The notes below the pieces were generated by a model. The model did not search any database. It was given only the letters and a program-made list of their open reading frames with translations, and had not been told where the DNA came from. A stretch of DNA of 64,000 nt, taken from positions 3,744,001 to 3,808,000 of the forward strand of contig OZ244937.1 of NCBI GenBank assembly GCA_965222075.1, written 5' to 3'. The position numbers were made by a program, and so were the translations under genes. Every line of letters starts with the position of its first letter. Position 1 is the stretch's first letter. This document shows, one piece after another, positions 1 to 64,000 of the stretch. Source of the stretch: Candidatus Latescibacterota bacterium. Its GTDB lineage: Bacteria > Latescibacterota > UBA2968 > GCA-2709665.

Positions 1-20
1 GGCCCATTCGCACCGCTGCG

Positions 21-2342
21 GTGCTGGGGGCCGGAGTGATGGGATCGCAGATTGCGGCCCACCTTGCCAACACAGGGCTGAGCGTCCACCTGCTGGACCT
101 GCCGGGTGATGATGGCAATAAGAACGCGATCGTAGAAGGGGCGCTTAAAAAGGCGCAGAATCTCAGTCCCACGCCCTTCTTCACAAAAAGGACGGCGCGG
201 CGTATCACGGTCGGCAATTTTGACGAACATTTCGACCGCATCGCGGACGCGGACTGGATCGTTGAAGCGATCGTGGAACGCCTGGAGGTGAAACAGGAAC
301 TCATCGCGCGCGTTGAAGGTGCGGCGCGCGGCGATGCCGTTGTCTCCACGAATACGAGCGCCATCCCGATTCACCGGATCGCGGAAGGCCGGTCCGCGTC
401 CTTCAAAAGGCGATTTCTGGGCATCCACTTTTCCAATCCGCCGCGCTACCTCAAACTGTTGGAACTGATTCCCGGCTGTGAGACAGACCCGGATTTGGTC
501 GACCGCATGGCCTGGTTCGGGCGCATGGTCCTGGGCAAGGGCATCGTGATCGCAAGAGATACGCCGGGCTTTATCGGCAATCGGATCGGCGCGTACGAAA
601 TACTGCAAAGCATCCGCACGGCGACCGAGGGTGACTATACCATCGAGGAAATAGACGCGCTTACCGGCCCGCTTTTGGGCCGACCGAATTCGGCGACATT
701 CAGAACGGCGGACGTGGTCGGCCTGGACACGCTCGCGCACATGGCCAGCGACCTGTACCGGACGTTGGAAAATGACAAAAACCGGGAGGGCTTTCGGGTG
801 CCCGACCTGGTGCGGAGACTGGTGGAGAAAGGCGCCACCGGTGCTAAAACCGGGCGCGGGTTTTACCGGAAGCAGGGACAAACCATCCTCTCCGTGAACC
901 CCGAGACGATGGCGTACGAGCCACCCAAACAGCAGAATCTGCGAGGTCTGGACCGGATTGCGCGGTTCCGGAACCTGAGCGAGCGCCTGCGGGCGCTGTA
1001 TACCGACGGGGGGCGTGCAGGCGCCTTCTTCCGAAAGCATCTGCTGGACGTCCTGGGATACAGCGCCCGGCGCATCCCCGAGATCACGGCCAATCCCGCC
1101 GATATCGACCGGACGATGCGCTGGGGGTTCGGCTGGGAGATGGGGCTGTTCGAGATGTGGGACACCCTCGGTTTTGAAAGGGTGGTGGCGGATATGAGGG
1201 CCGAAGGGGTCACCCTGCCCGATTGGACCGGAGAGATGTTGCAGGAGGGCGCCGCCTCGTTCTACCGCGGGACAGGCACAGACGGGGAGGTCTACGTGCC
1301 GGGCCGGGGCTACACGGGTGATGCGCAGCCTTCCGACGAGATCCGCCCCTTTTCGATCCGGTCGAATCAGCAACATATCCTCTGGCAGAACGAGGAGGCG
1401 GTCCTGCTTGACCTGGGGGATGAGGTCCCGCTTTACCAGTTTCGCTCCAAGGCGAATACAATGGGTAAGCATGTGGTTGAGGGGGTGCTTGAGGTGATCG
1501 ACATCGTTGAGCAGGGGGATTACCGGGGGCTGGTGATCGGCAACGAAGGGAAGCACTTTTCCGTGGGCGCCAACCTGAATGAATTTTTGGACCAGCAGAG
1601 GCGCTTCGGTCATACGGACCGGATGCTGACCACCTTCCAGAAGATGATTCAGCGCGTCCATTACGCTGCCAGGCCGGTCGTGGTCGCAACCCACGGGCGG
1701 GTGCTGGGAGGGGGATGTGAGCTTACCATGGCCTGCCCCCATCCGGTGGCCGCGGCCGAATCCTACACCGGGCTGGTCGAACTGGCAGTGGGACTCATCC
1801 CGGCAGGAGGCGGGACCATGCGCATGGCCGCGTTCGCACACGAGCGGGCGCCCACCGAACGGGAGAGCGACATCCAGCCGTATCTCAGGCGGGGGTTTGA
1901 AACCGTGGCAAGGGCAAAGGTCTCTACCAGTGCGCACCACGCGCAGGAATACGGTTTTCTCCCCCCCCATGCGCGCGTCGTCCCGAATGCGGACCGCAGG
2001 CTCTATGTGGCCAAAGAGGAGGTCCTTCGCCTTTCGAACCAGGGATATATTCCCCCGCCGGTTCGGAACACCATCAAGGTCCTGGGCAGGCCCGGGCGGG
2101 CGCCATTTGAAGTGGCGGGCCACAACATGCTGCGGGCGGGTTTCATCACCGAATACGACCGCTACCTGGCCGGCCGCTTAGCCTACGTGATGACCGGCGG
2201 CAACCTGCCTGCCCCCGCGCTGGTTCATGAGGACTACCTCCTGGAGTTAGAGCGGGAGGTCTTCCTCTCGCTGCTGGGGGAAAAGAAGACGCAGGAGCGC
2301 ATTGCCAGCATCCTGCAGAGGAATAAGCCCCTGCGAAACTGA
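21..2342 (+). CDS. fadN: 3-hydroxyacyl-CoA dehydrogenase / enoyl-CoA hydratase multifunctional protein (FadN-like; true start lies upstream of the window)
   Basis: N-terminal Rossmann motif (V)LGAGVMGSQIA, EAIVE, STNTS, HFSNPP and PGFIGNRIG; C-terminal crotonase domain (FSVGANL, GGGCE, GLIPAGGG). The frame is open to the window edge. Confidence 0.9.
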   Translation: MLGAGVMGSQIAAHLANTGLSVHLLDLPGDDGNKNAIVEGALKKAQNLSPTPFFTKRTARRITVGNFDEHFDRIADADWIVEAIVERLEVKQELIARVEGAARGDAVVSTNTSAIPIHRIAEGRSASFKRRFLGIHFSNPPRYLKLLELIPGCETDPDLVDRMAWFGRMVLGKGIVIARDTPGFIGNRIGAYEILQSIRTATEGDYTIEEIDALTGPLLGRPNSATFRTADVVGLDTLAHMASDLYRTLENDKNREGFRVPDLVRRLVEKGATGAKTGRGFYRKQGQTILSVNPETMAYEPPKQQNLRGLDRIARFRNLSERLRALYTDGGRAGAFFRKHLLDVLGYSARRIPEITANPADIDRTMRWGFGWEMGLFEMWDTLGFERVVADMRAEGVTLPDWTGEMLQEGAASFYRGTGTDGEVYVPGRGYTGDAQPSDEIRPFSIRSNQQHILWQNEEAVLLDLGDEVPLYQFRSKANTMGKHVVEGVLEVIDIVEQGDYRGLVIGNEGKHFSVGANLNEFLDQQRRFGHTDRMLTTFQKMIQRVHYAARPVVVATHGRVLGGGCELTMACPHPVAAAESYTGLVELAVGLIPAGGGTMRMAAFAHERAPTERESDIQPYLRRGFETVARAKVSTSAHHAQEYGFLPPHARVVPNADRRLYVAKEEVLRLSNQGYIPPPVRNTIKVLGRPGRAPFEVAGHNMLRAGFITEYDRYLAGRLAYVMTGGNLPAPALVHEDYLLELEREVFLSLLGEKKTQERIASILQRNKPLRN

Positions 2343-2469
2343 CCGCGTATTCACCACAGAGGACGCAGAGAAAGACGCATCCAGGAAGGTCGGAAGCGTT
2401 TAGCAGAAAGTCAGGGTGATCGAAAGGAGGCGCTGAGGCGCCGGTTCTCTCTATCAAGGAGGGTATGCG

Positions 2470-4095
2470 ATGCAGGGTCTGATGGTGGACTATCCGCTTA
2501 CCATAGACCGAATTTTAGAACATGCGAACCGGATCTATCCCCATAAGCAGATTGCTACCAAATTGCCCGACGGCACCCTCCACCGCTATACCTATGCGGA
2601 CCTCTACAGGCGGGTCAAGCAGCTGGCCAATGTCCTGGGCAGCCTGGGTGTGAAACCGGGCGACCGGGTGGGTACGTTCGCCTGGAACACCTACCAGCAC
2701 TTAGAGCTGTACTACGCCATTCCGTGCAGCGGCGCGGTCTGTCATCCCCTCAACATCCGCCTCTTCCCGGAACAGTTGGCCTACATTATCAACCACGCCG
2801 AAGACAGGGTGATCTTCGTGGATGCCACGCTGCTCCCCGCCTTTGAGCAGGTGGCGGATCTGGTCGACTGCGTGGAGCACGTGGTTCTGTTCAACGCGGG
2901 GGAAGACCAAAAGACCGACCTCCCCAACATTTCCCTGTACGAAACGTGGATGGCAGGCGCAGACGATGCGTACGAATGGGCCGTAACCGACGAAAACAGG
3001 GCGATGGGCCTCTGTTATACCAGCGGGACCACGGGCAACCCCAAAGGGGCGCTTTTCAGCCACCGGTCGATGGTGCTGCATACCTTCGGAGGAAACCAGG
3101 CGAATGCCATCGGCTTGGTCGAAACGGACGTGGTCCTGCCCGTGGTGCCCCAGTTCCACGCGATGGCATGGGGCCTTCCGTACGCGTGCGCCTTAGCCGG
3201 AACGGATATCGTGATGCCCGGCCCCCACCTCAAGCCGGATGCGCTGGCCTTGCTGATCGCCACGGAACGCGTCACACTCGCCGGCGGGGTACCCACCGTC
3301 TGGACCGAGCTGTATCAGGAACTCAAGGTCCATTCTCGCGACATCTCCTGCATCCGCACCCTGCTCGTGGGCGGGTCTGCCATGCCCCGCGCACTGATTG
3401 AGGCCTACGAGAAGGAGTTGGGGGTGTCCGTGCTGCACGCCTGGGGCATGACGGAACTCTCTCCGCTGGGGACGGTTTCCAGGCTGCAAAGCGACCACCG
3501 CGACCTGCCCGATTCCGCAAAGTGGGACGTGAAGGCGAAACAGGGCAACGCCGCCGCCGGGGTGGAGATGCGCATCGTGGACGAGGCGGGCGACGAAGTT
3601 CCATGGGATGGGGAGACCGTGGGCGAGGTACAGGTGCGCGGGGCCTGGGTTGTGAAGGGCTATTACAAACTGAATTCCGATCCGGAGCACTTCACACCTG
3701 ACGGCTGGTTCCGAACCGGCGATGTGGGCGCGATTGACAAATACGGGTACCTGACGCTTACGGACCGCACGAAGGACCTGATCAAAAGCGGAGGGGAGTG
3801 GATCTCCAGCGTGGAACTGGAGAACGCCCTGATGGCCCATGCCGGGGTTGTGGAGGCGGCCGCGATTGCGATTCCGGATGAGAGATGGGGGGAACGTCCC
3901 TTAGCCGTGGTCGTGCTTACCCCAGACACGGGAGAGGTAACGGTGGAAGCGCTGCGGGAATACCTGGCTTTGAAAGTGACCAGATTCTGGCTGCCCGATC
4001 ACATCGTCTTTGTGGAGGAAATCCCCAAGACCAGCGTGGGCAAGTTCGACAAGAAAATCATACGCCAGCAGTATGCGGAGGGCCGGTTGGGATAG
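2470..4095 (+). CDS. Long/medium-chain fatty-acid--CoA ligase (AMP-binding enzyme)
   Basis: [12 protein letters not shown]-loop, [35 protein letters not shown]; AAGGAGG RBS upstream. Confidence 0.95.
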
Positions 4096-4169
4096 GCTGC
4101 CTGATCACGAAGATCAAAAAACCACCCACCGCTGCCTCGTTGTTCGCTTGAACCTGGGAGAAACTAAGT

Positions 4170-5571
4170 ATGAAGGTCCTGATAAGGCTTCTCTTTTGTT
4201 TGATGATGGTTTCCGGATCATCTGTAATCTGGGCTGGAAACCCGATCCATCTGATTGTGTTACACGTAAACGACACGCATGGAAAGTTACAGCCGCACAA
4301 CACGAATAGCCAAACCGATATTGGAGGAATCGCACGCCTATCCTCACTGGTTAAGCAGATCCGTCAGGAGAACCCCAAGAACGTTCTGTTTCTACATGCA
4401 GGAGACATTTTTTCCCGTGGAGATCCAGTCACAGTATACTATGGTGGATACGTTAATTTACTTGCATACGAGAAAATGGGTGTTGATGCGATCACACCAG
4501 GTAATGGAGAATTCTACTTCGGGATTGAAAATTTGCAGCGTCAAGCGGCTCGGGTGAGCACACCATTTGTCCACGCTAACGTGACTTACAAGCACCACGG
4601 CGGCTCGATTTTTCCGCCTTACCTGATTAAGAACGTTAACGGAGTTAGAGTCGGAATCCTGGGCTTGGGTCTGATTAGGACCTGGCATCAATCTTCGCAG
4701 ACATTGGAATTAGGAGATCCGATTGAAATCGCCAAAACGATTGTGCCTGAGCTGAAACCCAAAGTCGATAGGGCTCACGCATATCGGAGTTAAAAACGAC
4801 AGCTTACTGGCAAAAGCTATTCCCGAACTGGACTTGATTGTGGGGGGAGATTCCCACACACGATTAGACAGTCCATCGCGTATTCCTCGAGTCGATGGCA
4901 AAGGTGAGGTTGCGATCGTTCAGGCACGTCATTACTTTGAATTTCTAGGGCGGGTCAATGTACAGTTTGACAAAACGGAAGATCATTGCTCTGTTGCCAA
5001 AATCGATAGCCGGTTGATTCCGATTGATGCAAAGGTGGAATCCGATCCGGAAATCGAAGCCCTGCTAAAACGGTATGGTGATCCACTTTCTGAGGTAATC
5101 TGCCGAACCGAGATTGATTTGCCCAATTTGAGGAGGGAATCGTCTCCGTTAGGGGATCTCGTGGCCAAGGCCGTTCACATCCAAACACGAGCTGACTTGG
5201 CCATCCTCTATGGCAATTCTAATACGCCCGGGCTTAAGGCCGGGGATATCAGGCTTGCGGATGTGAGTCGAATCCGCCTCTACCATTCTCCGGTCGTCAC
5301 TGGACGGCTCACCGGTGTCCAGGTTCAGTCTCTTCTTTCGGGGCGCTTCTACATTACCTCGGGGTGCCAATTTGACAAGGTTGATAAGCACGTTACGAAC
5401 CTGGTGATCAACGGCAAACCGGCTGATCCTGCAGCTACTTATCTCGTCGCAACCGAGAAGCAGACCGTCTTTCGAAGCCCTGTGTTCGATTCGTTACAAG
5501 TCGATCTCACAGGCCAGCGCGTAGACACTGCTCTAGAGCGATATCTTCGACGTGTTTCTGTAATTCAATAG
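4170..5571 (+). pseudogene. Bifunctional metallophosphoesterase/5'-nucleotidase, frameshifted near 4770
   Basis: Signal peptide, LHVNDTHG, AGD and GNGEF motifs in ORF 4170-4793. The protein continues in another frame (GLTHIGV...DLIVGGDSHT plus the C-terminal nucleotidase domain) to 5571. Confidence 0.85.
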
Positions 5572-5649
5572 GATGACGTTCTGAGATAAAGCTGCCATCT
5601 GCCCCTGAACCCGCGGACAAAAACAAGATTCATCTGATACAAAGGAGTT

Positions 5650-6846
5650 GTGTACCCCATGACTGATCGTAAAGGCCCCCTCTCCCGTTTTACGGTTCTC
5701 GATTTGACCCGGGTCCGATCCGGGCCTACGGCCGTGCGCCAGCTTGCCGATTGGGGCGCGAATGTCATCAAAATCGAAGCGCCGGAAAACATCGACAAAG
5801 ACAAGGGCATGGGGGGTCCGCGCCACGGCCCGGACTTTCAGAACATCCATCGAAACAAGCGCAGTCTCACGCTGAACCTCAAGGCCGAAGTTGGCCGGGC
5901 TGCATTTATGCGCATGGTAAAAAAAGCGGATGTGGTGGTGGAAAATTATCGTCCCGACGTAAAAGACCGGCTCAACATCGGTTATGGTGCGTGCAGATCG
6001 GAAAACCCGCGCATTGTCTACGCAAGTGTTTCCGGTTTCGGACAACACGGTCCCTACCGGCTGCGACCCGGTTTCGATCAGATTGCTCAGGGGATGGGCG
6101 GTTTAATGTGGATCACCGGATTGCCGGGCCAGGGACCCATGCGGGTCGGTGTGCCCATCGCGGATCTCGCCGCCGGTTTATACGCTGCCCTCGGAATTCT
6201 TACCGCACTGCTTCAACGTGAGGAAACCGGTGAAGGCCAGCTGGTGCACACATCGCTGCTCGAAGCACAGATCGCAATGCTCGATTTTCAAGCGGCGCGC
6301 TGGCTCATCGGAAACAAAGTGCCGCCGCAGGCAGGCAACAATCACCCCACGAGCATTCCCACGGGTGTGTTTCAGACCACCGACGGCTACATCAACATTG
6401 CGTGCAGCGGCGAGCAGATGTGGCAGCGACTCTGTACCGTACTGGTGGCCGACGACCTTCGCAGCGACCCGGACTATGCCGACGGCGAGGCAAGGCTGCA
6501 GAATCGAGACGCGTTGAACAGCAAGCTGCAGGACTACTTCTCAAAGAAAAGCAGCAGCGAGTGGATCGATGCGCTCAACGACGCAGGCGTGCCCTGCGGT
6601 CCAATCTACCATATGGACGAGATGTGGTCAGATCCGCAGGTGAAACATCTGGATATGTCGCGTCCCGTGAACCACAGCGTGCTGGGCAAATACGACGTGG
6701 TGCGTAACGCGGCGACCCTGAGCGAAGCCCCAAAGATGGCGTATCGCGCCGCTCCCGAGCGGGGGGAACACACCGATGAGGTACTGAGGGAGTTTGAGTT
6801 TTCTGACAACGAAATCCAAACACTGAGAAAGAGGAACCTCATATGA
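5650..6846 (+). CDS. Family III CoA-transferase (CaiB/BaiF)
   Basis: VLDLTRVRSGP, LADWGANVIKIE, HRNKRSLTLNLK, DVVVENYRP, GFDQIAQGMGG, AP..GEHT. Confidence 0.95.
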   Translation: MYPMTDRKGPLSRFTVLDLTRVRSGPTAVRQLADWGANVIKIEAPENIDKDKGMGGPRHGPDFQNIHRNKRSLTLNLKAEVGRAAFMRMVKKADVVVENYRPDVKDRLNIGYGACRSENPRIVYASVSGFGQHGPYRLRPGFDQIAQGMGGLMWITGLPGQGPMRVGVPIADLAAGLYAALGILTALLQREETGEGQLVHTSLLEAQIAMLDFQAARWLIGNKVPPQAGNNHPTSIPTGVFQTTDGYINIACSGEQMWQRLCTVLVADDLRSDPDYADGEARLQNRDALNSKLQDYFSKKSSSEWIDALNDAGVPCGPIYHMDEMWSDPQVKHLDMSRPVNHSVLGKYDVVRNAATLSEAPKMAYRAAPERGEHTDEVLREFEFSDNEIQTLRKRNLI

Positions 6847-7652
6847 ACAACTCGGCCGCAGGCACGGAACCGGAAAAGCTTATCGTGAGAAAGAACAAAA
6901 GGGTCGGTTATATAGGCCTGAATCAACCCCAAAAGCACAACGCCATTTCTTACGAAATGTGGCAGGACATCGCCCGGATCATGGACGATTTTGAGTCCGA
7001 CGATAAGATTCGTGTTATTGTCGTTTCGGGAGAGGGTGGCAGGGCCTTTTCCTCCGGAGCGGATATATCGCAATTCGAGCAAAAGCGGGGATCGCCGGAT
7101 GCCATTGAGGTCTACAACAGGGAGATGAACCTTGCTTACCGGAAACTCACCGATGTTTCCAAGCCCACCATTGCCAGAATTGCGGGTTACTGCATCGGTG
7201 GCGGACTGGCAACAGCGCTTTGCTGTGATCTACGGATCGCATCCGACGATTCTAAATTCGGTATTCCCGCCGCCAGGCTCGGCCTGGGCTATGGCTATGA
7301 CGCGTTAAGACCGCTGGTAGGCCTGGTCGGTCCAACCCGCGCCAAGGAGATTCTGTTCACTGCCAAACATTTCACCGCGGCCGAAGCCTACGACATGGGG
7401 CTGATAAACCGTGTACTGACACGGGACGAACTGGATGGTTTTGTGAATGAATACACCCAGACCATCGCAGACAATGCGCCACTCACCATCAAAGCCTGCA
7501 AGCAGATCATCGCCGAAATTTCCAAAGATCCGGATCATCGCGATCTTGACCTTTGCAGACGCCTCGTAGACGCCTGCTACGCCAGCAGGGACTACAAGGA
7601 GGGCCGTATGGCCTTCATGCAAAAGCGAAAACTGGAGTTTCGAGGAAAATAG
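6843..7652 (+). CDS. Enoyl-CoA hydratase/isomerase (crotonase family)
   Basis: AFSSGADI, GYCIGGG, CDLRIA, FGIPAARLGL; ATGA overlap with the CoA-transferase gene. Confidence 0.93.
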   Translation: MNNSAAGTEPEKLIVRKNKRVGYIGLNQPQKHNAISYEMWQDIARIMDDFESDDKIRVIVVSGEGGRAFSSGADISQFEQKRGSPDAIEVYNREMNLAYRKLTDVSKPTIARIAGYCIGGGLATALCCDLRIASDDSKFGIPAARLGLGYGYDALRPLVGLVGPTRAKEILFTAKHFTAAEAYDMGLINRVLTRDELDGFVNEYTQTIADNAPLTIKACKQIIAEISKDPDHRDLDLCRRLVDACYASRDYKEGRMAFMQKRKLEFRGK

Positions 7653-7697
7653 CGACATAACGTCCGGCAGCAGAACTGGGCATGCCCCGCAAAACCA

Positions 7698-7865
7698 TCA
7701 CTTTCCAGGCGCCGGACGCGTCTCGGCAGCGGGACCTGGATCGGGGATTTGGACCGTATCCCCGGTGATCGCACACACCCACATTCGGGCCGCGACCGCC
7801 CCTATGAAGATGAGACCGACGATCGCACTGACGGTCCCCAGCATTGCTTTGTTGCTTGTTTTCAT
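7698..7865 (-). CDS. Small 55-aa membrane-anchored ORF (MKTSNKAMLGTVSAIVGLIFIGAVAARMWV...), possibly truncated; not in the ORF track
   Basis: ATGA overlap with the GntR stop; one N-terminal hydrophobic helix; stop TGA at 7698-7700. Confidence 0.55.
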   Translation of the reverse strand: MKTSNKAMLGTVSAIVGLIFIGAVAARMWVCAITGDTVQIPDPGPAAETRPAPGK

Positions 7866-8239
7866 GTCTGCACTCCGTGTTCTTCACGGTATTGCATCAA
7901 ATGCGATTCCAGGTCCCTCACCTCGAGCCCCAGAAGTTCCATAATCCTGGACAGGGCCGGAATATCCCGCTCCGCGAACTCCGCCATTTTCAGTCGGCGA
8001 GTCCCTTCGGGGCCGTCCTTAGAGACGAAGTAACCGAGACCCCGTTGGTTGACGATGATCCCCCGTTCTTGCAGCCATGCATAGGTACGAGTCACCGTAT
8101 TCGGATTGACCTCCACATCCATCGCCAGCTCCCGAATCGACGGCACCCGGTCTCCCGGCTTCCAGCGTTCGCGGAGGATGTTCTCCATTATGTAGTTGGC
8201 AATCTGTCGATAGATCGCATCCTGGCGCTGAAACTGCAT
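7862..8239 (-). CDS. GntR family regulator, YtrA subfamily
   Basis: IYRQIA...PGDRVPSIRELA.DVEVNPNTVTRTY..L...G.....RGLG wHTH with a short C-terminus. The ATG at 8239 overlaps the upstream stop (TGATG). Confidence 0.92.
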   Translation of the reverse strand: MQFQRQDAIYRQIANYIMENILRERWKPGDRVPSIRELAMDVEVNPNTVTRTYAWLQERGIIVNQRGLGYFVSKDGPEGTRRLKMAEFAERDIPALSRIMELLGLEVRDLESHLMQYREEHGVQT

Positions 8240-9033
8240 CACCGATCCTCCGTGTCCGCAAGGCGGAGATAGGAAATCACCCATAGCCAGGGTCCAAACA
8301 GGACGTAGATGAAGACCCTGCCGATCCGGAGGACGGCCGATGTCAACCAATCGGTATCAACCTCCTTCGAGAGGTTAAAGCTTATTCCCTGGAAGAAATC
8401 GAAGAAGACAATGCGAAAGATGAAGAACGTGACGACCGCGAGCCCAATCTGTGCCAGCACGACCGCCAGCAGTGTTTTGAATGCCGCACCTTTGCGAAAC
8501 CATACCGCGCCCAGGAAGAAAATGCTGTGCACTATGGGATAGACGGTAAGTAATCGCCAAGTATCTTCGGTGAATGGACGGTAGATGGCAAACGATTTCC
8601 CCCATATCAGGCTGCCGAGCCCGGCCCCCACCAGCGAGGTCGTCCAATAAAGGGTGAGCGCCGACAGCGGAAAGCCGACCAGCGTCAACATCAGGCGCGC
8701 CGCTACCTTCTCCAGGGTAGAGCCAGGTACGAGCAGGTAGGCCGAGCGTTGAATGGAGTCTTTCAGTTCGGTAAAGCTGTAACTCGTGATGATGATGCCC
8801 CCGAGGAACAAGATGCCTGGCACGAAGATCTTGTGCGGCTGCCACCTTCCCGTCAGCGGCGCAAAAGCGACCAACACGACCAGCACTGCGCCAAAGACCG
8901 CCAGAGTGGCGATCGACAGGTTGTTCTTGTACTGAATAAGATCCGCGCGTAGCAGCTTGATCCAGCGACCTGGCGAGAAATGCCGTTCAAACAATCCGGT
9001 TGGAGAGACAGTCGCGCCGCTCATCTTTTTCAT
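8239..9033 (-). CDS. ABC-2-type membrane protein
   Basis: About six hydrophobic segments, YLLVPGSTLEK motif; lies between the ATPase and GntR genes. Confidence 0.8.
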   Translation of the reverse strand: MKKMSGATVSPTGLFERHFSPGRWIKLLRADLIQYKNNLSIATLAVFGAVLVVLVAFAPLTGRWQPHKIFVPGILFLGGIIITSYSFTELKDSIQRSAYLLVPGSTLEKVAARLMLTLVGFPLSALTLYWTTSLVGAGLGSLIWGKSFAIYRPFTEDTWRLLTVYPIVHSIFFLGAVWFRKGAAFKTLLAVVLAQIGLAVVTFFIFRIVFFDFFQGISFNLSKEVDTDWLTSAVLRIGRVFIYVLFGPWLWVISYLRLADTEDR

Positions 9034-9869
9034 CCTTTGAACTCCTTGACAAGCGCGGCCAGCCGGCCCGAATTGCTGGTCGCCGCGTTGAACAAAACCT
9101 CGAGATCGATGCGACCTTCGGGCCAGCCGTCGTTGGACACCACCACGGTGTGGCCGGAGATGCCCTCCTCCACGTAGATCGCATCCTGCGGTGGGCTATC
9201 AACGTCGGTGTCGATACGTATCGCCTTCCCCAGCTGATCGAGCCCAGCGTCAAGCACGATCCGCCCACCGTCGATGATCACGATTGGGTCAATCAAACTC
9301 TCCATGTCGCGCACCTGATGGGTGGACACGATGAATATCCGCTGATCGTCGACGGCGCCGGCAACGAGGCGGCGGAACTGCCGTTTCGCCGGGATATCGA
9401 GACCGTTGGTCGGTTCGTCCAGGAGCACGAGCCGACAGTTGGTGGCGACCGCGAAAGCGAGCAGAGCTTTCTTCTTCTGGCCGTAACTCATACGAAACAG
9501 GCTGATGCCGGGATCGACATGGAACTCCGCGAGATAGCCGTGAAAGGCCTGTGTGTCAAAGCGTGGATAGAAGCCACCCCAGACCGACTGGTACTGCTCG
9601 ACGGTCAGTGCCGACGTGTAAAACTCCTCCGGAACCAGACAGACATCGGCCAAGAGTTCCGGTTGTCGCTTTCTCGGTTCCCGGCCAAAGACTGACACGG
9701 TACCCGCCCGGGGAGTCAGCAACCCGGTGACGATCTTCAACAAACTCGTCTTGCCGGCGCCATTCTTACCGAGCAGGCCGTAGATATTTCCAGGCTTGAG
9801 GGTCAGGTTTAGCTGGTCAAACAGGTCCACCCTCCCGTACCTGAAATTGAGCTGTTCGATGCAGATCAT
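9030..9869 (-). CDS. ABC transporter ATP-binding protein (YtrB/DrrA-like)
   Basis: Walker A GKNGAGKT, signature MSYGQKK, Walker B LLDEPT, STH. Confidence 0.95.
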   Translation of the reverse strand: MICIEQLNFRYGRVDLFDQLNLTLKPGNIYGLLGKNGAGKTSLLKIVTGLLTPRAGTVSVFGREPRKRQPELLADVCLVPEEFYTSALTVEQYQSVWGGFYPRFDTQAFHGYLAEFHVDPGISLFRMSYGQKKKALLAFAVATNCRLVLLDEPTNGLDIPAKRQFRRLVAGAVDDQRIFIVSTHQVRDMESLIDPIVIIDGGRIVLDAGLDQLGKAIRIDTDVDSPPQDAIYVEEGISGHTVVVSNDGWPEGRIDLEVLFNAATSNSGRLAALVKEFKG

Positions 9870-9898
9870 ATTTGTCCTCTCATATCATAGTGATCTAC

Positions 9899-9950
9899 TA
9901 TACTACTCAACTATTACACCTAATATAAAAAAAATAGGAGATATTGTCAA
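9899..9950 (-). promoter_or_regulatory. sigma70 promoter with a probable YtrA operator
   Basis: Minus strand TTGACA (9950-9945), 17 bp, TATATT (9927-9922). Imperfect palindrome TGTAATA-N6-TAGTATA at 9918-9899, just downstream of the -10 box. Confidence 0.7.
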
Positions 9951-10149
9951 GCCCCATTGTGGGGCTGGGGTCAATTATTGCTGTGTTAGTGCGTTGAAGC
10001 GAAATCCCGAGAACCGAGAAATCAGGAGTTGTCTATGTTGAAACCAGAGTCAAACTCGGACGGAACTGTGAATCAAATCTAAGTGGTCAATTTCGCAAAT
10101 ACACATGAGGTGGTCGCTTTAGCAGAGGATTCAGCCATAGGCAATTAGA

Positions 10150-10256
10150 AGTTAGCCGACCCTGGCGGGGTGAGTTCCCCCACAGCGCAGAAGTGGCGAA
10201 AAAGGTGGGTAGAAGAAGGCTTCAGTTTGGACGATCTTCTCCGCAGTGGGCGCCAA
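10150..10256 (+). mobile_element. IS630-family transposase HTH fragment
   Basis: Translation GVSSPTAQKWRKRWVEEGFSLDDLLRSGR resembles the IS630 N-terminal HTH pattern TVxKWRxR...GLxDxxRSGRP. Confidence 0.55.
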
Positions 10257-10269
10257 AGCGGCCCTCATT

Positions 10270-10290
10270 ACTCCCCCCTTGAGGGGGAGT
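10270..10290. repeat. REP-like GC hairpin
   Basis: ACTCCCCC-CTTGA-GGGGGAGT. Confidence 0.6.
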
Positions 10291-10314
10291 CGGCAAGCCA
10301 AGGGCGCCGGCGCG

Positions 10315-10341
10315 CCTGCCTGTGCGTCGCACGCAGACAGG
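10315..10341. repeat. Mini-palindrome insertion (27 bp)
   Basis: CCTGCCTGTGCGTCGCACGCAGACAGG; 26/27 identical to 33018-33044. Confidence 0.85.
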
Positions 10342-10415
10342 TAAAAACATGTGATCCATTGTTTTCGCTTAAAGTGGGTGTCGATGTCAGTGTTGACATC
10401 TCTGCCCTTTTCCAG

Positions 10416-10436
10416 CCTGTCTGCCGGCGAGGCAGG
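10416..10436. repeat. Mini-palindrome insertion (21 bp)
   Basis: CCTGTCTGCCGGCGAGGCAGG, immediately before the RWDTALY codons. Confidence 0.65.
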
Positions 10437-10472
10437 CGCTGGGATACAGCCCTTTATCACGAACCCGCCCCC

Positions 10473-10498
10473 CCTGCCTGCGCCGGATGCTCGGCAGG
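10473..10498. repeat. Mini-palindrome insertion (26 bp, frameshifting)
   Basis: CCTGCCTGCGCCGGATGCTCGGCAGG, matching 38993 onward. Removing it rejoins EPAP to HREGKRGP. Confidence 0.8.
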
Positions 10499-10970
10499 CA
10501 CCGGGAAGGCAAACGCGGACCCAAACCCAAAAAGGGAAGCCGGCAAAGAAAGCTGAAGACATGGGCTACTCGTTCAGATACGCCCTTTGTGGAAGAAGAT
10601 ATTCAATGGTATGGCGGGAAAATCAAAAAGATGCTGCTGTTCTCACAAACCGCACTGTGGTATACCCCCCGATGGGATCCGGTGCCTATCCGCTTTGTCA
10701 TCACCAGAGATCCAGAAGGTAAGCTGAGGGATGAGGTCTTCTTTTGCACCAACCCAGATGATACCCCCGTGCAAATCGTCGAGTGGGTCGTGATGCGCTT
10801 TTCGATAGAAACCACCTTCCAAGAGGCCAGAGCCCATCTAAGAATGGAAACCCAACGCCAGTGGTCCGATCTGGCCATAAAACGCACCACACCGGTCCTG
10901 CTGTTCCTCTTTTCTATCGTGATCTTACTGGCAATGCGCTTACAACAACACGATTCTATCCCGGTGCAGG

Positions 10971-10997
10971 CCTACCAGAGACTTCTTGGTAGGCAGG
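10971..10997. repeat. Mini-palindrome insertion (27 bp, in frame)
   Basis: CCTACCAGAGACTTCTTGGTAGGCAGG; removing it restores PVQATAWYRK. Confidence 0.7.
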
Positions 10998-11064
10998 CCA
11001 CAGCCTGGTATCGAAAACAGAACCCACCTTCTCTGGCTGTATGCTTCTGATACGCCGTCATTTA

Positions 11065-11097
11065 CCTGTCTGCGTGCGTGCCACACGCACAGGCAGG
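11065..11097. repeat. Mini-palindrome insertion (33 bp, in frame)
   Basis: CCTGTCTGCGTGCGTGCCACACGCACAGGCAGG; removing it restores RRHL|W. Confidence 0.85.
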
Positions 11098-11254
11098 TGG
11101 GAAGCATAGTTTCTTGTGAACTCTACGCAAAAGCAAGAGAAGGTACAATTTCCTTGCGAGATCCTCGATCTCCTTTGTGGGTTGCAATTGCCTTTAGTCG
11201 CTTAGCCGCTTCGTTGGCTAAAGTCCAGTTACATCTCATTTAGGATTGCTATAC

Positions 11255-13690
11255 TTACTCATCTCTCAACAAATCCACTGGATTTCTTATTGCCGCCTTT
11301 ATCGTCTGATAACCTGCACCCGCTAAAGAAATTATCAAAACCAAAGTTCCGCCGACAACGAATATCTCCACTTCCAGATCTATCCGATGCACGAAGCTCT
11401 CTAGCCACTTTTCTATTACGTAATAGGCGATGGGCCAAACGATAATATTCGCCACGATTACAATCTGGATGAATTCCCTTAAAAGTAAAGTAACAATACT
11501 GAGAACCGATGCACCCAGTAATTTCCGAATACCGATCTCTTTCGTACGTCGTGCAATGGAAAGAGCAATTAGTCCTAATGCACCGAAAGAAGCAATGAAG
11601 ATCGCAAAGAAGGAAGAATAGCCAATAATTCGTCCCCATCTTTTTTCCTCTTGATATTGTTGATGAATATGGTCATCGAGAAATAGAAAATCGAATGGAA
11701 GGTCTGGGTTTAATCGATGCCATTTATCTTTTAGTAATCCTAGAGCAGTTGGGATTCTGTCAGGGCGTATTTTAATATAGATATAATCTGGGGTAGAAGT
11801 GAGAGAAAATATCACAGGGGTGATTTCATGGTGCAAAGATTCATAGTAGAAATCTTCTACAACTCCGATAACCGGAGGATTACTTACAGTGGGATAACGT
11901 AGATCGGTTAGTGTAAGTCCCTCGATTTGTCTTTGGGTGGGGGAATTCCATTCGAACGTCTTTACCCATGCCTCATTTACCATCACTCCTTCTGCGCCAA
12001 AATCTCTAGAAAATTTCCGCCCTTCAACCAATCCAACTTCCATCATATCGAGATAATGATGATCGACCTTGTAATGATGGTAAACTACTAGCTGATCCTT
12101 GTGGCTGCGGGCGTATCCCGCAGAACCAGAGTTAAAGAGATGTGACGCGCCAGAAACGCCCAAAATATCATTATGCTGGGCCATTTCATTCTTAAAGATA
12201 TTCAGAATCCTTGCTTTTTTTGACATTTTTAGATTCTGTACAGGAATTACTATAATCTGTTCATCATTGAAACCCAAATTTTGAGTCCTCATATAATCAA
12301 CCTGTTTATACACAAATATACTGATAATAATGAAGAAGGTAGACAAAATAAACTGAACCACCACAAGAACTCGTCGCAGGTTATTTTTACCCTCGATTTT
12401 TAGTTCTCCTTTCAGCACGTTAACAGGATGAAATCCTGACAAAACAATAGCTGGATAGCTACCTGAAATGAAACCTACTAACAACATCAATCCGAACAGA
12501 CATATTAAGAATCCATTATCAATATAACCTATCGAGAGATTCTTTTGAATCAGATCGTTAAATATTGGTAAGATAATTTCAGCGATCGGAATTCCAATCA
12601 ACAATGCAAAAAAACTTAAAAGAAAGAATTCTCCCCAGAATTGTTTCATAAGTTGTATCCGTGTTGCACCTATCGCCTTCCGTATACCGATTTCCTTAGC
12701 CCGAGTTGAAAATCGTCCAATTGAAAGGTTTGTAAAATTTATACAGGCAATTAAGAGTACGAACAAGGCAATGCCTGACAAAATGTAAGAATAAATAGGA
12801 TTGCTTACCGGTTCCGGCCCCTGAATAGCCGTCGAAAAATGAACATCGGCGAGCGGTTGAAGACGTAAACGGGGGATATTTCCAATTTGACCAGGTTGCC
12901 GTAGATGCTTTTCAACCAGAGGCGGAAATTTGACTTCAATATCGGACGGACTAACATCCTCTAATAGGCGAATGTAAACTGAATTGTTGCTAGGATAGAT
13001 GCTCCAGCTGGTAATATCTAACCCAAAGAGATCTGTTAAGCGTTCATAAGATACAAGAAAGTCGAACCGAATAGTGGAATTCTCTGGAATATGTCTAGCA
13101 ACACCCGTCACAACAAACTCGTGGAACCTGTTGCCCTGTTCGGACGTTCGTTTAATCATTGGATGTTCAAAAACGAAGGATCGAATAGAAATTTGTTTGC
13201 CCATAGGGTTCTCACTGCCGAAATACTTCCTAGCGGCATCTTCGCTCAGAACGACGGAATTCTTGTCTTTCAACGCGATTTCGGGATTGCCTAGCTTCAA
13301 CGGGAAAGAAAAGATGTTGAAAAATGAAGCATCGGCAAAAAGCAACTTCTCATAAAACGACTGATCTCTGAAAGCGACCCATGTTTCCTGTTGCATTAAT
13401 CTAACAGCCTGTTTGATTTCCGGAATGTTTGACATCAATATCGGTGCCATAGGCATACGATGGCTTGCCAGAAGATACTGCTTGCCGTCTTCGTATTTAC
13501 CATCCTCATAGAGTCTGTAAATAGTATTCGCATGTTCGTGGAAGGTATCGTAGGTCCATTCATCTTGAACGAACAAGAATGTCAAAAGACAGAAGGCAAT
13601 ACCGATGGAAAGACCTAAGATATTGATAAAAGAGAACGTCTTATTCCGCATAAAGTTTCGAAAAGCAATAAGCAGATAGTTTCTAAACAT
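11255..13690 (-). CDS. MacB/FtsX-family ABC permease, paralogue 1 (AT-rich)
   Basis: MFRNYL.IAFRN, INILGLSIG, IACINF.NLS, R.KEIGIRK..GA twice, NPVDLLRDE end; duplicated MacB-PCD/FtsX architecture. Confidence 0.95.
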   Translation of the reverse strand: MFRNYLLIAFRNFMRNKTFSFINILGLSIGIAFCLLTFLFVQDEWTYDTFHEHANTIYRLYEDGKYEDGKQYLLASHRMPMAPILMSNIPEIKQAVRLMQQETWVAFRDQSFYEKLLFADASFFNIFSFPLKLGNPEIALKDKNSVVLSEDAARKYFGSENPMGKQISIRSFVFEHPMIKRTSEQGNRFHEFVVTGVARHIPENSTIRFDFLVSYERLTDLFGLDITSWSIYPSNNSVYIRLLEDVSPSDIEVKFPPLVEKHLRQPGQIGNIPRLRLQPLADVHFSTAIQGPEPVSNPIYSYILSGIALFVLLIACINFTNLSIGRFSTRAKEIGIRKAIGATRIQLMKQFWGEFFLLSFFALLIGIPIAEIILPIFNDLIQKNLSIGYIDNGFLICLFGLMLLVGFISGSYPAIVLSGFHPVNVLKGELKIEGKNNLRRVLVVVQFILSTFFIIISIFVYKQVDYMRTQNLGFNDEQIIVIPVQNLKMSKKARILNIFKNEMAQHNDILGVSGASHLFNSGSAGYARSHKDQLVVYHHYKVDHHYLDMMEVGLVEGRKFSRDFGAEGVMVNEAWVKTFEWNSPTQRQIEGLTLTDLRYPTVSNPPVIGVVEDFYYESLHHEITPVIFSLTSTPDYIYIKIRPDRIPTALGLLKDKWHRLNPDLPFDFLFLDDHIHQQYQEEKRWGRIIGYSSFFAIFIASFGALGLIALSIARRTKEIGIRKLLGASVLSIVTLLLREFIQIVIVANIIVWPIAYYVIEKWLESFVHRIDLEVEIFVVGGTLVLIISLAGAGYQTIKAAIRNPVDLLRDE

Positions 13691-13949
13691 GTCGCTGCCC
13701 CCTCTCATCAGGATTGGCAATATGTATACTTGTGCTCTTTGCTGTAAACGCTTTCTGGATGAGGTATATTAGAAAGTTGTGGACGGGTACAGAAAATGAG
13801 CGTATCCTTGAGTATCAACAAAACCCAAAATCCCTCGGTCGAGGGAGATTCGAGACACCTTCCGGAGACGTCTTCACCTGAGCGCGCAGATGGCTCAGGC
13901 GGGCATCTGCGCCACCCTCCATCCCTCCGAAGAAAGGAGCACCAACCCT

Positions 13950-15002
13950 ATGCAAACCCTCTCCCAACAGGTCAGCCGTCCCGTCTACGACGACCTCGGA
14001 GCGCCCGAACCGATCGAACCGATCTTCGCCGAAGGCACCGACCCCACGCTCGAAGACTGGCAGGACCGGCGCGCGGTCCTGAAAGAACGCTGGAACGCGG
14101 TCCTGGGCACCCCCTCCCTGGACATTTTCGACACGCGCCCGGAAATCATCAACACCTTCGAACAGCCTGCATACCGGGCCACCGTATTCAAACAGCCCAC
14201 CGGACCTGACACCCGCCAGACCCTTCTGCTCATGGAACCCGGGCAGGCGGCCCATTCCCCCCGTCCCGGTATGGTCGTCCCCTTCTACCACCCGGACCCG
14301 ATGGCCGGCATCGACCTGGACACGCAGGAGCCCATCGCCGAAGACCGAAATATCCAGTTCGGCCGCCACCTCGTGCAGCAGGGAAACGTGGTGGTCTGCA
14401 CCGAAGCCTTCCCGTTCAACACCGTACCCGAACCCGCAGACAACAAAAGCTTTTCCTGGTGGCAGGCCGCCGCAGACAAACTGCTGAAAGACCATCCCAA
14501 CTGGACCGGCATCGCCAAACTCGTCTGGGACGCCAGCCGGGCCGTCGACCTCCTGCTGGACCAGCCCGACATCGACCGGAAACGAATCGGCATCATGGGA
14601 CACTCCCTGGGCGGAAAAATCGCCTTCTACACCGGCGCGCTCGACGAACGCATCCAGGCCATTGTCGCCTCCGACTTCGGCATGGGGTTCAACTTCACCA
14701 ACTGGGATGCCCCCTGGTACCTGGGCGACCAGATCCACCGCCCCGACTTCACCCTTGCCCACCACCACCTCCTGGCCCTGCACGCCCCCCGGTCCTTCTT
14801 CCTCTTCGGCGGCGAAGCGGACCGCCCTGCAACCTGGCAGTACATCAACGAAGCCAAAAAAGTCTACGCCCTCTACGGCAAACCGGACGCCGTCGGCTTC
14901 TTCGACCACGCCTCCGGCCACCGCCCCACCGGTGAATCGTTGAAAATCGCCTACCGCTGGCTGGCGGAACGGTTCGGGCTGGCGGAACAGCCGTGGGAGT
15001 GA
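13950..15002 (+). CDS. Alpha/beta hydrolase (dienelactone hydrolase / acetylxylan esterase-like)
   Basis: GHSLGG nucleophile elbow, D..RAVDLL...PDID..RIG, G..D, GH; AAGGAG RBS before ATG 13950. Confidence 0.88.
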   Translation: MQTLSQQVSRPVYDDLGAPEPIEPIFAEGTDPTLEDWQDRRAVLKERWNAVLGTPSLDIFDTRPEIINTFEQPAYRATVFKQPTGPDTRQTLLLMEPGQAAHSPRPGMVVPFYHPDPMAGIDLDTQEPIAEDRNIQFGRHLVQQGNVVVCTEAFPFNTVPEPADNKSFSWWQAAADKLLKDHPNWTGIAKLVWDASRAVDLLLDQPDIDRKRIGIMGHSLGGKIAFYTGALDERIQAIVASDFGMGFNFTNWDAPWYLGDQIHRPDFTLAHHHLLALHAPRSFFLFGGEADRPATWQYINEAKKVYALYGKPDAVGFFDHASGHRPTGESLKIAYRWLAERFGLAEQPWE

Positions 15003-15048
15003 CCCCTCCCCCGGCCCCTCCCCGAAACGGGGAGGGGAGAGCGTGCTC

Positions 15049-15210
15049 CTAAGAGGGTTGGGAGGTAGAGCGTTTCTTCAGTTGGGCCACGATACGACTC
15101 AGAACACCTTCAAAATTCTGTCTTATATCTTCATTCTGGATTCGTATAACCTTCAAACCACGAGATGCAAGAATACCATCACGTTCTGCAACAATATTTC
15201 TCTTCCTCAT
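15049..15210 (-). pseudogene. DUF559 endonuclease with a 231-bp in-frame internal deletion
   Basis: Reads MRKRNIV|AERDGILASRG...; junction at 15190/15191 relative to the intact copy. Confidence 0.85.
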
Positions 15211-15381
15211 CCTACAACCGTCACCTCCTCCGCCTTTCTCCCCCTTTCCTCTCAGGAAAGGGGGCCGGGGGGATAGGTCACTCAGTCCGATGGCTGGCAG
15301 AACAGTTCGGGCTGGCGGAACAGCCGTGGGAGTGACCCCTCCCCCAGCCCCTCCCCGAAACGGGGAGGGGAGAGGGTGCTC

Positions 15382-15774
15382 CTAAGAGGGTTGGGAGGTA
15401 GAGCGTTTCTTCAGTTGGGCCACGATACCACTCAGAACACCTTCAAGATTCTGTCTTATATCTTCATTCTGGATTCGTATAACCTTCAAACCACGAGATG
15501 CAAGAATACCATCACGTTCTGCATCGTACTTGACCTGCTGATGATGAACACCGCCATCCACTTCGATCACCAATCCAGCAGCATGACAGTAGAAATCCAC
15601 AATAAATCCATCAATGACCTGCTGCCGACGAAAGTGAAACCCCTCCAGTCGATTGGCGCGAAGACGTTCCCAGAGAATGCCCTCTTCTTCCGTCATCTGA
15701 CCACGAAGCATTCTTGCCCGCTTCACCTTATCCAGATCCACTCTCTGCCCAATAACAATATTTCTCTTCCTCAT
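15382..15774 (-). CDS. DUF559 / Vsr-like endonuclease-domain protein, intact copy 1
   Basis: ARMLR..MT.EE..LWERLR, FRRQ..I..FIVDFYC....LVIEVDGGVH, D.ERD..L...G..VIRI.N; GGAGGTG RBS upstream. Confidence 0.92.
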   Translation of the reverse strand: MRKRNIVIGQRVDLDKVKRARMLRGQMTEEEGILWERLRANRLEGFHFRRQQVIDGFIVDFYCHAAGLVIEVDGGVHHQQVKYDAERDGILASRGLKVIRIQNEDIRQNLEGVLSGIVAQLKKRSTSQPS

Positions 15775-15945
15775 CCTACAACCGTCACCTCCTCCGCCTT
15801 TCTCCCCCTTTCCTCTCAGGAAAGGGGGCCGGGGGGATAGGTCACTCAGTCCGATGGCTGGCAGAACGGTTCGGGCTGGCGGAACAGCCGTGGGAGTGAC
15901 CCCTCCCCCAGCCCCTCCCCGAAACGGGGAGGGGAGAGGGTGCTC

Positions 15946-16338
15946 CTAAGAGGGTTGGAAGGTAGAGCGTTTCTTCAGTTGGGTCACGATACCACTCAGA
16001 ACACCTTCAAGATTCTGTCTTATATCTTCATTCTGGATTCGTATAACCTTCAAACCACGAGATGCAAGAATACCATCACGTTCTGCATCGTACTTGACCT
16101 GCTGATGATGAACACCGCCATCCACTTCGATCACCAATCCAGCAGCATGACAGTAGAAATCCACAATAAATCCATCAATAACCTGCTGCCGACGAAAGTG
16201 AAATGCCTCCAGTCGATTGGCGCGAAGACGTTCCCAGAGAATGCCCTCTTCTTCCGTCATCTGACCACGAAGCATTCTTGCCCGCTTCACCTTATCCAGA
16301 CCCACTTTCTGCCCAATAACGATATTTCTTCTCCTCAT
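15946..16338 (-). CDS. DUF559 / Vsr-like endonuclease-domain protein, intact copy 2
   Basis: Near-identical to 15382-15774, offset by 564 bp. Confidence 0.92.
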   Translation of the reverse strand: MRRRNIVIGQKVGLDKVKRARMLRGQMTEEEGILWERLRANRLEAFHFRRQQVIDGFIVDFYCHAAGLVIEVDGGVHHQQVKYDAERDGILASRGLKVIRIQNEDIRQNLEGVLSGIVTQLKKRSTFQPS

Positions 16339-16405
16339 CCTACACCCGTCACCTCCTCCGCCTTTCTCCCCCTTTCCTCTCAGGAAAGGGGGCCGGGGGG
16401 ATAGG

Positions 16406-18820
16406 TCACTCATACCGCAGCGCATCCACCGGATTCGCCAGTGCAGCCTTCATAGACTGGGCGCCCACCGTCAGAAGGGCGATCCCCAGCGCCAGAACGC
16501 CGCATAGGATGAAGATTTCCGGTCCGGGATCAATCCGATACGCAAAGTCCTGAAGCCATCTGTTCATCACATAGTAGGCAGCCGGCCAGGCCAGCAGATT
16601 GGCAACCACAACAAGCTTTGCAAATTCTCCGGAAAGCAGGAGAACGAGGTTGGATACTGAAGCCCCCAGCACCTTACGGATACCGACCTCCTTGGTTCGC
16701 CGCGTTACGGAGAGAGACGCCAGCCCAAGAAGTCCCAGACAGGAAATCAGGATCGCAAACAGAAAGGTGTACCCCGTAATTCTGATCCATCGGTCTTCAT
16801 TCTGGTACTGGCGAACGAGATTATCTTCGAGGAAGGAATACTGAAACGGCTGGTCCAACGCGACAGCCTCCCACGTCTTCTTCAGAAAGGCGATAGTGCC
16901 GGCAATGTCCTCGGGCTGGATCCGGATCAGTACGAAAGGCCCATACGACCGGGGTCCAGTGTGCAGCAGCAACGGCTGAATTCCCCTGTGCAGGGAATCG
17001 ATATGGAAATCCCTTACAACGCCGATGACGGTCAGTTCTCCCAACTTCTCCCAGTCCAGATTTTTCAGGGTCTTCCCGACGGGATCCTCCCATCCGAGCA
17101 TTCCGGCCAGCTTCTCATTCACAAGCGCGAACGATTGTGGATCGGACGGGGATGTCGGTGAGAAATTCCGTCCTGCAACAAGCTGGATCTTCAGGGTCTC
17201 AAGATAATCGGGATCTACCCGGATGACCCGAACCCTTAGACGCTCGCCGTCTTCTTTTTCCATGCCTATGCCTCTGGATCCGGTCGTAAACGCCCGGTCA
17301 CTGATGGTTGCGCTGACAACCCGAGGAGATTTGGAAACTTCCACTTTGTACCGTTCGCTGACAGCGTCTGAATTCGCCACCATGGCAGGAACAACCACCA
17401 CCTGTTCTTCACGGTACCCCAGATCCTTTTCTCTCAGGTAGTTGAGCTGTTGGACCATCATCGCGGCGCTGATCATCAGTGCGATCGACAGAGCATACTG
17501 CACAACCACCAGCGCACGCGTACCCACGTTTCGCCCCCCAATCCGCACCTGGCCTTTGAGCACCTCTACCGCGTGGAGCCGGGGCAGTACTACGGCCGGA
17601 TAACTGCCCGCCGCAAGTCCTGCAATGCCCACCAGCCCCAGAAGCATGAGCGTTGTTCCCCAACTGTCCAAATAGGAAATGCTCAAATTCTTGCGCGCCA
17701 GATCATTGAAGACGGGCAGAAACATCTCGGCCAGAGCGATTCCCATCACCAGGGCAAACATGCTTAAAAGCAACGCCTCGCCCCAGAACTGCTGCATAAG
17801 CTGCCTCCGCTGCGCTCCCAGCACTTTTCGCATTCCCACCTCTCGTGCGCGTCCCACGGACCGGCCGACCGCCAGAGTCATATAATTGATACACGCGATT
17901 GCAAGCACCAGAAGCGCAAGCCCGGAAAGCAAGTAGGAGTAGACCACGTTGCCATTGGCTTCGTACGAACTTCTGACCTCAGAATTCAGGTAAACGTCCC
18001 GCAGCGGCTGGAGGCGCAGCAAAAACCCGTCCTCTGCGTCCCTCACGTGACCGTGCGTTTTGAACAACCCGATCCTGTCTCCCAGGTGCTTCTCGGCAAA
18101 GGGCGGAAACACCGCTTCCAAAGCCTCCGCATCCTGTCCTTCCACAAGCTGCACGTACATAGAGGCATTCCCACCACCCCAATCCGTATTCACAGCATAA
18201 TACCTGTGGTGTTCAATCGGGATCAGAAGACCGAATTTCAGGCTGGAGGTCTCGGGAACGTCTCGCATCACCCCCGTGACGGTAAAGTCCTGAGCTCTAA
18301 ACGACAGCGGTTTCCCCAGAGCCGCAGCGTAACCGTCTTCCAAATTTCCAAAGAGCTTGCGCGCGACCGTCTCGCTGATCACCACACCATCCGGCTGGCG
18401 CAGGGCCGTCGCAGGGTCTCCCGCCAGGAGTGGGAAGGAGAATATCTCCAGAAAGTCCGCGTCCACCAGGCCGAAGGATTCCCGAAAGGCGATCTCCTGA
18501 TATGAAACCTGCGTCCTGGAGCGCATAAATCCGCTCGCCCGGATAACACCCGGAAACTCCTCCCGTAGCGCTGCCGCAAGAGAAGCAGGGTGAAGCGTGG
18601 AAAACCTGACACTGCCATCAGGCCTGGTCTCCCGTACAATCACCCGAAAAATCCGGTCAGAATTCTCGTGGAAGGCATCGTACTGCCATTCGTGCCGGAC
18701 GAACAGGAAGATCAGAATACAACACGCAAGGCCGACCGCCAGTCCAAACACGTTGATGAACGCATACAGCTTCTGCCGGAGCACGTTTCGCACAGCCACG
18801 ATCAGGTAGTTTCGGAACAT
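16406..18820 (-). CDS. MacB/FtsX-family ABC permease, paralogue 2
   Basis: MFRNYL, IACINY, RAREVGMRKVLGA, RTKEVGIRKVLGA, ends ANPVDALRYE. Confidence 0.95.
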   Translation of the reverse strand: MFRNYLIVAVRNVLRQKLYAFINVFGLAVGLACCILIFLFVRHEWQYDAFHENSDRIFRVIVRETRPDGSVRFSTLHPASLAAALREEFPGVIRASGFMRSRTQVSYQEIAFRESFGLVDADFLEIFSFPLLAGDPATALRQPDGVVISETVARKLFGNLEDGYAAALGKPLSFRAQDFTVTGVMRDVPETSSLKFGLLIPIEHHRYYAVNTDWGGGNASMYVQLVEGQDAEALEAVFPPFAEKHLGDRIGLFKTHGHVRDAEDGFLLRLQPLRDVYLNSEVRSSYEANGNVVYSYLLSGLALLVLAIACINYMTLAVGRSVGRAREVGMRKVLGAQRRQLMQQFWGEALLLSMFALVMGIALAEMFLPVFNDLARKNLSISYLDSWGTTLMLLGLVGIAGLAAGSYPAVVLPRLHAVEVLKGQVRIGGRNVGTRALVVVQYALSIALMISAAMMVQQLNYLREKDLGYREEQVVVVPAMVANSDAVSERYKVEVSKSPRVVSATISDRAFTTGSRGIGMEKEDGERLRVRVIRVDPDYLETLKIQLVAGRNFSPTSPSDPQSFALVNEKLAGMLGWEDPVGKTLKNLDWEKLGELTVIGVVRDFHIDSLHRGIQPLLLHTGPRSYGPFVLIRIQPEDIAGTIAFLKKTWEAVALDQPFQYSFLEDNLVRQYQNEDRWIRITGYTFLFAILISCLGLLGLASLSVTRRTKEVGIRKVLGASVSNLVLLLSGEFAKLVVVANLLAWPAAYYVMNRWLQDFAYRIDPGPEIFILCGVLALGIALLTVGAQSMKAALANPVDALRYE

Positions 18821-18875
18821 GGAGATTCCCTCTCAAAAGACGTGAAATGTGAGAGGCTCACCACCCCTGGAAGAA

Positions 18876-18966
18876 GCCAGAACACCGGAGAAAGGGTGGA
18901 TGGGTCCGCCTTTCTCCCCCTTTCCTCTCAGGAAAGGGGGCCGGGGGGATAGGTCACTCATACCGC
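18876..18966. repeat. Solo A arm; direct repeat of 19776-19866
   Basis: About 90 bp near-identical at a 900-bp offset; hairpin CCCCCTTTCCT-CTC-AGGAAAGGGGG at 18916-18940. Confidence 0.9.
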
Positions 18967-19006
18967 TGGCAGTCAGCGGTCAGGGCTCAGCGGAAATCGC
19001 TGCGTC

Positions 19007-19684
19007 TCACTCAGTTTGTTCATCCTTATCGATCCACCCGTCCAGCAGGTGAATCACCTTGCGACCATACGACGCGTTCTTCTCCGAATGCGTCGCCTGG
19101 ACAATCGTCGTCCCTCCCTGATTCAATTTCGTGAACAGCGCCATCACCTCTTCCCCCTGTGCCGAATTCAGATTCCCGGTCGGCTCATCGGCCAAGATCA
19201 GCTTCGGACTCGTGATCACCGCCCTGGCAACTGCCACGCGCTGCTGCTCCCCGCCGGAAAGCTGATTCGGAAACAGGTCTTTCTTCGCCACAATATTGAA
19301 CCGGTCCAGCATATCGCAAACCAGTCCCCTGCGCTCCGATCCCCTGACCTTCTTGTACAGCAGCGGCGTCTCCAGGTTCTCGTACACCGTCAACTCGTCA
19401 ATCAGGTGGTAACTCTGGAACACAAACCCGATATGGTGCTTGTGCAGATCCGTCCGCTTCCGCTCGTTCAACTTGTGCGTCGGTTCGTCGAAAAAGTAAT
19501 ACGCCCCATTCGACGGCTCATCGAGCATTCCCAGGATATGCAGCAGCGTGGACTTCCCGGCGCCCGACGGCCCCATAATCGAAACGAACTCCCCCTCCTC
19601 GATTTCAAGGTCGATATTCCTCAGCACGAAGGTCTTCACAAAACCCGTTGAGTAGTATTTCTCGATCTCTCGAAGCCGAATCAT
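19007..19684 (-). CDS. ABC ATP-binding protein (LolD/MacB-like)
   Basis: [36 protein letters not shown]; AAGGAGG RBS before ATG 19684. Confidence 0.95.
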
Positions 19685-19775
19685 CGTGTGCCTCCTTAAG
19701 GCGCATGGCATTTGGTTAATTGGTATTTCAGCGATTTTTGAAACGGGTCGGACAAAGTGTGGAGAACGGATTCTT

Positions 19776-19866
19776 GCCTGAACACCGGAGGAAGGGTGGA
19801 TGGGTCCGCCTTTCTCCCCCTTTCCTCTCAGGAAAGGGGGCCGGGGGGATAGGTCACTCATACCGC
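19776..19866. repeat. Solo A arm overlapping the stop codon of permease 3
   Basis: Hairpin at 19816-19840; GGTCACTCATACCGC contains the permease stop (19854-19856). Confidence 0.9.
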
Positions 19867-22226
19867 AGCGCATCCACCGGATTCGCCGTCGCCGCCCGGA
19901 TCGCCTGCACGCTCACGGTCAACAGTGCGACAAACAGGGCCAGCCCTCCGGACGCTGCAAATACCCACCAGCCGATGTCGATGCGATAGGCAAAATCCTG
20001 CAGCCAACGGTCCAGGATGTAATACGCGATTGGCGAAGCCACCACAAAGGCGATAAGCACCAGCCGGGCGAAGTCCCTGGACAACAGGAGCACAATATTC
20101 TCCACCGTCGCCCCCAGCACCTTCCGGATGCCGATCTCCTTCGTCCGCTGCTGGGCCGTAAAAGAAGCAAGCCCGAACAGCCCCAGGCAGGCAATGAAAA
20201 TGGCCAGTCCCGAAAAAACCTCGAACACCCGGGCCATGCGCTGCTCGCTCTCGTAAAGCCGCAGGTAGTCCCCCTCCAGAAAGGAATACGCGAAGGGCCG
20301 ATGGGGCGCGAACTTCTCCCAGACCTGCCGCACGGCAGAAACAGCATCGGCCACGTTGCCGGGCTGCAACCGGACGGCAACATAAGAACGGCCCCAGCGG
20401 AGAAACGGAAGCACCAGGGGTTGGACCCGGTGGCGGAGCGACCCGTAGTGGAAGTCCTCCACAACGCCGATGACCCTGCCTTCTCGGCCTGTCAGCCTCA
20501 TTCGCTTGCCGACCGGCTCTTCCCACCCGAGCGCCGAGGCGGCAGACTGGTTGATGAGAAACGCCGTGGAGTCCGAGGCGAAGTCTCCGGGAGCGAAGTT
20601 CCGACCCCGGACGACCCGCAACCCCAGCGCTTCGGTATAATGCTCGTCGACCATCACGTAGGTAAGTGAGGTCTCCTCGTAGTTGGCAGGCTGCTCAGGC
20701 ACGAACCGCGTGGAATCAAAGCGGTGGCCCGGCAGGCCCTCGGTAACCGAGGCCACAGCCACCTGCGCAAGCGCTCCGAGCCGCTCCCTGAATGCAGCAA
20801 CCTGCCTGCCCAGACTCCTGGCCCCATGCACCACAAGCACGTGTTCTTTATCGAACCCGAGCCGCTTGTGCTGCATATAGCGGAGTTGCTCGTGAACAAC
20901 CAGCGTGCCGATGAGCATTCCAATAGATATGCAGAACTGCGCCACAACCAGCCCGTTGCGCAGCCGGTCCCCGCCGAAGCGACCTGCAACACGTCCCCTG
21001 AGCACCTGCACAGGCCAGAAGGACGACAGGAAAAATGCCGGATACATCCCTGCCAGCACGGCCACCGCCGTCACAATTCCGCCCAGCGCCAGAACCGCGA
21101 ACGGCGAACTCAGGCTTCCGGTTGTCAGCTGTTTGCCGACAAAGCCGTTGAGGAACGGCAACCCCAGTTCGCTCAACCCCAGCGCCAGAACCACCGCCAG
21201 CGCCACATACAGCGACGACTCGACGAGAAACTGGCGAACGAGCTGCGCACGCTGGGAACCCAGAACTTTCCGAACACCCACCTCCCGGGCGCGGTTGGTC
21301 GAACGCGCTGTGGACAGGTTCACAAAATTGATACACGCCAAAAGCAGGATAAAGACGGCAACAAGAGAAAAAATATAAACGTTCAAAATATCGCCGGTCG
21401 GCTCCAGTTCCAACTCCAGATGCGAGTGCAGATGAATATCCGTCAACGGCTGCAACAGGAACCGGCTGTAGCCTCCTGCACGGGAAAAACGCTTCTCCAG
21501 TCCGCGACGCTCGACATGTTCCCGGAGCTTCGTCTCCACCCCGGACGCTTTTGTCCCCTCCCTCAAAACCACATACGTATAGACGGTGGCCGACCCCCAA
21601 CCCTTCTGTCGTCGTTCGACGATCGGAAGCGTTCTCAAAGGTGCGAGAAAATCGAAGTGAAAATGGGACTGGAGAGGAAACCCCCTCACCACGCCCGTGA
21701 CGCGCAGAAGCGTACCGTCGTTGAGTTCCAGCGGCTGTCCGAACGGGTCCTGGTCCCGGAAATACCGCCGCGCCGTCTCTTCCGTAATCACAACCGCATC
21801 CGGATCGCGCAGCGCCGTTTCCGGATCTCCCTCGACGAAGGGCGCGGTGAACACATCGAAAAAACCCTCCTCCACATAAAAAAAGTCACCTTCAATCACG
21901 TACTCCCGGCCGTGGCGCAGCGTCCGGCGCTCACGCCTCATACGCACCGTCCGCTCCACCTCCGGTAAATCCGCCAGCGCTTCAGCGACGGGAATAGGCC
22001 CTTTAGGAATCGTCCATTCATTGTCGCCGTAGCGAGCGTCCCACAGAACGCGATAGATCCGGTCCGCCTTTTCGTGGAACCGGTCGTAGCTCACCTCGTC
22101 CAGCACGAACAGCAGGATCAGGATGCAGCACGCCATCCCCACGGCCAGGCCCAGAATGTTGATGGCCGAATAGACCCGGTGCCGCAGCAAATTCCGCACC
22201 GCAACCTTCAGATCATTCTTAAACAT
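19854..22226 (-). CDS. MacB/FtsX-family ABC permease, paralogue 3
   Basis: LACINFVNLSTARS..RAREVGVRK, RTKEIGIRKVLGA, ends ANPVDALRYE. Confidence 0.95.
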   Translation of the reverse strand: MFKNDLKVAVRNLLRHRVYSAINILGLAVGMACCILILLFVLDEVSYDRFHEKADRIYRVLWDARYGDNEWTIPKGPIPVAEALADLPEVERTVRMRRERRTLRHGREYVIEGDFFYVEEGFFDVFTAPFVEGDPETALRDPDAVVITEETARRYFRDQDPFGQPLELNDGTLLRVTGVVRGFPLQSHFHFDFLAPLRTLPIVERRQKGWGSATVYTYVVLREGTKASGVETKLREHVERRGLEKRFSRAGGYSRFLLQPLTDIHLHSHLELELEPTGDILNVYIFSLVAVFILLLACINFVNLSTARSTNRAREVGVRKVLGSQRAQLVRQFLVESSLYVALAVVLALGLSELGLPFLNGFVGKQLTTGSLSSPFAVLALGGIVTAVAVLAGMYPAFFLSSFWPVQVLRGRVAGRFGGDRLRNGLVVAQFCISIGMLIGTLVVHEQLRYMQHKRLGFDKEHVLVVHGARSLGRQVAAFRERLGALAQVAVASVTEGLPGHRFDSTRFVPEQPANYEETSLTYVMVDEHYTEALGLRVVRGRNFAPGDFASDSTAFLINQSAASALGWEEPVGKRMRLTGREGRVIGVVEDFHYGSLRHRVQPLVLPFLRWGRSYVAVRLQPGNVADAVSAVRQVWEKFAPHRPFAYSFLEGDYLRLYESEQRMARVFEVFSGLAIFIACLGLFGLASFTAQQRTKEIGIRKVLGATVENIVLLLSRDFARLVLIAFVVASPIAYYILDRWLQDFAYRIDIGWWVFAASGGLALFVALLTVSVQAIRAATANPVDALRYE

Positions 22227-22908
22227 GGGACCGTCCCTTCACATTCTCCGTCACCACATGCCCGTCAAACAGGTGGATAATGCGGTGGCTGTATCCCGCA
22301 TCGTGCGCCGAGTGGGTCACCATCACAATCGTGGTGCCCACCTTGTTCAACTCCGTCAGCAGGTCCATCACCTCATCCCCGTGGCTCGAATCCAGGTTCC
22401 CCGTCGGCTCGTCGGCCAGGATCAGCTTGGGCTTGGTCACCACTGCCCGGCCCACCGCCACGCGCTGCTGCTGTCCCCCGGACAGCTGCTGCGGGAAGTG
22501 GTTCTTTCGGTGCGTGATCCCCATATAATCCAGCACCTCTTCCACCTTTTTCTTCCGCTCCGAACCCGAAACCCCCAGGTACAGCAACGGCAGCTCCACG
22601 TTCTCGAACACCGTCAGCTCGTCAATCAGGTTAAAACTCTGGAACACGAACCCGACCGTCCCCTTCCGCAGGTTCGCCCGCTGTCTTTCAGAATAGGTCG
22701 ACACCTCCCGGTCCTCCAGAAAGTACTCCCCGCTGCTGGGCTGGTCCAGAAGCCCCAGAACATTGAGCAACGTGGACTTCCCGCATCCCGAAGGCCCCAT
22801 CACAGCCACGAACTCACCCGCGCCGATTTCAACATTCACATTGTTCAAGGCGGTGGTCTCCACCTCTTCAGTCGTATAAGCCTTGCTCAGACCGTTGGTT
22901 TTGATCAT
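22219..22908 (-). CDS. ABC ATP-binding protein (LolD/MacB-like)
   Basis: [31 protein letters not shown]. Confidence 0.95.
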   Translation of the reverse strand: MIKTNGLSKAYTTEEVETTALNNVNVEIGAGEFVAVMGPSGCGKSTLLNVLGLLDQPSSGEYFLEDREVSTYSERQRANLRKGTVGFVFQSFNLIDELTVFENVELPLLYLGVSGSERKKKVEEVLDYMGITHRKNHFPQQLSGGQQQRVAVGRAVVTKPKLILADEPTGNLDSSHGDEVMDLLTELNKVGTTIVMVTHSAHDAGYSHRIIHLFDGHVVTENVKGRSHV

Positions 22909-22920
22909 AGCTTACTCCTC

Positions 22921-24174
22921 TCAATCTTTTAAGATGAGCTTTTCTATCTCCTCATAATGCTCATACGACGACGTCACAACGCGTTCCTCCGGCTCCAGCC
23001 CCTCCAGCACCTCGAAAAACTCCGGATTCTGCCGGCCGATCCGCAGCGGCCGACGTACCGCAAACGCCCCCGACGGGTCCACCACAAACACCCAGTTCCC
23101 TCCCGTGGTCTGATAAAATCCTCCCCTGGCCAGGAGCACGGCCTCGGAAAGGTCCCCCAGGGCCAGCCGGATGTGGAGCGTCTGTCCCCGGCGGATGTCT
23201 TCGGGCATTTCTCCTGCAAACTCGAGATCAACCTCAAACCGGCCGTCTAAAATCTCCGGATAGACCTTCTTGATCACCAGGTGGTAGGTCTTCCCGGCAA
23301 GATCGAACATACCGGTCTGCCCCGGATTGATCCGATGGATATAAAACTCATCGATGTCCGCCCGGGCCTTAAACCCGTCCAGCACATCGACCTGCCCCAA
23401 ACGCTGTCCTTTGGACTTCAACTCCCCGATCTCCGCATTCAGCGACGTCAACTGCCCGCTCACCGGCGCCTTTAAAATCAAATTTTCCAGATTCCGTTTC
23501 ACAGCCTTCAGATTCAACTCTAACTTTTTAACCGAAGCCTCCATATGTGCAATCTGGCCCTGGCGGTACAGAGAATCCTGCCTCACGGTCTGAACCATAA
23601 ACTCCTGCCGCTTCAACTGGTATTCGTAATTTTCCTTGCTTTCCGCATAATCTTTCCTTGCAATCAAATTCCGCTTCATCAATTCCTCATGTCTTAAATA
23701 TTCCCGTCTCGCCTGCTGAACCTGGTATTCAATATTAATCAATTCCTCCTGCCGTCTAATCGTCTGCTGTTCCATATTAATGCGGGTATTCTCCATATTA
23801 TTAATCTGTTCGAATAAAACGGCCTCCTGGTTCATCACGCTCAGTTCCAGCATCGGGTCCGACAGCCTCAGAAGCGGCTCCCCTTTGGTGACCATACTCC
23901 CCTCTTCCACAAAGACCTCCTCCACCTGTCCGCCGACCAGAGCATCCAGATAGATCGTCTGAATGGGCAGCATCGTCCCCCGAACCGGAATAAACTCCTG
24001 AAACGGCCCCCGCTCAACCGTAGAAATCGTAATCCGCTCGACCTTCACGTTCAGCTTCGCACTGTGGTCCCCCAGCAAGAATTCGTAGAGAACCGCACCA
24101 ACAAAAAGCCCGGCCAGGGCCATCCCCGCAATCCGTCTCGGGGGCCACCGGCGCTTCCGGATCTTCCGGTCCAT
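22921..24174 (-). CDS. Efflux periplasmic adaptor subunit (MacA/HlyD-like)
   Basis: MDRKI start, single TM, GGQVEEVFVEEG..V.KG..L, coiled-coil hairpin, APVSG, IGRQNP..FEVLEGL. Confidence 0.92.
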   Translation of the reverse strand: MDRKIRKRRWPPRRIAGMALAGLFVGAVLYEFLLGDHSAKLNVKVERITISTVERGPFQEFIPVRGTMLPIQTIYLDALVGGQVEEVFVEEGSMVTKGEPLLRLSDPMLELSVMNQEAVLFEQINNMENTRINMEQQTIRRQEELINIEYQVQQARREYLRHEELMKRNLIARKDYAESKENYEYQLKRQEFMVQTVRQDSLYRQGQIAHMEASVKKLELNLKAVKRNLENLILKAPVSGQLTSLNAEIGELKSKGQRLGQVDVLDGFKARADIDEFYIHRINPGQTGMFDLAGKTYHLVIKKVYPEILDGRFEVDLEFAGEMPEDIRRGQTLHIRLALGDLSEAVLLARGGFYQTTGGNWVFVVDPSGAFAVRRPLRIGRQNPEFFEVLEGLEPEERVVTSSYEHYEEIEKLILKD

Positions 24175-24355
24175 CGCCAGCCCTTCTTCCGTTCCCCCCG
24201 TCGACGACCGGCTCTGCGAACCACCGGCTCCGGACTCCGGACTCCAGTTCACAATCTTGTCCACCAGATCGTCTTTGGCACGCCCTGGTTCTTCGCTCAA
24301 CACAATTCACCTCATCATTTTTTCATCCGTACACCGATCCTCAACTTCTCACTTC

Positions 24356-24976
24356 CTACAAACTCCCCGTCACCCCCAACCGCTCAACCTCTCCTCTCAA
24401 CCGATGCCGCCCCCGATACAGCCAGACCTTCAACGTTCCGACCGGCACCTGGAGCTCCTCCACAATCTCATGATAAGATCGTTCCCTTACATAATGCAAC
24501 CAGACCGCCTCGCGCTGCCGGTCCGGCAGCGCCTGGATGCTCTGCATCACAATCTCCCGGCGCTCCTTCCGCACCATCACGGCTTCGGGATCTTCGTGAG
24601 GCGCCGGGCGCCACCGCGCCTGAAGCGCGGGTACGGCATCGTCTACTTCATCCAGCCAATTTCTCTGCGTCCGCCGGGTCCGCAAATAGGATGTACACAC
24701 ATTCAGAGCAATGCGCGTCAGCCAGGTAGAGAAAGTGGCCTGCCCCCGAAAATTGGCCAGCCCCTGAAAGGCCTTCATAAAAACCATCTGGACCAGGTCC
24801 TCTGTCTCATCTCCCTTCCTTGTGCACCGATGCACAATCGCACGCACCCGGTCACGGTGCGTCCTGTAAAGAACTTCAAAAGCCCCGTCATCTCCCGCAA
24901 GCGCCCGATCGATCAGCGCCGCATCCGATTCAGGCGCACACTGCAATGTTTCAGGATCGTTTTTCTTTCCCCTCAC
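24356..24976 (-). CDS. ECF sigma-70 factor
   Basis: D..AF..LY, EDLVQ.VF.KA, FSTWL.RIA.N (region 2); LP.RQREA..L......SY.EI...L.VPVGT.K..L.RGR (region 4). GTG start at 24976 after GAGGGAG. Confidence 0.92.
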   Translation of the reverse strand: MRGKKNDPETLQCAPESDAALIDRALAGDDGAFEVLYRTHRDRVRAIVHRCTRKGDETEDLVQMVFMKAFQGLANFRGQATFSTWLTRIALNVCTSYLRTRRTQRNWLDEVDDAVPALQARWRPAPHEDPEAVMVRKERREIVMQSIQALPDRQREAVWLHYVRERSYHEIVEELQVPVGTLKVWLYRGRHRLRGEVERLGVTGSL

Positions 24977-25041
24977 AACAGAACTCCCTCGGTTTTCATA
25001 TCCCGGATGCCTGCAAAACACCGAACTTCTGTTCAGAAGAA

Positions 25042-25057
25042 AGCGACAACCGTGCCA
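25042..25057 (-). promoter_or_regulatory. sigma54 -24/-12 promoter upstream of the ECF sigma / adaptor / ABC operon
   Basis: Minus strand TGGCACG-GTTG-TCGCT; IHF-like TTTCAACTGCTTA at 25077-25089. Confidence 0.75.
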
Positions 25058-25114
25058 ACACTGGTTTTTTATTATTTTTCAACTGCTTATATATGTTTCC
25101 CCCAAAAAAACGAT

Positions 25115-25163
25115 CAAAAAAGTGTCCGCTGGCGATACACAAGTGTCCGCTAACGGACACTTC
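25115..25163. promoter_or_regulatory. Tandem palindromic enhancer (candidate bEBP UAS), copy 1
   Basis: AGTGTCCGCTGGCGATACAC-AAGTGTCCGCTAACGGACACTT; repeated at 35691-35739. Confidence 0.7.
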
Positions 25164-25192
25164 ACACTGCACCACTCCCACACACAGGCCAA

Positions 25193-25890
25193 ACATCAAA
25201 CTCCCCGTCACCTCCTCCGCCTTTCTCCCCCTTTCCTCTCAGGAAAGGGGGCCGGGGGGATAGGTCACTCAGTCCGCTGGCTGGCAGAACAGTTCGGGCC
25301 GGCGGAACAGCCGTGGGAATGACCCCTCCCCCAGCCCCTCCCCGAAACGGGGAGGGGAGAGCGTGCTCCTAAGAGGGTTGGAAGGTAGTTGGCGCGAAGA
25401 CGTTCCCAGAGAATGCGCTCTTCTTCCGTCATCTGACCACGAAGCATTCTTGCCCGCTTCACCTTATCCGGATCCACTCTCTGCCCAATAACGATATTTC
25501 TCTTCCTCATCCTACACCCGTCACCTCCTCCGCCTTCCTCCCCCTTTCCTCTCAGGAAAGGGGGCCGGGGGGATAGGTCACTCAGTCCGCTGGCTGGCAG
25601 AACAGTTCGGGCCGGCGGAACAGCCGTGGGAATGACCCCTCCCCCAGCCCCTCCCCGAAACGGGGAGGGGAGAGGGTGCTCCTAAGAGGGTTGGCGAGAA
25701 GGCGTTCCCAGAGAATGCCCTCTTCTTCCGTCATCTGACCACGAAGCATTCTTGCCCGCTTCACCTTATCCAGGTCCACTCTCTGTCCAATAACGATATT
25801 TCTTTTACTCATCCTGCACCCCTCACCTCCCCCGCCTTTCTCCCCCTTTCCTCTCAGGAAAGGGGGCCGGGGGGATAGGTCACTCATACC
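25193..25890. mobile_element. Tandem array 2 of the DUF559 hairpin element (A-B-deleted gene-A-B-deleted gene-A)
   Basis: A hairpins at 25227, 25540, 25842; B hairpins at 25335, 25648; DUF559 remnants lack 251 and 262 bp. Confidence 0.85.
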
Positions 25891-28219
25891 TTAGCGCATC
25901 CACCGGGTTCGCCCGTGCCGCACGCATTGCCTGCGACCCTACCGCCAGCAGCACGATCGCCAGCATCAACACCCCACCCAAAACGAACGTCCCGACCCCC
26001 AGCTCAATCCGATACGCAAAATCCTGCAACCACCGCTCCATCGCATAATACGCCACCGGCCAGGCGATGACACTGGCAACAGCCACGAGCACGAGGAACT
26101 CCCTGGAAAGCAGGGACAGGATATTGGGAACCGTGGCGCCCAGCGCCTTCCGAATGCCGATCTCCTTCGTCCGCCGCGCCACCGCAAGCGCCGTCAGCCC
26201 GAACGCGCCGAGACAGGCGATGAAAACCGCGAACAGCGCGGAATACTGTACGATTCGGTTCCAGCGTTCCTCCTTCCTGTACTGCCGGTCCACCTCCTCG
26301 TCAAGAAAAGAATACTGAAACGGAAGGTCCGGTGCGACCTCCTGCCACTTCTCCTCCAAAAAGGCCAGCGTGCCCGGGATGTTCTCCGGGCGGATCCGGA
26401 TTAGCAATCGGGTAAACCCCGGACTGAGCCTCAACACCGCCGGCCCGATCTTGTGGTGCAGGGAGCGAAAATGGAAGTCCTGCACCACGCCGATCACAGT
26501 AATATCCCGCTTGTTCATCCGCAGCATCCTGCCCGCCACCGGCCTGTCCCACCCCAAACGCCGGACCAGGGCCTCGTTCACGATAATGGAAGCCCTGGAA
26601 TCCGTATTCCGTGTATCGAAATCCGCTCCCTCCAGGAGGGAGATATCCATCGTCTCCAGGAAGTCATAGCCGACAAAGACCATCTCAACACCCATTTCAT
26701 TCCCTTCATGCTCAATGCTGTTCCTGTACCTCGTCCTGCTGCTCAGCGCGTTGCTGGTCCCTGTCACGCCCAGAACCCCGTGGTGTCCCAGCAACTCGTT
26801 CCGGTACACCCCGGGTAGATCCGAATCTCGCTCCCGCAGGTCCCAAATATGGATGTACAGGACGTGATCACTCTCAAAGCCCAGCGGTTTTGTCCTCAGA
26901 TACTCAAGTTGCCGGGCCATCAGCAGCGCACTGACCACCAGGAAGACGGACAGGGCAAGCTGGAAAACCACAAGCGCCCGGCCGAACAGGCTGGACCCTC
27001 CGAGGCTGAGCCTTCTTTTCAACACCGCAACGGACTGAAACCCTGACAGTACGAAGGCCGGGTAGCTGCCTGCGGCCAGCCCGACGGCCAGCGCCAGTCC
27101 GAGCAAAAAGACCAGGCCCACGCCATCCGCCTGATCGGCCAGGGCGAGGTCCTGACCGGCCAGGCTGTTGAAGGCCGGCAGGAGGAGTTCCGCCAGAGCG
27201 ACCCCGGCCACCAGGGCCATCGCGCTCAACAGCATCGACTCTCCCAGGAACTGCTTCATCAGCTGCGTCCGAGACGCACCCACCACCTTGCGCATCCCCA
27301 CCTCCCGGGCGCGGGCGAACGACCGGCCCACAGCCAGAGTCATAAAGTTCACGCACGCAATCACCAGCACCAGCAGGGCAATTCCCAGAAGAATATAAGA
27401 AAAGGCCGGATTGCTCGCGGGTTTGGGTCCCCGGGTGCCCGGATTGAGATGCACCTCCAGGAGCGGCTGGAGGCCCATCCTGGCGTCCCGCTTTTCTCCC
27501 AGCCACATCTTTAACAACTCCGGAAACCGTTCCTCCAGATCGGCCGGACGTCTGTGCTCCGGAAGCAGCAGGTAGGTCTGGATATCTTCCTGGCTCCAGC
27601 CCCTGAGCTCACCCCCGGCCTCGAACGGAGCCAGAAAATCGAACCGGATGCTGGAGTTCTTCGGAACGGGCTTCGCAATCCCGGTCACAACAAAATCCCA
27701 AACCACCGGCGGGCGGCCCCATATCTCAACGGAAAGGACTTTGCCCAGGGGGTCTTTATCTCCAAAGTACTTCCGTGCCGCCGCCTCGGTGATCACCACA
27801 GAGTACGGACCTTCCAGCACCGTCGTCGGGTCTCCCTTCACCAGGGGAAAGGTGAACACCTCCAGGATGGCCGGATCGACAAAGCGGAAACTTTCTCGAA
27901 ACGACCGGTCCCCCTGCATAACAGAGAAAGAGCCCCAGCCAATCCTGACGCTCCGGACGTCCGGAAACGCCTCCGCCAGCGCCGGCCCCAGCGCGTCCGA
28001 CGTAACGCCCGACGGCTCGAACCCGGTATCATCCATATAGACCCTGTAGATCCGATCCGCGTTCTCGTGGAACGCGTCGTACGTCCACTCCCGCCGGACG
28101 AACAGAAACGTCAGCACACAAAACGCAATCCCGATCGAAAGACCCGTCACGTTGATAAAAGAATAGACCTTATGGCGCACCAGATTGCGAAACGCTACTT
28201 TCAGATAATTTCCGAGCAT
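25880..28219 (-). CDS. MacB/FtsX-family ABC permease, paralogue 4
   Basis: MLGNYLKVAFRNL, IACVNF, RAREVGMRK, RTKEIGIRK, ends ANPVDALRYE. Confidence 0.95.
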   Translation of the reverse strand: MLGNYLKVAFRNLVRHKVYSFINVTGLSIGIAFCVLTFLFVRREWTYDAFHENADRIYRVYMDDTGFEPSGVTSDALGPALAEAFPDVRSVRIGWGSFSVMQGDRSFRESFRFVDPAILEVFTFPLVKGDPTTVLEGPYSVVITEAAARKYFGDKDPLGKVLSVEIWGRPPVVWDFVVTGIAKPVPKNSSIRFDFLAPFEAGGELRGWSQEDIQTYLLLPEHRRPADLEERFPELLKMWLGEKRDARMGLQPLLEVHLNPGTRGPKPASNPAFSYILLGIALLVLVIACVNFMTLAVGRSFARAREVGMRKVVGASRTQLMKQFLGESMLLSAMALVAGVALAELLLPAFNSLAGQDLALADQADGVGLVFLLGLALAVGLAAGSYPAFVLSGFQSVAVLKRRLSLGGSSLFGRALVVFQLALSVFLVVSALLMARQLEYLRTKPLGFESDHVLYIHIWDLRERDSDLPGVYRNELLGHHGVLGVTGTSNALSSRTRYRNSIEHEGNEMGVEMVFVGYDFLETMDISLLEGADFDTRNTDSRASIIVNEALVRRLGWDRPVAGRMLRMNKRDITVIGVVQDFHFRSLHHKIGPAVLRLSPGFTRLLIRIRPENIPGTLAFLEEKWQEVAPDLPFQYSFLDEEVDRQYRKEERWNRIVQYSALFAVFIACLGAFGLTALAVARRTKEIGIRKALGATVPNILSLLSREFLVLVAVASVIAWPVAYYAMERWLQDFAYRIELGVGTFVLGGVLMLAIVLLAVGSQAMRAARANPVDALRYE

Positions 28220-28595
28220 ACGTCCCATCCCTCCAAAAGCGTGACTTGCAGAACCTCAGGACTTCATTCAGCCATTCGCCACCAGCCATCTCAGCTCATA
28301 GCCGGACACTTTCGTCCTGAGAAGCCGTTTTAAAATTCCCGGTGAGTTCCCGACACGCCCGCTCACGCGTCTCGCCTCTGGGATCCCCCCACCGGCGCGC
28401 CTGCGGGCTGGCGCCCCTAACTTGCCGACTCCTCCGGTTTGGTGTGAGAGGAAGGGGCTTTTCCGCGCAGATCCCCCCAGCACCTCCGCCCAAAAACGCC
28501 CAAAAGGTCCGCTGGGCACAAACGCCTGCTTACACCACAGGGGCAGTTCGCGGAAAAGCAGCCCCCGCGGCGTTTGAGCGGCGCCCTTCTTTTTC

Positions 28596-28627
28596 GGCCT
28601 TTTTCTTGGGCGAACAAGAAAAAGGCC
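28596..28627. repeat. 13-bp perfect hairpin in a structured intergenic region
   Basis: GGCCTTTTTCTTG-GGCGAA-CAAGAAAAAGGCC. Confidence 0.7.
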
Positions 28628-28689
28628 AGGAGTAAAAGAACCGTTGAACCCGGGGATCTACCCAAAGGTTATTTTCCAAGCAGCAGCTT

Positions 28690-29508
28690 CTAAAACTCCC
28701 GCAAACGAATCGAACCATTCACCGCCTTCAAATAAAGCAGGCGCCCGCCCCCGTTTATATCTCCGTCAACCGATTTGCTGATGCGGCCCTTCACCGTAAC
28801 CGGAAAATCCGTCTCGATATGCCCGTTCACCGTCGCTGCTTTCAGGTGCGCCTTGAACCCCCTGGGCAATGCAACCTCAATGCTGCCATTTGTCGTTGAA
28901 GCCCGAATTTCATGCTCATCCTGGCCCCTTTTGGAAAACGCCGCCTCAATCCTGCCGTTCGTCGTACTCGCCTGAATCGCGCCCTGAATCTCCGAGAGCC
29001 GGATATTCCCATTCTTCGTACTCGCCTGGATCGCCCCTTTAACCTCTGCAAACCGGATGCGGCCGTTGGCCGTTTCCGCCTCAATCGCTCCTGAAACAGC
29101 ATCGACCTGGATGCCTCCATTAACCGATTCCAATTCCAGGTCGATCTCTTTGGGCACCGTCAACGTATAACTCACGCTCACGCTCCGATTCCCTCGCAAG
29201 CGCAGCTCCGTCTGGATATCGATCCGGTCCGCCGTCCGGTCGATCCGCACCTCCGTCTTCTCCAGCAGCTTCCGCGCCTCTTCCTCGCTGCGGGCACGCG
29301 CTTTCTTTTTCGCCTGCACCTTCACCTCATTTCGATCCCAGGATCCAATCGTAATTCCCCCGTTCACGTTCACAAGCGTCAGTCGTCCTCCCGGCTGAAA
29401 CTGCATCGAACGCTCGATAACCTCCTGCTCCGTATACTCACCGGCGCCACAGACAACAGGAACAAGACAGAGACTGAACATCGCAACCAGAATGAAAATC
29501 GCCATCAT
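28690..29508 (-). CDS. DUF4097 family beta-strand-repeat (adhesin-like) secreted protein
   Basis: Signal peptide; repeated (T/V)xNGxI motifs (SVNGGI, TANGRI, TKNGNI, TTNGRI, TTNGSI, TVNGHI); L.VP and I.TDFP motifs. Confidence 0.85.
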   Translation of the reverse strand: MMAIFILVAMFSLCLVPVVCGAGEYTEQEVIERSMQFQPGGRLTLVNVNGGITIGSWDRNEVKVQAKKKARARSEEEARKLLEKTEVRIDRTADRIDIQTELRLRGNRSVSVSYTLTVPKEIDLELESVNGGIQVDAVSGAIEAETANGRIRFAEVKGAIQASTKNGNIRLSEIQGAIQASTTNGRIEAAFSKRGQDEHEIRASTTNGSIEVALPRGFKAHLKAATVNGHIETDFPVTVKGRISKSVDGDINGGGRLLYLKAVNGSIRLREF

Positions 29509-29534
29509 AGGACCTTAACCTCCTGTAATGTGAG

Positions 29535-30538
29535 ACATCAAACTCCCCGTCACCTCCTCCGCCTTTCTCCCCCTTTCCTCTCAGGAAAGGGGGCCGGGGG
29601 GATAGGTCACTCAGTCCGCTGGCTGGCAAAACAGTTCGGGCCGGCGGAACAGCCGTGGGAATGACCCCTCCCCCAGCCCCTCCCCGAAACGGGGAGGGGA
29701 GAGCGTGCTCCTAAGAGGGTTGGAAGGTAGAACATTTCTTCAGTTGGGTCACGATACCACTCAGAACACCTTTTGGCGCGAAGACGTTCCCAGAGAATGC
29801 CCTCTTCTTCCGTCATCTGACCACGAAGCATTCTTGCCCGCTTCACCTTATCCAGATCCACTCTCTGCCCAATAACAATATTTCTCTTCCTCATCCTACA
29901 ACCGTCACCTCCTCCGCCTTTCTCCCCCTTTCCTCTCAGGAAAGGGGGCCGGGGGGATAGGTCACTCAGTCCGCTGGCTGGCAAAACAGTTCGGGCCGGC
30001 GGAACAGCCGTGGGAATGACCCCTCCCCCGGCCCCTCCCCGAAACGGGGAGGGGAGAGCGTGCTCCTAAGAGGGTTGGAAGGTAGAGCGTTTCTTCAGTT
30101 GGGTCACGATACCACTCAGAACACCTTCAAGATTCTGTCTTATATCTTCATTCTGGATTCGTATAACCTTCAAACCACGAGATGCAAGAATACCATCACG
30201 TTCTGCGTCGTATTTGACCTGCTGCTGATGAACACCGCCATCCACTTCGATTACCAATCCAGCAGCATGGCAGTAGAAATCCACAATAAATCCATCAATG
30301 ACCTGCTGCCGACGAAAGTGAAACCCCTCCAGCCGATTGGCGCGAAGACGTTCCCAGAGAATGCCCTCTTCTTCCGTCATCTGACCACGAAGCATTCTTG
30401 CCCGCTTCACCTTATCCAGATCCACTCTCTGCCCAATAACAATATTTCTCTTCCTCATCCTACAACCGTCACCTCCTCCGCCTTTCTCCCCCTTTCCTCT
30501 CAGGAAAGGGGGCCGGGGGGATAGGTCACTCATACCGC
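29535..30538. mobile_element. Tandem array 3 of the DUF559 hairpin element (A-B-deleted gene-A-B-intact gene-A)
   Basis: A hairpins at 29569, 29924, 30488; B hairpins at 29677, 30032; first gene copy lacks 209 bp. Confidence 0.85.
30066..30458 (-). CDS. DUF559 / Vsr-like endonuclease-domain protein, intact copy 3
   Basis: Near-identical to 15382-15774. Confidence 0.92.
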   Translation of the reverse strand: MRKRNIVIGQRVDLDKVKRARMLRGQMTEEEGILWERLRANRLEGFHFRRQQVIDGFIVDFYCHAAGLVIEVDGGVHQQQVKYDAERDGILASRGLKVIRIQNEDIRQNLEGVLSGIVTQLKKRSTFQPS

Positions 30539-32904
30539 AGCGCATCCACCGGATTCGCCCGCGCCGCCTTAACCGTCTGAAGGCTTACTGTTGCCAGTAC
30601 AACCGCCAACATCAGAACGCCCGACAGAGCAAAAGTGCTTATACCCAGCTCAATCCGATACGCAAAATCCTGCAACCATCGGTCCATCGCATAATACGCC
30701 ACCGGCCAGGCAATCACAGTAGCCACCGCGACCAGCAGAACGAACTCTCTGACAAACAGGGAGACAATGCTGGATACCGAAGCCCCCAGCGCCTTCCGGA
30801 TGCCAACCTCCTTGGTCCTGCGGGACACTGCCAGAGCCGTCAGTCCGAACGCGCCCAGACAGGCAATGAACACGGCAAAGAGGGTGGCGTAGCGCACGAT
30901 GCTGAACCACCGCTCTTCCTCGCGGTATTGACGGTCAACTTCCTCATCAAGAAAAGACAGGCGAAACGGCTTGTCCGGCAGCATTTCCTGCCATTTTTCT
31001 TTTAAAAAACGGAGCGTACCTGGCACATCCTCCGGGCGAATACGAATCATCAACTGCCCTCCAGGAAAAGTTGCCGGGAAAAGTTGCAACACAGCAGGTT
31101 CAATGGGATGATGGAGCGAGCGAAAATGAAAATCCCGGACGACCCCAATGACCGTCAGATCCTGTGCATACCGACCTGTGCCAACCCGTAGCGTCTTACC
31201 CAGAGGCGCTTGCCATCCCAATTTTTTAACCAGGGCCTCGTTAACGATCACAGATGTCTTTTTATCGCTATCTCGCTCAAATCTTCTGCCCGAGATCAGC
31301 GGAATACCCAGTGTTTCCAAAAAGTGTAGATCACACGCGAACAGCTCTATATATTTGAGGGTCTCACCCTCCCACGAAACTTCGGCCGGAGCCCGGGTCC
31401 CGTTCCTCAGCGTGTGTGGTGTTCTCGTGGCATTCAAAACAGCGTGGTGCGCCAGGACTGCCTCCTGGTAGGTCTTGGCCAGATCCGCTCCTTCCTGTCT
31501 TCCCTGTATCAAATTCCAAAGGTTGACCACCACAACCTCCTCCACCTCAATACCCAGCGGTTTTGTTCTCAGGTAATCCAACTGCCGGGTCATCATCAGC
31601 GTGCCTGCCACCAGGAAGGTAGCGATGGCGACCTGAAAAACCACCAGTGCGCGACTGATCAGGTTCATTCGACCCACCCCGGACCGGCCTTTAAGCGCCT
31701 CGACCGGCAAAATCCTGGACATCACAAAGGCCGGGTAACTGCCAGCGACGATGCCCACGAGCAAGGTCAATCCAAGTAGGAAACTCAGTGTGGTTACATC
31801 CGCCTCACCGGAAAGCGAAAAATCCTTGCCTGTCAGACTGTTAAAACCCGGCATGAGCATCTCCGCCAGCGCCAGTCCAAGTGCAAGCGAAATAACGGTC
31901 AACAGGACCGATTCCGACAGAAACTGCCTCGCCAGTTCCGTCCGCAGCCCTCCCACTACTTTGCGTATCCCAACCTCCCGGGCACGGGAAAATGACCGGC
32001 CCACCGCAAGGGTCGTATAATTCACACAGGCCACCGCCAGCACCAGCATCGCAATACCCGCCAGGATGTAAGAATAGACAGGATTGCTCCCGGATCTCAG
32101 GCCGTAGCGCTCCGAACCAAGGTGAACCTCTCTGAGCGGTTGCAATTTCAGCTGCCTGACGTATCGGTTTTCAGGCCACGCCTTCACAAGATCTGCAAAC
32201 TGTCTCTCGACTTCAGAAGGACTGAGATAATCTGGAAGCAGCATATATATGGAGACAAATCCGCCTAACATTCCCCATACTGCGCCAGTAGCCTCAATGG
32301 GTAGAGAAACTCAAAACGAATACTCGAGTTCTGGGGAATAGGCCTGATCACCCCGGCGACTGTCAAATCCTGGAACCCCGGACCGGGGCGCAACGGAGAC
32401 TGATTGATCTGAACGGAAAGCGTCTTACCAATCGGGTCTTCTTCTGGAAAGTATTTCTGGGCCATGGTCTCGGTGATGACCACATGGTGCGGATCCTTAA
32501 GCGCGGTGGCCGGATCACCTTTGACCAGAGGAAAGGAAAACACCTCTAAAATGGCCGGGTCTGCACAGTGAAAAAGTTCCCGGATCTCCTGATCTCCGTG
32601 TTGAACAAGGCCTCTATGCCGCGTTAATTCTGACAAAACGGGCATCCGGAAACGCCTCGGACAGCATCGGTCCCAATACGTCCGGCACCGCGGCCGACGG
32701 GCCGATCGGGTAACCATCCCGATAGACCCGGTAAATCCGATCCGCATTTTCGTGAAACGCATCGTAGGTCCACTCATTCCGAACAAACAGGAAAGCCAGC
32801 ACACAAAACGCAATCCCGATGGCCAGCCCGGAAATGTTGATGAGGGAGTAAATCTTGTGCCTCACCAGGTTCCGATACGCGACCTTCAGATAATTTTGGA
32901 ACAT
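30526..32904 (-). pseudogene. MacB/FtsX-family ABC permease, paralogue 5, with two frameshifts (about 32620 and 32270)
   Basis: Three overlapping ORFs (32614-32904, 32265-32813, 30526-32271) concatenate into one permease from MFQNYLK to ANPVDALRYE. Confidence 0.88.
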
Positions 32905-32989
32905 CCTATTCTCCCTCTACAATATGTACTGCTAAAGCCTGATGCCTTTCCCGCAGCAGATGTGAAATAGGATCACCTGACTGCTACCA

Positions 32990-33266
32990 CATTGAATCCA
33001 CCTTTGGCACTGTCCGGCCTGCCTGTGCGTTGCACGCAGACAGGCATCGCACCCGCCAGACCAAGGGATGTGGCTCTCGAAATGCCACGTTGATGATGGT
33101 CTATAAACTGGCCAGTCAGGCGGAGAAAAACTGGCAGCGGTTGCACAGCAGTAAGCTCATTGAACTCGTGGTCCAGGGCGTTCAATTCCAGGATGGAGAG
33201 ATCAAGAAAGCTGCTTGATTCCAGAGGATACGCTCACATCTCATCCACAGCATTTGACAATATCTC
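32990..33266 (+). mobile_element. IS256-family 3' remnant with right end
   Basis: IESTFGTVR[insert]HRTRQTKGCGSR.ATL.MVYKL...AEK.W.RL......GV.F.DG; terminal ATCCACAGCATTTGACAATATCTC resembles IS256-type ends. Confidence 0.75.
33018..33044. repeat. Mini-palindrome insertion (27 bp, in frame)
   Basis: CCTGCCTGTGCGTTGCACGCAGACAGG adds PACALHADR between TVR and HRT. Confidence 0.85.
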
Positions 33267-33425
33267 CGCACATATTGCGTGCGAGATTACGCTGATGTGC
33301 TCTCCGCCCTCTCTTGGAAGGAGACTGTCCGGGCAGGATCACTCAGTCCCGACGCGATCGAGGGAATGGAACCAGGCCCACTTTATCCTCCTTATGGGCC
33401 TCTGCAGGTCTGAGGGGAATCGGAG

Positions 33426-34781
33426 CTATTCCAGGAACTTCCTGAGTGTTATTGCAAGCGCATCACTCCGCAACTCTGGCCCCATAGCAACTATATAGCC
33501 AGTGTTGTTAATCAGAAAGGTGCTTGGATAGCCACGCACCTGGTATAGCCTCAGTAGTTCGTTTTCTTTCCCTACCTGAATATGGGTCCAATTCAGCCGC
33601 TTCTCCTGTACGTACTGCTGTAACTTCTGCCGATTATCAACCCCGACACTGACGATTCTGAGATCCTCATCCGTGTACGTCTCACGTGCCTCCTTCAGAA
33701 AGGGGATCTCGGCGATACATGGGCCACACCAGGTCCCCCAGAAGTCGAGTAGAATGTACCGGCCCTTCGCGTCCCCAAGCCGAAACACGACGGAATCAAG
33801 TGTTACAGCTTCGAAGCTTGGCGCTGCCATACCACGTTTGATGCGAGCAGCCACCTCTGCACCACTCTTCTGGAGAATGATCCTTCTCCCGAACTGGTCA
33901 ACGTAGGTCACTTCATATGTTTCGCCCTGAAGTTCAAAGGGGCTGTTCATTCTCTCAATGAAATCCGAAGATAGGGGATTCCAGGAGATATCGAACTTAC
34001 GATTGCCATTCTCATCAACCCAGAGATAGCTGTCCTTATTGTGCTCGATTCCGCGTCCGATCAAGGCAACCTCATAGCGTTCTTGCCCCAATACCAACTC
34101 ACCGATCATGATTCTTCTCAGTGCGCCTTCAGGAGTTACTCTCTGCTTGCCGAATACCTTTCTAAAACTTACCGGGAAGGGTTGAGTCTGAATACTTTGA
34201 CCGTCGAAGTATTCTACTTCAGCAATCGTCTCAATAATCTTCGTCTTCAGCTTGCTGAATAGACCGACCGGTTCCTCTCCTTCCCCATAGGTAAGCACTT
34301 CGTCATTTGTAAAGTCCTCATCATTGTTGGCGTCGCAGATCACGAACTCCTCGCCGTCCGCGTTTTCAATCGTGCAGAAAGAAACCACACAATCCACGTC
34401 TTGATCTGTGTATTTCGATTTCGCTTCATCAAACCACTCTTCGCCGAAGACCTCAATCACACGCTGATGGTCCTTCTTGCTCTTCTGCGCCAAGCTGTAG
34501 TAGTACTGGTGCTCTTGGATGCAAAGATGAAATGTCTCTTTAACTTTCCAGTTGTCAGGATAGCGTTCTATTCCTTCCTTCTCGGGAATCATCCTGCTCC
34601 CAGGCGACAAACGATTGCCTTTCCAGAGCATTACAATGCTGTCTGGATGAGTTGCGGTGAAGTCAACTGTGACCTCTCCCGCCAAAGGGTCTGCGTGTAC
34701 AGTGTGATTCAAAACGACCACAGCCACGAAGATCGTGGCTACAAGAGGTCTCAATACGGTCACGGCCACAAGGCTTTTCAT
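33426..34781 (-). CDS. Secreted protein with a C-terminal TlpA-like thioredoxin domain
   Basis: Signal peptide; AP.F, LLDFWGTWCGPC..E.P, V.GYPSTFLI...G.IV. Confidence 0.88.
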   Translation of the reverse strand: MKSLVAVTVLRPLVATIFVAVVVLNHTVHADPLAGEVTVDFTATHPDSIVMLWKGNRLSPGSRMIPEKEGIERYPDNWKVKETFHLCIQEHQYYYSLAQKSKKDHQRVIEVFGEEWFDEAKSKYTDQDVDCVVSFCTIENADGEEFVICDANNDEDFTNDEVLTYGEGEEPVGLFSKLKTKIIETIAEVEYFDGQSIQTQPFPVSFRKVFGKQRVTPEGALRRIMIGELVLGQERYEVALIGRGIEHNKDSYLWVDENGNRKFDISWNPLSSDFIERMNSPFELQGETYEVTYVDQFGRRIILQKSGAEVAARIKRGMAAPSFEAVTLDSVVFRLGDAKGRYILLDFWGTWCGPCIAEIPFLKEARETYTDEDLRIVSVGVDNRQKLQQYVQEKRLNWTHIQVGKENELLRLYQVRGYPSTFLINNTGYIVAMGPELRSDALAITLRKFLE

Positions 34782-34877
34782 TACTTAACCCTCCTTTGAG
34801 AAACGAGTACGATGGTGGGGAGAAGTGGGTTTTTCTCTTGCACGCTTTCACTGCCTCTGGGTGGTTGGGGCGATTTC

Positions 34878-34937
34878 CCCTAACGTTTCCGCCGTGCCCG
34901 AACCGCGCAGCGGTTGCGCGAAGCGGGCGTGTTATGC
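34878..34937 (-). other. attC-like site (solitary)
   Basis: Minus strand GCATAAC...GTTAGGG, 60 bp, with internal stem GCCCG..AACCGC-TGC-GCGGTT-CGGGC. Confidence 0.45.
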
Positions 34938-34979
34938 GGCGTTTCCTGGCCTCCTTTTCTCTTTCAAGTTTCGGCCAGT

Positions 34980-35508
34980 GAAGATCGCCCTTAAACCATT
35001 TGTAGTGAATATTGACCGTCTTGCCTATCGGGTTTTCATCGCCGAACAACCTGCGAGCCAGAGTCTGGGAGAGAAACGCAGTATGGGGATCGTTCAGCCC
35101 GGTTTTGGGATCGCCGACCACCATCGGAAGCGTAAAGATATCGAATACTTCTGCATCGGTTACGCAGACACGCGCATCGGAACCGCGATCCTCGTGAGAA
35201 GCCCACATACGTCTTACGAGCATCCGGGTCACTGCCTCAACTTCGGGGAATTTGCCGCGCAGATGCGGGGCGACCGGCTTCGTCCCCAAGTCATAGCGCT
35301 CGCCGCTGACATCCTGTAGTTTTCGGATTACTCTGTAAATGCGATCGCTCTTTTCGTGGTGCTGGTCAAACCGGAACTGATAACCCACGTACAAGACCGC
35401 CAACAACGCGCACCCAATCCCCACGGCCAACCCCAAGATATTCAACAGCGAATAGAATGTGTACCGACGCAGATTTCTCAATCCGGTCATGAGATAATTC
35501 CAAATCAT
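34980..35508 (-). pseudogene. MacB/FtsX-family ABC permease, paralogue 6, N-terminal about 175 aa only
   Basis: MIWNYL..GLRNL...SLLNILGLAVG...D..HE.SDRIYRV...FG.ENPIGK, then similarity is lost abruptly after WFKGDL. Confidence 0.85.
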
Positions 35509-35615
35509 ATCCGGCCTCCATCCAAACTTGAAAAACAAACAGCCTGACTTCCAGCCTACTTTGAGCTATTCTCAACCTGATAATCTTCACATCGTTCGAT
35601 TCACCGACTGTTTAT

Positions 35616-35631
35616 TGCAACAAGCGTGCCA
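35616..35631 (-). promoter_or_regulatory. sigma54 -24/-12 promoter (consensus match)
   Basis: Minus strand TGGCACG-CTTG-TTGCA; IHF-like TTACAAGACCTTA at 35651-35663. Confidence 0.85.
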
Positions 35632-35690
35632 GAATATATTTTTGGTTGTTTTACAAGACCTTATGCCAGCCACCTCCCGAACCTCTGCTT

Positions 35691-35739
35691 TCAAAAAGTG
35701 TCCGCTGGCGATACACAGGTGTCCGATAACGGACACTTC
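35691..35739. promoter_or_regulatory. Tandem palindromic enhancer (candidate bEBP UAS), copy 2
   Basis: AGTGTCCGCTGGCGATACAC-AGGTGTCCGATAACGGACACTT. Confidence 0.7.
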
Positions 35740-35890
35740 GACACAGCGCCCCTTCACCCAACTCGTCTCCCTCACCCGGCCCGGCCGTCTTTCTCCTTGA
35801 CGATTCGGGTATTTATGATACATCTTGGTTGGCAATTCCACCGGAACCCCTTGAGCCCCCCCACCGCATGGGGCGGCTGCTGGCGCGTAT

Positions 35891-35906
35891 TGGCACGGTG
35901 AATGCT
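35891..35906 (+). promoter_or_regulatory. Candidate divergent sigma54 promoter for the two-component system
   Basis: TGGCACG-GTGA-ATGCT with correct GG-N10-GC spacing. Confidence 0.55.
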
Positions 35907-36091
35907 TGATTAAAGTGAGACGGCCCACCCCTACCCCTCCGAGGCTGCTGCGTGCTACTCGACCACAGCTGTGATCTCAGGGGCAGCAGGCGTCAGGGGC
36001 CTGCACCGATCGTACCCGGAGCACGGCGTTCAGGACCTCCATAAGGCCGAATTTGACGATTTTTTTTGAAGGGTACCCCCAGGGTCTTGCC

Positions 36092-37471
36092 ATGAGCAAA
36101 TCCTTCAACAAAATCCTCATCGTCGACGACGACGAAGACGTCCTCCTCGCCGCCCGCCTGCTCCTCAAGCAGCACGCCGTCCTTGTCCACACGGAAAAAG
36201 ACCCACAGATGATCCCCAACCTCCTCAAAAACGAAACCTACGACATCATCCTGCTGGACATGAACTTCTCTCAGGACGCCACCAGCGGCAGGGAGGGCTT
36301 CCACTGGCTCGGCAAAATCCTCCAAATCGACCCCTCTGCCGTCGTCATCCTCATCACCGCCTTCGGCGGCGTGGAAACGGCCGTCCAGGCCATCAAAGAG
36401 GGCGCGACGGATTTTGTGCTCAAACCGTGGCAGAACGAAAAACTGCTCGCCACCCTCTCGGCGGCGGCCAAACTGCGGCAGTCCCGGCTCGAAGTGGACC
36501 ACCTCCGGTCCCGACAAAAGCAGCTCAGCGAAGACCTCGACCAGCAGGTGCACAACCTCATCAGCGCCGCCCCCGCCATGCAGGACATCTTCGTCGGCAT
36601 CCGGAAAGTGGCCCAAACCGACGCCGACGTTCTCATCCTGGGCGAAAACGGCACCGGCAAAGAACTCGTCGCCCGGGCGCTCCACCGTCAATCCTCCCGC
36701 TCCGACGAAGTCTTCCTCGGCGTTGATATGGGCGCCATCAGCGAAACCCTCTTTGAAAGCGAACTCTTCGGCCACGTCAAAGGCGCCTTCACAGACGCCA
36801 GGGAAAACCGCGCCGGACGCTTTGAAATCGCCTCGGGCGGAACCCTCTTCTTAGACGAAATCGGCAACCTCTCCCTGCCCCTGCAGGCCAAGCTCCTCAC
36901 CGTCCTGGAGAACCGCACCGTCACCCGCCTGGGCGCCAACAAACCCACCCCCATTGACGTTCGGCTCATCTGCGCAACCAATATGCCCATCCAGGACATG
37001 GTGGCCAAAAACGAATTCCGACAGGACCTCCTCTACCGCATCAACACCGTTGAACTCCACCTGCCCCCGCTGCGCGACAGAAAGGAAGACATCCTGCTGC
37101 TGACCGATCACTTCCTGGAAATCTACTGCAAAAAGTATCAAAAACCGTTGATGCGCATCCACCCCACCACCCTGGAAAAACTGGACCAGTACGCCTGGCC
37201 CGGAAACATCCGAGAACTCCAGCACGCCATCGAGCGGGCCGTGATCATGAACGACGGCCGGGTGCTCCAGCCCACCGACTTCCTCCTCTCCACTCCCGGA
37301 ATCCAGGACGAGAAGGGCCTGGCGTTTGAAGACTACAACCTGGAAAAAGTCGAAAAGACCGTCATCCGAAAAGCCATCGAAAAACACCACGGCAACATCA
37401 GTCAGGCCGCCAGGGAACTGGGACTGACCCGAAGCGCCCTCTACCGCAGGCTGGAAAAATATGGGCTGTAG
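36092..37471 (+). CDS. sigma54-dependent response regulator (NtrC family)
   Basis: Receiver ILIVDDD...LLDMN...KP; AAA+ GENGTGKE, ESELFGH.KGAFTDA, LFLDEI, FRQDL.YR, WPGNIREL; Fis-type HTH. Confidence 0.96.
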   Translation: MSKSFNKILIVDDDEDVLLAARLLLKQHAVLVHTEKDPQMIPNLLKNETYDIILLDMNFSQDATSGREGFHWLGKILQIDPSAVVILITAFGGVETAVQAIKEGATDFVLKPWQNEKLLATLSAAAKLRQSRLEVDHLRSRQKQLSEDLDQQVHNLISAAPAMQDIFVGIRKVAQTDADVLILGENGTGKELVARALHRQSSRSDEVFLGVDMGAISETLFESELFGHVKGAFTDARENRAGRFEIASGGTLFLDEIGNLSLPLQAKLLTVLENRTVTRLGANKPTPIDVRLICATNMPIQDMVAKNEFRQDLLYRINTVELHLPPLRDRKEDILLLTDHFLEIYCKKYQKPLMRIHPTTLEKLDQYAWPGNIRELQHAIERAVIMNDGRVLQPTDFLLSTPGIQDEKGLAFEDYNLEKVEKTVIRKAIEKHHGNISQAARELGLTRSALYRRLEKYGL

Positions 37472-37602
37472 CTCGTTCCACCCCGCACAACACACTGCCG
37501 GCAAACGGCAAACGTGAAACCGCCCCCCTGCCCTTCCCCACACCCCTGGTTCCGGCTTCCGGGGGATGCGTTTCACGTTTCACAGATTTTATTCACAGCC
37601 TT

Positions 37603-38958
37603 ATGACCCACTTTCGCACCCTCTGTACCGTCCGGATCGCGCTGCTGTGCGCCACCCTCTACCTCTTCTTCTACCTGCTGTTTCAGACAACCAACTATGC
37701 CACCTTCGTCATTGTCGGCGGCATTGCCCTCTACCAGATCTATGCCCTGATCCACTACGTCGAACGCACCAACCGGGACCTGACCCGCTTCCTGCAGGCC
37801 ATTCGCTATGAAGACTTCTCCCAGTCCTTCGCCGGACTGGGCCTGGGCTCGTCCTTCGACGACCTGAAGGCCGCCTTCAACGAGGTCCTCGATGCCTTTC
37901 GCCGGACCCGAGCGGAGAGGGAAGAAAACTTTCAGTATCTCCAAATCGTAATCCAGCACGTGGGCATCGGCCTCATCTGCTTTCAGCCCAGCGGCGACGT
38001 GGCGTTGGTAAACGCCGCGGCCCGGCGGCTGTTGAAAGTCGGCGCCCTCAAAAACATCACCGCCTTAGCATCGTTCAGCAAACCCCTGGTTGATACCCTG
38101 TTCCGGCTGAAACCCGGCGAAAAAGCCCTGGTAAAAATTGAAGAAAACAACGAACCGCTCCAGCTTGCGGTCTACGCCACCGAACTCAGAATGCGGGACC
38201 AGGCCTTCACCCTCGTCTCCATCCAGAACATTCAAAGCGAATTGGAAGAAAAGGAAATGGAGGCCTGGCAAAACCTCATCCGGGTGCTCACCCACGAAAT
38301 CATGAACTCTGTCACCCCCATCGCCTCCCTCGCCTCCACCGTAAACGATCTCCTGACCGCCACCGATGCGTCTGACGATCAAAAGCTGAAAGGAGAAATC
38401 CGGACCGAAACCATCGGCGATATCCACGACGCCGTCCAGACCATCGAAAGGCGCAGCCAGGGCCTGCTCAACTTCGTCGACGCCTACCGGAAGCTGACCC
38501 GCATTCCCAAACCCGACTTCCGGATCTTCCCCGTCGCCGAACTCCTCGCGCGCGTGCAGCAGCTCATGCGCACGAAAATGCACGACAGAGCCATCGATTT
38601 CCACATCCACGTCGAACCTGAAACCCTCGAACTCTCCGCCGACCCGGAACAGATCGAACAGGTCCTCATCAACCTCCTCTCAAACGCCATACAGGCCTTA
38701 GAGGACCGCCCCGCCCCCCGGATTGACCTCATCTCTCGGATGGATGGCAGGGGCAGGGTTGTCATCCAGGTCCGGGACAACGGCCCGGGCATCCTTGAGG
38801 AGGTACAGAAGAAAATCTTCATCCCCTTCTTTACCACCAAACAGGACGGCTCCGGCATCGGCCTCAGCCTCTCCCGACAGATGATGCGGCTGCACGGGGG
38901 CACCATCAACGTCCGGTCCAAACCGGATGAAGAGACCGTCTTCACGTTGAGGTTTTAA
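37603..38958 (+). CDS. Sensor histidine kinase (NtrY/NtrB-like)
   Basis: Two TM segments, PAS-like region, HEIMNS H-box, INLLSNA, DNGPG, FFTTK, GSGIGL. Confidence 0.95.
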   Translation: MTHFRTLCTVRIALLCATLYLFFYLLFQTTNYATFVIVGGIALYQIYALIHYVERTNRDLTRFLQAIRYEDFSQSFAGLGLGSSFDDLKAAFNEVLDAFRRTRAEREENFQYLQIVIQHVGIGLICFQPSGDVALVNAAARRLLKVGALKNITALASFSKPLVDTLFRLKPGEKALVKIEENNEPLQLAVYATELRMRDQAFTLVSIQNIQSELEEKEMEAWQNLIRVLTHEIMNSVTPIASLASTVNDLLTATDASDDQKLKGEIRTETIGDIHDAVQTIERRSQGLLNFVDAYRKLTRIPKPDFRIFPVAELLARVQQLMRTKMHDRAIDFHIHVEPETLELSADPEQIEQVLINLLSNAIQALEDRPAPRIDLISRMDGRGRVVIQVRDNGPGILEEVQKKIFIPFFTTKQDGSGIGLSLSRQMMRLHGGTINVRSKPDEETVFTLRF

Positions 38959-38973
38959 GACAGCTTCCAAACA

Positions 38974-39040
38974 AAAAGGCGGCCGCTGCCTCCCTGCCTG
39001 CGCCGGATGCTCGGCAGGCAGGTCGACAACCGTCGCCTTT
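38974..39040. terminator. Probable bidirectional terminator between convergent genes, carrying a 30-bp mini-palindrome (38993-39022)
   Basis: AAAGGCGGC...GTCGCCTTT outer stem enclosing CCTGCCTGCGCCGGATGCTCGGCAGGCAGG. Confidence 0.6.
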
Positions 39041-39083
39041 CCCTGTATTCATTCCATGTTGGGGGGTTCAATTGATACGCGCA

Positions 39084-39719
39084 TTACTCTTCAACGCCGG
39101 CCTCCTTGAGCATCCGAACAACGTCCGGATTGCCCCTTTCGGCCGCAATCATCAAAGCCGTCCTGCGGTTCTTGGCCCTTACATGCACATCTGCGCCAGC
39201 GTCCAGCAGCATCCGAACAAGCGTCGTGTCCCCCCCGTATGCCGCATACACCAGGGGCGTCCAGCCGGACGTCGCTCTCACATGCACATCCGCGCCTGCA
39301 TCCAGAAGCATCCGCACGATATCTTTGAACCCCTTATCCGCCGCATAAACCAGAGCCGTCCTGTTATCCCTGTCTTTCGCGTGCACATCCGCGCCTGCAT
39401 CCAGAAGCATCTGCACAACGGTCGTATCCCCCTTGGCTACGACCTCCATTAACGTTGTCATGCTGTACTTGTCTGCATTCACATCCGCGCCTGCATCCAG
39501 AAGCATCCGCACAACGGTCATATCCCCCTGCTTTGTCGCCATCAGGGCCGTCAGGCCGGTCTCATCGTGCGCATTCACATCTGCGCCTCCGCCCAGCAAC
39601 TCCCGCACAAGCGCTGCGTCTCCTTTCTTCGTCGCCTCAATCAACGCTTTATTGACGTTACAGGCAGTAAATAAAACAAACAGAACAAACGCCAACGCCA
39701 CAAGCCGTATACGCAACAT
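39084..39719 (-). CDS. Ankyrin-repeat lipoprotein
   Basis: Lipobox-like LFTAC; about five repeats of TAL..AA..G....VRMLLDAGADV. Confidence 0.9.
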   Translation of the reverse strand: MLRIRLVALAFVLFVLFTACNVNKALIEATKKGDAALVRELLGGGADVNAHDETGLTALMATKQGDMTVVRMLLDAGADVNADKYSMTTLMEVVAKGDTTVVQMLLDAGADVHAKDRDNRTALVYAADKGFKDIVRMLLDAGADVHVRATSGWTPLVYAAYGGDTTLVRMLLDAGADVHVRAKNRRTALMIAAERGNPDVVRMLKEAGVEE

Positions 39720-39738
39720 CCACTCCCTCCTTCAATCT

Positions 39739-40386
39739 TCAGTCTTCATGTCCCCTCGCACCGGCCTCTTTGAGCGCCTCAACGGTTTCGGCTTTGCCTT
39801 TATGTGTCGCATACACCTCGGCAGTCCAGCCGTTCCTGGCTGTCGCATTCACATCTGCGCCTCCATCCAGCAGGACGCGCACAACCTCTGTGTGCCCCCC
39901 ATATGCCGCAAAAATCAGGGCCGTCCACCCCGTCTCAACCGTCGCATTCACATCTGCGCCTCCATCCAGCAGGACGCGCACAGCGCCTGTACGGCCCTTC
40001 TCTGCGGCCTTCATCAGGGCCGTCATGCCAAACATATCGACATTTACGTCTGCACCGGCATCCAGCAGCGCCTCGATAACGGTTGTATCGCCCTTAACCG
40101 CCCCCTTCATCAGGGCCGTCATGCCATACGTATCTGCGTTCACATCTGCGCCTCCATCCAGCAGCGCCTGTACAATCGTGATATTGCCCTTTTCTGCGGC
40201 CCTCATCAAGGCCGTAACGCCCTGCTTGTCCGCATTCACATCCGCACCCACATCCAGCAATTCCTTCACAGCAGTTGAGTCACCCTTCTTCGCCGCTTCA
40301 ACCAGCTCCGTGTCCATATCCACCGTACACGCTGTGAATAGAACAAAAAGAACGAATACCGGACCTGCAAGTCGGATGCACGACAT
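39739..40386 (-). CDS. Ankyrin-repeat lipoprotein (tandem paralogue)
   Basis: Same FVLFVLFTAC signal; repeats of TALM.AA.KG....V..LLD.GADVNA. Confidence 0.9.
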   Translation of the reverse strand: MSCIRLAGPVFVLFVLFTACTVDMDTELVEAAKKGDSTAVKELLDVGADVNADKQGVTALMRAAEKGNITIVQALLDGGADVNADTYGMTALMKGAVKGDTTVIEALLDAGADVNVDMFGMTALMKAAEKGRTGAVRVLLDGGADVNATVETGWTALIFAAYGGHTEVVRVLLDGGADVNATARNGWTAEVYATHKGKAETVEALKEAGARGHED

Positions 40387-40477
40387 AACCTTCTCCCTGA
40401 CCCTTCATTCAAGTCCGCTTCCACCGTCGAAGAAGAGATTCCGGAGGCCTTTGAGACGTTCTCTTGCGCACCGGCCT

Positions 40478-41440
40478 CTACACATTCGGCTCTACCACGT
40501 ACCCCACCACCTTATCCACCACATTCAGCAACGGCGCTTCACTGCAGAATCGCCGCACATTCTCCACAATCAGATCCATCTGTCGCGCCTCGATCTCGGG
40601 CGACACCCCGGCCACGTGCGGCGTGATGATCACATTCTCCATCTCCCAGAGCGCATGGCCCTCCGGCAACGGTTCTACCTCGAACACATCCAGCCCGGCC
40701 CCGCCCAACTCCCCCGTCTTTAAGGCCGCCGTCAGCGCCGCTAAGTCCACCACCTTCCCCCGACCGATATTGACCAGAATCGCCGTCTTCTTCATCCCCT
40801 TCAGCGTCGCCGCATCAATCATACACTCCGTCTCGCCCGTATGCGGCACGCAGATCGCCAGAAAATCGACCTGCGACAGCATCTCCTGAAGCTGCGCCGG
40901 CGCATAGATCCGCTCCACATACGCCGGTGTCCCCTTCGGCGCCGGGTCCACCGCCAGCACGCGCATCCCAAACGTATGCCCCCGCTCGGCCACCGCCAGC
41001 CCGATCCCCCCCAGCCCGATAACGCCCAGCATCGTCCCCGACAGGTGGATGACCTCCGCCCCTTGCTTGTCCCACCGCCCCTCGGCCTGCCGCCGGGCGT
41101 AATGGTGCATCCCCCGGGCGAACGAGAGCACAAACGCGAACACGTGGTCTGCAATCACATCGCTGTAAATCCCCCGCTGGTTCGTCACCACCACCGAATG
41201 CTCACGCAGCTCCGGAAAGAAGAAATTGTCCAGCCCCGCGCTCGTCGCCTGCACCCAGCGCAGCTTCTTCGCCGCCGCCAGCAGCGCCTGCGTCAGTTGT
41301 CCGTAGTACGCATCCGCATCCCCAATCTGTTCCAGCGCCTCCTCCTCGGAAGGCGCTACATGCGCTTCCACGCCCAGGTCCCGAACCTTCTGCATCCACG
41401 CCTCATCCAGCGCGCGTCGAAACACCATCTTGATCGCCAT
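40478..41440 (-). CDS. D-2-hydroxyacid dehydrogenase
   Basis: GLGGIG, LVNIGRG, GLDVFEVEPL, ITPHVAG. Confidence 0.93.
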   Translation of the reverse strand: MAIKMVFRRALDEAWMQKVRDLGVEAHVAPSEEEALEQIGDADAYYGQLTQALLAAAKKLRWVQATSAGLDNFFFPELREHSVVVTNQRGIYSDVIADHVFAFVLSFARGMHHYARRQAEGRWDKQGAEVIHLSGTMLGVIGLGGIGLAVAERGHTFGMRVLAVDPAPKGTPAYVERIYAPAQLQEMLSQVDFLAICVPHTGETECMIDAATLKGMKKTAILVNIGRGKVVDLAALTAALKTGELGGAGLDVFEVEPLPEGHALWEMENVIITPHVAGVSPEIEARQMDLIVENVRRFCSEAPLLNVVDKVVGYVVEPNV

Positions 41441-41705
41441 CTCTCTCCTCTCCTCTCTCCGAACAACTTCAACGGCCCCTCCGCCGGGCGCATCCGCACG
41501 TAATCCCCCGTCGTATTGACAACAGGTTACGGATTTTATATTTTTGTATGCATCCATGTTGCATTTTCCCGACCCCCGATCCCTGACTGTCCCTGCTCCG
41601 CACAGGCCCCGGCGGCATGGCCGCCCGGCTCGGCCGGAGCCATCACCACGAAACTGTCCCGGTTACGCGTTCCACACCCACCACTTTCATCCACAAGGAG
41701 GCCCC

Positions 41706-42218
41706 GTGCCCTACGAAGACCACAAACAACAGGCCCAGGACGCCGTCACCTGCGCCGTTCTCACCATCAGCGACACCCGAACCGAAGCGGACGACAAAAG
41801 CGGAAAACTCATCAAAGACCTGTTAACAGACGCCGGACACAGCGTGGGAATCTACAAAATCGTGCCCGATGAGGCGGACCGGATCCGTCGCCTGCTGGTG
41901 CAGATTGTGGAGGGTGGAACCTGCCAGGCCGTGCTTACAAACGGGGGAACGGGCATCGCGGCCCGCGATACCACCTACGAGGCCGTGGTGGGACTTCTGG
42001 AAAAACGCCTGGATGGATTCGGAGAACTCTTCCGCTTTTTAAGCTGGGATGACATTGGATCGGGCGCCATGCTCTCCCGGGCCGTCGCGGGCGTCTATTG
42101 CGACACCATGGTCTTCTGCATGCCTGGCTCTTCCGGCGCTGTCCGCCTGGCTATGGAGAAACTCATCGTCCCCGAGCTCTCCCACCTCGTCTGGGAAATC
42201 TGGAGGCAGAAGAAATAG
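41706..42218 (+). CDS. moaB: Molybdenum cofactor biosynthesis protein MoaB/MogA
   Basis: LTISDTR...DKSG, VPDE, NGGTG...RDTT.EA, GFGELFR, AMLSRA, PGS..AV; GTG start after AAGGAGG. Confidence 0.9.
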   Translation: MPYEDHKQQAQDAVTCAVLTISDTRTEADDKSGKLIKDLLTDAGHSVGIYKIVPDEADRIRRLLVQIVEGGTCQAVLTNGGTGIAARDTTYEAVVGLLEKRLDGFGELFRFLSWDDIGSGAMLSRAVAGVYCDTMVFCMPGSSGAVRLAMEKLIVPELSHLVWEIWRQKK

Positions 42219-42251
42219 CGGAGCGGCCGTGCAGGGTTTCCCAACCTTCAA

Positions 42252-43880
42252 CTACCCGGAAAACGCGCCTTCCTCCCGCGTCATCACCTCCAGCACCACC
42301 GGCCGGCCGCCTTCCACCTCCCCCAGCGCCCGCCCGATCGCCGGCACAATCTCCTCCGGCCGTTCCACCCGCTCCCCGTGCGCCCCCAGTCCCCTGGCCA
42401 CCGCCGCATAATCCCCCGTCAGGAACTTGCTGCCATACCGCTCCGTCGCCACCGGCATGTGCTCTTCGTAGCCGCCCATCGCCCCATTGTTCAGAACCAC
42501 CGTCAGAATCGGGATCTCCTCCCGAACCGCCGTCTCGAGATCCATCCCCGCCATCCCGATTGCCGCATCGCCCCACACATGCGCCACCACCTTGTCCGGA
42601 GCGGCCAGCTTCGCGCCCATCGAAAGACCCAGGGAATATCCAAGCTGGGTCGACTTGCCCCAGCCCAGGTAGCTTCTGGGAAAGAGCGCCTCGTAAAACG
42701 GAACGATCTGATCCCGCGGATTGCCCGAATCGTGCGTCAGAATTGTCCGACTCCGGTCCAGCGTCTGCATCAGATCCCAGACCACCCGGTAGGGGTTGAT
42801 CGGCACCTCGTCCGACGTCAGCTTTGGCATCCACGCTTTCAACCATGCCTCCTTCACCGACCGCAGCTCCGCATCCAGGCCGGTAAAAATCGGCCCCTCC
42901 GACCCGGCCTGCGCCTTCACCGCTTCGGTTGCCTGCTGCAAAACCAGCTTAGCATCCCCCAAAATCGCATGCTCGATCTGGTACTCGTCATTCAGATCGA
43001 ACTCATCCACCGTCGCCTGGATCAGCACCTTCCCCGGCGGGATCGGCGTGGACATAATCGACTGGGAAAAACTGCACCCGATGCCGAAAATCACATCGGC
43101 TTTATCCAGAAAGTGCCTGGCTGCCCCGGAAATTGTATGCGCCGCCGTCCCGGCCGAGAGCGGGTGATCTTCCGGAAACACGCTCTTGCCCGCCAGCGTG
43201 GTCACCACCGGCGCCCCCAGAAGCTCCGCAAACGCCCGGAGTTCCGCCCAGGCGGACGCGTAGAGCACCCCCTGTCCCGCGTGGATCATCGGCGCCCTCG
43301 CCGACAGCAGCGCCCTCACCGCCCCGGCCACATCGCCCGGGTCTCCCGCCGAGCGCACGCGCCGGGAGGGCGTATACGCAAGCGCCTCCGTCAGCGCCTC
43401 GGATGCCACATCCCGGGAGACTCCCACCATCACCGGGCCCGGCCGTCCGGACTTGAGCCGGGTAAACGCGCGCCGCAGCAGCTCCGGCAGCCGGTCTGCT
43501 CCGTTGGCCCGGATCACCCACTTCGTCACCCCCCCGTAGTGCTGCTCCACGTTGAACTCCGGCCGAATCCCCCACCGCTCCCGCGCCGCCTGCCCCGGCA
43601 GAAACAGAATGGGCGAAGAATCGGCAAACGCCTGAGCCACCCCGGCAAACGCGTTTTCAACCCCCGGTCCATCCTGCACCGTGCACACACCGATGCGCTC
43701 CCCGTTGGAAACCCTGGAAAAACCGTCTGCCATATTCACCAGCGTCCGCTCCGTACGCGTCATAATCGGCCGGATGCCTCCCGCAGCCGCAGCATCAATC
43801 AACGTATTGGCCGGAAAACAGAACAGGTACTCCACCCCTTCTCGCTTCAAGATCTCCACAACAGCCTCATTGCCGGTCAT
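42252..43880 (-). CDS. Thiamine-diphosphate-dependent enzyme (acetolactate synthase-like family)
   Basis: R.E....MADG..R, GPG..N, GRPGPV, ThDP motif GDAAIGM...NN. Confidence 0.9.
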   Translation of the reverse strand: MTGNEAVVEILKREGVEYLFCFPANTLIDAAAAGGIRPIMTRTERTLVNMADGFSRVSNGERIGVCTVQDGPGVENAFAGVAQAFADSSPILFLPGQAARERWGIRPEFNVEQHYGGVTKWVIRANGADRLPELLRRAFTRLKSGRPGPVMVGVSRDVASEALTEALAYTPSRRVRSAGDPGDVAGAVRALLSARAPMIHAGQGVLYASAWAELRAFAELLGAPVVTTLAGKSVFPEDHPLSAGTAAHTISGAARHFLDKADVIFGIGCSFSQSIMSTPIPPGKVLIQATVDEFDLNDEYQIEHAILGDAKLVLQQATEAVKAQAGSEGPIFTGLDAELRSVKEAWLKAWMPKLTSDEVPINPYRVVWDLMQTLDRSRTILTHDSGNPRDQIVPFYEALFPRSYLGWGKSTQLGYSLGLSMGAKLAAPDKVVAHVWGDAAIGMAGMDLETAVREEIPILTVVLNNGAMGGYEEHMPVATERYGSKFLTGDYAAVARGLGAHGERVERPEEIVPAIGRALGEVEGGRPVVLEVMTREEGAFSG

Positions 43881-43991
43881 ACGCACCACTCCTCTATTTC
43901 GAATTGCGGACATGCGGATCATCGCGCCATCACGTAGCCCGACGCATCCACGGGTGCTGCCACCGTTCCACCAACCGCCGGCGAAGATCCA

Positions 43992-45335
43992 TCAGCGCCC
44001 GCCGCGAAATCCCCACCTTTCCTCCGCCTGAATCGACGCCACTACCCACGGGTCCTTCGTCTCCATCCGAAACGCCTGCACCTTATCCCGCATCGCCTCC
44101 GCCACATCGGCCAGATCGGCATCCTCAATCAGATTCGTCGACTCGGCCGGATCGGCTTCCACATCGAAAAGCGCCTCCCCGTCCTGGTGCAGGAACCCCT
44201 GTGTGGGCCGCTGCCCCAGCATCTCCATCCGCTCCTCCAGGACCGCCTGCCAGGTCGGCGACGCCCACAGATCGCCTGGCAGCGGCGTGGTCAGTTCCGG
44301 ATAGAGGTTCCGGACATATTTGTACTTCCGTCCCCGCAGCACCCGGTAGGGATAATAATTCGTCACCTCGTGAAACGTATGGGAGAAAAACGTCTCGTCC
44401 CATCCTTCCGGGTGCGTCTCGTCCAGGACCGGCAGCAGCGACCGCTCCGGCAGCCCCTCCGGCGGGTCCACCCCGCACCAGTCCAGCACCGTCGGCAGGA
44501 TATTGCACCAGTTCGCCAGCGCATCGCAGACCACACCCTGCTGCTCGGGCCGAACCACAATCAGCGGGCAGTGGTGCCCCGAATCGAACGACGCCCCCTT
44601 CGCTCCGGGGAAGGGCATTCCATGGTCGCTCATCACAAGAATCATCGTATCCTCCCCCCGACCCGCCTCCTCTAAGGCCCGGACCGCCATGCCGATCCCC
44701 TGGTCCAGTCGTGAAACCGACTGGTAATACTCCGCCAACTCTTCCCGCACGGCCGGGTGGTCGGGCAGAAAATTCGGCACAACCACCTCCTCCGGCGAAT
44801 ACCTCACCGCCTCCACCCCCGGGTAGGTCGCCTTATTTCCAAAGTCCCGATGCGGATCGCCAAACCCCACATGCAGGTAAAACGGCCGGTCTCCGATCCC
44901 AGAGAAAAAATCGCCAACCCTCTCCGCAATCCCCTGCACATTTCGGCCCCCGCCGCTCACCTGCTGCCCATCGTACTCCCACGGATAGACCTCCGCCGGC
45001 TGCACGTGCAGCTTCCCCACGATGCCGGTCGCAACCCCCACGGCCCCCAGTGCCTTTGGAATTGAGGGCATTGAAAGCTGCGTGTGAAAATTGTGGACCG
45101 AATGGGAATGCCCGTACTGTCCGTGGGTGTGGCTGTAATTTCCGGTCAGCAGCGACGCCCGGCTGGCCGCACACGAGGGCGTCGTGCAAAACGCCTGCGT
45201 AAACCGCGTCCCCCGCGCTGCCAACGCGTCCACGTTCGGCGTATGGATCACCGGATTTCCATAACACCCCGCAATCGGACTCCAGTCGTCGGCAATCAGC
45301 AACAGCACGTTTCGATATGCAGGCGATACAGCCAT
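43992..45335 (-). CDS. Sulfatase (N-sulfoglucosamine sulfohydrolase-like)
   Basis: NVLLLIADD, SCAASRASLLTG (CxAxR formylglycine motif variant), GKLH, DPHR, SDHG.PFP.AK. Confidence 0.92.
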   Translation of the reverse strand: MAVSPAYRNVLLLIADDWSPIAGCYGNPVIHTPNVDALAARGTRFTQAFCTTPSCAASRASLLTGNYSHTHGQYGHSHSVHNFHTQLSMPSIPKALGAVGVATGIVGKLHVQPAEVYPWEYDGQQVSGGGRNVQGIAERVGDFFSGIGDRPFYLHVGFGDPHRDFGNKATYPGVEAVRYSPEEVVVPNFLPDHPAVREELAEYYQSVSRLDQGIGMAVRALEEAGRGEDTMILVMSDHGMPFPGAKGASFDSGHHCPLIVVRPEQQGVVCDALANWCNILPTVLDWCGVDPPEGLPERSLLPVLDETHPEGWDETFFSHTFHEVTNYYPYRVLRGRKYKYVRNLYPELTTPLPGDLWASPTWQAVLEERMEMLGQRPTQGFLHQDGEALFDVEADPAESTNLIEDADLADVAEAMRDKVQAFRMETKDPWVVASIQAEERWGFRGGR

Positions 45336-45348
45336 GAAAACGCCTCCC

Positions 45349-45828
45349 CTATTTTACCATAGCCTGATCGGATACCGGATCGCTCTCCATCCCAAGCACC
45401 CAATGCCTGAGATTCGCGCTCCCCCGTTGCCTGATCCACCAGAGCGTGTACCCCATCACCAGAGCGCCGACCGTATCGTAGACCACATCCGACCAGGTTC
45501 CCACCCGCTGCAGCACAAAACTCTGGTGAACTTCATCGGGCACCGCATAGCATACGGCCAGCGCCACGCTCCAGACGAGGCAGGAGCGAAACCGCTGCGG
45601 AGCCATCCGGATCGACCGCAGCCAGAGGTAGGTCAAAATCGCGTACTCGAAGATGTGGGCGAACTTTCGAGCGAGATAGTTCACACTTCCAAAGACCTCC
45701 GCCGTAGCCTCTGCGGACAGTTCCGGGCCCCCCATCAGAAAGATCAGCCCCATCCAGACCGCAAGCGCAAAGCGCCAGTATACCTTTCCCCGTCTAAGAT
45801 CGCCCATAGAACAAAACCCGTCAAGCAC
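45349..45828 (-). CDS. VanZ family membrane protein
   Basis: RK.AH..EY.IL, YA..DE.HQ.FV..R.G...DV..D..G; exact start uncertain. Confidence 0.85.
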   Translation of the reverse strand: MLDGFCSMGDLRRGKVYWRFALAVWMGLIFLMGGPELSAEATAEVFGSVNYLARKFAHIFEYAILTYLWLRSIRMAPQRFRSCLVWSVALAVCYAVPDEVHQSFVLQRVGTWSDVVYDTVGALVMGYTLWWIRQRGSANLRHWVLGMESDPVSDQAMVK

Positions 45829-45932
45829 AATCCAAAGCCGCCCTCAAATCCCCCCTTGCGGCCCGGCCCAAACCAACGTATCTTGAACGTATATACAATA
45901 CGCGTCCCAACGATGGGGTGAACATCCCCGAC

Positions 45933-46724
45933 TCACTTCTCCGCTCTGGTTTTTAAGTCTCCCCCCGCAGCTTTCAACAGCTTGATCACATCGTCGGTCT
46001 TATCCAGCACGCCGGCATTGGCAGGAATAATAAACTCAAACAGGCTGTTGTCCAGTTCGGGGTTGAGCTCCACCTCCTCGAACCGCTGAGAGAGGATCTC
46101 ATCGCCCGAACCATCGTAAAACCGGACAAAGCGCAACAGACCGTCGGTCGGATGGATAGAGAACCGGACTTTCGTCAACCTGATCTGGAGTTCGGCCTGC
46201 ATCAGGTTCACCTGCGGCACCGCTTCAAAAACGTGGAGCGTGTCTGCGCCCAAGGGTTCGGTTCCAACAGCGCGGATGGTCTTCCACTCAAGCCCCCGGA
46301 AAGGACGGGTGGGATCTGGCTGATAGACGTCGGCTTCCCGGCCGGTTGAGCGGTAAACCCGGGCCAGGTTGATCCGAATCGCCATCTGTTCCTCGGAGTC
46401 GTAGGTCCACATGATGCTGCCGGTAGACACGGTAATTTCCCGGATACCGCCCGGAAGGACCTTCTCCAGACGAATCCGCGCGGGAACTTTGTAGGCCGCC
46501 GTGTCCCGGACCTGAATCTGCTGGCCCATCATCCGGAGCACCGTCACCACCTGCGCACGACAGGTCCTGACCGCGCTTAGTCTCTTCTGTACTTCCACAA
46601 GCACCGAATCGGTCCTGACATCGCCGGTGGACACCTTTTCGGACCCGTCGCAGGGAACGCCGAACGCCGTCATCCCGGCACAGATCGCCCATACCGCCTG
46701 AAAAACCGGGCTTTTGAGAACCAT
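45933..46724 (-). CDS. Outer-membrane lipoprotein carrier LolA-like protein
   Basis: Signal peptide, P..IRLE, VS.G..MW.YD, C-terminal N..L...LF.F..P. Confidence 0.7.
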   Translation of the reverse strand: MVLKSPVFQAVWAICAGMTAFGVPCDGSEKVSTGDVRTDSVLVEVQKRLSAVRTCRAQVVTVLRMMGQQIQVRDTAAYKVPARIRLEKVLPGGIREITVSTGSIMWTYDSEEQMAIRINLARVYRSTGREADVYQPDPTRPFRGLEWKTIRAVGTEPLGADTLHVFEAVPQVNLMQAELQIRLTKVRFSIHPTDGLLRFVRFYDGSGDEILSQRFEEVELNPELDNSLFEFIIPANAGVLDKTDDVIKLLKAAGGDLKTRAEK

Positions 46725-46877
46725 TACACACTCCTTTCGCAGGATGGAGGATGAGGGAATTTATTCTACGGGCGCGCAAGAGCCCCACCACACCCGATTT
46801 CTCGCTACGAACTCGACCGCCAGGGCATTGACTGACAGCAGCTAAGATACACCATAATTACGTTCAGGGCAAAGTGC

Positions 46878-47687
46878 ATGGAGATCGGCCTACTCGACAT
46901 CATCCTCCGCATACTCACCGGAGCAATCATCGGATTTTGTATTGGAATGACCGGGGTCGGTGGCGGCGTGATTCTTGTGCCCACCCTGACGCTCGGCTTC
47001 GGGATGGCCCCCTCTGTCTCGGTGGGAACCGCGATCCTGTATACCTTCCTGACCAAAATCTCTGCGGTCTATTACCATTTCAGGCTCAAAACCATCAACT
47101 ACCGGATCGCCTGGATCTTTCTGATCGGAGCGATTCCCGGCAGTGTGATCGCCTCCTGGTACGTCAACCACCGGGCGGGGTTTGTCCTGGATGAAGCCGC
47201 AAGAATCCAGTTTCAGGGAAACCTGAAACTCTTTATTGCCGCAGCCATGCTGGCTTCAACGGGGCTGTTGATTCTGAACCTGGTGCAAAAGCAAATGAAC
47301 GACAACCCGTCCGAACCCGGCAGCCATTCAGGTCGGGCGCCGCTTTGCATTTTGTTGGGCGCCATCATCGGCGCCATTATCGGCTCAACAGCGCTTGGAG
47401 CCGGCATCCTGGCCATCCCGGTCCTCCTCTTCTGCTTCGGTATTGCAGCAAGCCAGACCGTTGGGAGCAGCATTTTCATCGGCCTCATTCTGACCTTCAT
47501 CTCATCGTTCATTTACAGCAAGGGCGGCCAAATCCATATACCGACGGCCGTATTCATGTCGCTTGGCGCAATCGTAAGTGTCTATTATGGAAGCAGGATG
47601 ACCGTTTTGCTCTCCGAAGCAAAACTGAAAATCGTGGTCATCGGCATCATCATCGTTGCGTCGTTTCTAATGTTTTTCAAACAATAG
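46878..47687 (+). CDS. TSUP (TauE/SafE) sulfite exporter family protein
   Basis: G...GMTGVGGG..LVP, SVGT, second repeat G.T.LGAG...IP, TVGS. Confidence 0.88.
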   Translation: MEIGLLDIILRILTGAIIGFCIGMTGVGGGVILVPTLTLGFGMAPSVSVGTAILYTFLTKISAVYYHFRLKTINYRIAWIFLIGAIPGSVIASWYVNHRAGFVLDEAARIQFQGNLKLFIAAAMLASTGLLILNLVQKQMNDNPSEPGSHSGRAPLCILLGAIIGAIIGSTALGAGILAIPVLLFCFGIAASQTVGSSIFIGLILTFISSFIYSKGGQIHIPTAVFMSLGAIVSVYYGSRMTVLLSEAKLKIVVIGIIIVASFLMFFKQ

Positions 47688-47858
47688 GTTTCCTCCCCTC
47701 CGTTCACGGATGAAACGCCTTTACACCTGGGACACTCCCCACGTAAGTAGTTGATTTAGACATCAAAATTTTGCATATTTTCACCTTCACCGCAGGGACG
47801 ATCCGGGTGGCTCTGCGTCCCTGCCAACCTGCAACCCCTCATCGAAGGGAAGGCCTTC

Positions 47859-49409
47859 ATGCATCGATATACTGGTGCCGTTTTCGCCCTCGTTTTGCTC
47901 ACCGCGCTCCTTTGTGGAACCCTTTCGCCCCCCACGCTCGCGCAGGTGGCTTCCGTGCCTCAACCCGAAGGTTTCACAGGCTGGATACAGGACAAACTCG
48001 ACAAGATCGACAGCCTCTTCAGCGCCACGGTCGCCTTCCTCGCAAACATCCTCTTTGCGGATTTCGCCACCGGGGTTCCTCTGATTGTCGTCGTTCTCCT
48101 CGTGGGCGGCATCTACTACTCCTTCTTCTTCGGATGGCTATCCCTGCGGGGGGTCCGGCACGCCATCGACGTCATCCGGGGCCGCTACGACAACCCCGAC
48201 GACCCCGGAGAAATCTCCCACTTCCAGGCCCTCACCAGCGCCCTCTCGGCTACCATCGGCCTGGGAAATATTGCCGGTGTGGCCATCGCCGTGGGCGTGG
48301 GCGGGCCTGGCGCCATCTTCTGGATGATGGCCACCGCTCTGTTCGGCATGTCCTCCAAGCTCGCCTCCTGCACGCTGGCTGTCATGTACCGGAGGGTGCA
48401 TCCCGACGGACACATCTCCGGCGGGCCTATGTACTACTTAGAGCACGGCCTCGGCAGCAAAGGGCTGAGGCGGTTCGGCCGCACCCTGGCCATCATCTTC
48501 GCCTTCCTCACCATTGGAGGCAGTCTGGGCGGGGGGAATATGTTCCAGGCCAACCAGACCCTGGAGATCCTCGGAACGGTCTCTCCGGTATTCAAAACCT
48601 ATAACTGGGCGATGGGCATCCTTCTGGCCTTGCTGGTCTCCGCGGTCATCATCGGCGGCATCCGCCGCATCGGCAGCGTCACCTCGCGCATCGTCCCTTT
48701 TATGTGCCTGCTCTACGTGTTCACCGCCATTCTGATCATTCTCACCCATATCGGCGAGATCCCGGCCCTGATCGCTACCATCTTCGGCCAGGCCTTCGCG
48801 CCCAAAGCCCTGTACGGCGGCTTCATCGGCGTGTTGGTCACCGGCATCAGGCGAGCCGCATTTTCCAACGAAGCCGGACTGGGGTCCGCCGCCTTCGCCC
48901 ACTCGGCCGCCAAAACCGACGAACCCGCCCGGGAAGGGATGGTCGCGATGATCGGCCCCTTCATCGACACCATCATCATCTGTCTGATGACCGGCCTGGT
49001 CTGCATGACTACCGGGGTCTACGCCGACCCCCAATTCAGCGGCAAAGGCGTTGCCATGACCGCTGCGGCCTTTGAATCCTTCGTCCCCGGCGCCAGTTAC
49101 GTCCTCTCCTTTGTCGTTGTGCTTTTCGCCTACTCCACCATGATCTCCTGGTCCTACTACGGGGAACGCGCCTGGGAGTACCTCTTTGGAGAGGCCTCCA
49201 CCCTGATCTTTCGGATCATCTTCGTCTGCTGCGTCTTCCTCGGGTCGGTTTCCACCCTCAGCAATATCATCGACTTCTCCGACATGATGATCCTGGGCAT
49301 GGCCTTCCCCAATATCATCGGCGGCATCATCTTAAGCCCCCATATCAAAGCCATGCTCAACGAATACTGGGACCGCCTGAAATCAGGGCAGATGAAAACC
49401 TATAAGTGA
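47859..49409 (+). CDS. Sodium:alanine/glycine symporter (AGCS family)
   Basis: ISHFQAL..ALSATIGLGNIAGVA.A...GGPGAIFWM, GGPMYY, FSNEAGLGSA, PFIDT..IC. Confidence 0.95.
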   Translation: MHRYTGAVFALVLLTALLCGTLSPPTLAQVASVPQPEGFTGWIQDKLDKIDSLFSATVAFLANILFADFATGVPLIVVVLLVGGIYYSFFFGWLSLRGVRHAIDVIRGRYDNPDDPGEISHFQALTSALSATIGLGNIAGVAIAVGVGGPGAIFWMMATALFGMSSKLASCTLAVMYRRVHPDGHISGGPMYYLEHGLGSKGLRRFGRTLAIIFAFLTIGGSLGGGNMFQANQTLEILGTVSPVFKTYNWAMGILLALLVSAVIIGGIRRIGSVTSRIVPFMCLLYVFTAILIILTHIGEIPALIATIFGQAFAPKALYGGFIGVLVTGIRRAAFSNEAGLGSAAFAHSAAKTDEPAREGMVAMIGPFIDTIIICLMTGLVCMTTGVYADPQFSGKGVAMTAAAFESFVPGASYVLSFVVVLFAYSTMISWSYYGERAWEYLFGEASTLIFRIIFVCCVFLGSVSTLSNIIDFSDMMILGMAFPNIIGGIILSPHIKAMLNEYWDRLKSGQMKTYK

Positions 49410-49726
49410 AAAAACTTTGGACAATCCCGGTTGAGAAACAGCGATAAGATCCGTAAAAATCACTGCCCGCCGGCTGGAAGCAACCGAAGAATCTGCGCGC
49501 ACCGGGCGATCCGGATTGGGCGGGGGGCTATGGGCGAAGATCTACTATCGGATTGCCCGGAGCAATCCGGCGCCGGAGCTTGCGCTCGATATTGGCTACA
49601 AGACGGATGGATTCACGGAAGGCGAGGCATTGGGTAGGGGATTCACGCTCAGGCTCGGCTTGAGCCTTGTAGAGTATTGAGTGCGCCAATATTGTGACAG
49701 CCGCACCTGGAGCCCCGCCGAAGGAC

Positions 49727-49810
49727 CTGCAAACGATCTTCAGGGACCTTGCCCGGCCGGTGCGTGGGTTCAGCGCATTGATTGAGAGCGAAAAAAGGTG
49801 CCTTATTTTA
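49727..49810. repeat. Diverged 84-bp direct repeat, copy 1
   Basis: CTGCAAACG.TC.TCAGGGA...GTGCGTG.GTTCAGCGC.TTGATTGAGAGCGAAAAAAGGTGCCT.ATTTTA; second copy at 52194-52277. Confidence 0.8.
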
Positions 49811-49825
49811 CAGGGGGGAGACTAT

Positions 49826-50431
49826 ATGAGCATCCAGGAAAAACGTCTTATCGAGCTCCTCCAGGCCAAGTACCGGGAGGACCCGAAGGGCTTCCGCAAC
49901 TACCTGCCCGGAGCAGCAGAGCTCCTACCGGAACCGTCTCCGGGAGGAGGCAGGCCGCGGTCTCCGTTCGGGCTTACCGATCAAGAGATTGCCTTTCATC
50001 GGGATGGATTGTCGGAAGCATTGGGCAAGCTGGTCGAGGGTGCGGTCACTGCAAAGGAAGCTGCCAGGGGCCTGCAACATTGCGCTACCCTGATCAAGGA
50101 CGACAACCTGCCGGAAGAAGCAGGTTACGATAAGCTGAAGCGTCTCATAAGTGCAGGTATCGGCAAGTCCCCTGGATCGTACAAGTCGAAGACGACCGTG
50201 CCGCTCGGTCAGAGCGGCGGCAACATCCACGAGCAAGTCTCGGCAATCAGGGGCGTGTACCTCAATTTCGACAAAGATACGCGCCTCGTGTCCATTAGTA
50301 TCGATCCGCGAAAAGTCAGGGAGAGGCGCAGGCTCATGGAGTTCGTCGGAGCAAGTAAAGATCCCGAGCCGGATGTCTCCGCCAGGCACGACGACTACCT
50401 GGCAATGGAGGATCCTCATGGCACTGCCTGA
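49826..50431 (+). CDS. Hypothetical protein, probable antitoxin partner of the downstream PIN gene
   Basis: GGGGAG RBS; C-terminal G.......DVSARHDDYL is typical of genes preceding vapC; overlaps the PIN start. Confidence 0.6.
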   Translation: MSIQEKRLIELLQAKYREDPKGFRNYLPGAAELLPEPSPGGGRPRSPFGLTDQEIAFHRDGLSEALGKLVEGAVTAKEAARGLQHCATLIKDDNLPEEAGYDKLKRLISAGIGKSPGSYKSKTTVPLGQSGGNIHEQVSAIRGVYLNFDKDTRLVSISIDPRKVRERRRLMEFVGASKDPEPDVSARHDDYLAMEDPHGTA

Positions 50432-50543
50432 TCGCGTGTTGTTTGACACGTCGGCATTCTACGCGCTCCGCTCCGCAACCGACCGGTTTCACAACAGGGC
50501 CAGCGGCGCCTACGAGCGACTGATCGACAGAGAACAGGAGTTG
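50418..50543 (+). pseudogene. VapC/PIN toxin N-terminal fragment
   Basis: VLFDTSAFYAL....D.FH..A, truncated after about 42 aa. Confidence 0.7.
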
Positions 50544-50750
50544 GAGTCTCGGCTCCATTCGGTGCCGGAGCTGTGTCCGGCAACCGGCTACACGATTCGC
50601 ACCTATCGGCCGGGAGATGAGTCTCGCTTCTTCCAGTTGATGGATCTGGCTGGCTGGAAGGGGTGGGACGACGAACGGCTGGTTCATGGCGCTGCATGAG
50701 GCGAGCGGTACGATCGTTGCTTCGGCAATGGCGCTGCACAACTACAAGGG
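50544..50750 (+). pseudogene. GNAT acetyltransferase fragment fused to the PIN remnant
   Basis: GYTIRTYRPGDE..F.QLM..AG, then after a frame change WFMALHEASG.IVASAMA. Confidence 0.55.
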
Positions 50751-50778
50751 CCTAAGCACGTGGTGCGTCCGCACTTAT

Positions 50779-51381
50779 CTACAGCTGACTGCGGACATAC
50801 CCCAGGCCATCAGCGAACTTTGTCAGCAGTCGGCATTTGTACGCAGTGAGTTCGTTCTCAATATCCGGATTCGCAAAATCCTTGGAGTTCTTGGTAATGA
50901 AACAGCGAAGCTCCTCGGATGCTATAGTCAGATGATCGAGAATCGATGCATAAACTATCGAGTCTTGCGGCGACAGATCGAGACTGTTTTGGAATGTTAT
51001 CGCGTCTTTGATAATACTCAAACCTATGGGTATCACGTGGACGGTCTGTAAGATTTTTTCCAGAGTCTCATCGAGTCGGTGCTTCTCCTCTTCACCACTG
51101 CGGATCAATAAGTTGGTGAGTTCTTGAAAATCATCAGATGACCCTTGGTAAGGACTTGAACGAGAAAGTTCACGAATAGCCGTAATAAGCTGCTCGTGAA
51201 GGCCTCGTCTTTGCTTTGAGCGACGCACCCACGTTTCATACGGTTCTCCAATACTGAAGGCGGGTACCACCAAGCGAATATCTCCTGATTCTGATAGACT
51301 CAAGAGCGCAGAGCAACATTCATGTTCGGCTTGAAGAAAGGCGAGTTCAAGGACGAAATTTGACTCTATATACACAATCAT
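50779..51381 (-). CDS. PIN-domain protein
   Basis: IVYIESNF, LS.QDSIVYAS, FITKNSKDF; ATGA-coupled to the upstream gene. Confidence 0.8.
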   Translation of the reverse strand: MIVYIESNFVLELAFLQAEHECCSALLSLSESGDIRLVVPAFSIGEPYETWVRRSKQRRGLHEQLITAIRELSRSSPYQGSSDDFQELTNLLIRSGEEEKHRLDETLEKILQTVHVIPIGLSIIKDAITFQNSLDLSPQDSIVYASILDHLTIASEELRCFITKNSKDFANPDIENELTAYKCRLLTKFADGLGYVRSQL

Positions 51382-51863
51382 GTGGTAGCTTCAAGTTCAA
51401 CAGAACCGTTTGTAATTGCTTCGTATAACCCTGAGTCAAAGAGCCATTGGAGATTTGGCTCAACCGACTCTCGTTGCAGGTCTGTACGAATCAAATCTTT
51501 AAGCCAAGAAATCGTAAGCAATTCGAGCCCATATCCGCTTAGATCGTTAAGGGAGTGGGTTGATTTAAGGTATGGTGCAAATACTTCAGTAGCCTCTATT
51601 TTATAGTCAGGTTTTGCTAGATTAGTCACGGGGGAGGCCTCTGTCCACAGATAGAGAAAGTCAGGGAGCACAAGTAAGAAGTACGGGGCATGAGGCATGA
51701 ACGAATGAGCCAGTAAATTGCGGCGCATCCGGGTGACCCACTCAGCAGATGCACCAAGCTTGTTCTTGATTTCCACGACGAGTTGGAGTTTTTCGTCTGT
51801 ACTAGACACTGCAATATCGACATATCTCATTGTATGAACCTCCACGCCAATGACTGGCTTCAA
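51378..51863 (-). CDS. Hypothetical protein with a PD-(D/E)XK-like motif
   Basis: VDIAV......LVVEIK; start may be the Met at 51830. Confidence 0.65.
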   Translation of the reverse strand: MKPVIGVEVHTMRYVDIAVSSTDEKLQLVVEIKNKLGASAEWVTRMRRNLLAHSFMPHAPYFLLVLPDFLYLWTEASPVTNLAKPDYKIEATEVFAPYLKSTHSLNDLSGYGLELLTISWLKDLIRTDLQRESVEPNLQWLFDSGLYEAITNGSVELEATT

Positions 51864-52193
51864 CCCCCCGAAAAGCTCACTAATGGTCTTCTAAATTAGC
51901 GATCCCGTAGCGATTTTCTTACGTTTGTAATGTAAAAATACCTCCCATGTTGAGCCATGTCAAGCAAATCAAGCCAGCAGAACCACATCCCGCGCACTTA
52001 GCGACCCTCGTCTGGTTTACGGGCAAGAGGCACGCATACTGCCGCGCTTGATTTCCCACGCCGATGACATAACTTGACAACCTCGGTAGGGCTGTCGGCG
52101 GTGGATCCGCCTTGGGCACCGCCCTGTCCCGGGTTGATCCTGACAAGCGCCGGATGCGTGCTTGCCGCCGCCCGACCGTATTGGGAGCCCGGT

Positions 52194-52277
52194 CTGCAAA
52201 CGCTCATCAGGGAGCTTACCTGACCCGTGCGTGCGTTCAGCGCCTTGATTGAGAGCGAAAAAAGGTGCCTGATTTTA
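52194..52277. repeat. Diverged 84-bp direct repeat, copy 2
   Basis: Aligns without gaps to 49727-49810. Confidence 0.8.
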
Positions 52278-52319
52278 GCTATACTCGCACTCCTAAACGA
52301 AACAATGAGGAGGTAGGCT

Positions 52320-53602
52320 ATGAAAGGTAAGTGCGCTAATTGCGGAAATCAGGAGTGGAGAGTTGAATCTTCCAGGACGGTTCGCTTCGGGGTGCCACAG
52401 TTGGCCTCTCTTTCGCAAATCGCGGTAGATTATGCTTGTCGGGTTTGCGGGAAAGTGGAACGATCGCTAAGCGACATGGAAATCTTTCGACCGGATATTT
52501 CTCAACGTGGCGAGACCAGCCATGCTGAAGTTGAGCACAAGTGGGCCCTTATCCACAAGATGTCGTCGTCGGGATTGCTTCTTCCGACGATTCAATACCC
52601 TGCTGTGTCTCGTGTTGGTGAAAATGTGTTGCTCCCTACTTCCGAAGGCAACGTCCAAGATGGCACGGTGATAGACCAGTATGGCAAGCCCAACTTAATG
52701 GTGGAATTCGCCGAAGAGTATCTCAAACAGTATTGGTCTGTTATGCCCGCCGGTCGGCTGCCCGATACCCTAAGTGAAGTCATGCCGGCGTTGCTTCTCT
52801 TGTTTACGGCAACAGAACTGGCTATCAAGGCGTACTGGATTCGCGCTAAAAAGCAAGTAAAAACTCCTTACAGGACCTCTATGAGAAACTCGACCCTGAG
52901 CATAGAGAAGAGGTAGAGCGACGCTTTGCTAAGTCGGGCAGAAACTCGGCGTTGTTGGCGCTGGGCATTGACGCTCCCAAGGTGGTGGATATCCTGGGAG
53001 TCTACTCCAAAACCTACGGTGGAGGCAGCAATGTCCACATGGATTCCAGGTACTATGCCGAGCCTACGACGATGTTCCGACCAACCAGCGACCTCCACGG
53101 TGCTAATCTGGTCAAGGGAGGGACTCTCTACCCCATTTTCCTCCCGGACGTGGTGCGAGCATTGATTGATACGTACAGGTTCTATTCTGGACCTGATCGA
53201 CTCAGACGATTAGGAGCAGACCTCCAAGGTGACTTTCGTGATTCTGGCAATGGAAATCACGGAGAGTGGGGGTTGATCCCGTCCTCTCTGGGCCTTGTTG
53301 TTGTTGTCGTATCTCAACAGGCTGGTAAAGACGCCAAATATGAAGACTTGAGAACTTTCAAAGATTTCAAGAGGTCATATCCTACGGGCTTTTCTCTTGA
53401 TTGGATGTACGGAGGAAATACGCTTCTCTTTTATCGCGACTCGGGGAAGAGTCTTCTTGATGGTAGAAGGGTGATAGACGGTTTGGAGTGCAGGGTGTGG
53501 AGCAGGGAGAGACGAGGTCTACACTCACGAGACCTCTACTTGCTAGCTGATGCGCTGGAGTGTGCAGGTAAAGGTGAAGATAGATTCGGGCATCTCGCTT
53601 AG
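52320..53602 (+). pseudogene. Zn-ribbon plus HEPN-like protein, frameshifted near 52865
   Basis: AGGAGG RBS; CANC...CRVC; ATELAIKA followed after the frame change by SLQDLYEKL...SRY. Confidence 0.6.
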
Positions 53603-53634
53603 GAGTAGAGGACAGGTAAGACCCGGCCACCGGG

Positions 53635-53935
53635 GTGCGTACGGCGCCCTTGTGCTTCGCTTCGCGCGGCTTTTCGCTGCATGCGGCTACGCGGGTCGCG
53701 GGCCCTGACCGGCGGGGGCTCGAACGATTATGCCGCTACGTGGCCAGACCGGCCCTGGCCTCGGGCGCCTGCGCATCCTCGATTCGGAGCGGCTTTCCTT
53801 CGCGCCCAAAACGCCCTGGTCGGATGTGAGGAGCCATCTCCCGCTCTCGCTCCCTGGAACGACTGGAGAAGCTGGCGGCTCTGGTCCCCCCACCCCGGTT
53901 CCATCTCCTGTGCTACCACGGAGTCCTGGCACCGT
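53635..53935 (+). mobile_element. IS91-family (HUH Y2) transposase remnant
   Basis: GFSLHAAT, LERLCRY.ARP.LA..RL, K..WSD, LEKLAALVPPPR.HL..YHGVLAP across several frameshifts. Confidence 0.8.
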
Positions 53936-53978
53936 CCGGGACGCCGGATGCCGGGCACCGCGCCTGGAGGGATTCGCT

Positions 53979-54716
53979 ATGAGTGACGTTCCGCACATCG
54001 CCATGACCCCGCTCGATTACGGGCGCTCGTTCCTGATCGGGAAGGGACGCGCCAATGAGGCGCGCTTCTGGATCGAGTCGCGCACCCGCATCATCGACGA
54101 CAGGGAGGGGATCTGTGAGGATTTCTACCAGACCGCCTCCTGCAAGAGCGAGCACACCTTCCACGAGAAGGATCTGTTTCACCAGGACAACTACGATTTC
54201 CTGCCGATCTTCAGCGCCGGGTACGGCCTCATCTTCCGGCGACATGCCTACCTCAGTGACCGCTACCGGGAAACGCGGCCGTACGCGGAGATGTTCGGCG
54301 GCTACGACCTGCACCTCGTCGAAGGCTCCGTGGTCCGCGAGCTACCCTCGAACGCCGCGATTCGCGAGCAGACCTACCGCTTCGCGCCGCTGGTCTCGCA
54401 GACCGAGATCCGCAACGACGACACCGGGCTGCGGGCGCTGATCGAATGCCCGGTGAAGACGATGAACACCCGCCGCGAGGACGACCTCTACCAGGTCGAC
54501 ACCGGTCCGCTCGCCTTCCCCGACCTGTCGGAGCGGCCCGGGCGGCTCGTTGACTGCCTGGCGCTGGCCTTCGTCGCCTTCAACGCCCCCCACTTCGCCG
54601 ATTTCGTGATCGAAGCGCCGACCATCGTCGATCCCGGGCACCCCGATCTGCGGATCCACCACTTCTCCAGGATCGTGAGCCTGCCGGCGCGCAACCGACT
54701 GTTCGCGGTCGAGTAG
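53979..54716 (+). CDS. Conserved-looking hypothetical protein
   Basis: GGAGG RBS, strong GC3 codon bias, 245 aa; motifs RFWIESR, ASCKSEHTF, ECPVKTMN, YQVDTGP. No family recognised. Confidence 0.75.
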   Translation: MSDVPHIAMTPLDYGRSFLIGKGRANEARFWIESRTRIIDDREGICEDFYQTASCKSEHTFHEKDLFHQDNYDFLPIFSAGYGLIFRRHAYLSDRYRETRPYAEMFGGYDLHLVEGSVVRELPSNAAIREQTYRFAPLVSQTEIRNDDTGLRALIECPVKTMNTRREDDLYQVDTGPLAFPDLSERPGRLVDCLALAFVAFNAPHFADFVIEAPTIVDPGHPDLRIHHFSRIVSLPARNRLFAVE

Positions 54717-54878
54717 CGCGGCTCACCGGTCCGGCCAGTTGTAGGCGGACCTGGCGTTCTTCCAGAAGAACTTCTCCGCAATCCAATCCACCTGAAATTC
54801 GCCTCAAATTGGTCTTGACTTTGGGGTCCACTTCAGATTGCCGCCGTTTTGTAACTGACTATCGATCAGGAGGTAGAT

Positions 54879-55724
54879 ATGTCCAGAAGGTGGTTGCGCG
54901 TTGCCGCATGCCAGATGCATGCCGATGAGAACATCGAAAAAAACACATGCGAGATTGTCGAGCGTCTGAACACCTGTGCGCGTGAAAAAGTGGATGTGGC
55001 CGCATTTCACGAAGGGATTTTATACGGCTATTGCAACCGCCCCGAATTTTGGTCGACTCTGGATCAAACGCGCATCGAAAGGGCCGAACAACGAATGATT
55101 CGCGTGTGCCGTGAAAAAGGCATTGCCGCAGTCTTCGGCTCAACACATCTCGACGGCGGGCAACGCTACAACAGTTTGCTCGTGGTAGATCGAGATGGCA
55201 CCGTGCAGGGACGCTATGGCAAAATTCATCTGGCGGGTGAGCGCTGGTGTGAGCCCGCGCAACACCTGCCCATCTACCGACTGTGTGACGTGCCCTGTTG
55301 TTTTTTAATCTGCCACGATATTCGCTATCCCGAACTGGTGAGATTACCCGCTGCGGCCGGTGCGAAAATTTGCTTTTTCTCCAGCTGTGAAAGTTCTGTC
55401 ACTTCAGAGCACAAATTGTCGGCCTATCGCGCCATGCCCATCAGCCGCGCAACCGAGAATGATATTTACGTGGTAATGGCCAATGCGCCCGCCGATCCTT
55501 CACATATCAATCGCGCGGGGTCTTCCCACGGGGAATCAAAAATCATCCATCCGAATGGCAACGTGATGGCAGAGGCCGGCATATTCACGGAGGAGATCGT
55601 AATTCGCAATTTAGATCTCCATCAGGCATCGCGAAATATTGCTTTGCGGGCAGTGAATGATATAACGCGCTTGCGGGAATGGATGAAAGACGGCGTGAAG
55701 TTGGTGGATCGCAGAGAGGCGTGA
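54879..55724 (+). CDS. Carbon-nitrogen hydrolase (nitrilase superfamily)
   Basis: Glu-Lys-Cys triad: FHE, YGKIHL, ICHDIRYPE; G.S.II.P.G. Confidence 0.92.
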   Translation: MSRRWLRVAACQMHADENIEKNTCEIVERLNTCAREKVDVAAFHEGILYGYCNRPEFWSTLDQTRIERAEQRMIRVCREKGIAAVFGSTHLDGGQRYNSLLVVDRDGTVQGRYGKIHLAGERWCEPAQHLPIYRLCDVPCCFLICHDIRYPELVRLPAAAGAKICFFSSCESSVTSEHKLSAYRAMPISRATENDIYVVMANAPADPSHINRAGSSHGESKIIHPNGNVMAEAGIFTEEIVIRNLDLHQASRNIALRAVNDITRLREWMKDGVKLVDRREA

Positions 55725-55823
55725 AATTTTGCGTCTATTCATTCAAAGGAGTATTGATGAAAGGATCGAGACCAAACATCCGTGCTGCCAGAAGCCCGAG
55801 ACCAAGGGCCTGGTATAAGTGAA

Positions 55824-55858
55824 CTAACGGGCGCTGCGAATGCTCCAGCGCCCGTTAG
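55824..55858. terminator. 13-bp hairpin between convergent genes
   Basis: CTAACGGGCGCTG-N9-CAGCGCCCGTTAG. Confidence 0.55.
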
Positions 55859-55920
55859 CGGCGGAATAAAGGCTTTTCAATCCAAAATCCGGGGAGACGA
55901 TCCGGCACCAGCCCCCCGGC

Positions 55921-56895
55921 CTACACCTTTCCCACCTCCACCACCTCCCCCGTCTCCAGCGACCAGTTCACCGCCATCACCACCTGCTGTGTCTTCACCG
56001 CATCCGCATACGTCGACCTTAAACTCGAGCCGTCCCCCTCCCGCACCGCCTCGATGAAGGCGTTGTCCATCTCCTGCCAGTAGTCGTTCCCTACCTCGAT
56101 ATACTCCGACCGCCCGGGCTGCACGACCGTGATCGACTTCCGCTCCCTGTACTCGACCACCAGATCCTTCGTATAAATATCCAGCCCGCCCCGATTTCCG
56201 CACGACAGAAAACAGGCCGAAAAAATCGTCGCCAGCACCCCGTTCTCAAACATCAGCGTGGCCGCGCTCGCGTCTTCGATATTATACCCCTCCACATCCG
56301 CCATCAGCCCGGTTCGCCCCCCCGCATAGACCGATTTCACGTCCCCGAACAGGTACCGGACCGTATCGGTCACGTGGACCGTCTGCTCCACCACCTGCCC
56401 GCCCGACATCTCCTTCCGCCGCCACCAGTCCACCTTCGGCAGGTCCCCCATCCAGTAGCCCATCACCAGCCCCACCGGCCGCCCCTCCAGCAGCTTCCGG
56501 GTCCGGGCGATAATATCCAGGTAGCGGTTCTGAAACCCCACGCACGAAATCACCCCGTGCTCTCGAATCGCCGCCTCCACCTCCCGCGCCACCTCCATCG
56601 TCACTGCAACCGGCTTCTCCACAAACACCGCAATCCCCCGCTCGGCCGCCAGAACCTCCTGTTCACCGTGCGCAAACGGCGGCACGCAAACATAAACCGC
56701 GTCCATCTCCACCGACCCCAACATCTCCCGGTAATCCGTAAACACCTCTGCCTCCCACTCGGCGGCCGCCCCGGTAGCCCGCTCCTCCACCACATCGCAC
56801 ATCGCCACCACCTCAACCCCGTCCATATTCTTGAGGTGCTTCCGGTGCGCCCTCGAGATCCCCCCCGTCCCGATAAACCCGACCTTCACAGACAT
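55921..56895 (-). CDS. Gfo/Idh/MocA family oxidoreductase
   Basis: VGFIGTGGI, DAVYVC.PP..H, VEKP, GG...EQ..H..D. Confidence 0.93.
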   Translation of the reverse strand: MSVKVGFIGTGGISRAHRKHLKNMDGVEVVAMCDVVEERATGAAAEWEAEVFTDYREMLGSVEMDAVYVCVPPFAHGEQEVLAAERGIAVFVEKPVAVTMEVAREVEAAIREHGVISCVGFQNRYLDIIARTRKLLEGRPVGLVMGYWMGDLPKVDWWRRKEMSGGQVVEQTVHVTDTVRYLFGDVKSVYAGGRTGLMADVEGYNIEDASAATLMFENGVLATIFSACFLSCGNRGGLDIYTKDLVVEYRERKSITVVQPGRSEYIEVGNDYWQEMDNAFIEAVREGDGSSLRSTYADAVKTQQVVMAVNWSLETGEVVEVGKV

Positions 56896-56959
56896 AAGTG
56901 TGAACCTTTCTGCATCAAACAGACGTTCCGTCCTTTGCAACCCACCCGATCTTCAACCT

Positions 56960-59782
56960 TCAATTCCCCGCAAGCGCCTTCCGAAGCGCCCCAATCGCCC
57001 GCTCCAGCGCCACCATCTCCTCTCCCGCCTGCGCCCAGTCCCACCGCTGCAGCGCCGACCGCACGTTCTGGTAGCGCGCCTCCACCTGTGCGGCCAGGTC
57101 CCCGGCGGGCAGAACCGCCTCCCCCGCAGATGGGGTCGAACCCGCCTCCTCCGGGCGAGCCGCCTCCGGCTCTTCCCGCGCGCCGAACAGTTCGGTCAAC
57201 CCCTCTTCCAGGGTCTCCCGCATCACCACCCGCCCCGCAAACGCCACAATCACCTGCTTCAACTCCGGAATCGCCGTGCTCCGCCGGGCGTCCTGCCGAA
57301 ACCCCTGGCGCTGACCTCCCGGTAGCCCCTCCTCTCCCTCCTGGCCAAACGCCTGTTCCTCCGGCTCCTGCCTCGCCTGCAGGTAGATCGGCTCCACGTA
57401 AACAAAAGACCGCTCGATCGGAATCGCCAGCAAATTGCCCCGGATCACCTGCGACCCCCGCTGCCCCCAAAGTGTGAGCTGGCTGGAAATCTCCGGCTGC
57501 TGGTCGATGCGGGCCTCCAGCTGCATCGGTCCAAAGATCAGTTTATCCTTCGGCAGCTTGTACACCAGCAGGTGCCCGTAGTTCTCCCCATCGCACCGGG
57601 CGGCCAGCCAGGCAATCATATTGTCCTTCTTGGCGGGCGTATAGGGCACCATCAGCAGAAACTCCTCCTCCTCCTCCCCCGGCAGCTTGATGATAATATA
57701 ATAAGGTTGCATCATCTGCGCCCGCTCGCTGTAGATCTCGTTCGGAATCTCCCAGAGGTCCTCCTGGTTGTAAAAAACCTGAACATCCCGCATGTGGTAA
57801 TCCCGGTACCGGGCCGCCTGAATCCGGAACAGGTCAATCGGATAGCGCAGATGGGCCCTCAGCCCCTCAGGCATCTCCTTTAAAGGCGTGAACAGACCGG
57901 GAAAAATCTTCGCATAGACCTCAATAATCGGGTCCTCAAGGTCCACCCGGTAAAACCGAACCGTGCCGTTGTACGCGTCCACCACCACCTTCACCGAGTT
58001 GCGGATATAATTGATCCCTCCCCGCCCTGTTCGGGCGGAATAGGGGTACATATCGGTGGTCGTATAGGCGTCCTGAATCCAGTAGAGCTTCCCCTCGGAG
58101 ATCACCAGGTAGGGATCGGAATCGTAAAACAGAAAGGGCACGATCGTGCGCACCCGTTCCGCGATCTGGCGCCGGAACATAATCCGGCTTTCGCCCGTAA
58201 TATAACTGCTCAGCAGGAGGTTCACATCCTTAAACCGGACCGTAAACGCCAGGCGGTCGAAAAACCCGCCCATCGGTACCCCGCCTGCGCCCTGGTAAGT
58301 GGTATACTGGTTTTCATCCCCCCTGGGATAGTCAAACTCGGGCGTGCTGGCCTTCACCACCACATAAGGATATGTCCGCTCCCCGTAATAGACTTCCGGA
58401 CGGTCAATCTCCAGGCCCGAAATCGACACTGGCGGAATATCCTTCACCATAAACGCCGGCAATCCCTCCGGGGTCACATGGTTGACCGGACTCAGGGCAA
58501 CCCCGTAGCCGTGCGTGTACTTCAGCCGCTCGTTGACAAAGGTGAACGTCTGCGAAGGCAGCCGCTGTCTGTCCAAAAATATCTCCCGCGCCGAAAGCAT
58601 CACCTGACGGTACACCCCGTCGATTGTATAGCGGTCCACGTCCACATTGGGGAAAAGGTAGTAGGGCCGGATCTCCTGGACCTGCTGGTAGGTCTGAGCC
58701 AGCGGGCGCTCGTCCCAGATCCGGACGTTCCGAACCGTCAGGGGATTGGCCTCAACATCCGCCCGGGTCAGCTCCTCAGAGGCCTCAAACGGCTGTTCCT
58801 CAATCTGGTCCAGCCCGTACGCCTGCCGGGTCATCCGGATATTGTGCTCGATATAGGGCGCCTCGCGCTTCAGCTCGTTCGGCTCCACCACCAGCTTCTG
58901 CACCACCGCCGAGGGGACCGCCCCCACCACGATCGCGCCCCCCACCAGCAGGCCCGCGCCCATAATCGGCAGCCGTGTGCCCCGGGATCGAACATTTATA
59001 AACAGCAGCGCAGAAGCCCCCAAAAACAGGATCACCAGAAGCCAGTAGGCCCAAATCTGCACATTCACGTCCACATACGCCGCCCCAAACGCAATGCGCC
59101 CCTGCGAATAGAGCAGGCCGTAGACCTTCAATCGGTAAATCCATGCCATATCCAGCAAAAACAGCCCCCCCAGCGCCGAGAAATGCGCCAGAGGCCGGGG
59201 CAGCACCTGGAACCGCTCCTGGAACCGGATGCCCCCTGCAGCCGCATAAACCAGGCCCACCATCACCCCCGACACCACCAGCCCCCCCATCAGAAAATAG
59301 GCCACAAACCGATAGAAAGGCAGTGAAAACACATAAAACCCCACATCCCGTCCAAAAATTGGATCGCTCATCCCAAAAGGTTGATCGTACCAATAGCGCA
59401 GCAGCATCGGCCACTGGGCCGCCCCGACGCTGCCCAGGACAAACACCAGCACCGCCCCGGCGACCAGGTAGCCCGTCCAGGAACGCAGCAGCCCCTCCCC
59501 CGGCAGTTCCCCCTCCTCCAACGGCGCACCACCGCCCATCCGCAGCGCATACCGCGTAAAACGCCCCGCCACCCAGAGGTTGGTCCCCACCAGCAGCGCC
59601 GCCAATATCCCAAACAGCACCCCGCCCCCGAACCGCGCCTGAATCACACGCCAGAACACCGACGAATAATCCAGACTCCGGAACCAGAGCCAGTCGGTAT
59701 AGTATCCAACCAACCAGTTGATCACCACCAGAACGCCCAGCAGAATCGCCAGAATCAACAGCTTGTTCGGTTTCCGTTCCAT
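56960..59782 (-). CDS. UPF0182 family membrane protein
   Basis: YTDWLWF, DPIFGRD.GFY.F.LP, N.R.WD, YTHGYG, NYIRNSVK.VVDAYNG, VIRGNLL, YVEPIYL. Confidence 0.95.
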   Translation of the reverse strand: MERKPNKLLILAILLGVLVVINWLVGYYTDWLWFRSLDYSSVFWRVIQARFGGGVLFGILAALLVGTNLWVAGRFTRYALRMGGGAPLEEGELPGEGLLRSWTGYLVAGAVLVFVLGSVGAAQWPMLLRYWYDQPFGMSDPIFGRDVGFYVFSLPFYRFVAYFLMGGLVVSGVMVGLVYAAAGGIRFQERFQVLPRPLAHFSALGGLFLLDMAWIYRLKVYGLLYSQGRIAFGAAYVDVNVQIWAYWLLVILFLGASALLFINVRSRGTRLPIMGAGLLVGGAIVVGAVPSAVVQKLVVEPNELKREAPYIEHNIRMTRQAYGLDQIEEQPFEASEELTRADVEANPLTVRNVRIWDERPLAQTYQQVQEIRPYYLFPNVDVDRYTIDGVYRQVMLSAREIFLDRQRLPSQTFTFVNERLKYTHGYGVALSPVNHVTPEGLPAFMVKDIPPVSISGLEIDRPEVYYGERTYPYVVVKASTPEFDYPRGDENQYTTYQGAGGVPMGGFFDRLAFTVRFKDVNLLLSSYITGESRIMFRRQIAERVRTIVPFLFYDSDPYLVISEGKLYWIQDAYTTTDMYPYSARTGRGGINYIRNSVKVVVDAYNGTVRFYRVDLEDPIIEVYAKIFPGLFTPLKEMPEGLRAHLRYPIDLFRIQAARYRDYHMRDVQVFYNQEDLWEIPNEIYSERAQMMQPYYIIIKLPGEEEEEFLLMVPYTPAKKDNMIAWLAARCDGENYGHLLVYKLPKDKLIFGPMQLEARIDQQPEISSQLTLWGQRGSQVIRGNLLAIPIERSFVYVEPIYLQARQEPEEQAFGQEGEEGLPGGQRQGFRQDARRSTAIPELKQVIVAFAGRVVMRETLEEGLTELFGAREEPEAARPEEAGSTPSAGEAVLPAGDLAAQVEARYQNVRSALQRWDWAQAGEEMVALERAIGALRKALAGN

Positions 59783-59832
59783 ACGCTCCTCTTCTCGTTG
59801 CAAGGCCCACTGCCAAAACAATCGGGACGACC

Positions 59833-60819
59833 TTAACCCATCATCCCCATCACTGCATCCACCACATCCTGCTCCCCGGGAATCGTCGCATCCTCCAGGG
59901 GTTTGCTGAAAGGGACAGGTACATCCATCCCGCCGAGACGAACGATGGGCGCATCCAGGTAATCGAACGCCCCCTCATAGACCACCGAGGCGAGCTCCCC
60001 CATCACGCCGAAACTGTGATACCCCTCGTCGATGATGACCGCGCGCGATGTCTTGCAGACCGATGCGACGAGTGTCTCCTTATCCAGCGGCACCATCGTC
60101 CGGGGATCCACGACCTCTGCGCTGATCCCCTGCTGCTCCAGCGCCCCGGCGGCGTTCAGGGCCACGTGGACCATGCTCGATGTGGCGATCAAACTCACGT
60201 CACGCCCCTCCCGCTTCACATCCGCCACTCCAAACGGAATCGTGTAGTCCTCCTCCGGCACCATCCCCTTCCATGCGTACATCATCTTGTCCTCATACAC
60301 GATCACCGGGTTGTCGTCCCGCACCGCCGTCTTGATCAGCCCCTTGGCGTCCGCCGGCGTGGACGGGATGGCCACCTTGAGGCCGGGGATGTGGGACGTC
60401 CAGGCGTGAAGGCTCTGCGAATGCTGCGCCGCCGCAGACCTCCCCGCGCCCAGCGTCGCCCGGATGGTGAGCGGCACTTTCGCCTGTCCGCCCGACATAT
60501 AGCAGATCTTCGCCGCCTGGTTGACGATCTGGTCCATCGCCAGCGCGATAAAATCCCCAAACATAATCTCCACAATCGGCCGCATCCCCGTCATCGCCGC
60601 CCCCACACCCAGCCCCACGAACCCCGCCTCCGCAATCGGCGTGTCGATCACGCGCTCTGGCCCGAACGCTTCGTAGAGGCCCACCAGAATCTTGAACACC
60701 CCCCCCGCCGCGCCAACGTCTTCCCCCATCAGAAAAACCGTCGGGTCGCGCCGCATCTCCTCGGCCATGGCCTCCTTCACGGCCTCGCCAAAGCCCATCT
60801 CCACCTCAGGCGTAGACAT
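59833..60819 (-). CDS. 2-oxoacid/acetoin dehydrogenase E1 beta subunit
   Basis: GEDVG, FGPERVIDTPIAE, QHSQS, PGLKV, DPRT..PLD. Confidence 0.93.
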   Translation of the reverse strand: MSTPEVEMGFGEAVKEAMAEEMRRDPTVFLMGEDVGAAGGVFKILVGLYEAFGPERVIDTPIAEAGFVGLGVGAAMTGMRPIVEIMFGDFIALAMDQIVNQAAKICYMSGGQAKVPLTIRATLGAGRSAAAQHSQSLHAWTSHIPGLKVAIPSTPADAKGLIKTAVRDDNPVIVYEDKMMYAWKGMVPEEDYTIPFGVADVKREGRDVSLIATSSMVHVALNAAGALEQQGISAEVVDPRTMVPLDKETLVASVCKTSRAVIIDEGYHSFGVMGELASVVYEGAFDYLDAPIVRLGGMDVPVPFSKPLEDATIPGEQDVVDAVMGMMG

Positions 60820-61768
60820 GCTCGCGCACCTCCGCCACATCCGGGTACGGGGCCTCCCTGGCCAACGCTACCGCGTCTGAGACCTCCTTCCGCACCACCT
60901 CGTCAACCGCACGTAACTCCGATTCCGCCGCCTTCCCCTCCACCAGCACCTTCTGCTTCAACCGCTCAATGGGGTCCTTCGCCATCCACGCCTCAACCTC
61001 CTCCTTCGACCGGTAGGCCTCGCCGGGGTCTCCCACGTGATGCCCGCGGTACCGGTACGTATCGCACTCGATCAGGCTGGCCCCCTCGCCCGACCTCGCC
61101 CGACCCACCGCCTCTGCCGTCGCTCCGTACACCGCGATCACGTCGCTCCCGTCCACGACTTGTGTCGGTATCCCAAACGGCACCGCCCGGTCTGCGATGC
61201 ATGCCCCGGCCGTCACCCGCTCCGTCGCCGTATACTCCCCGTAGTGGTTGTTCTCACACACATAAATCACCGGAAGGTCCCAGATAGCCGCGAAGTTCAT
61301 CACCTCAAAAAAAATCCCCTGGTTGGCCGCCCCGTCGCCAAAAAAACAGGCGGTCACCTGGTCCGTCTTCCGAAGCCTGGCCGACAGCGCCGCACCCGTG
61401 GCAATCCCGAACCCCCCGCCCACAATTCCGTTGGCGCCCAGGATGCCCAAAGACATATCCGCAATATGCATTGACCCCCCCTTGCCCCGGCAGTAGCCGG
61501 TAACCTTCCCCATCACCTCCGCCATCATCCGGTCCAGACTGCCGCCCTTGGCCACACAGTGCCCGTGCCCCCGGTGCGTACTGGTGATATAATCCTCCTC
61601 ACGCAGCGCCGAACAGACCCCCACGGCCACGGCCTCCTCACCGATGTAAAGGTGCGCCAGCCCGTGCATCAGCCCGCTGGTATACACATGCCACACCTGC
61701 TCCTCAAACCTGCGAATGCGGAGCATATCCCGGTACATATCCAGCAGCAATTGACGCTCAAGCCCCAT
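60806..61768 (-). CDS. 2-oxoacid/acetoin dehydrogenase E1 alpha subunit
   Basis: HLYIGEEA, STHRGHGH, GKGGSMH, GDGA...ENN, TYR..GH. Confidence 0.93.
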   Translation of the reverse strand: MGLERQLLLDMYRDMLRIRRFEEQVWHVYTSGLMHGLAHLYIGEEAVAVGVCSALREEDYITSTHRGHGHCVAKGGSLDRMMAEVMGKVTGYCRGKGGSMHIADMSLGILGANGIVGGGFGIATGAALSARLRKTDQVTACFFGDGAANQGIFFEVMNFAAIWDLPVIYVCENNHYGEYTATERVTAGACIADRAVPFGIPTQVVDGSDVIAVYGATAEAVGRARSGEGASLIECDTYRYRGHHVGDPGEAYRSKEEVEAWMAKDPIERLKQKVLVEGKAAESELRAVDEVVRKEVSDAVALAREAPYPDVAEVREHVYA

Positions 61769-61804
61769 AAGAACCTCCGGCAAACGGCAAACCCTTCACG
61801 GCTT

Positions 61805-62977
61805 TTACAACCAGCCCTGAAGCGTCTCAACATTCTCAAGACTCCCCTTCAGCGCCTGCAGATAACGCGCGGCCAGCATCCCGTCGGCCAGGCGATGGTC
61901 CGCCGACAGCGTAACCTGCATCACCTGCCTCACCAAAACCGTCTCTTCCTCCCCTGTGGGCCGCGCCTGCGGCAGAATCGCGCCCACGGCCAGAGCTGCG
62001 GACTCCGGCGGGTTCACAATGGCGATAAACGACGTAACCCCGAACATACCCAGGTTGGAAATCGTGAATGTCGCCCGCGCTCTCCCCCGCAGCCTCCCAC
62101 CCCGGGCGGCCTCCACGACCTCTGCCCGCTCCACCGCCAGGGCAGTCAGAGACCTGGCGTGGGCGTCGACGATAACCGGCACGATCAGTCCATCTTCCGT
62201 GCCCACGGCCAGTCCGATGTTCACCCCATCGTGCACCACCATCGCATCGTCGCCTTCAAGGCTGGCATTAAGCGCCGGAAAACGCGTCAGCGTCAGCGCC
62301 GCGGCCTTCACCAGTACGTCCGTCACCGACAGGTTGACCCCACCTGCTTCAGAAACGCCTTTGCGCCACGCCTCCGCGTCGGTCATGTCCACCTCAACGG
62401 TAACGTAGAAGTGGGGAATCGTCCCCTTGCTCTTCGACATCGCCCGGCCGATCGCCCGCCGCATGCGCGACAGCGGCGTCCGGCCCTCCGCAGGCGTCGG
62501 AACATCAGCCTGCCTTGTAGCCTTCTCCACGTCCTCTCGCGTGATCCGGCCGCCCGGCCCTGTCCCCCTCACAGCCTCCAGGTCAATGCCCAGTTCCTCC
62601 GCCAGCTTTCTGGCCGCCGGAGAACGCCTCACCCGGCCGCCGCCACCGGCCGCCCCGGCGGGCGAGGCGGGGGGCCCTTCCGACGGTGTATGCTCTGCCG
62701 CAACAGCAGGCAGCGCCTCAACGTCGAACGGCTCGTCGGCGCCGTCGGTCAGCACACCGATCACCGAAAGCACCGGCGCCACCGCTCCGTCCCCGGCCAG
62801 GATCTTGCGCAGAACCCCTGCCTCGGGCGATTCGTACTCGAACACCGCCTTGTCGGTCTCCACTTCCAGCAGCGCCTCCCCCGCCTCCACCCGTTCCCCC
62901 TCCCCCTTGAGCCAGCGGACAACCCTCCCCTCATCCTGCTGCAGACCGTACTTCGGCATCACAATCGGTTTGACCAT
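61805..62977 (-). CDS. Dihydrolipoamide acyltransferase (E2)
   Basis: Lipoyl ETDKA, E3-binding SPAARKLA...GTGPGGRI...DV, catalytic TISNLG and DHRLADG. Confidence 0.93.
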   Translation of the reverse strand: MVKPIVMPKYGLQQDEGRVVRWLKGEGERVEAGEALLEVETDKAVFEYESPEAGVLRKILAGDGAVAPVLSVIGVLTDGADEPFDVEALPAVAAEHTPSEGPPASPAGAAGGGGRVRRSPAARKLAEELGIDLEAVRGTGPGGRITREDVEKATRQADVPTPAEGRTPLSRMRRAIGRAMSKSKGTIPHFYVTVEVDMTDAEAWRKGVSEAGGVNLSVTDVLVKAAALTLTRFPALNASLEGDDAMVVHDGVNIGLAVGTEDGLIVPVIVDAHARSLTALAVERAEVVEAARGGRLRGRARATFTISNLGMFGVTSFIAIVNPPESAALAVGAILPQARPTGEEETVLVRQVMQVTLSADHRLADGMLAARYLQALKGSLENVETLQGWL

Positions 62978-63262
62978 AGAATCCCTCAAAGAATCACCCG
63001 GCCTTATGCCCCTTGACACGGCCCCCCTGCAAGAAAACAAAAAAAACCCTCCCTGTCAGCAAAAAAAACACCCTCTACACCTCCCGCGGGTTGTTATTGC
63101 GCAAAAACGCAGCCTTCCCTCGCAATATCCGGGCTGATCCCAGATGCGCCGCTCAAACGGCTCGTCTGCGTAAAGCCTGCTGACCTTGCCCTCCGCGATG
63201 ATTAAACATAAGGGGTCTACGGAACAGAGTCAAGTGTCCCCTGCCCCCTCCTCCCTTGTGCC

Positions 63263-63291
63263 TTGACAACGCCCCCTCACCCCACTATCTT
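63263..63291 (+). promoter_or_regulatory. Candidate sigma70 promoter
   Basis: TTGACA-N17-TATCTT upstream of the DUF2231-like gene. Confidence 0.55.
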
Positions 63292-63355
63292 GATTCTTTC
63301 ATCCGACACCGCCATCACGGTCGCCACCGCGGTCCTGGACGCCCAACGGATGCTC

Positions 63356-63820
63356 ATGAACCTCCACCCGCTCATCGTCCACTTTCCCATCGCCCTGCTC
63401 ACCGTGGGCGCCCTTTGTGATGCCGTGGGCATCCTCGGCCGCCGGGACCTGTTCCTCAAAACCGGCTACTTCCTCCTCCTCTTAGGCACCGCAGGCGCGG
63501 CTGCCGCTGCCCTCACCGGAGAGTCCGCCGCCGAAACCGCGGCAAAAATCCCGGACATCAAAGCAGACCTGGAACAGCACGAAACCCTTTCCACCGCTGC
63601 CGCCTGGCTGTCCATTGCCCTTACCCTGGCGCGCACCCACCTCAGCTTCAAAAAACGCTTCGCCGGAACCCCCCGCCTCATCTACCTCTTTCTTGCCCTC
63701 GTCCTGGCCGGCCTCATCAACACCAGCGGCTACACCGGCGGGCACATCGTCTATACCTACGGCGCTGGGACCGGACCGGTTATGAAACACCTTGAAGCGC
63801 CGCCCCCATCCTTACAGTGA
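63356..63820 (+). CDS. DUF2231-like membrane protein
   Basis: HPLIVHFPIAL, conserved HE, GG.IVY.YG.G; four hydrophobic helices. Confidence 0.8.
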   Translation: MNLHPLIVHFPIALLTVGALCDAVGILGRRDLFLKTGYFLLLLGTAGAAAAALTGESAAETAAKIPDIKADLEQHETLSTAAAWLSIALTLARTHLSFKKRFAGTPRLIYLFLALVLAGLINTSGYTGGHIVYTYGAGTGPVMKHLEAPPPSLQ

Positions 63821-64000
63821 GGCCGGAATGAACGCCCTCAACCACAACCTGAAAACATACGACTGGGCCCGAAAGCAACGGGATCAAATCGTCCGCCGGG
63901 CAAACAAATGGCTGAAATACGATGACGAACGTCTGCGGTCGCTCGTTATTCCTCCCGAAATACCCCGGGCGATCGTTGCCCACGAAAAGGGCGCTCCCAT

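Follow-up and report, generated by a model that had tools for sequence, protein, structure and literature searches.

REP and REPIN repeats flank their RAYT gene, which encodes an enzyme of the Y1/HUH class. Another family of structured repeats, BoxC/PIT/TM, was first described in the 1990s; it occurs in E. coli, cyanobacteria, Neisseria and hundreds of further genomes, and no origin or mover is known for it. The TM second-loop types A and B and their consensus have been published (PMC4666352). CD and NMR showed the TMECO triplex in vitro, but DMS footprinting did not detect it in vivo (Holder et al. 2015, PMC4666352), and TM repeats are regarded as rearrangement hot spots (PMC4666352; earlier work by Maher's group cited there). 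That article records no association of the repeats with transposons, phages or plasmids, and the word 'endonuclease' is absent from it. The prototype Vsr-like 'EDxHD' homing endonuclease, I-Bth0305I, is a multidomain, group I intron-encoded protein with a 14-bp pseudopalindrome as its cleavage site (PMC3239194). In the locus described here, tandem copies of a DUF559 gene lie between two BoxC/PIT-type repeats; the arrangement recurs in many bacterial phyla and has the look of selfish DNA of a type not described before. A literature search confined to the articles themselves found no link between DUF559 and BoxC/PIT/TM repeats. Among the papers listed, none on DUF559 dealt with a mobile element and none on ycjD with BoxC, and the module motifs searched as text returned unrelated primers only.

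The window, a stretch of 64,000 nucleotides, comes from the genome of a Candidatus Latescibacterota bacterium (G000). A repeat search recovered a family with a start-to-start spacing of 564 bp (A-arm core, n = 11), a period missed by TRF because its longest period is 500. Mismatch-tolerant scans found 11 A arms (0-1 mismatch per 56 nt), 7 B arms (0-2 per 46 nt) and 7 linkers in the window, and 23, 13 and 9, respectively, genome-wide. With the 130-aa product as query, tblastn found three full-length DUF559 copies, all on the minus strand and 95-100% identical, together with four partial copies in the window and three short remnants elsewhere in the genome (Table 1). The hairpins of A and B are perfect over 10-11 bp, with DNA z-scores of -2.9 to -3.3, and the arms, read inward, are related inverted termini. 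An earlier sequence-only reading had arrived at the same numbers of arms, intact genes and deleted genes in 564-bp units, including the two solo A arms. It had also described the arms as perfectly paired, related inverted termini around a Vsr-like, non-HUH DUF559 gene, and had called for the genome-wide arm mapping given here; folding, sequence and Pfam (PF04480) bear it out on these points. It missed the BoxC/PIT/TM membership of the arms, the host origin of the linker, the stop-codon start and the confinement of nearly all copies to 81 kb.

Table 1. Features of the DUF559 arrays and their neighbours, in window coordinates
Feature	Position	Strand	Basis and remarks
Esterase-like gene	13890..15002	+	Pfam alpha/beta-hydrolase and esterase families; stop TGA inside first B arm
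B arm, array 1 ('Q'-type module on gene strand)	14996..15041	+	1 mismatch; hairpin
Internally deleted DUF559 gene	15052..15212	-	tblastn, sequence; residues 85-130 and first few codons left
A arm ('P'-type module on gene strand)	15229..15284	+	Arm scan
Linker	15282..15336	+	Arm/linker scan, sequence; 9 nt permease-3'-end-like and ~40 nt esterase-3'-end-like
B arm	15329..15374	+	Arm scan
Intact DUF559 gene, 130 aa (P0001)	15382..15774	-	tblastn, Pfam
A arm	15793..15848	+	Arm scan, folding
Linker	15846..15900	+	Linker scan
B arm	15893..15938	+	Arm scan, folding
Intact DUF559 gene (P0002)	15946..16338	-	tblastn
A arm	16357..16412	+	Arm scan; outer end contains stop codon of permease 16406-18820
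MacB/FtsX-type duplicated permease	16406..18820	-	Pfam, sequence; ends ...ALRYE*, stop within A arm
Solo A arm	18905..18960	+	Arm scan; short permease-3'-end remnant; between ABC ATPase and permease genes
Solo A arm	19805..19860	+	Arm scan; at stop codon of permease 19854-22226
Array 2: A, linker, B, deleted gene, A, linker, B, deleted gene, A	25216..25886	+	Arm scan, tblastn
Array 2 deleted genes	25382-25510 (residues 1-43) and 25684-25812		tblastn
Array 2 end			Stop of permease 25880-28228
Array 3: A, linker, B, deleted gene, A, linker, B, intact gene, A	29558..30532	+	Arm scan, tblastn
Array 3 genes	29769-29894 (deleted) and 30066-30458 (intact, P0003)		
Array 3 end			Stop of permease 30526-32271

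Within G000, 20 of the 23 A arms and all 13 B arms fall in one 81-kb stretch (3758996-3840251). This near-confinement suggests that copying by recombination fits better than free transposition. The clustering could also come from local duplication.

By their sequence, the A and B arms belong to the published BoxC/PIT/'TM' intrastrand-triplex repeat family. Each module consists of a pyrimidine arm, a loop, a purine arm, a TTA or CC(G) turn and then a G-rich mirror copy. One module type has CC(G), CT(G) or TT(G) as its second loop and the other has TTA, CTA or CCA, and both this block architecture and the loop types are those of the family. A complementary pyrimidine arm accompanied 209 of the 238 purine-arm-plus-tail matches, over 43 different stems; the predicted structure is kept as the sequence changes. 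In addition, the tail mirrors the purine arm at 8.43 of 9 triplex-compatible positions, compared with 7.73 (sd 0.046) on re-pairing, a value reached by none of 2000 shuffles; the triplex is meant here as sequence compatibility only. Rfam assigned the arms to no family, the sole matches being miRNA models far under their gathering scores.

The protein product (130 aa) matched Pfam DUF559 (PF04480) at 121.3 bits (cut-off 20.6, E = 2e-35). A genome-wide search of G000 with PF04480 returned only three intact copies and one partial copy; the same search was blank in the E. coli control although ycjD is annotated as DUF559, so a blank on first look is weak evidence. The predicted model (pLDDT 81) has a Vsr-like PD-(D/E)xK nuclease fold, not that of an HUH enzyme: Foldseek matched it to the DUF559 structure 3HRL (E = 6.5e-8) and to the catalytic domain of I-Bth0305I (E = 6e-4, TM 0.77), with E. 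coli Vsr at only E = 0.24, and a profile match to the I-Bth0305I catalytic domain was also obtained (E = 4e-4). The residues D60, E71, D73 and H77 were invariant in 30 sequences, and dN/dS among intact copies was 0.15-0.44; these copies look constrained. For the partner of very-short-patch repair, a C5 cytosine methylase (PF00145), the search gave no match in G000, which is 97.6% complete, and was positive in 9 of 14 control genomes.

The arms start inside the stop codon of the neighbouring gene. In two phyla, five diverged permease genes have the start of an A arm at their stop codon; the permeases that share this insertion point are only 38-58% identical to one another, and the Gemmatimonas permease is 43-47% identical to them. 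Among incoming long ORFs, 27 of 71 have their stop codon inside a module head, indicating that modules generally sit at gene ends. The 45-bp linker, earlier taken as part of the unit, is host DNA, in which 9 nt of a permease 3' end are joined to ~40 nt of the esterase 3' end; its source is the last ~45 nt of the esterase-like gene. All linkers share one junction, and the esterase orthologue in a congener (G001) is 96% identical through the same 3' end. Because the esterase (45-nt) and permease (9-nt) fragments move with the arms, the copied unit here is without fixed ends.

The layout is conserved across phyla. When DUF559 flanks were compared across genomes, a check proposed in the sequence-only reading, a tailed hairpin was located within 200 bp of the gene in all 11 close relatives and for 67 of 80 homologues (84%). 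The homologues come from at least nine phyla: Latescibacterota, Cyanobacteria, Chloroflexota, Gemmatimonadota, Poribacteria, Bipolaricaulota, Fraserbacteria, Binatia and Zipacnadia. Module density was 0.78 per 100-bp bin adjoining the gene versus ~0.01 beyond 500 bp. In E. coli K-12, which has 23 TMECO copies, a BoxC/TMECO copy lies ~165 bp downstream of ycjD. Phylum labels were clustered on the protein tree, from which 16 of 81 rows with internal stops or a length below 105 aa were left out, with 12 changes (minimum 9, shuffled mean 34). This clustering and the few well-supported cross-phylum pairs suggest that spread was mostly within phyla.

The number of modules also tends to follow the gene. 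The median per genome with and without a close gene was 43 versus 15 in 40 Latescibacterota and 49 versus 7 in 60 cyanobacteria; because related genomes are not independent, rank tests overstate this link. Within a single genus, four genomes with the gene carry 38-456 modules, compared with 0-24 in 12 genomes without it. Some genomes are module-rich yet lack a close gene: G004 (69 modules, no match), G003 (33), G006 (39) and the cyanobacterial G091 (97). Modules exceed genes 10- to 400-fold.

Gene-less derivatives with a single common deletion junction occur at five loci in the two congeneric genomes (C8, C186, C161 and C112 in G001, and 3830139 in G000). The sole intact copy of G001 is at a site where G000 has none, and the esterase-permease locus of G001 holds a gene-less form. 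Comparisons within the genus yielded no clean pair of filled and empty sites with defined ends or a target duplication, as other repeats or genes differed at every site. The G000 site orthologous to the intact copy of G001 was rejected as an empty site, since other repeats and a decayed arm are present, as were C186 and C161 as clean sites, where the inserts carry further repeat families. G034 and G026 were rejected as a filled and empty pair (flanks unalignable past the element), an apparent 25-bp duplication proved to be a coding repeat and not a module, and the G000 77.9-kb two-module unit has a filled counterpart in G001, while G004 has a 1.3-kb gene in its place. Inverted ends are present, and the cassette of one relative (L012) is flanked by a 14-bp direct repeat; no consistent duplication was found elsewhere. 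The deleted and solo-arm forms of the sequence-only reading exist, and gene-less or solo forms were copied to several loci, while the clean empty sites that it expected in relatives did not appear in this genus. Its analogy to REP/REPIN systems gains from the conserved layout, the gene-less copies and the tendency of module number to track the gene, and loses from the lack of a clean empty site.

With modest confidence, we favor the explanation that each 564-bp unit represents a small selfish cassette of nuclease and repeats that multiplies through break repair. The DUF559 nuclease would nick or cut a module or the DNA next to it, possibly by recognition of the folded module, and repair of the break would use a filled copy as template, in the manner of homing or gap repair. 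Adjacent host DNA (linker and permease remnant) would be carried along in this process, which would also build tandem arrays, and aborted repair would leave internally deleted copies. In this genome, the cassette would have spread chiefly from one paralogous permease gene to another, at their 3' ends, with the host permease unharmed because the module head supplies its stop codon. Beyond this genome, we tentatively propose that BoxC/PIT/TM repeats may be the ends and gene-less offspring of a mobile family whose sole protein is a DUF559 nuclease recognising folded (triplex or hairpin) ends. The absence of a clean empty site, the travelling host fragments, the 81-kb confinement, the module-rich genomes without the gene, the spread mostly within phyla and the lack of a TMECO triplex signal in vivo speak against the cassette, and a Caulobacter DUF559 protein has been read in print as a mismatch-repair nuclease (PMC12907096).

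An alternative hypothesis is passive duplication, in which the nuclease gene is an ordinary cellular one, such as that of a repair enzyme, and lies in a repeat-rich spacer between convergent genes. The arrays would then go back to one illegitimate join, after which paralogous permease operons underwent unequal crossing-over and gene conversion; the modules would promote instability and owe nothing to the nuclease. A single ancestral duplication would give one junction common to all linkers, and the 81-kb limit, the published hot-spot character of TM repeats (PMC4666352), the repair role read for Caulobacter VsrA (PMC12907096) and the lack of defined ends or target duplications at the compared sites point the same way. 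However, we consider this history unlikely, as it leaves unexplained the module beside 67 of the 80 homologues across at least nine phyla, the module number following the gene within a genus, the same starting base behind permeases of 38-58% identity and in another phylum, and the identical gene-less junction at unlinked loci; in addition, the search of G000 found no C5 methylase partner.

It is quite improbable that the modules are a mobile entity moved by another enzyme, a Y1/HUH transposase or other, with DUF559 as a passenger or as the preferred neighbour of modules inserting at gene ends. The excess of modules over genes, their persistence in genomes without a close gene and the 27 of 71 ORFs ending inside a module head agree with such a mover, as do Y1_Tnp matches at two positions in G000, 2071937 and 3018501. 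However, the nearest module is more than 20 kb from either Y1 gene, random insertion at gene ends would not reach 84% of one family at ~70 times the background density, and the co-occurrence of gene and modules would be unexplained. Mis-assembly, with one copy repeated to form the arrays, can practically be dismissed: no piece spans an array among the public short-read contigs, for which summed depth gives no copy number, but the copies differ in their deletions and the three intact ones at 8-14 nucleotide positions, and are thus not one copy printed three times, the G000 assembly is a single 5.36-Mb contig, and the congener has a tandem unit of the same kind. A joint from 15041 to 16395 was present in two short-read runs and may derive from a relative. 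The single RNA run covered part of the esterase gene only and has no bearing on expression of the nuclease gene.

If functional, the cassette would provide an origin and a mover for a repeat family that has been described for some thirty years, as a mark of unstable loci, without explanation. It would represent a class of mobile DNA new to prokaryotes, and a route of spread for structured bacterial repeats that is non-HUH, non-DDE and non-recombinase; it would also give a role to part of DUF559, a very large family of small nucleases, and supply a naturally occurring protein with a possible ability to recognise triplex or hairpin DNA. The window is a useful specimen, as intact, deleted and solo forms occur together, at a precisely repeated position behind paralogous genes.

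As in REP/REPIN-RAYT systems, a small enzyme gene is flanked by hairpin repeats and there are many gene-less inverted repeat pairs. Repeat number depends on the presence of the gene in those systems; here module number tends to be higher where the gene is present, with module-rich gene-less exceptions and among related, non-independent genomes. The two differ in the enzyme, a Y1 transposase of the HUH class (PF01797) there and a Vsr-like PD-(D/E)xK DUF559 protein here, and the third mirror block is found only here. Vsr and Caulobacter VsrA (PMC12907096) share the domain family, with nicking at short GC-rich motifs as a candidate activity here, and the second loop of the modules varies among CC, CT and TT, as deamination would produce; in contrast, no C5 methylase was found in G000, the structural match to E. 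coli Vsr is weak, and a repair role leaves the repeat ends unexplained. I-Bth0305I has a homologous nuclease core, and its selfish spread through breakage and repair would likewise bring co-conversion of the flanks, which is what is observed here, whereas the present protein is a bare, free-standing 130-aa domain with structured repeat ends and gene-less derivatives. The BoxC/PIT/TM repeats share the order of pyrimidine arm, 3-6 nt loop, complementary purine arm, ~3-nt second loop (TTA and CCG) and G-rich mirror third block, and they are intergenic, multi-copy, abundant in cyanobacteria and tied to rearranged loci (PMC4666352). Unlike the published repeats, the modules described here bound a DUF559 cassette as its inverted ends, are also found in gene-less units of two modules, and overlap host stop codons.

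The central result, and the novel element, is a link between a known repeat family (BoxC/PIT/TM) and a DUF559 nuclease of unknown function; no statement connecting the two was found in the literature searched. Judged by sequence, the A and B hairpin arms that bound the DUF559 gene are repeats of this known type. Each such repeat, hereafter a module, has a start (head) and a G-rich third block (tail). Modules flank 11 of 11 close homologues in related genomes. The flanks of a wider sample of 80 homologues (47-92% identity), spanning at least nine phyla, were inspected, as the sequence-only reading had proposed, and 67 of them have a module within 200 bp of the gene. Next to the gene there are 0.78 modules per 100-bp bin, a density that drops to about 0.01 farther than 500 bp away. 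On the gene strand, the commonest order is head-first module, gene and tail-last module, so that the outer ends form inverted repeats; gene-less two-module units are also common.

Module counts were compared among related genomes, which are not independent: the median was 43 with a close gene versus 15 without in 40 related Latescibacterota and 49 versus 7 in 60 genomes of one cyanobacterial family, and one genus showed 38-456 modules in four gene-bearing genomes versus 0-24 in twelve without the gene. Exceptions were a genome with 69 modules and no gene match (G004) and a cyanobacterial genome with 97 modules (G091). In the relative G034, whose one close DUF559 gene is accompanied by 456 modules genome-wide, many of them in 94-bp tandem runs, a recent burst seems to have occurred, as its sister genomes in the genus have none. 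An independent case is E. coli K-12, where ycjD is the only gene annotated as DUF559 and is followed, some 165 bp downstream, by one of the 23 BoxC/TMECO copies of the genome; simple arithmetic gives a chance expectation of about 0.004 for this proximity. The final ~50 nt of ycjD are partially duplicated in the interval between the two (locus L152, NC_000913.3, 5206-5241 and 5300-5400), resembling the duplicated host or gene ends in the window.

A repeat search of the window recovered the unit described from sequence alone: a repeat family spaced 564 bp start to start, along with 11 copies of one arm core. A mismatch-tolerant scan, using arms excised from the window by coordinates, likewise returned the expected 11 A arms and 7 B arms, with 7 linkers. 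The three intact genes (see table) and four internally deleted ones, the latter with at least three different junctions, were located as reported. Both arms form perfectly paired hairpins of 10-11 bp (z about -3), and the arms read inward are indeed related inverted termini. When the scan was extended, as had been suggested, to the whole 5.36-Mb genome (G000), it gave 23 A arms, 13 B arms and 9 linkers, an 81-kb stretch holding 20 of the A arms and all of the B arms; a family search of this genome found no further DUF559 genes. In contigs from two public runs, the first B arm runs straight into the last A arm (window 15041 to 16395), with all three gene units skipped; this joint could reflect an allele lacking the gene within the population, or a relative resembling the congener G001. 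Run labels point to a sponge-associated community as the host. The G + C content is 0.42-0.48 at window 10001-14000 versus 0.55-0.64 in the rest of the window.

Intact DUF559 genes in the window and host genes adjoining the arms
Feature	Position (window)	Strand	Product or protein end	Remark
DUF559 gene	15382-15774	minus	130 residues	intact
DUF559 gene	15946-16338	minus	130 residues	intact
DUF559 gene	30066-30458	minus	130 residues	intact
Esterase-like gene, one side of arms			...QPWE*	stop within arm
MacB/FtsX-type duplicated permease, other side			...ALRYE*	stop within arm

The first eight bases of the arms are identical in A and B, and the TGA therein is the stop codon of the adjacent gene. 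The A arm begins at the identical base behind four permeases of the window that are only 38-58% identical, and the same holds for a Gemmatimonas permease sharing 43-47% identity with these four. A fifth permease in G000 ending in ...ALRYE*, with the stop codon TAG, has no arm. The four MacB/FtsX-type permease genes, all of which end in an A arm, are paralogues within 16 kb (window 16406-32271); two are accompanied by ABC ATPase genes and one by an HlyD-type gene. Across all fetched loci, the stop codon of an incoming gene is often provided by the module head: of 71 long ORFs whose ends fall no more than 60 nt from a head, 27 end at such a codon. In 21 of these the codon is a TAA located four bases inside the head, and in 6 it is a TGA that overlaps the beginning of the head.

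The 45-bp linker is present between units as originally described, but it proved to be host DNA, with nine permease-end-like bases fused to about forty esterase-end-like bases. The same junction occurs in every array, in G001, in a gene-less unit at G000 3830039 and in an additional, all-deleted array at G000 3838250-3840400. The solo A arm at window 18905 carries a few bases of permease end despite its position between ATPase and permease genes. A longer unit repeated at three distant sites (G000 1713187, 1770107 and 3040069) contains at each of them a further solo A arm with ~40 nt of decayed permease 3' end, and the same composite borders the intact cassette of G001.

Several observations bear on whether the unit moves. 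The only intact copy of G001 sits at a locus without a copy in G000. At the G001 esterase-permease locus, nothing but a 5' leader plus two codons separates the two arms, and the same deletion junction recurs at three more G001 loci and at G000 3830139, indicating that this gene-less form, once it had arisen, was copied. The mobile-element interpretation of the sequence-only reading is partly supported, by this copying and by the modules flanking most homologues, but the empty sites expected in relatives did not emerge: no clean filled-versus-empty pair with defined ends was found, every candidate being confounded by other repeats or genes. Intergenic spacers at G000 2749950-2750450, 4097540-4097930 and 4183797-4183833 and at G001 loci L002, L112 and L114 are repeat mosaics, in which the modules share space with three or more further families of small repeats: one begins near a 'ggaaaataggctttcgg' core, one is the hairpin 'ggggcaaccc..ggttgcccc' and one is a 'gcgcggaaaagcccctt' unit. 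The protein tree, from which 16 of 81 rows were dropped, contains a few well-supported cross-phylum pairs, but sequences from one phylum tend to group together (12 label changes, against a minimum of 9).

On balance, we lean towards a selfish cassette whose nuclease would cut DNA at a module or next to it, the break then being repaired by copying of a filled unit. Such break-repair copying would account for host DNA travelling with the arms, for tandem arrays and internal deletions of several kinds, and for the constant site behind permeases. Passive duplication within an unstable, repeat-rich spacer, to be weighed against copies at separate loci and a gene-module association recurring across phyla, seems unlikely. 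Still less probable is that another enzyme moves the modules, with the DUF559 gene as a passenger: G000 has two Y1-transposase matches (2071937-2072296 and 3018501-3018743), of the IS200/IS605 or RAYT type and one with an internal stop, and no modules were found within 20 kb of either. An assembly artefact is very improbable, the intact copies being distinct, with 8-14 nucleotide differences and a dN/dS of 0.15-0.44; from these substitutions they also appear to be under constraint.

The nuclease assigned this role in the selfish-cassette reading is a DUF559 protein (PF04480, E 2e-35). Structural matches to its predicted model (pLDDT 81) are 3HRL, a DUF559 structure (E 6.5e-8), and I-Bth0305I, a Vsr-like homing endonuclease matched through its catalytic domain (E 6e-4) and also recovered by sequence profile (E 4e-4); E. 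coli Vsr matches only weakly. Residues D60, E71, D73 and H77 are invariant. A genome search found no C5 cytosine methylase in G000, making a plain role in very-short-patch repair less likely. In the B arms (among them window 14999-15041 and 15329-15374) and at fetched loci L003 and L016, the two-base turn that leads from purine arm to tail is CC, CT or TT, reading CCGG versus CCAG on the plus strand. Cytosine deamination would leave such a pattern, which is curious next to a Vsr-like nuclease, though the genome yielded no C5 methylase.

Modules from 152 fetched loci all follow one build: a C-rich pyrimidine arm, a loop of 3-8 nt, a complementary purine arm, a turn of two or three bases (CC, CT or TT then G; or TTA, CTA, CCA) and a G-rich tail terminating in GGTC. 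Among 238 modules chosen by purine arm and tail alone, 209 have a complementary pyrimidine arm, with 43 different stems, in agreement with the earlier proposal that stems differ while pairing is kept. The tail mirrors the purine arm (A to A or T, G to G). Over 186 distinct module types, the fit to a purine-motif triplex was 8.43 of 9 positions versus 7.73 (sd 0.046) for re-paired arms and tails; none of 2000 shuffles matched it, a result that is not a probability, as the module types are related to one another.

Exactly this motif is treated under the names BoxC, PIT or TM by Holder et al. 2015 (PMC4666352). That article describes a triplex demonstrated in vitro, not in vivo, and a motif present in >260 genomes, with very high counts in cyanobacteria, and associated with rearranged loci; it reports no link to mobile elements and does not contain the word 'endonuclease'. 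The consensus published there has the same three blocks as our modules, and the second loops of the published motif are TTA or CCG.

Follow-up and report, generated by a model that had tools for sequence, protein, structure and literature searches.

The motifs most similar to the repeats described here are BoxC, PIT, and TMECO, whose triplex pattern consists of a C-stem, N3-6, a G-stem, N3, and a G-stem, with TTA or CCG as second loops, according to the available part of Holder et al. (2015; PMC4666352). The same text describes the motifs as multi-copy, intergenic, often present as inverted pairs, and linked to local rearrangement, and it reports an earlier study in which PIT motifs had neither promoter nor terminator activity. 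A related layout is known from REP/REPIN repeats with RAYT genes: in the accessible text of the sources, one small gene lies between two inverted palindromic repeats, and gene-less doublets and singlets are dispersed in the genome (PMC3337134, PMC3116915). The third group comprises free-standing homing endonucleases such as I-Bth0305I (PDB 3R3P), whose catalytic domain is matched by the predicted fold of the nuclease described below.

In the window (the whole 64,000-nt stretch of DNA that was analysed), a DUF559 gene located between inverted arms A and B forms a cassette unit of 564 nt. The arms follow the order C-rich stem, loop, G-rich stem, 3-nt CCG or CTG loop, and mirror G-rich stem, and (T)GACC is the sequence at their outward ends. 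Read along the G-rich strand, arm A is CCCCCTTTCC-TCTCA-GGAAAGGGGG-CCG-GGGGGATAGG and arm B is CCCCTCCCC-GTTTC-GGGGAGGGG-CYG-GGGGAGGGG. The B arm at 15333..15381 (+), which on the G-rich strand is a triplex-type hairpin, is composed from its outer end of TGACC, CCTCCCCC, AG, CCCCTCCCC, GAAA, CGGGGAGGGG, and a tail; further B copies start at 15000, 15897, 25320, 25633, 29662, and 30017. The A arm at 16340..16408 (-) comprises TGACCTATCCCCCC, GG, CCCCCTTTCC, TGAGA, GGAAAGGGGG, and a part beginning AGAAAGGCGGAGGAGGTGA; its inner end directly precedes the DUF559 ATG, and its TGA (16408-16406) is the stop codon of permease 1. Further full A copies are located at 15212-15280, 15776-15844, 25512-25580, 25817-25882, 29896-29964, and 30460-30528, and arm copies in the window are 97–100% identical. 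The stem and loop build fits the published pattern letter by letter (PMC4666352); judged from their sequences, the arms are built like the G/C-rich intrastrand-triplex repeats of the BoxC/PIT/TMECO class, although their stem letters are unlike the TMECO consensus CCCTCNCCC/GGGNGAGGG. The arms contained no terminator-like T tract.

The units form arrays. Array 1 (15000..16408, -), which separates permease 1 from the convergent hydrolase, contains three 564-nt units in the order B1, DUF559 remnant (unit nt 95-324 deleted), A, spacer, B2, DUF559, A, spacer, B3, DUF559, and A. Array 3 (25204..25882, -) consists of A, remnant, B, spacer, A, remnant, B, spacer, and a terminal A of 67 nt, with unit nt 196-453 and 196-446 missing from its two remnants. 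Array 4 (29546..30528, -) has the order A, intact DUF559, B, spacer, A, remnant (unit nt 196-404 missing), B, spacer, and likewise a terminal A of 67 nt. The spacer (15281..15332, no strand assigned; further copies at 15845-15896, 25268-25319, 25581-25632, 29610-29661, and 29965-30016) comprises about 45–51 nt copied from the hydrolase 3' end and joined to TCACTCA, the reverse of the permease ending ...TGAGTGA. In addition, two truncated A arms stand alone: one (18905..18956, -; 55 nt including GAG) lies 47 nt past the ATPase stop, with a spacer-like fragment ending CTGACTGCCAGCGGTATGAG ahead of it, and the other (19805..19856, -) provides with its TGA (19856-19854) the stop of permease 2. A 91-nt solo-A repeat (98% identical) flanks on either side the gene of the ABC ATPase (ORF 19007..19873, -), whose real start is probably internal to the ORF. 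The array copy numbers come from one assembly. Misassembly of a repeat-rich metagenome-assembled genome is an extremely improbable source of the arrays and their copy numbers. Judged from its relatives, the genome is a single metagenome contig, and the arms are break points of short-read contigs; nevertheless, unit copies are distinguished by point changes and distinct internal deletions, identical deletion joints occur in independent DNA runs, and a sister species keeps the orthologous hydrolase-B-A-permease junction.

Three intact DUF559 copies, the only ones in the whole genome, are present in the window: copy 1 (15382..15774, -; 130 aa), copy 2 (15946..16338, -; 95% aa identity to copy 1), and copy 3 (30066..30458, -; 98%). 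The encoded protein is a DUF559, Vsr-like PD-(D/E)xK enzyme with predicted nuclease activity. Its best match among solved folds was 3HRL, a DUF559 protein, and the second was the catalytic domain of I-Bth0305I (E 3e-4, target TM 0.79). Summed over pairs, the three copies differed at 14 non-synonymous and 14 synonymous codons, so selection on them was not clearly strong. In 36 aligned homologues from other genomes (alignment A1), amino acid identity was 51–71%, and the gene moves between phyla. No cleavage activity or target of DUF559 proteins was found in the available parts of the literature listed, and no paper on a DUF559–hairpin link was found. The initial annotation had proposed that the A arm carries a ribosome-binding site for the nuclease gene. 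The motif GGAGGAGGTG was indeed found there, but the ATG lies 13 nt beyond the end of its GGAGG core, a distance that exceeds the usual spacing.

The arm heads were then compared with the gene ends. In the window, the head GAGTGACC was counted 14 times, whereas 2.15 occurrences were expected (at least 14 in 0 of 100 shuffles); its copies belong to one repeat family and are therefore non-independent events. As described earlier, an A arm covers the stops of four permeases (ORF ends at 16406, 19854, 25880, and 30526, all -), the TGA being bases 4-6 of GAGTGACC in all four, and the first B arm supplies the TGA in which the hydrolase ORF (13890..15002, +) terminates. Also confirmed were the AT-rich permease that ends in GAT GAG TAA at 11255 and has no arm, and the ATPase, whose GAG TGA at 19007 has no flush arm, the arm head beginning 47 nt beyond, at 18959. 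The description of both arms as starting with GAGTGACC was too broad for arm B: only three of the seven B arms in the window do so, the other four start with GAATGACC, and five B arms elsewhere in the genome start with TAGTGACC. Among the A heads in the window, 6 of 11 adjoin the 52-nt spacer rather than a gene.

The four arm-bearing permeases are MacB_PCD + FtsX proteins: permease 1 (16406..18820, -; 804 aa, ending ...NPVDALRYE*), permease 2 (19854..22226, -; 790 aa), permease 3 (25880..28228, -; 782 aa), and permease 4 (C-terminal ORF 30526..32271, -, with its N-terminal part in a different frame at 32265-32813); the stops of the last two likewise lie within A arms. Over the final 30 nt, their genes are 95% identical, as compared with 64% at 30-60 nt, and paralogues without arms show 69–74% identity over the final 30 nt. 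The proteins themselves are only 40–46% identical to permease 1. The arm-bearing permeases do not form a clade, and forcing them together costs 83 lnL units (AU p 0.00085). The block copied at the permease junctions takes in about 33–55 nt of permease tail. From these alignments, the four cases look like one block spread among neighbouring non-sister paralogues. The near-identical tails of divergent, non-clade proteins do not agree with four independent insertions, and tail identity and tree together look like a single insertion spread by 3'-end gene conversion.

The hydrolase gene (13890..15002, +), which encodes an esterase-like alpha/beta-hydrolase, has as its stop TGA (15000-15002) the opening three bases of B arm 1, and this would be the founding B junction. 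Its arm-less orthologues end in ...WEL* or ...WVL*, whereas the arm-bearing ones end in ...PWE* followed by the TGA|CC of the arm. Thus, the arm provides the stop and the adjoining gene stays intact, in line with the suggestion that the element inserts without damage. The copied block takes in about 20–51 nt of hydrolase tail, and each of the 15 B-family arms in the genome is preceded by hydrolase tail, GAACAGCCGTGG. Three solo arms of the window genome and at least five sister-species A+B doublets bear a permease-like pseudo-tail, whose common boundary is sharp and about 110 nt out; the doublets also bear about 20 nt of hydrolase tail, and permease and hydrolase genes were absent at all of these copies. 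The repeat boundary consequently does not coincide with the stop codon, as had been assumed, given that the copied block reaches into both tails.

These flanks bear on the proposal of site-specific insertion, in which the element would recognise Glu-stop (GAG TGA) gene ends. For five host genes in the window, the terminal GAG TGA falls within an arm, and the same permease-end/arm junction is present in a Gemmatimonas-labelled MAG contig (L012). However, a single copied 33-nt block is common to the four permease junctions. The GAG is, on comparison of homologues, the last codon of the host gene itself: the permeases end in a conserved RYE*, and the arm-less hydrolase of G008 has GAG at the same place. 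The codons ahead of flush TGACC heads include GAA, AAG, AGG, GAT, and AAA as well as GAG, and B arms elsewhere follow GAA or TAG. In addition, the ATPase ends in GAG TGA without a flush arm, and the overlapping stop found in other phyla is a TAA that forms part of GACCTAA and comes after an ACC codon. Such targeting is already contradicted by these data and very improbable. Thus, of the idea that the element targets or reconstitutes Glu-stop ends, the supply of the stop by the arm stands and the Glu-stop specificity does not; flanks elsewhere are non-random, but the preceding codon is not restricted to GAG.

We consider it moderately probable that the locus represents a selfish DUF559 cassette with two inverted triplex-type arms, spread by nuclease-started recombination that copies the flanks. 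The anatomy, the co-copied tails, the disagreement with the permease tree, the insertion polymorphism among relatives, and the DUF559–hairpin linkage across phyla are observed; the role of the nuclease and the order of events are what we infer. The cassette would have been founded between the convergent hydrolase and permease genes, with the arm ends meeting each gene no more than one codon away from its native stop; therefore, the T|GA of the arm would now terminate both genes. It may have multiplied by recombination that copied the flanks as well, rather than by cutting at fixed ends, which would account for the piece of permease or hydrolase tail that each copy carries. Three routes are envisaged: short microhomologies may have allowed tandem duplication, adjacent permease paralogues may have received the cassette by gene conversion at their conserved ...NPVDALRYE* tails, and a few remote sites may have acquired copies; internal deletions would give rise to gene-less A+B doublets. 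The nuclease may cut at or near the hairpins and start these events; repair of the breaks from a filled copy would then spread the cassette in a homing-like manner. About 30 nt of homology at 70–75% identity is a poor substrate for ordinary RecA-driven conversion when the paralogues are divergent. The same data are also fitted by arms that are older, one at each permease, and were kept similar through concerted evolution.

Comparison with relatives and other phyla revealed that the hairpins are linked to DUF559 genes. A hairpin head was found within 200 nt in 60 of 80 DUF559 loci across phyla; hairpin density was 4.6 per kb within 200 nt of the gene and about 0.1 per kb beyond 400 nt, an approximately 40-fold enrichment. 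In genus g6, four genomes with a close DUF559 gene have 11–193 hairpins and 12 genomes without one have 0–7, in related genomes that are not independent samples. The association was weak within genus g2, and relatives without a close DUF559 gene still bear hairpins (G020, 45; G017, 37; G012, 38). In many phyla, the hairpins abut or overlap stops: of 110 long ORFs facing a hairpin, 32 have their end no more than 7 nt from its first base, and 20 of these 32 share one position. In G023 and G027, the heads lie 1–100 nt past ORF ends, not flush, and 9 of 11 dispersed hairpins are turned towards the end of an upstream, co-oriented ORF. In G034, a longer dispersed repeat contains the arm-A head, and the edge of that repeat has no stop. 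The clustering at stops, the orientation in G023 and G027, and the hairpins in genomes without a close DUF559 gene would suit arms that are host 3'-end elements (mRNA stabilisers or modulators of translation termination), alike through constraint and concerted evolution, with DUF559 as a passenger. We regard this as unlikely, since the enrichment beside DUF559 genes holds across phyla, arms 97–100% identical connect non-sister genes of 40–46% identity, pseudo-tails are scattered without their genes, and the arms have no terminator-like T tract; the inactivity of PIT motifs in the accessible text of Holder et al. (PMC4666352) points the same way.

The whole cassette is, moreover, present or absent between species with exact hairpin boundaries, which also argues against host 3'-end elements. 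In the related genus g6, a 542-nt insertion of the same kind of DUF559 cassette is bounded exactly by GACC...GGTC, one species has a 133-nt deleted derivative at the same site, and empty sites were verified in four species, with coordinates suggesting eight more. Comparison of the empty and filled g6 sites gave no clean junction signature and no target duplication. The latter disagrees with REP- or MITE-type ends moved in trans by a RAYT or IS200-type Y1 transposase, with DUF559 caught as cargo, an explanation suggested by the REP/RAYT-like layout (in the accessible text of PMC3337134 and PMC3116915) and by the gene-less doublets dispersed in G001, G003, and G009. IS200-type Y1 genes in the genome number just two, one intact and one broken; the intact one has different flanking hairpins, and neither Y1 locus has an arm-type head. 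Furthermore, host tails extend beyond the arm ends in the copies, which cutting at fixed ends would leave behind, and one gene family rather than varied cargo lies between the hairpins in the 60 of 80 loci. Movement in trans is thus quite unlikely.

The preferred reading, a cassette spread by flank-copying recombination, resembles each of the known systems in part. Unlike BoxC/PIT/TMECO, the window motifs bracket a nuclease gene, overlap stops, and form 564-nt tandem units; the available text of Holder et al. (PMC4666352) reports no link to mobile elements and contains no occurrence of ycjD or any nuclease. The DUF559 family also includes E. coli ycjD, whose identity to the window protein is 43%. 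In E. coli K-12, TMECO no. 9 of the published set is located 168 nt downstream of ycjD, the ycjD stop falls within a degenerate triplex motif, both a recoded copy of the ycjD tail and TMECO no. 9 follow within 170 nt, and the locus adjoins fabI/envM, the site of the first BoxC sighting. It differs from the window cassette in being single-copy without tandem units and in having fabI and sapF as neighbours instead of permease tails. The cassette shares its layout with REP/RAYT; however, it encodes a PD-(D/E)xK nuclease instead of a Y1 HUH transposase, flanking host sequence travels in its copies, and it has three intact gene copies here and movement between phyla. Homing endonuclease genes do not typically occur in tandem arrays, and the cassette has no intron or intein context and no known cleavage site; its putative target is a repeated hairpin or gene tail, as opposed to one conserved gene site in homing. 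The presence or absence of the cassette at one site is homing-like, as is the co-copying of flanking gene sequence, which corresponds to co-conversion.

GAGTGACC occurred in 14 copies in the window, against 2.15 expected, and this count was reached in 0 of 100 shuffles. The tandem repeat unit is 564 nt long and, on the minus strand, consists of arm A, a 130-aa DUF559 gene, arm B in inverted orientation, and a 52-nt spacer. Arm A, 69 nt counted from its TGA, includes an 11-bp hairpin (CCCCCTTTCCT/AGGAAAGGGGG) and has a fold energy of -38.7 kcal/mol (91-nt stretch). Three arrays were located at 15000–16408, 25204–25882, and 29546–30528, and two truncated solo A arms (lone A arms) lie on either side of the ATPase gene at 18905–18956 and 19805–19856. 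The only three intact DUF559 genes of the whole genome all lie inside these arrays; the other units are internally deleted, with five distinct pairs of end-points (unit nt 95–324, 128–381, 196–404, 196–446, and 196–453), these copy numbers coming from one assembly. Interpretations of the arrays as integron attC sites or as a CRISPR were entertained at the outset and dropped, because the 564-nt units are near-identical, unlike variable cassettes or spacers. Outside the window, additional arrays of the unit, all of them degenerate, were found at genome positions 3838408–3840265 and 3830013–3830193. In these, every DUF559 copy is deleted, TAG TGA precedes the B arms, and head-to-tail A arms are fused at the microhomology ATGAG.

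The core of GGAGGAGGTG ends 13 nt ahead of the ATG of the DUF559 gene, so that the motif is no more than a candidate ribosome-binding site. Contigs from RNA libraries reach the DUF559 gene and arm A at 15848–17400, one of them representing a solo locus; the comparison at this interval comprised 4 of 21 sequencing runs (two RNA libraries and two DNA), all as contigs. None of the RNA-library contigs on this interval bridged the permease, the arm, and DUF559, and assembled contigs are uninformative on co-transcription. An Rfam search of 14800–20000 returned nothing but sub-threshold miRNA-like chance matches, and a consensus scan detected no promoter-like or terminator-like site at any arm.

As the initial annotation had stated, the TGA of four permease genes lies inside GAGTGACC: the minus-strand ORFs, of approximately 800 aa and with MacB_PCD and FtsX domains (permeases 1–4), end at 16406, 19854, 25880, and 30526. 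The ORF of the convergent alpha/beta-hydrolase (13890–15002) likewise terminates in the first B arm. The two contrasting cases of the annotation were confirmed as well: the ATPase gene ends in GAG TGA at 19007 with an arm head (the outer end, (T)GACC) 47 nt beyond, and the AT-rich permease ends in GAT GAG TAA without an arm. The AT-rich permease gene (11255–13720) is contained in a low-GC island at 11000–14000 (38–45% vs. approximately 57% around it), which is possibly of foreign origin. Permease 4 (30526–32813) is split: tblastn aligned residues 1–804 of permease 1 over 30529–32904, and a frame break near 32265–32271 leaves ORFs of 581 and 182 aa, so the gene is either a frameshifted pseudogene or affected by an assembly indel.

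Comparison of hydrolase orthologues bore out the proposal that the element itself provides the stop. Arm-less orthologues, which are 64–67% identical, end in ...WVL-stop (G005) or ...WEL-stop (G008), whereas in the arm-bearing genomes G000, G001, and G004 the protein ends in ...PWE followed by T/GACC (the slash marks the junction). On this basis, the arm would have taken the place of the last codon and stop of the hydrolase gene, a conclusion held with moderate confidence and drawn from two outgroups, both of one genus.

Nearness to stop codons is a trait of the hairpin family. A survey of 166 distinct hairpin heads from 144 loci considered ORFs of at least 100 codons that read towards the head and end at -90 to +200 nt; in 32 of the 110 such ORFs, no more than 7 nt separate the end from the first base of the head, compared with approximately 6 under a uniform spread. 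Twenty of these 32 share a single end position, the TAA of GACCTAA. Frame-blind insertion combined with tolerance of short C-terminal changes may also yield such clustering, since one third of random reading frames would end at this TAA anyway and 46 ORFs of the survey continue beyond it. Seven dispersed heads in this genome fall outside the A/B family, and three of them have the stop of a long ORF (405–685 codons) only 0–1 nt away. Stop proximity is not universal: in two related genomes (G023 and G027), the heads lie 1–100 nt past ORF ends, and in a third (G034), the arm-A head, whose 25-mer pattern match has 82 exact copies, lies within a longer dispersed repeat. Such elements can occupy gene ends harmlessly because their first bases serve as the stop codon. 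For annotation, this means that genes adjoining these repeats may owe their C-terminal codons and their stops to the element.

The idea that insertion is targeted at Glu-stop ends (GAG TGA) did not survive a closer comparison: the permease junctions are not independent, their tails appear to have been copied along with the arm, and the GAG is host sequence. Among the four arm-bearing permeases, identity over the last 30 nt is 95%, synonymous sites included, and it falls to 64% at 30–60 nt from the stop; over the same 30 nt, arm-bearing and arm-less paralogues share 74%, and arm-less ones 69% among themselves. The protein identity of the other three arm-bearing permeases to permease 1 is just 40–46%. 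Inheritance of the arms through gene duplication was ruled out by the permease phylogeny, a comparison that the initial annotation had itself suggested. On the maximum-likelihood tree of nine full-length paralogues, the four arm-bearing permeases did not form a clade, the sister of permease 1 being a paralogue at 0.66 Mb that lacks an arm (support 99/99), and forcing the four together was 83 lnL units worse (AU p 0.00085).

The spacer reproduces the last 45–51 nt of the hydrolase gene, joined to TCACTCA, which is the permease ...TGAGTGA in reverse. In spacer copies that have diverged less, at 3.830 and 3.838–3.840 Mb of the genome, the joint reads TCACTCATACCGCTGGCTG, which can be read as a permease end joined to a hydrolase tail with the overlap TACCGC. 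When the arm flanks were tabulated, GAACAGCCGTGG was found to precede each of the 15 B-family arms of the genome, wherever located; therefore, all units are considered to descend from the junction between the hydrolase and permease 1. Elsewhere in the genome, a pseudo-tail resembling that of a permease, ...GCGGTATAGT/GACC, is attached to three solo A arms (1.71, 1.77, and 3.04 Mb); it is one base shorter than the real tail, and no permease gene lies beside these arms. In the sister species (G001), at least five dispersed doublets of A and B were detected, in each of which DUF559 has been deleted between identical end-points. Each doublet has a common left block of approximately 110 nt with a sharp common boundary and approximately 20 nt of hydrolase tail, followed by unrelated flanks.

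A second dispersed repeat family, of approximately 130–165 nt and unrelated to the arms, was observed at 28350–28582 of the window and in at least 25 other places of the genome (e.g., 537513–537727 and 3992526–3992690), with 81–97% identity in matches of at least 120 nt except one at 77%. It adjoins the solo A arms that carry the pseudo-tail (1.71, 1.77, and 3.04 Mb).

The GAG of the arm junctions is a host codon, encoding the E of the RYE-stop end of the permease family; at the hydrolase junction, it is the penultimate Glu of the host and is also present in the arm-less orthologue of G008. Elsewhere the triplet before TGACC varies, being GAA (five B arms), TAG (five B and three A arms), GCG, or TGG. 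Independent flush heads follow AGG (a 521-codon ORF at 3.30 Mb), AAG (the HlyD gene of locus L012), GAT, or AAA.

In genus g6 of the same order, a DUF559 cassette (68% aa identity) occupies positions 1333–1874 of locus L004. Its edges are exactly GACC...GGTC, and the TGA of the host ORF lies 1 nt outside. The cassette is also present in G027, and a derivative shortened to 133 nt by internal deletion occupies this site in G030. In four species, 9–16 unrelated nt stand in its place (checked at the sequence level), and in eight more the flanks are at most 28 nt apart (by coordinates only). No target duplication is visible at this filled/empty site. The DUF559 cassette is a discrete insertion. Two further species carry different insertions, which are AT-rich, at the same gene end, of 618 nt (L125, G040) and 409 nt (G044), and the site looks like an insertion hot spot.

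The association of DUF559 with the hairpins extends to other genomes. Homologues with 47–71% aa identity in the best aligned segment were found in records labelled Cyanobacteria, Chloroflexota, Latescibacterota, Poribacteria, and others, and one more, with 92% identity, comes from a sister Latescibacterota genome. In 60 of 80 loci, the DUF559 gene has a hairpin head no more than 200 nt away, and the stop of the gene itself falls inside a head in 13 of the 80; the head density is 4.6 per kb within 200 nt of DUF559 vs. approximately 0.1 per kb past 400 nt. Heads were present in 31 of the 41 related genomes and absent from reversed-pattern controls. Within g6, four genomes with a close DUF559 have 93, 11, 14, and 193 heads compared with 0–7 in twelve genomes without one, while in genus g2 the contrast is weak, with up to 45 heads in genomes lacking a close DUF559, related genomes being non-independent samples in both counts. 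Five genomes of other phyla have few heads (0–9), several of which adjoin DUF559 genes.

A general link between DUF559 and ABC transporters was rejected, as only 4 of the 80 loci showed it and two of these are from one MAG. A MAG labelled Gemmatimonas (L012 and L054) has the gene order permease, arm A, DUF559, HlyD, ATPase as in the window; its ATPase is 77% identical to that of the window, and its HlyD gene likewise ends in T/GACC. Either the whole block was probably transferred horizontally or the contig was mis-binned. In an Acetothermia MAG (L072), the DUF559 gene lies between ABC ATPase and FtsX permease genes, the TAA of the ATPase falling within the hairpin head and the DUF559 stop being overlapped by the permease start.

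The DUF559 protein of the window matched Pfam PF04480 with an E-value of 2.1e-35 (121.3 bits, gathering cut-off 20.6; model positions 4–108 of 109) and the DUF559 protein 3HRL at the sequence level with 7e-21. Its AlphaFold model (pLDDT 79.7) also had 3HRL as the best match (target TM-score 0.89, rmsd 2.0), followed by the catalytic domain of the homing endonuclease I-Bth0305I (E 3e-4, target TM-score 0.79); Vsr ranked 25th among the structure matches. In an alignment of 37 DUF559 sequences, D60, E71, H77, and D84 were invariant and D73 was present in at least 90%; these residues belong to the active-site region and have a putative catalytic role. Thus, the protein is a predicted nuclease of the Vsr-like PD-(D/E)xK family. 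Its three copies in the window differ by 14 synonymous and 14 non-synonymous codon differences, summed over pairs.

The arms probably spread through copying by recombination of the break-repair type rather than by transposition at fixed ends. Tandem junctions lie at microhomologies of 5–7 nt, for example, ATGAG joining the DUF559 start to a new arm head at 3.838 Mb. A transposase cutting at fixed ends does not fit these junctions, the host tails beyond the arm ends, the recurrent internal deletions, or the lack of target duplication, all of which argue for recombinational copying; break repair in particular is suggested because the copies drag neighbouring gene tails, the deletions recur, and the arms ignore the host-gene phylogeny. 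A cut-and-paste transposon or MITE was rejected, as there is no duplication at the filled g6 site and dispersed copies run 20–110 nt past the arms into host-tail sequence. A RAYT was rejected as the mover: the only Y1 matches of the genome are one IS200-type gene and one broken copy, an arm-type head is absent from both loci, and the hairpins on either side of the intact gene are of another kind. This intact Y1 transposase gene (genome 2071937–2072296, L091) has hairpins of its own (CCCCTTCC...GGAAGGGG upstream), which recall the arms in composition and differ in sequence. Older arms could have been kept alike by concerted evolution in the arrays. As the driver of recombinational copying we propose a homing-like process, which is the most economical candidate in view of the nuclease fold and the insertion polymorphism.

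The BoxC/PIT/TMECO repeats are a class known since the 1990s, for the spread of which we know of no mechanism; likewise, to our knowledge, the very widespread nuclease family DUF559 has no known function. In these G/C-rich intrastrand triplex motifs, a C-rich stem is followed, after N3-6, by a G-rich stem and, after N3, by another G-rich stem that mirrors the first; the second loop is TTA in type A and CCG in type B. The motifs lie between genes, in some cases as inverted pairs, and rearrangement is far more frequent at their loci than in controls (Holder et al., 2015; PMC4666352). The authors found no link to mobile elements, and a term search of the article returned neither ycjD nor any nuclease (PMC4666352). 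By sequence, arms A and B have exactly the published build, but their stems are spelled differently. The stems of arm A measure 10 nt, with TCTCA and CCG as loops and 9/10 positions matching in the mirror; those of arm B measure 9 nt, with CTG or CCG as the second loop and 9/9 mirror positions matching. However, the TMECO consensus is CCCTCNCCC...GGGNGAGGG...GGGNGAGGG, whereas the arm stems are CCCCCTTTCC or CCCCTCCCC; the arms are thus relatives of the class, not strict TMECO, and predicted triplex formers.

In E. coli K-12, TMECO no. 9 (1351204–1351239) lies 168 nt downstream of ycjD, which encodes a DUF559 protein 43% identical to that of the window (E 1e-31). The ycjD stop falls within a degenerate motif, and the interval from this motif to TMECO no. 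9 contains a duplicate of the ycjD tail in recoded form. Among the titles and abstracts retrieved for literature naming DUF559, ycjD, or hairpin-head strings, none linked DUF559 or ycjD to these repeats. It is conceivable, though we would not presume it, that DUF559 is the missing enzyme partner of the BoxC/PIT/TMECO repeats, making a homing-type cut at or beside the folded repeat, after which break repair would copy the cassette or repeat together with gene tails. If true, this would account for repeats that hug or replace stop codons, for the duplicated gene tails on them, and for the rearrangement hot spots at their loci (Holder et al., 2015; PMC4666352). In that case, the window would show the process at work, one founding insertion having reached four paralogous transporter genes by tail-guided conversion. 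The window contributes a mechanistic clue on how such repeats spread. With homing endonuclease genes, the related cassette of g6 shares filled and empty alleles at one site. With REP/REPIN-RAYT systems, the window cassette shares a gene placed between inverted copies (A and B) of a repeat dispersed in related genomes; however, the flanked gene there is a RAYT, a Y1 HUH transposase, whereas here it is DUF559.

Follow-up and report, generated by a model that had tools for sequence, protein, structure and literature searches.

The stretch of DNA analysed here, referred to as the window, comprises 64,000 nucleotides from a Candidatus Latescibacterota bacterium (assembly GCA_965222075.1, contig OZ244937.1, positions 3,744,001 to 3,808,000 of the forward strand). 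An esterase-like hydrolase gene and a MacB/FtsX-type permease gene converge on a tandem array of small cassettes, each consisting of a B arm, a gene for a DUF559 protein (a Vsr-like nuclease) and an A arm, with short linkers between the units. Two further arrays and two solo A arms lie elsewhere in the window. The features are listed below in window coordinates.

13950-15002, plus strand: alpha/beta hydrolase (esterase-like) gene, 350 aa, with Pfam matches GCE_fung/AXE1/DLH
14952-14999, plus strand: native hydrolase tail ("linker 0"), TACCGC (14952-14957) followed by a 41-nt core
14997-15283, minus strand: unit 1a, with B arm, DUF559 gene carrying a 231-bp internal deletion, and A arm
15284-15329, plus strand: linker copy 1, 46 nt, with the junction TCAGTCCGA
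15330-15847, minus strand: unit 1b, with B arm (15330-15381) and A arm (15775-15847), which fold as hairpins
15382-15774, minus strand: intact DUF559 gene of unit 1b, 130 aa (PF04480, E 2.1e-35)
15848-15893, plus strand: linker copy 2
15894-16411, minus strand: unit 1c, with B arm, intact DUF559 gene (15946-16338) and A arm
16406-18820, minus strand: MacB/FtsX-type permease gene, whose last codons (..LRYE and stop) overlap the arm end
18876-18960, plus strand: solo A arm with an additional 5' hairpin extension (repeat family D5)
18961-19006, plus strand: TACCGC, then a possible decayed linker, ending at the stop of an ABC ATPase gene
19776-19860, plus strand: solo A arm, adjoining the stop codon of the permease gene at 19854-22226
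25194-25885, plus strand: array 2, ending at the stop of the permease gene at 25880-28228
29536-30531, plus strand: array 3, ending at the stop of the permease gene at 30526-32271

Anatomy of the cassette and its arrays

The A and B arms are G-rich hairpins and imperfect inverted repeats of each other, and the arm ends, read across the cassette, are GAGTGACC...GGTCACTC. The stop codon of the hydrolase (TGA, 15000-15002) falls within the arm end GAGTGACC, and the A arm of unit 1c terminates in GGTCACTC at 16404-16411. Eleven copies of the A arm and seven of the B arm are present in the window, against an expectation of 0.00 for each from shuffled sequences. Full units recur with a start-to-start period of 564 bp, the length that an earlier note on this DNA had estimated. 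Array 2 consists of an A arm, a linker (25271-25316), a deleted-gene unit (period 313), a second linker (25584-25629) and another deleted-gene unit (302). Array 3 has the order A arm, linker (29613-29658), deleted-gene unit (355), linker (29968-30013) and a full unit, in which the DUF559 gene is intact (30066-30458, minus strand). Both arrays thus start and end at A arms, in line with the earlier proposal that tied them to these arms, and their left flanks are unrelated genes, namely a sigma factor gene and a DUF4097 gene. Four different internal deletions, together with SNPs, set the units apart from one another.

A Pfam scan of 55 ORFs of the window gave no match to a transposase, integrase or recombinase, and an integron cassette was ruled out as no integrase was found among these ORFs. 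A terminal-inverted-repeat transposon or MITE was likewise rejected, since inverted ends are present but a direct target-site duplication made by insertion is not. Rfam returned no match for the whole window at gathering thresholds, placing the arms outside every curated RNA family, and a scan of 14800-16600 for terminators and promoters found neither, so that they do not qualify as canonical intrinsic terminators.

The DUF559 protein has a predicted Vsr-like fold

The encoded protein matches the Pfam family model DUF559 (PF04480), scoring 121.3 bits where the cut-off is 20.6, and its other Pfam match, MTES_1575, is sub-threshold. Among NCBIfam models only the generic DUF559 model PRK09767 was found, below its cut-off. 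No role has, to our knowledge, been assigned to the DUF559 family, which is very large. A phmmer search of solved structures recovered only 3hrl (E 7.2e-21), and 3r3p did not appear in the PDB sequence search at E up to 1. Using a structure model (pLDDT 82.8), Foldseek again gave 3hrl (E 7.8e-9), followed among solved structures by 3r3p, a domain of the homing endonuclease I-Bth0305I (E 2.3e-4, probability 1.00, TMt 0.76); 1vsr was matched at E 0.1. The model therefore predicts a Vsr-like catalytic fold. Residues D55, D60, E71, D73, H77 and N103 do not vary across 28 sequences from several phyla, and in one search 1217 of 1320 candidates were relatives at E <= 1e-20. Close relatives met in this search have DUF559 proteins with 95-98% identity.

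The linker derives from the 3' end of the hydrolase gene

The linker is 46 nt long and occurs in six copies in addition to the hydrolase's own 3' end, of which the last ~15 codons are its source. The 41-nt core occurs seven times on the plus strand of the window (0.00 expected from shuffles), starting at 14958, which is the hydrolase's own end, and at 15291, 15855, 25278, 25591, 29620 and 29975. Its translation, RWLAE[Q/R]FG[L/P]AEQPWE followed by a stop, matches the hydrolase tail, which bears out the origin and the recurrence of the linker proposed in the earlier note. The remaining sequence observations of that note were likewise confirmed. That note had also suggested aligning hydrolase homologues, and this comparison supports a native tail: AYRWLAEQFGL..PWEL is kept across several phyla, and the pattern WLxEx[FLA] is present in 112 of the 120 homologues listed (Armatimonadota, Planctomycetota, Verrucomicrobiota, Latescibacterota and others). 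Eighty-one of these 120 end one residue beyond the hydrolase of the window, and the only two proteins listed that are one codon short are this hydrolase and its 99%-identical relative. The linkers encode the family consensus AEQF, and the hydrolase gene itself now reads AERF. A linker was found at only one of 80 DUF559 loci of other genomes (L001) and is absent from the remaining 79, indicating that it is foreign to the element. From these alignments we conclude that the linker is the native, host-derived 3' end of the hydrolase gene.

The 6-mer TACCGC marks the borders of array 1

The earlier note had seen the point of exchange in a 6-bp core, TACCGC. This 6-mer stands at each outer border of array 1 (14952-14957 and 16413-16418), in register, and the spacing between the two corresponds to a whole number of unit lengths when the internal deletion is allowed for. 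It is native to both genes, encoding Tyr-Arg in the hydrolase and, on the other strand, Arg-Tyr in the permease. The junction predicted for recombination between the two sites, GGTCACTCATACCGCTGGC, occurs exactly at 18952-18970 and includes an intact copy of TACCGC at 18961. The part of the proposal that concerns the borders thus holds, but none of the six internal junctions reads TACCGC; GTCCGC is found in four and GTCCGA in two, matching the core at 3 or 4 of 6 positions. All six follow the form GGTCACTCAGTCCG[A/C]TGGC that had been described for them, with A in the two junctions of array 1 and C in the four of arrays 2 and 3, and the two junctions of L001 differ again (TCAGCTTGC and TGCTAGC). 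As TACCGC is missing from the internal junctions, a microhomology step would need later changes, or the junction would have arisen elsewhere. An interpretation of TACCGC as a target-site duplication was rejected because the hydrolase sequence that follows it is native coding sequence and both copies are native codons.

Host gene ends travel with the unit

Four permease paralogues share 28-32 of 33 nt (85-97%) in their final 11 codons, compared with 59-74% identity over the preceding 50 codons. The units are 95-99% identical to one another, far above the surrounding paralogues, and their left and right halves group differently between arrays, a mosaic of SNPs that indicates recombination between arrays. 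The same composite, with both host tails, was found in a second genome, a Latescibacterota MAG (L001). There a permease-tail fragment precedes an A arm, after which come a deleted unit, a short linker, a full unit and a linker. The flanks there otherwise share nothing with the window, and the carriage of host flank with the unit that the earlier note had foreseen is thus seen in a non-homologous place. These comparisons show that the hydrolase and permease tails travel with the unit and that arrays have exchanged sequence with each other.

Arms accompany DUF559 genes in other genomes

Modules of a DUF559 gene with G-rich arms are found in Latescibacterota, Cyanobacteria, Chloroflexota, Gemmatimonadota and other taxa. 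An arm tag lies beside the gene at 70 of 80 DUF559 loci. The tag density is 6.0 per kb up to 200 nt from the gene and 0.115 per kb beyond 1 kb, an approximately 52-fold difference, in several phyla. At 15 of the 80 loci tandem arrays with arms adjoin the gene, their arm content having been judged by eye from consensus units. Gene-less arm arrays with short linkers also occur next to DUF559 genes, for example with periods of 41, 71 and 73 bp at loci L053, L004 and L058, respectively. Compensatory changes maintain the stems: a perfect stem of at least 8 bp was present in 200 of 284 tagged arms versus 24 of 1417 control segments, with 48 distinct stems. Together, the sequences show a family-wide link between arms and DUF559 genes.

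A search of the literature, with subscription journals outside its coverage, returned no description of arms linked to DUF559. None of the full-text papers listed as mentioning DUF559 has the term in its title or abstract, and the arm motif strings retrieved unrelated primer matches only. Within this coverage no published description was found of the system of arms and DUF559 gene, which looks like a REPtron-like or homing-like one.

A proposed mechanism of duplication and copying

Our preferred reading, to which we assign a probability of roughly 0.55, is that the cassette is a small selfish element lodged between the convergent hydrolase and MacB-type permease genes, and that its arrays arose from a microhomology-mediated duplication or a template switch, after which the arms took part in recombination or gene conversion, possibly stimulated by the nuclease. 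An illegitimate event at or very near TACCGC, either an unequal exchange or a switch of template in the course of repair synthesis, would have linked the A-arm side with the tail of the hydrolase gene. The result would be a head-to-tail duplication in which the unit includes the last 46 nt of the hydrolase gene. Recombination between units could then expand and contract the array. Homology-dependent repair, through gene conversion or synthesis-dependent annealing between arms, would copy units to other A arms, those behind paralogous permease genes, and drag along the last ~30 nt of the permease gene. By analogy with homing and with REP/RAYT systems, the DUF559 nuclease may cut or nick the arms and so stimulate these events.

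The earlier note instead had the unit excised or amplified through the 6-bp core, with concatemers reinserted at other A arms. In the corresponding circle model, a 564-bp unit (linker, B arm, gene and A arm) would leave as a circle between the TACCGC sites and re-enter at A arms, singly or as a concatemer, much as an IS26 translocatable unit does. Arrays 2 and 3 do have the right form for this, an A arm and then linker-B-gene-A twice, and the 6-mer at both borders of array 1 and the constant period suit it too, but the junctions read GTCCGM and the scanned ORFs offer neither recombinase nor transposase. The permease tail, which lies outside the proposed circle, is also homogenised and was carried along in L001, and conversion tracts fit this better. 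Nothing in the sequence calls for a circle. Duplication or template switching with arm recombination or gene conversion gives identical products, and the mosaic SNPs show that such exchange does occur. We therefore regard a circle as unlikely, and the preferred scheme would proceed without it. It is doubtful, too, that the arms are passive, REP-like structural or regulatory palindromes that multiply by slippage and unequal crossing-over at hairpins with DUF559 as a bystander. The gene-less arrays near DUF559 genes and the compensatory maintenance of stems would agree with this, and a passenger nuclease could have arrays made by replication slippage at hairpins. Against it stand the enrichment of arms beside DUF559 genes in several phyla, the strong constraint on the protein with its full set of invariant acidic and His residues, the lack of terminator-like sites in 14800-16600, and the composite in the unrelated flanks of L001, which needs more than local slippage.

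Two other explanations concern the origin of the repeated sequence itself. Arrays sitting behind paralogous permeases of one gene cluster might reflect the duplication of complete transporter loci as segments, or an artefact of the assembly. This is highly improbable given that the adjoining permeases are far more divergent than the units, that arrays 2 and 3 have unrelated genes on their left, and that the composite recurs in a second genome; the distinct deletions and SNPs among units are also unlike a collapsed or inflated repeat. That the element itself is the source of the linker, from which the hydrolase then took its C-terminus, is barely credible: the hydrolase stop does lie inside the arm end, with the gene directly abutting the B arm, but the tail is conserved in homologues of several phyla and the linker is missing from nearly all other DUF559 loci.

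Relationship to known mobile and repetitive systems

In PMC2817692, PMC3337134 and PMC3733652, REP/RAYT systems are described as a gene bracketed by inverted palindromic repeats, with solo repeats at gene ends, tandem clusters with short linkers and compensatory stem changes. The cassette resembles these REPtrons in having one small gene bracketed by inverted palindromic repeats and solo copies at gene ends, and DUF559-linked arms also form tandem clusters with short linkers and keep their stems by compensatory change. In contrast, the gene encodes a DUF559 Vsr-like nuclease of PD-(D/E)XK type and not a Y1 HUH transposase such as RAYT, its G-rich arms have a GGTC/GACC end whereas REPs carry GTAG/CGTC tags, and in the window the gene is multi-copy and inside the repeated unit. 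PMC3239194 describes the Vsr-like EDxHD homing endonuclease family (I-Bth0305I), and PMC3424549 places VSR, DUF559 and 3r3p in one cluster. Similarities with free-standing EDxHD homing genes are the Vsr-like nuclease fold of the protein model (3r3p, TM 0.76) and the copying of the cassette behind conserved gene ends with host flank carried as in co-conversion. Unlike them, the 130-aa protein consists of the DUF559 domain only, without a NUMOD/HTH DNA-binding region, and its gene lies outside any intron or intein, between hairpin arms of a kind absent from homing genes.

Two more general processes also produce arrays. An IS26-type translocatable unit, in which a copy of the repeat and adjacent DNA is added beside another copy of the repeat, gives head-to-tail arrays; the arrays of the window are head-to-tail as well, with units next to arm copies, but the 55 ORFs scanned contained no DDE transposase and what the units share is a hairpin arm of 70 nt. 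The other process, tandem duplication mediated by microhomology or by template switching, is a general mechanism, with which the in-register 6-mer at the outer borders of array 1 and the constant period agree, whereas the new junctions lack an intact 6-mer.

The two scraps of host genes serve as natural tracers, marking a DUF559 cassette that was copied as a block within one genome and into the unrelated surroundings of a second, and they point to copying through arm homology rather than precise cut-and-paste. Together with the link between arms and gene across phyla, these tracers lead to the idea that DUF559 proteins act on these palindromes. Tentatively, and with less confidence than in the scheme for this locus, we suggest that this DUF559 subfamily supplies the nuclease for a form of selfish DNA that is widespread but undescribed, and whose REPtron-like or homing-like module and gene-less derivatives are copied by nuclease-triggered repair at the arms, with host tails as tracers. 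If true, this would provide a PD-(D/E)XK-type counterpart to REP/RAYT systems and homing endonucleases and would explain common G-rich repeats of cyanobacterial and Chloroflexota genomes. If the nuclease is uninvolved, the locus is a clean but ordinary case of microhomology duplication followed by ectopic conversion.

Additional sequence at solo and leftmost A arms

In array 2 and array 3 alike, the leftmost A arm carries 12 extra bases (ACATCAAACTCC), which fit none of the models considered. Downstream of the solo A arm at 18876-18960, the sequence following the junction at 18952 is colinear with the hydrolase tail and linker at ~65% identity, with marginal to moderate statistics. Local alignment of 18967-19010 to the linker was not significant, its score being reached by 153-260 of 2000 shuffles. 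In an anchored colinear alignment 3 of 5000 shuffles reached the score, and 33-39 of 5000 did so when the first TGGC was left out; as low counts come from the anchored colinear test only, we regard a decayed linker after 18960 as possible.

Organization of the repeated units

The hydrolase gene and a MacB/FtsX-type permease gene flank array 1. An A arm opens and closes each of arrays 2 and 3, the closing one sitting directly against the stop codon of a paralogous permease gene. Full units have a period of 564 bp. Each joins a linker of 46 nt to a B arm of about 52 nt, a minus-strand gene of 393 bp and an A arm of about 73 nt. The gene product is a 130-aa DUF559 protein (PF04480, E = 2.1e-35), and the ribosome-binding region of the gene falls within the A arm. 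Each arm folds into a G/C-rich hairpin, and the A and B arms are imperfect inverted repeats with the ends GAGTGACC...GGTCACTC. The window holds 11 A arms and 7 B arms, with an expectation of none; a general arm pattern applied to the 64 kb recovered these 18 arms and one spurious match, and the true arms are confined to 15-30.5 kb. A scan of 55 window ORFs against Pfam identified no transposase, integrase or recombinase.

Features of the repeated units in the window
14952 and 16413: TACCGC, outer borders of array 1
14958, 15291, 15855, 25278, 25591, 29620 and 29975 (+): 41-nt linker core, seven copies, none expected from shuffles
15382-15774, 15946-16338 and 30066-30458: three intact DUF559 gene copies
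18924 and 19824: two solo A arms

Four units are shortened, to 333, 313, 302 and 355 bp, by internal deletions that differ from one another. For three of the four gene deletions (units 2a, 2b and 3a; junctions at 25389, 25690 and 29773) the right endpoint is nearly common, at TTGGCG[C/A]GAAG, and the left endpoints differ, an arrangement resembling nested deletions that start at one fixed point. Arrays 2 and 3 both have 12 additional bases (ACATCAAACTCC; 25194-25205 and 29536-29547) in their leftmost A arm; internal units lack these, and the genes to the left of the two arrays are unrelated. The two solo A arms are 98% identical across 91 nt and have a common 5' extension (..GGAGRAAGGGTGGATGGGTCCGCCTTTCTCC; 18876-18905 and 19776-19805) that can form a second hairpin.

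Origin of the linker

The earlier note had identified the linker as the 3' end of the hydrolase gene, and a recount in the window reproduced all of its sequence statements, those on the linker sites, the TACCGC borders and the junction at 18952 included. We then examined the best 120 of 311 hydrolase relatives. A WLxEx[F/L/A] tail, typically AYRWLAEQFGLPEQPWEL, is present in 112 of them, with named carriers in Armatimonadota, Planctomycetota, Verrucomicrobiota, Latescibacterota, Poribacteria and Kiritimatiellaeota. The C-terminus lies 15 residues past the W of WL in 81 of the 120, and 14 residues past it in the window hydrolase and one 99%-identical match. The tail is thus native to the hydrolase. 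The window gene is short of precisely one codon, the final one, and its TGA falls within the arm end GAGTGACC. The family consensus AEQF is encoded by four of six linker copies, AKQF by two and AERF by one, and the hydrolase gene itself currently reads AERF. Among the 80 DUF559 loci from other genomes, only one contains the linker; given this rarity and the conserved tail, an element-native origin of the linker was therefore rejected.

The TACCGC junction

Both the hydrolase and the permease gene carry TACCGC natively, and the 6-mer stands in register at both outer borders of array 1, exactly as duplication through that repeat would predict. The internal junctions have GGTCACTCAGTCCG[A/C]TGGC in all six cases; none keeps an intact TACCGC (GTCCGC in four, GTCCGA in two), and the two junctions of L001, a DUF559 locus from another genome, differ again (TCAGCTTGCTGGCTGG and TGCTAGCTGGCGG). 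The unit, 92-99% conserved elsewhere, therefore varies most at its junction, and these readings argue against the simple version of a TACCGC duplication. The predicted junction GGTCACTCATACCGCTGGC is exactly present at 18952-18970, and the 40 nt past it show a colinear match of about 65% identity to the hydrolase tail. When the alignment was global and anchored, 3 of 5000 shuffles reached the score of this match; without the first TGGC, 33-39 of 5000 shuffles did so, as did 109-191 of the 25396 window segments, and free local alignment of the sequence past the junction with the linker was not significant. The site is a possible, not a proven, old copy of the original junction.

A composite in a second genome

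Searching genome contigs with the DUF559 protein returned 80 loci, all outside the source genome. The best, L001, comes from a Latescibacterota MAG and encodes a protein 92% identical to that of the window. Its elements run as follows: a permease-tail fragment of 36 nt, an A arm, a unit whose gene is almost entirely deleted and a shortened linker; then an A arm, intact gene and B arm, followed by a full linker and the initial 16-25 nt of a further arm. Homology to the window is restricted to L001 3736-4507, and the genes on either side encode an esterase-like protein of 735 aa and a leucine-rich-repeat protein. Thus, the composite, with pieces of both host genes that border array 1 in the window, sits amid unrelated sequence, which indicates that the source was a locus like array 1. 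L001 is the strongest evidence that host flank travelled with the unit, as had been claimed.

Permease tails and exchange between arrays

In four permease paralogues an A arm directly follows the stop codon. Their last 11 codons are identical at 28-32 of 33 nt, versus 59-74% identity over the preceding 50 codons, and a fifth paralogue (11255), which has no arm, differs in its synonymous codons and its stop. The repeated tract therefore extends about 30 nt into the permease gene, in the manner of a conversion tract. Behind array 3 the permease (30526-32813) is split: one ORF of 581 aa holds the FtsX domain and another of 182 aa the MacB periplasmic domain, probably as the result of a frameshift or of gene disruption. 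A 291-aa ORF with only a MacB periplasmic domain (34666-35538), adjoining an AhpC/TSA-thioredoxin-like gene (33429-34781), could be a permease relative that has been truncated or fused.

Units are 95-99% identical and adjoining paralogous genes are far more diverged. Linkers are identical inside each array and different from array to array, and the right halves of units fall into one group of 1a, 1b, 3a and 3b and another of 1c, 2a, 2b and L001. Such a pattern is that of recent copying and recombination between arrays.

DUF559 genes and arms across phyla

The 80 loci span Latescibacterota, Cyanobacteria, Chloroflexota, Gemmatimonadota, Poribacteria, Bipolaricaulota and others, and 70 have an arm-end tag. 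Close to the DUF559 gene (within 200 nt) the tag density is 6.0 per kb, versus 0.115 per kb more than 1 kb away. Across phyla, segments of about 40 nt from the arms keep 85-97% identity to window arms; for the proteins the figure is about 50-70%. A perfect stem of at least 8 bp was found in 200 of 284 tagged arms versus 24 of 1417 control segments; because the 48 distinct stems are all of the same pyrimidine/purine type, arm pairing is maintained by compensatory change. The DUF559 protein is under strong conservation, with D55, D60, E71, D73, H77 and N103 invariant among 28 sequences. Its structure model (pLDDT 82.8) first matches 3hrl, a solved DUF559 protein, and next the catalytic domain of the homing endonuclease I-Bth0305I.

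Tandem arm and linker arrays adjoin the gene in 15 of the 80 loci (periods 32-476 bp; arm content judged by eye from consensus units). Four to seven tandem arm-plus-linker units lie beside the gene in L004 (4360-4716), L014 (4385-5502), L027 (2801-3987) and L053 (4409-4782), from other Latescibacterota and Anaerolineales genomes; the L004 unit takes in the final bases and stop codon of the DUF559 gene itself. In the Gemmatimonas locus L002 the same A arm directly follows ..LRYE* of an 805-aa permease, 43% identical to that of the window. An Acetothermia MAG has the cassette between ABC ATPase and permease genes (L062 3850-4450), and the Gemmatimonas MAG has a second copy just upstream of a permease gene (L044 383-450), positions that suggest a recurrent association with MacB/Lol-type transporter clusters.

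Proposed mechanism

We propose that the cassette originally sat between the hydrolase and the permease, and that an illegitimate join at or near TACCGC produced a tandem duplication enclosing the hydrolase tail. Recombination between units would then have changed array size, and homology-dependent repair would have copied units to other arms, also converting permease tails. The fold of the DUF559 nuclease, its conservation and its cross-phylum linkage to arms suggest that it may trigger the duplication and copying events.

Excision of the unit as a circle that re-enters at A arms, as favoured in the earlier note, would yield the same products, but it leaves the co-travelling permease tail unaccounted for and the ORF scan offers no recombinase; we consider it improbable. 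Passive slippage would account for local arrays, but not for the arm-gene linkage or the move to unrelated flanks, and is unlikely as the overall explanation. Segmental duplication or assembly error was ruled out by the contrast in divergence between units and neighbours and by the distinct deletions.

The proposed duplication and copying resembles known systems in part. The architecture is similar to that of REPtrons, but the gene is no Y1 transposase; the product pattern is similar to that of IS26 translocatable units, but without a DDE enzyme. Behaviour resembles homing with co-conversion, although hairpin arms are foreign to homing genes and the DUF559 protein lacks the DNA-binding half of EDxHD enzymes. 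In the literature searched, which lay outside subscription journals, we found no description of DUF559 linked to flanking palindromes.

Other repeats in the window

A 47-nt repeat (25117-25163 and 35693-35739, 96% identical) has GTGTCCGC..GCGGACAC-like palindromic parts and may be a regulatory site, as one copy lies upstream of an ECF-type sigma factor gene (24356-25021). Periodic 96-99-nt repeats at 39082-40286 encode ankyrin-repeat proteins (Pfam Ank families). An 84-nt direct repeat (49727-49810 and 52194-52277; 88% identical, spacing 2.5 kb) lies near a PIN-domain gene (50782-51381).
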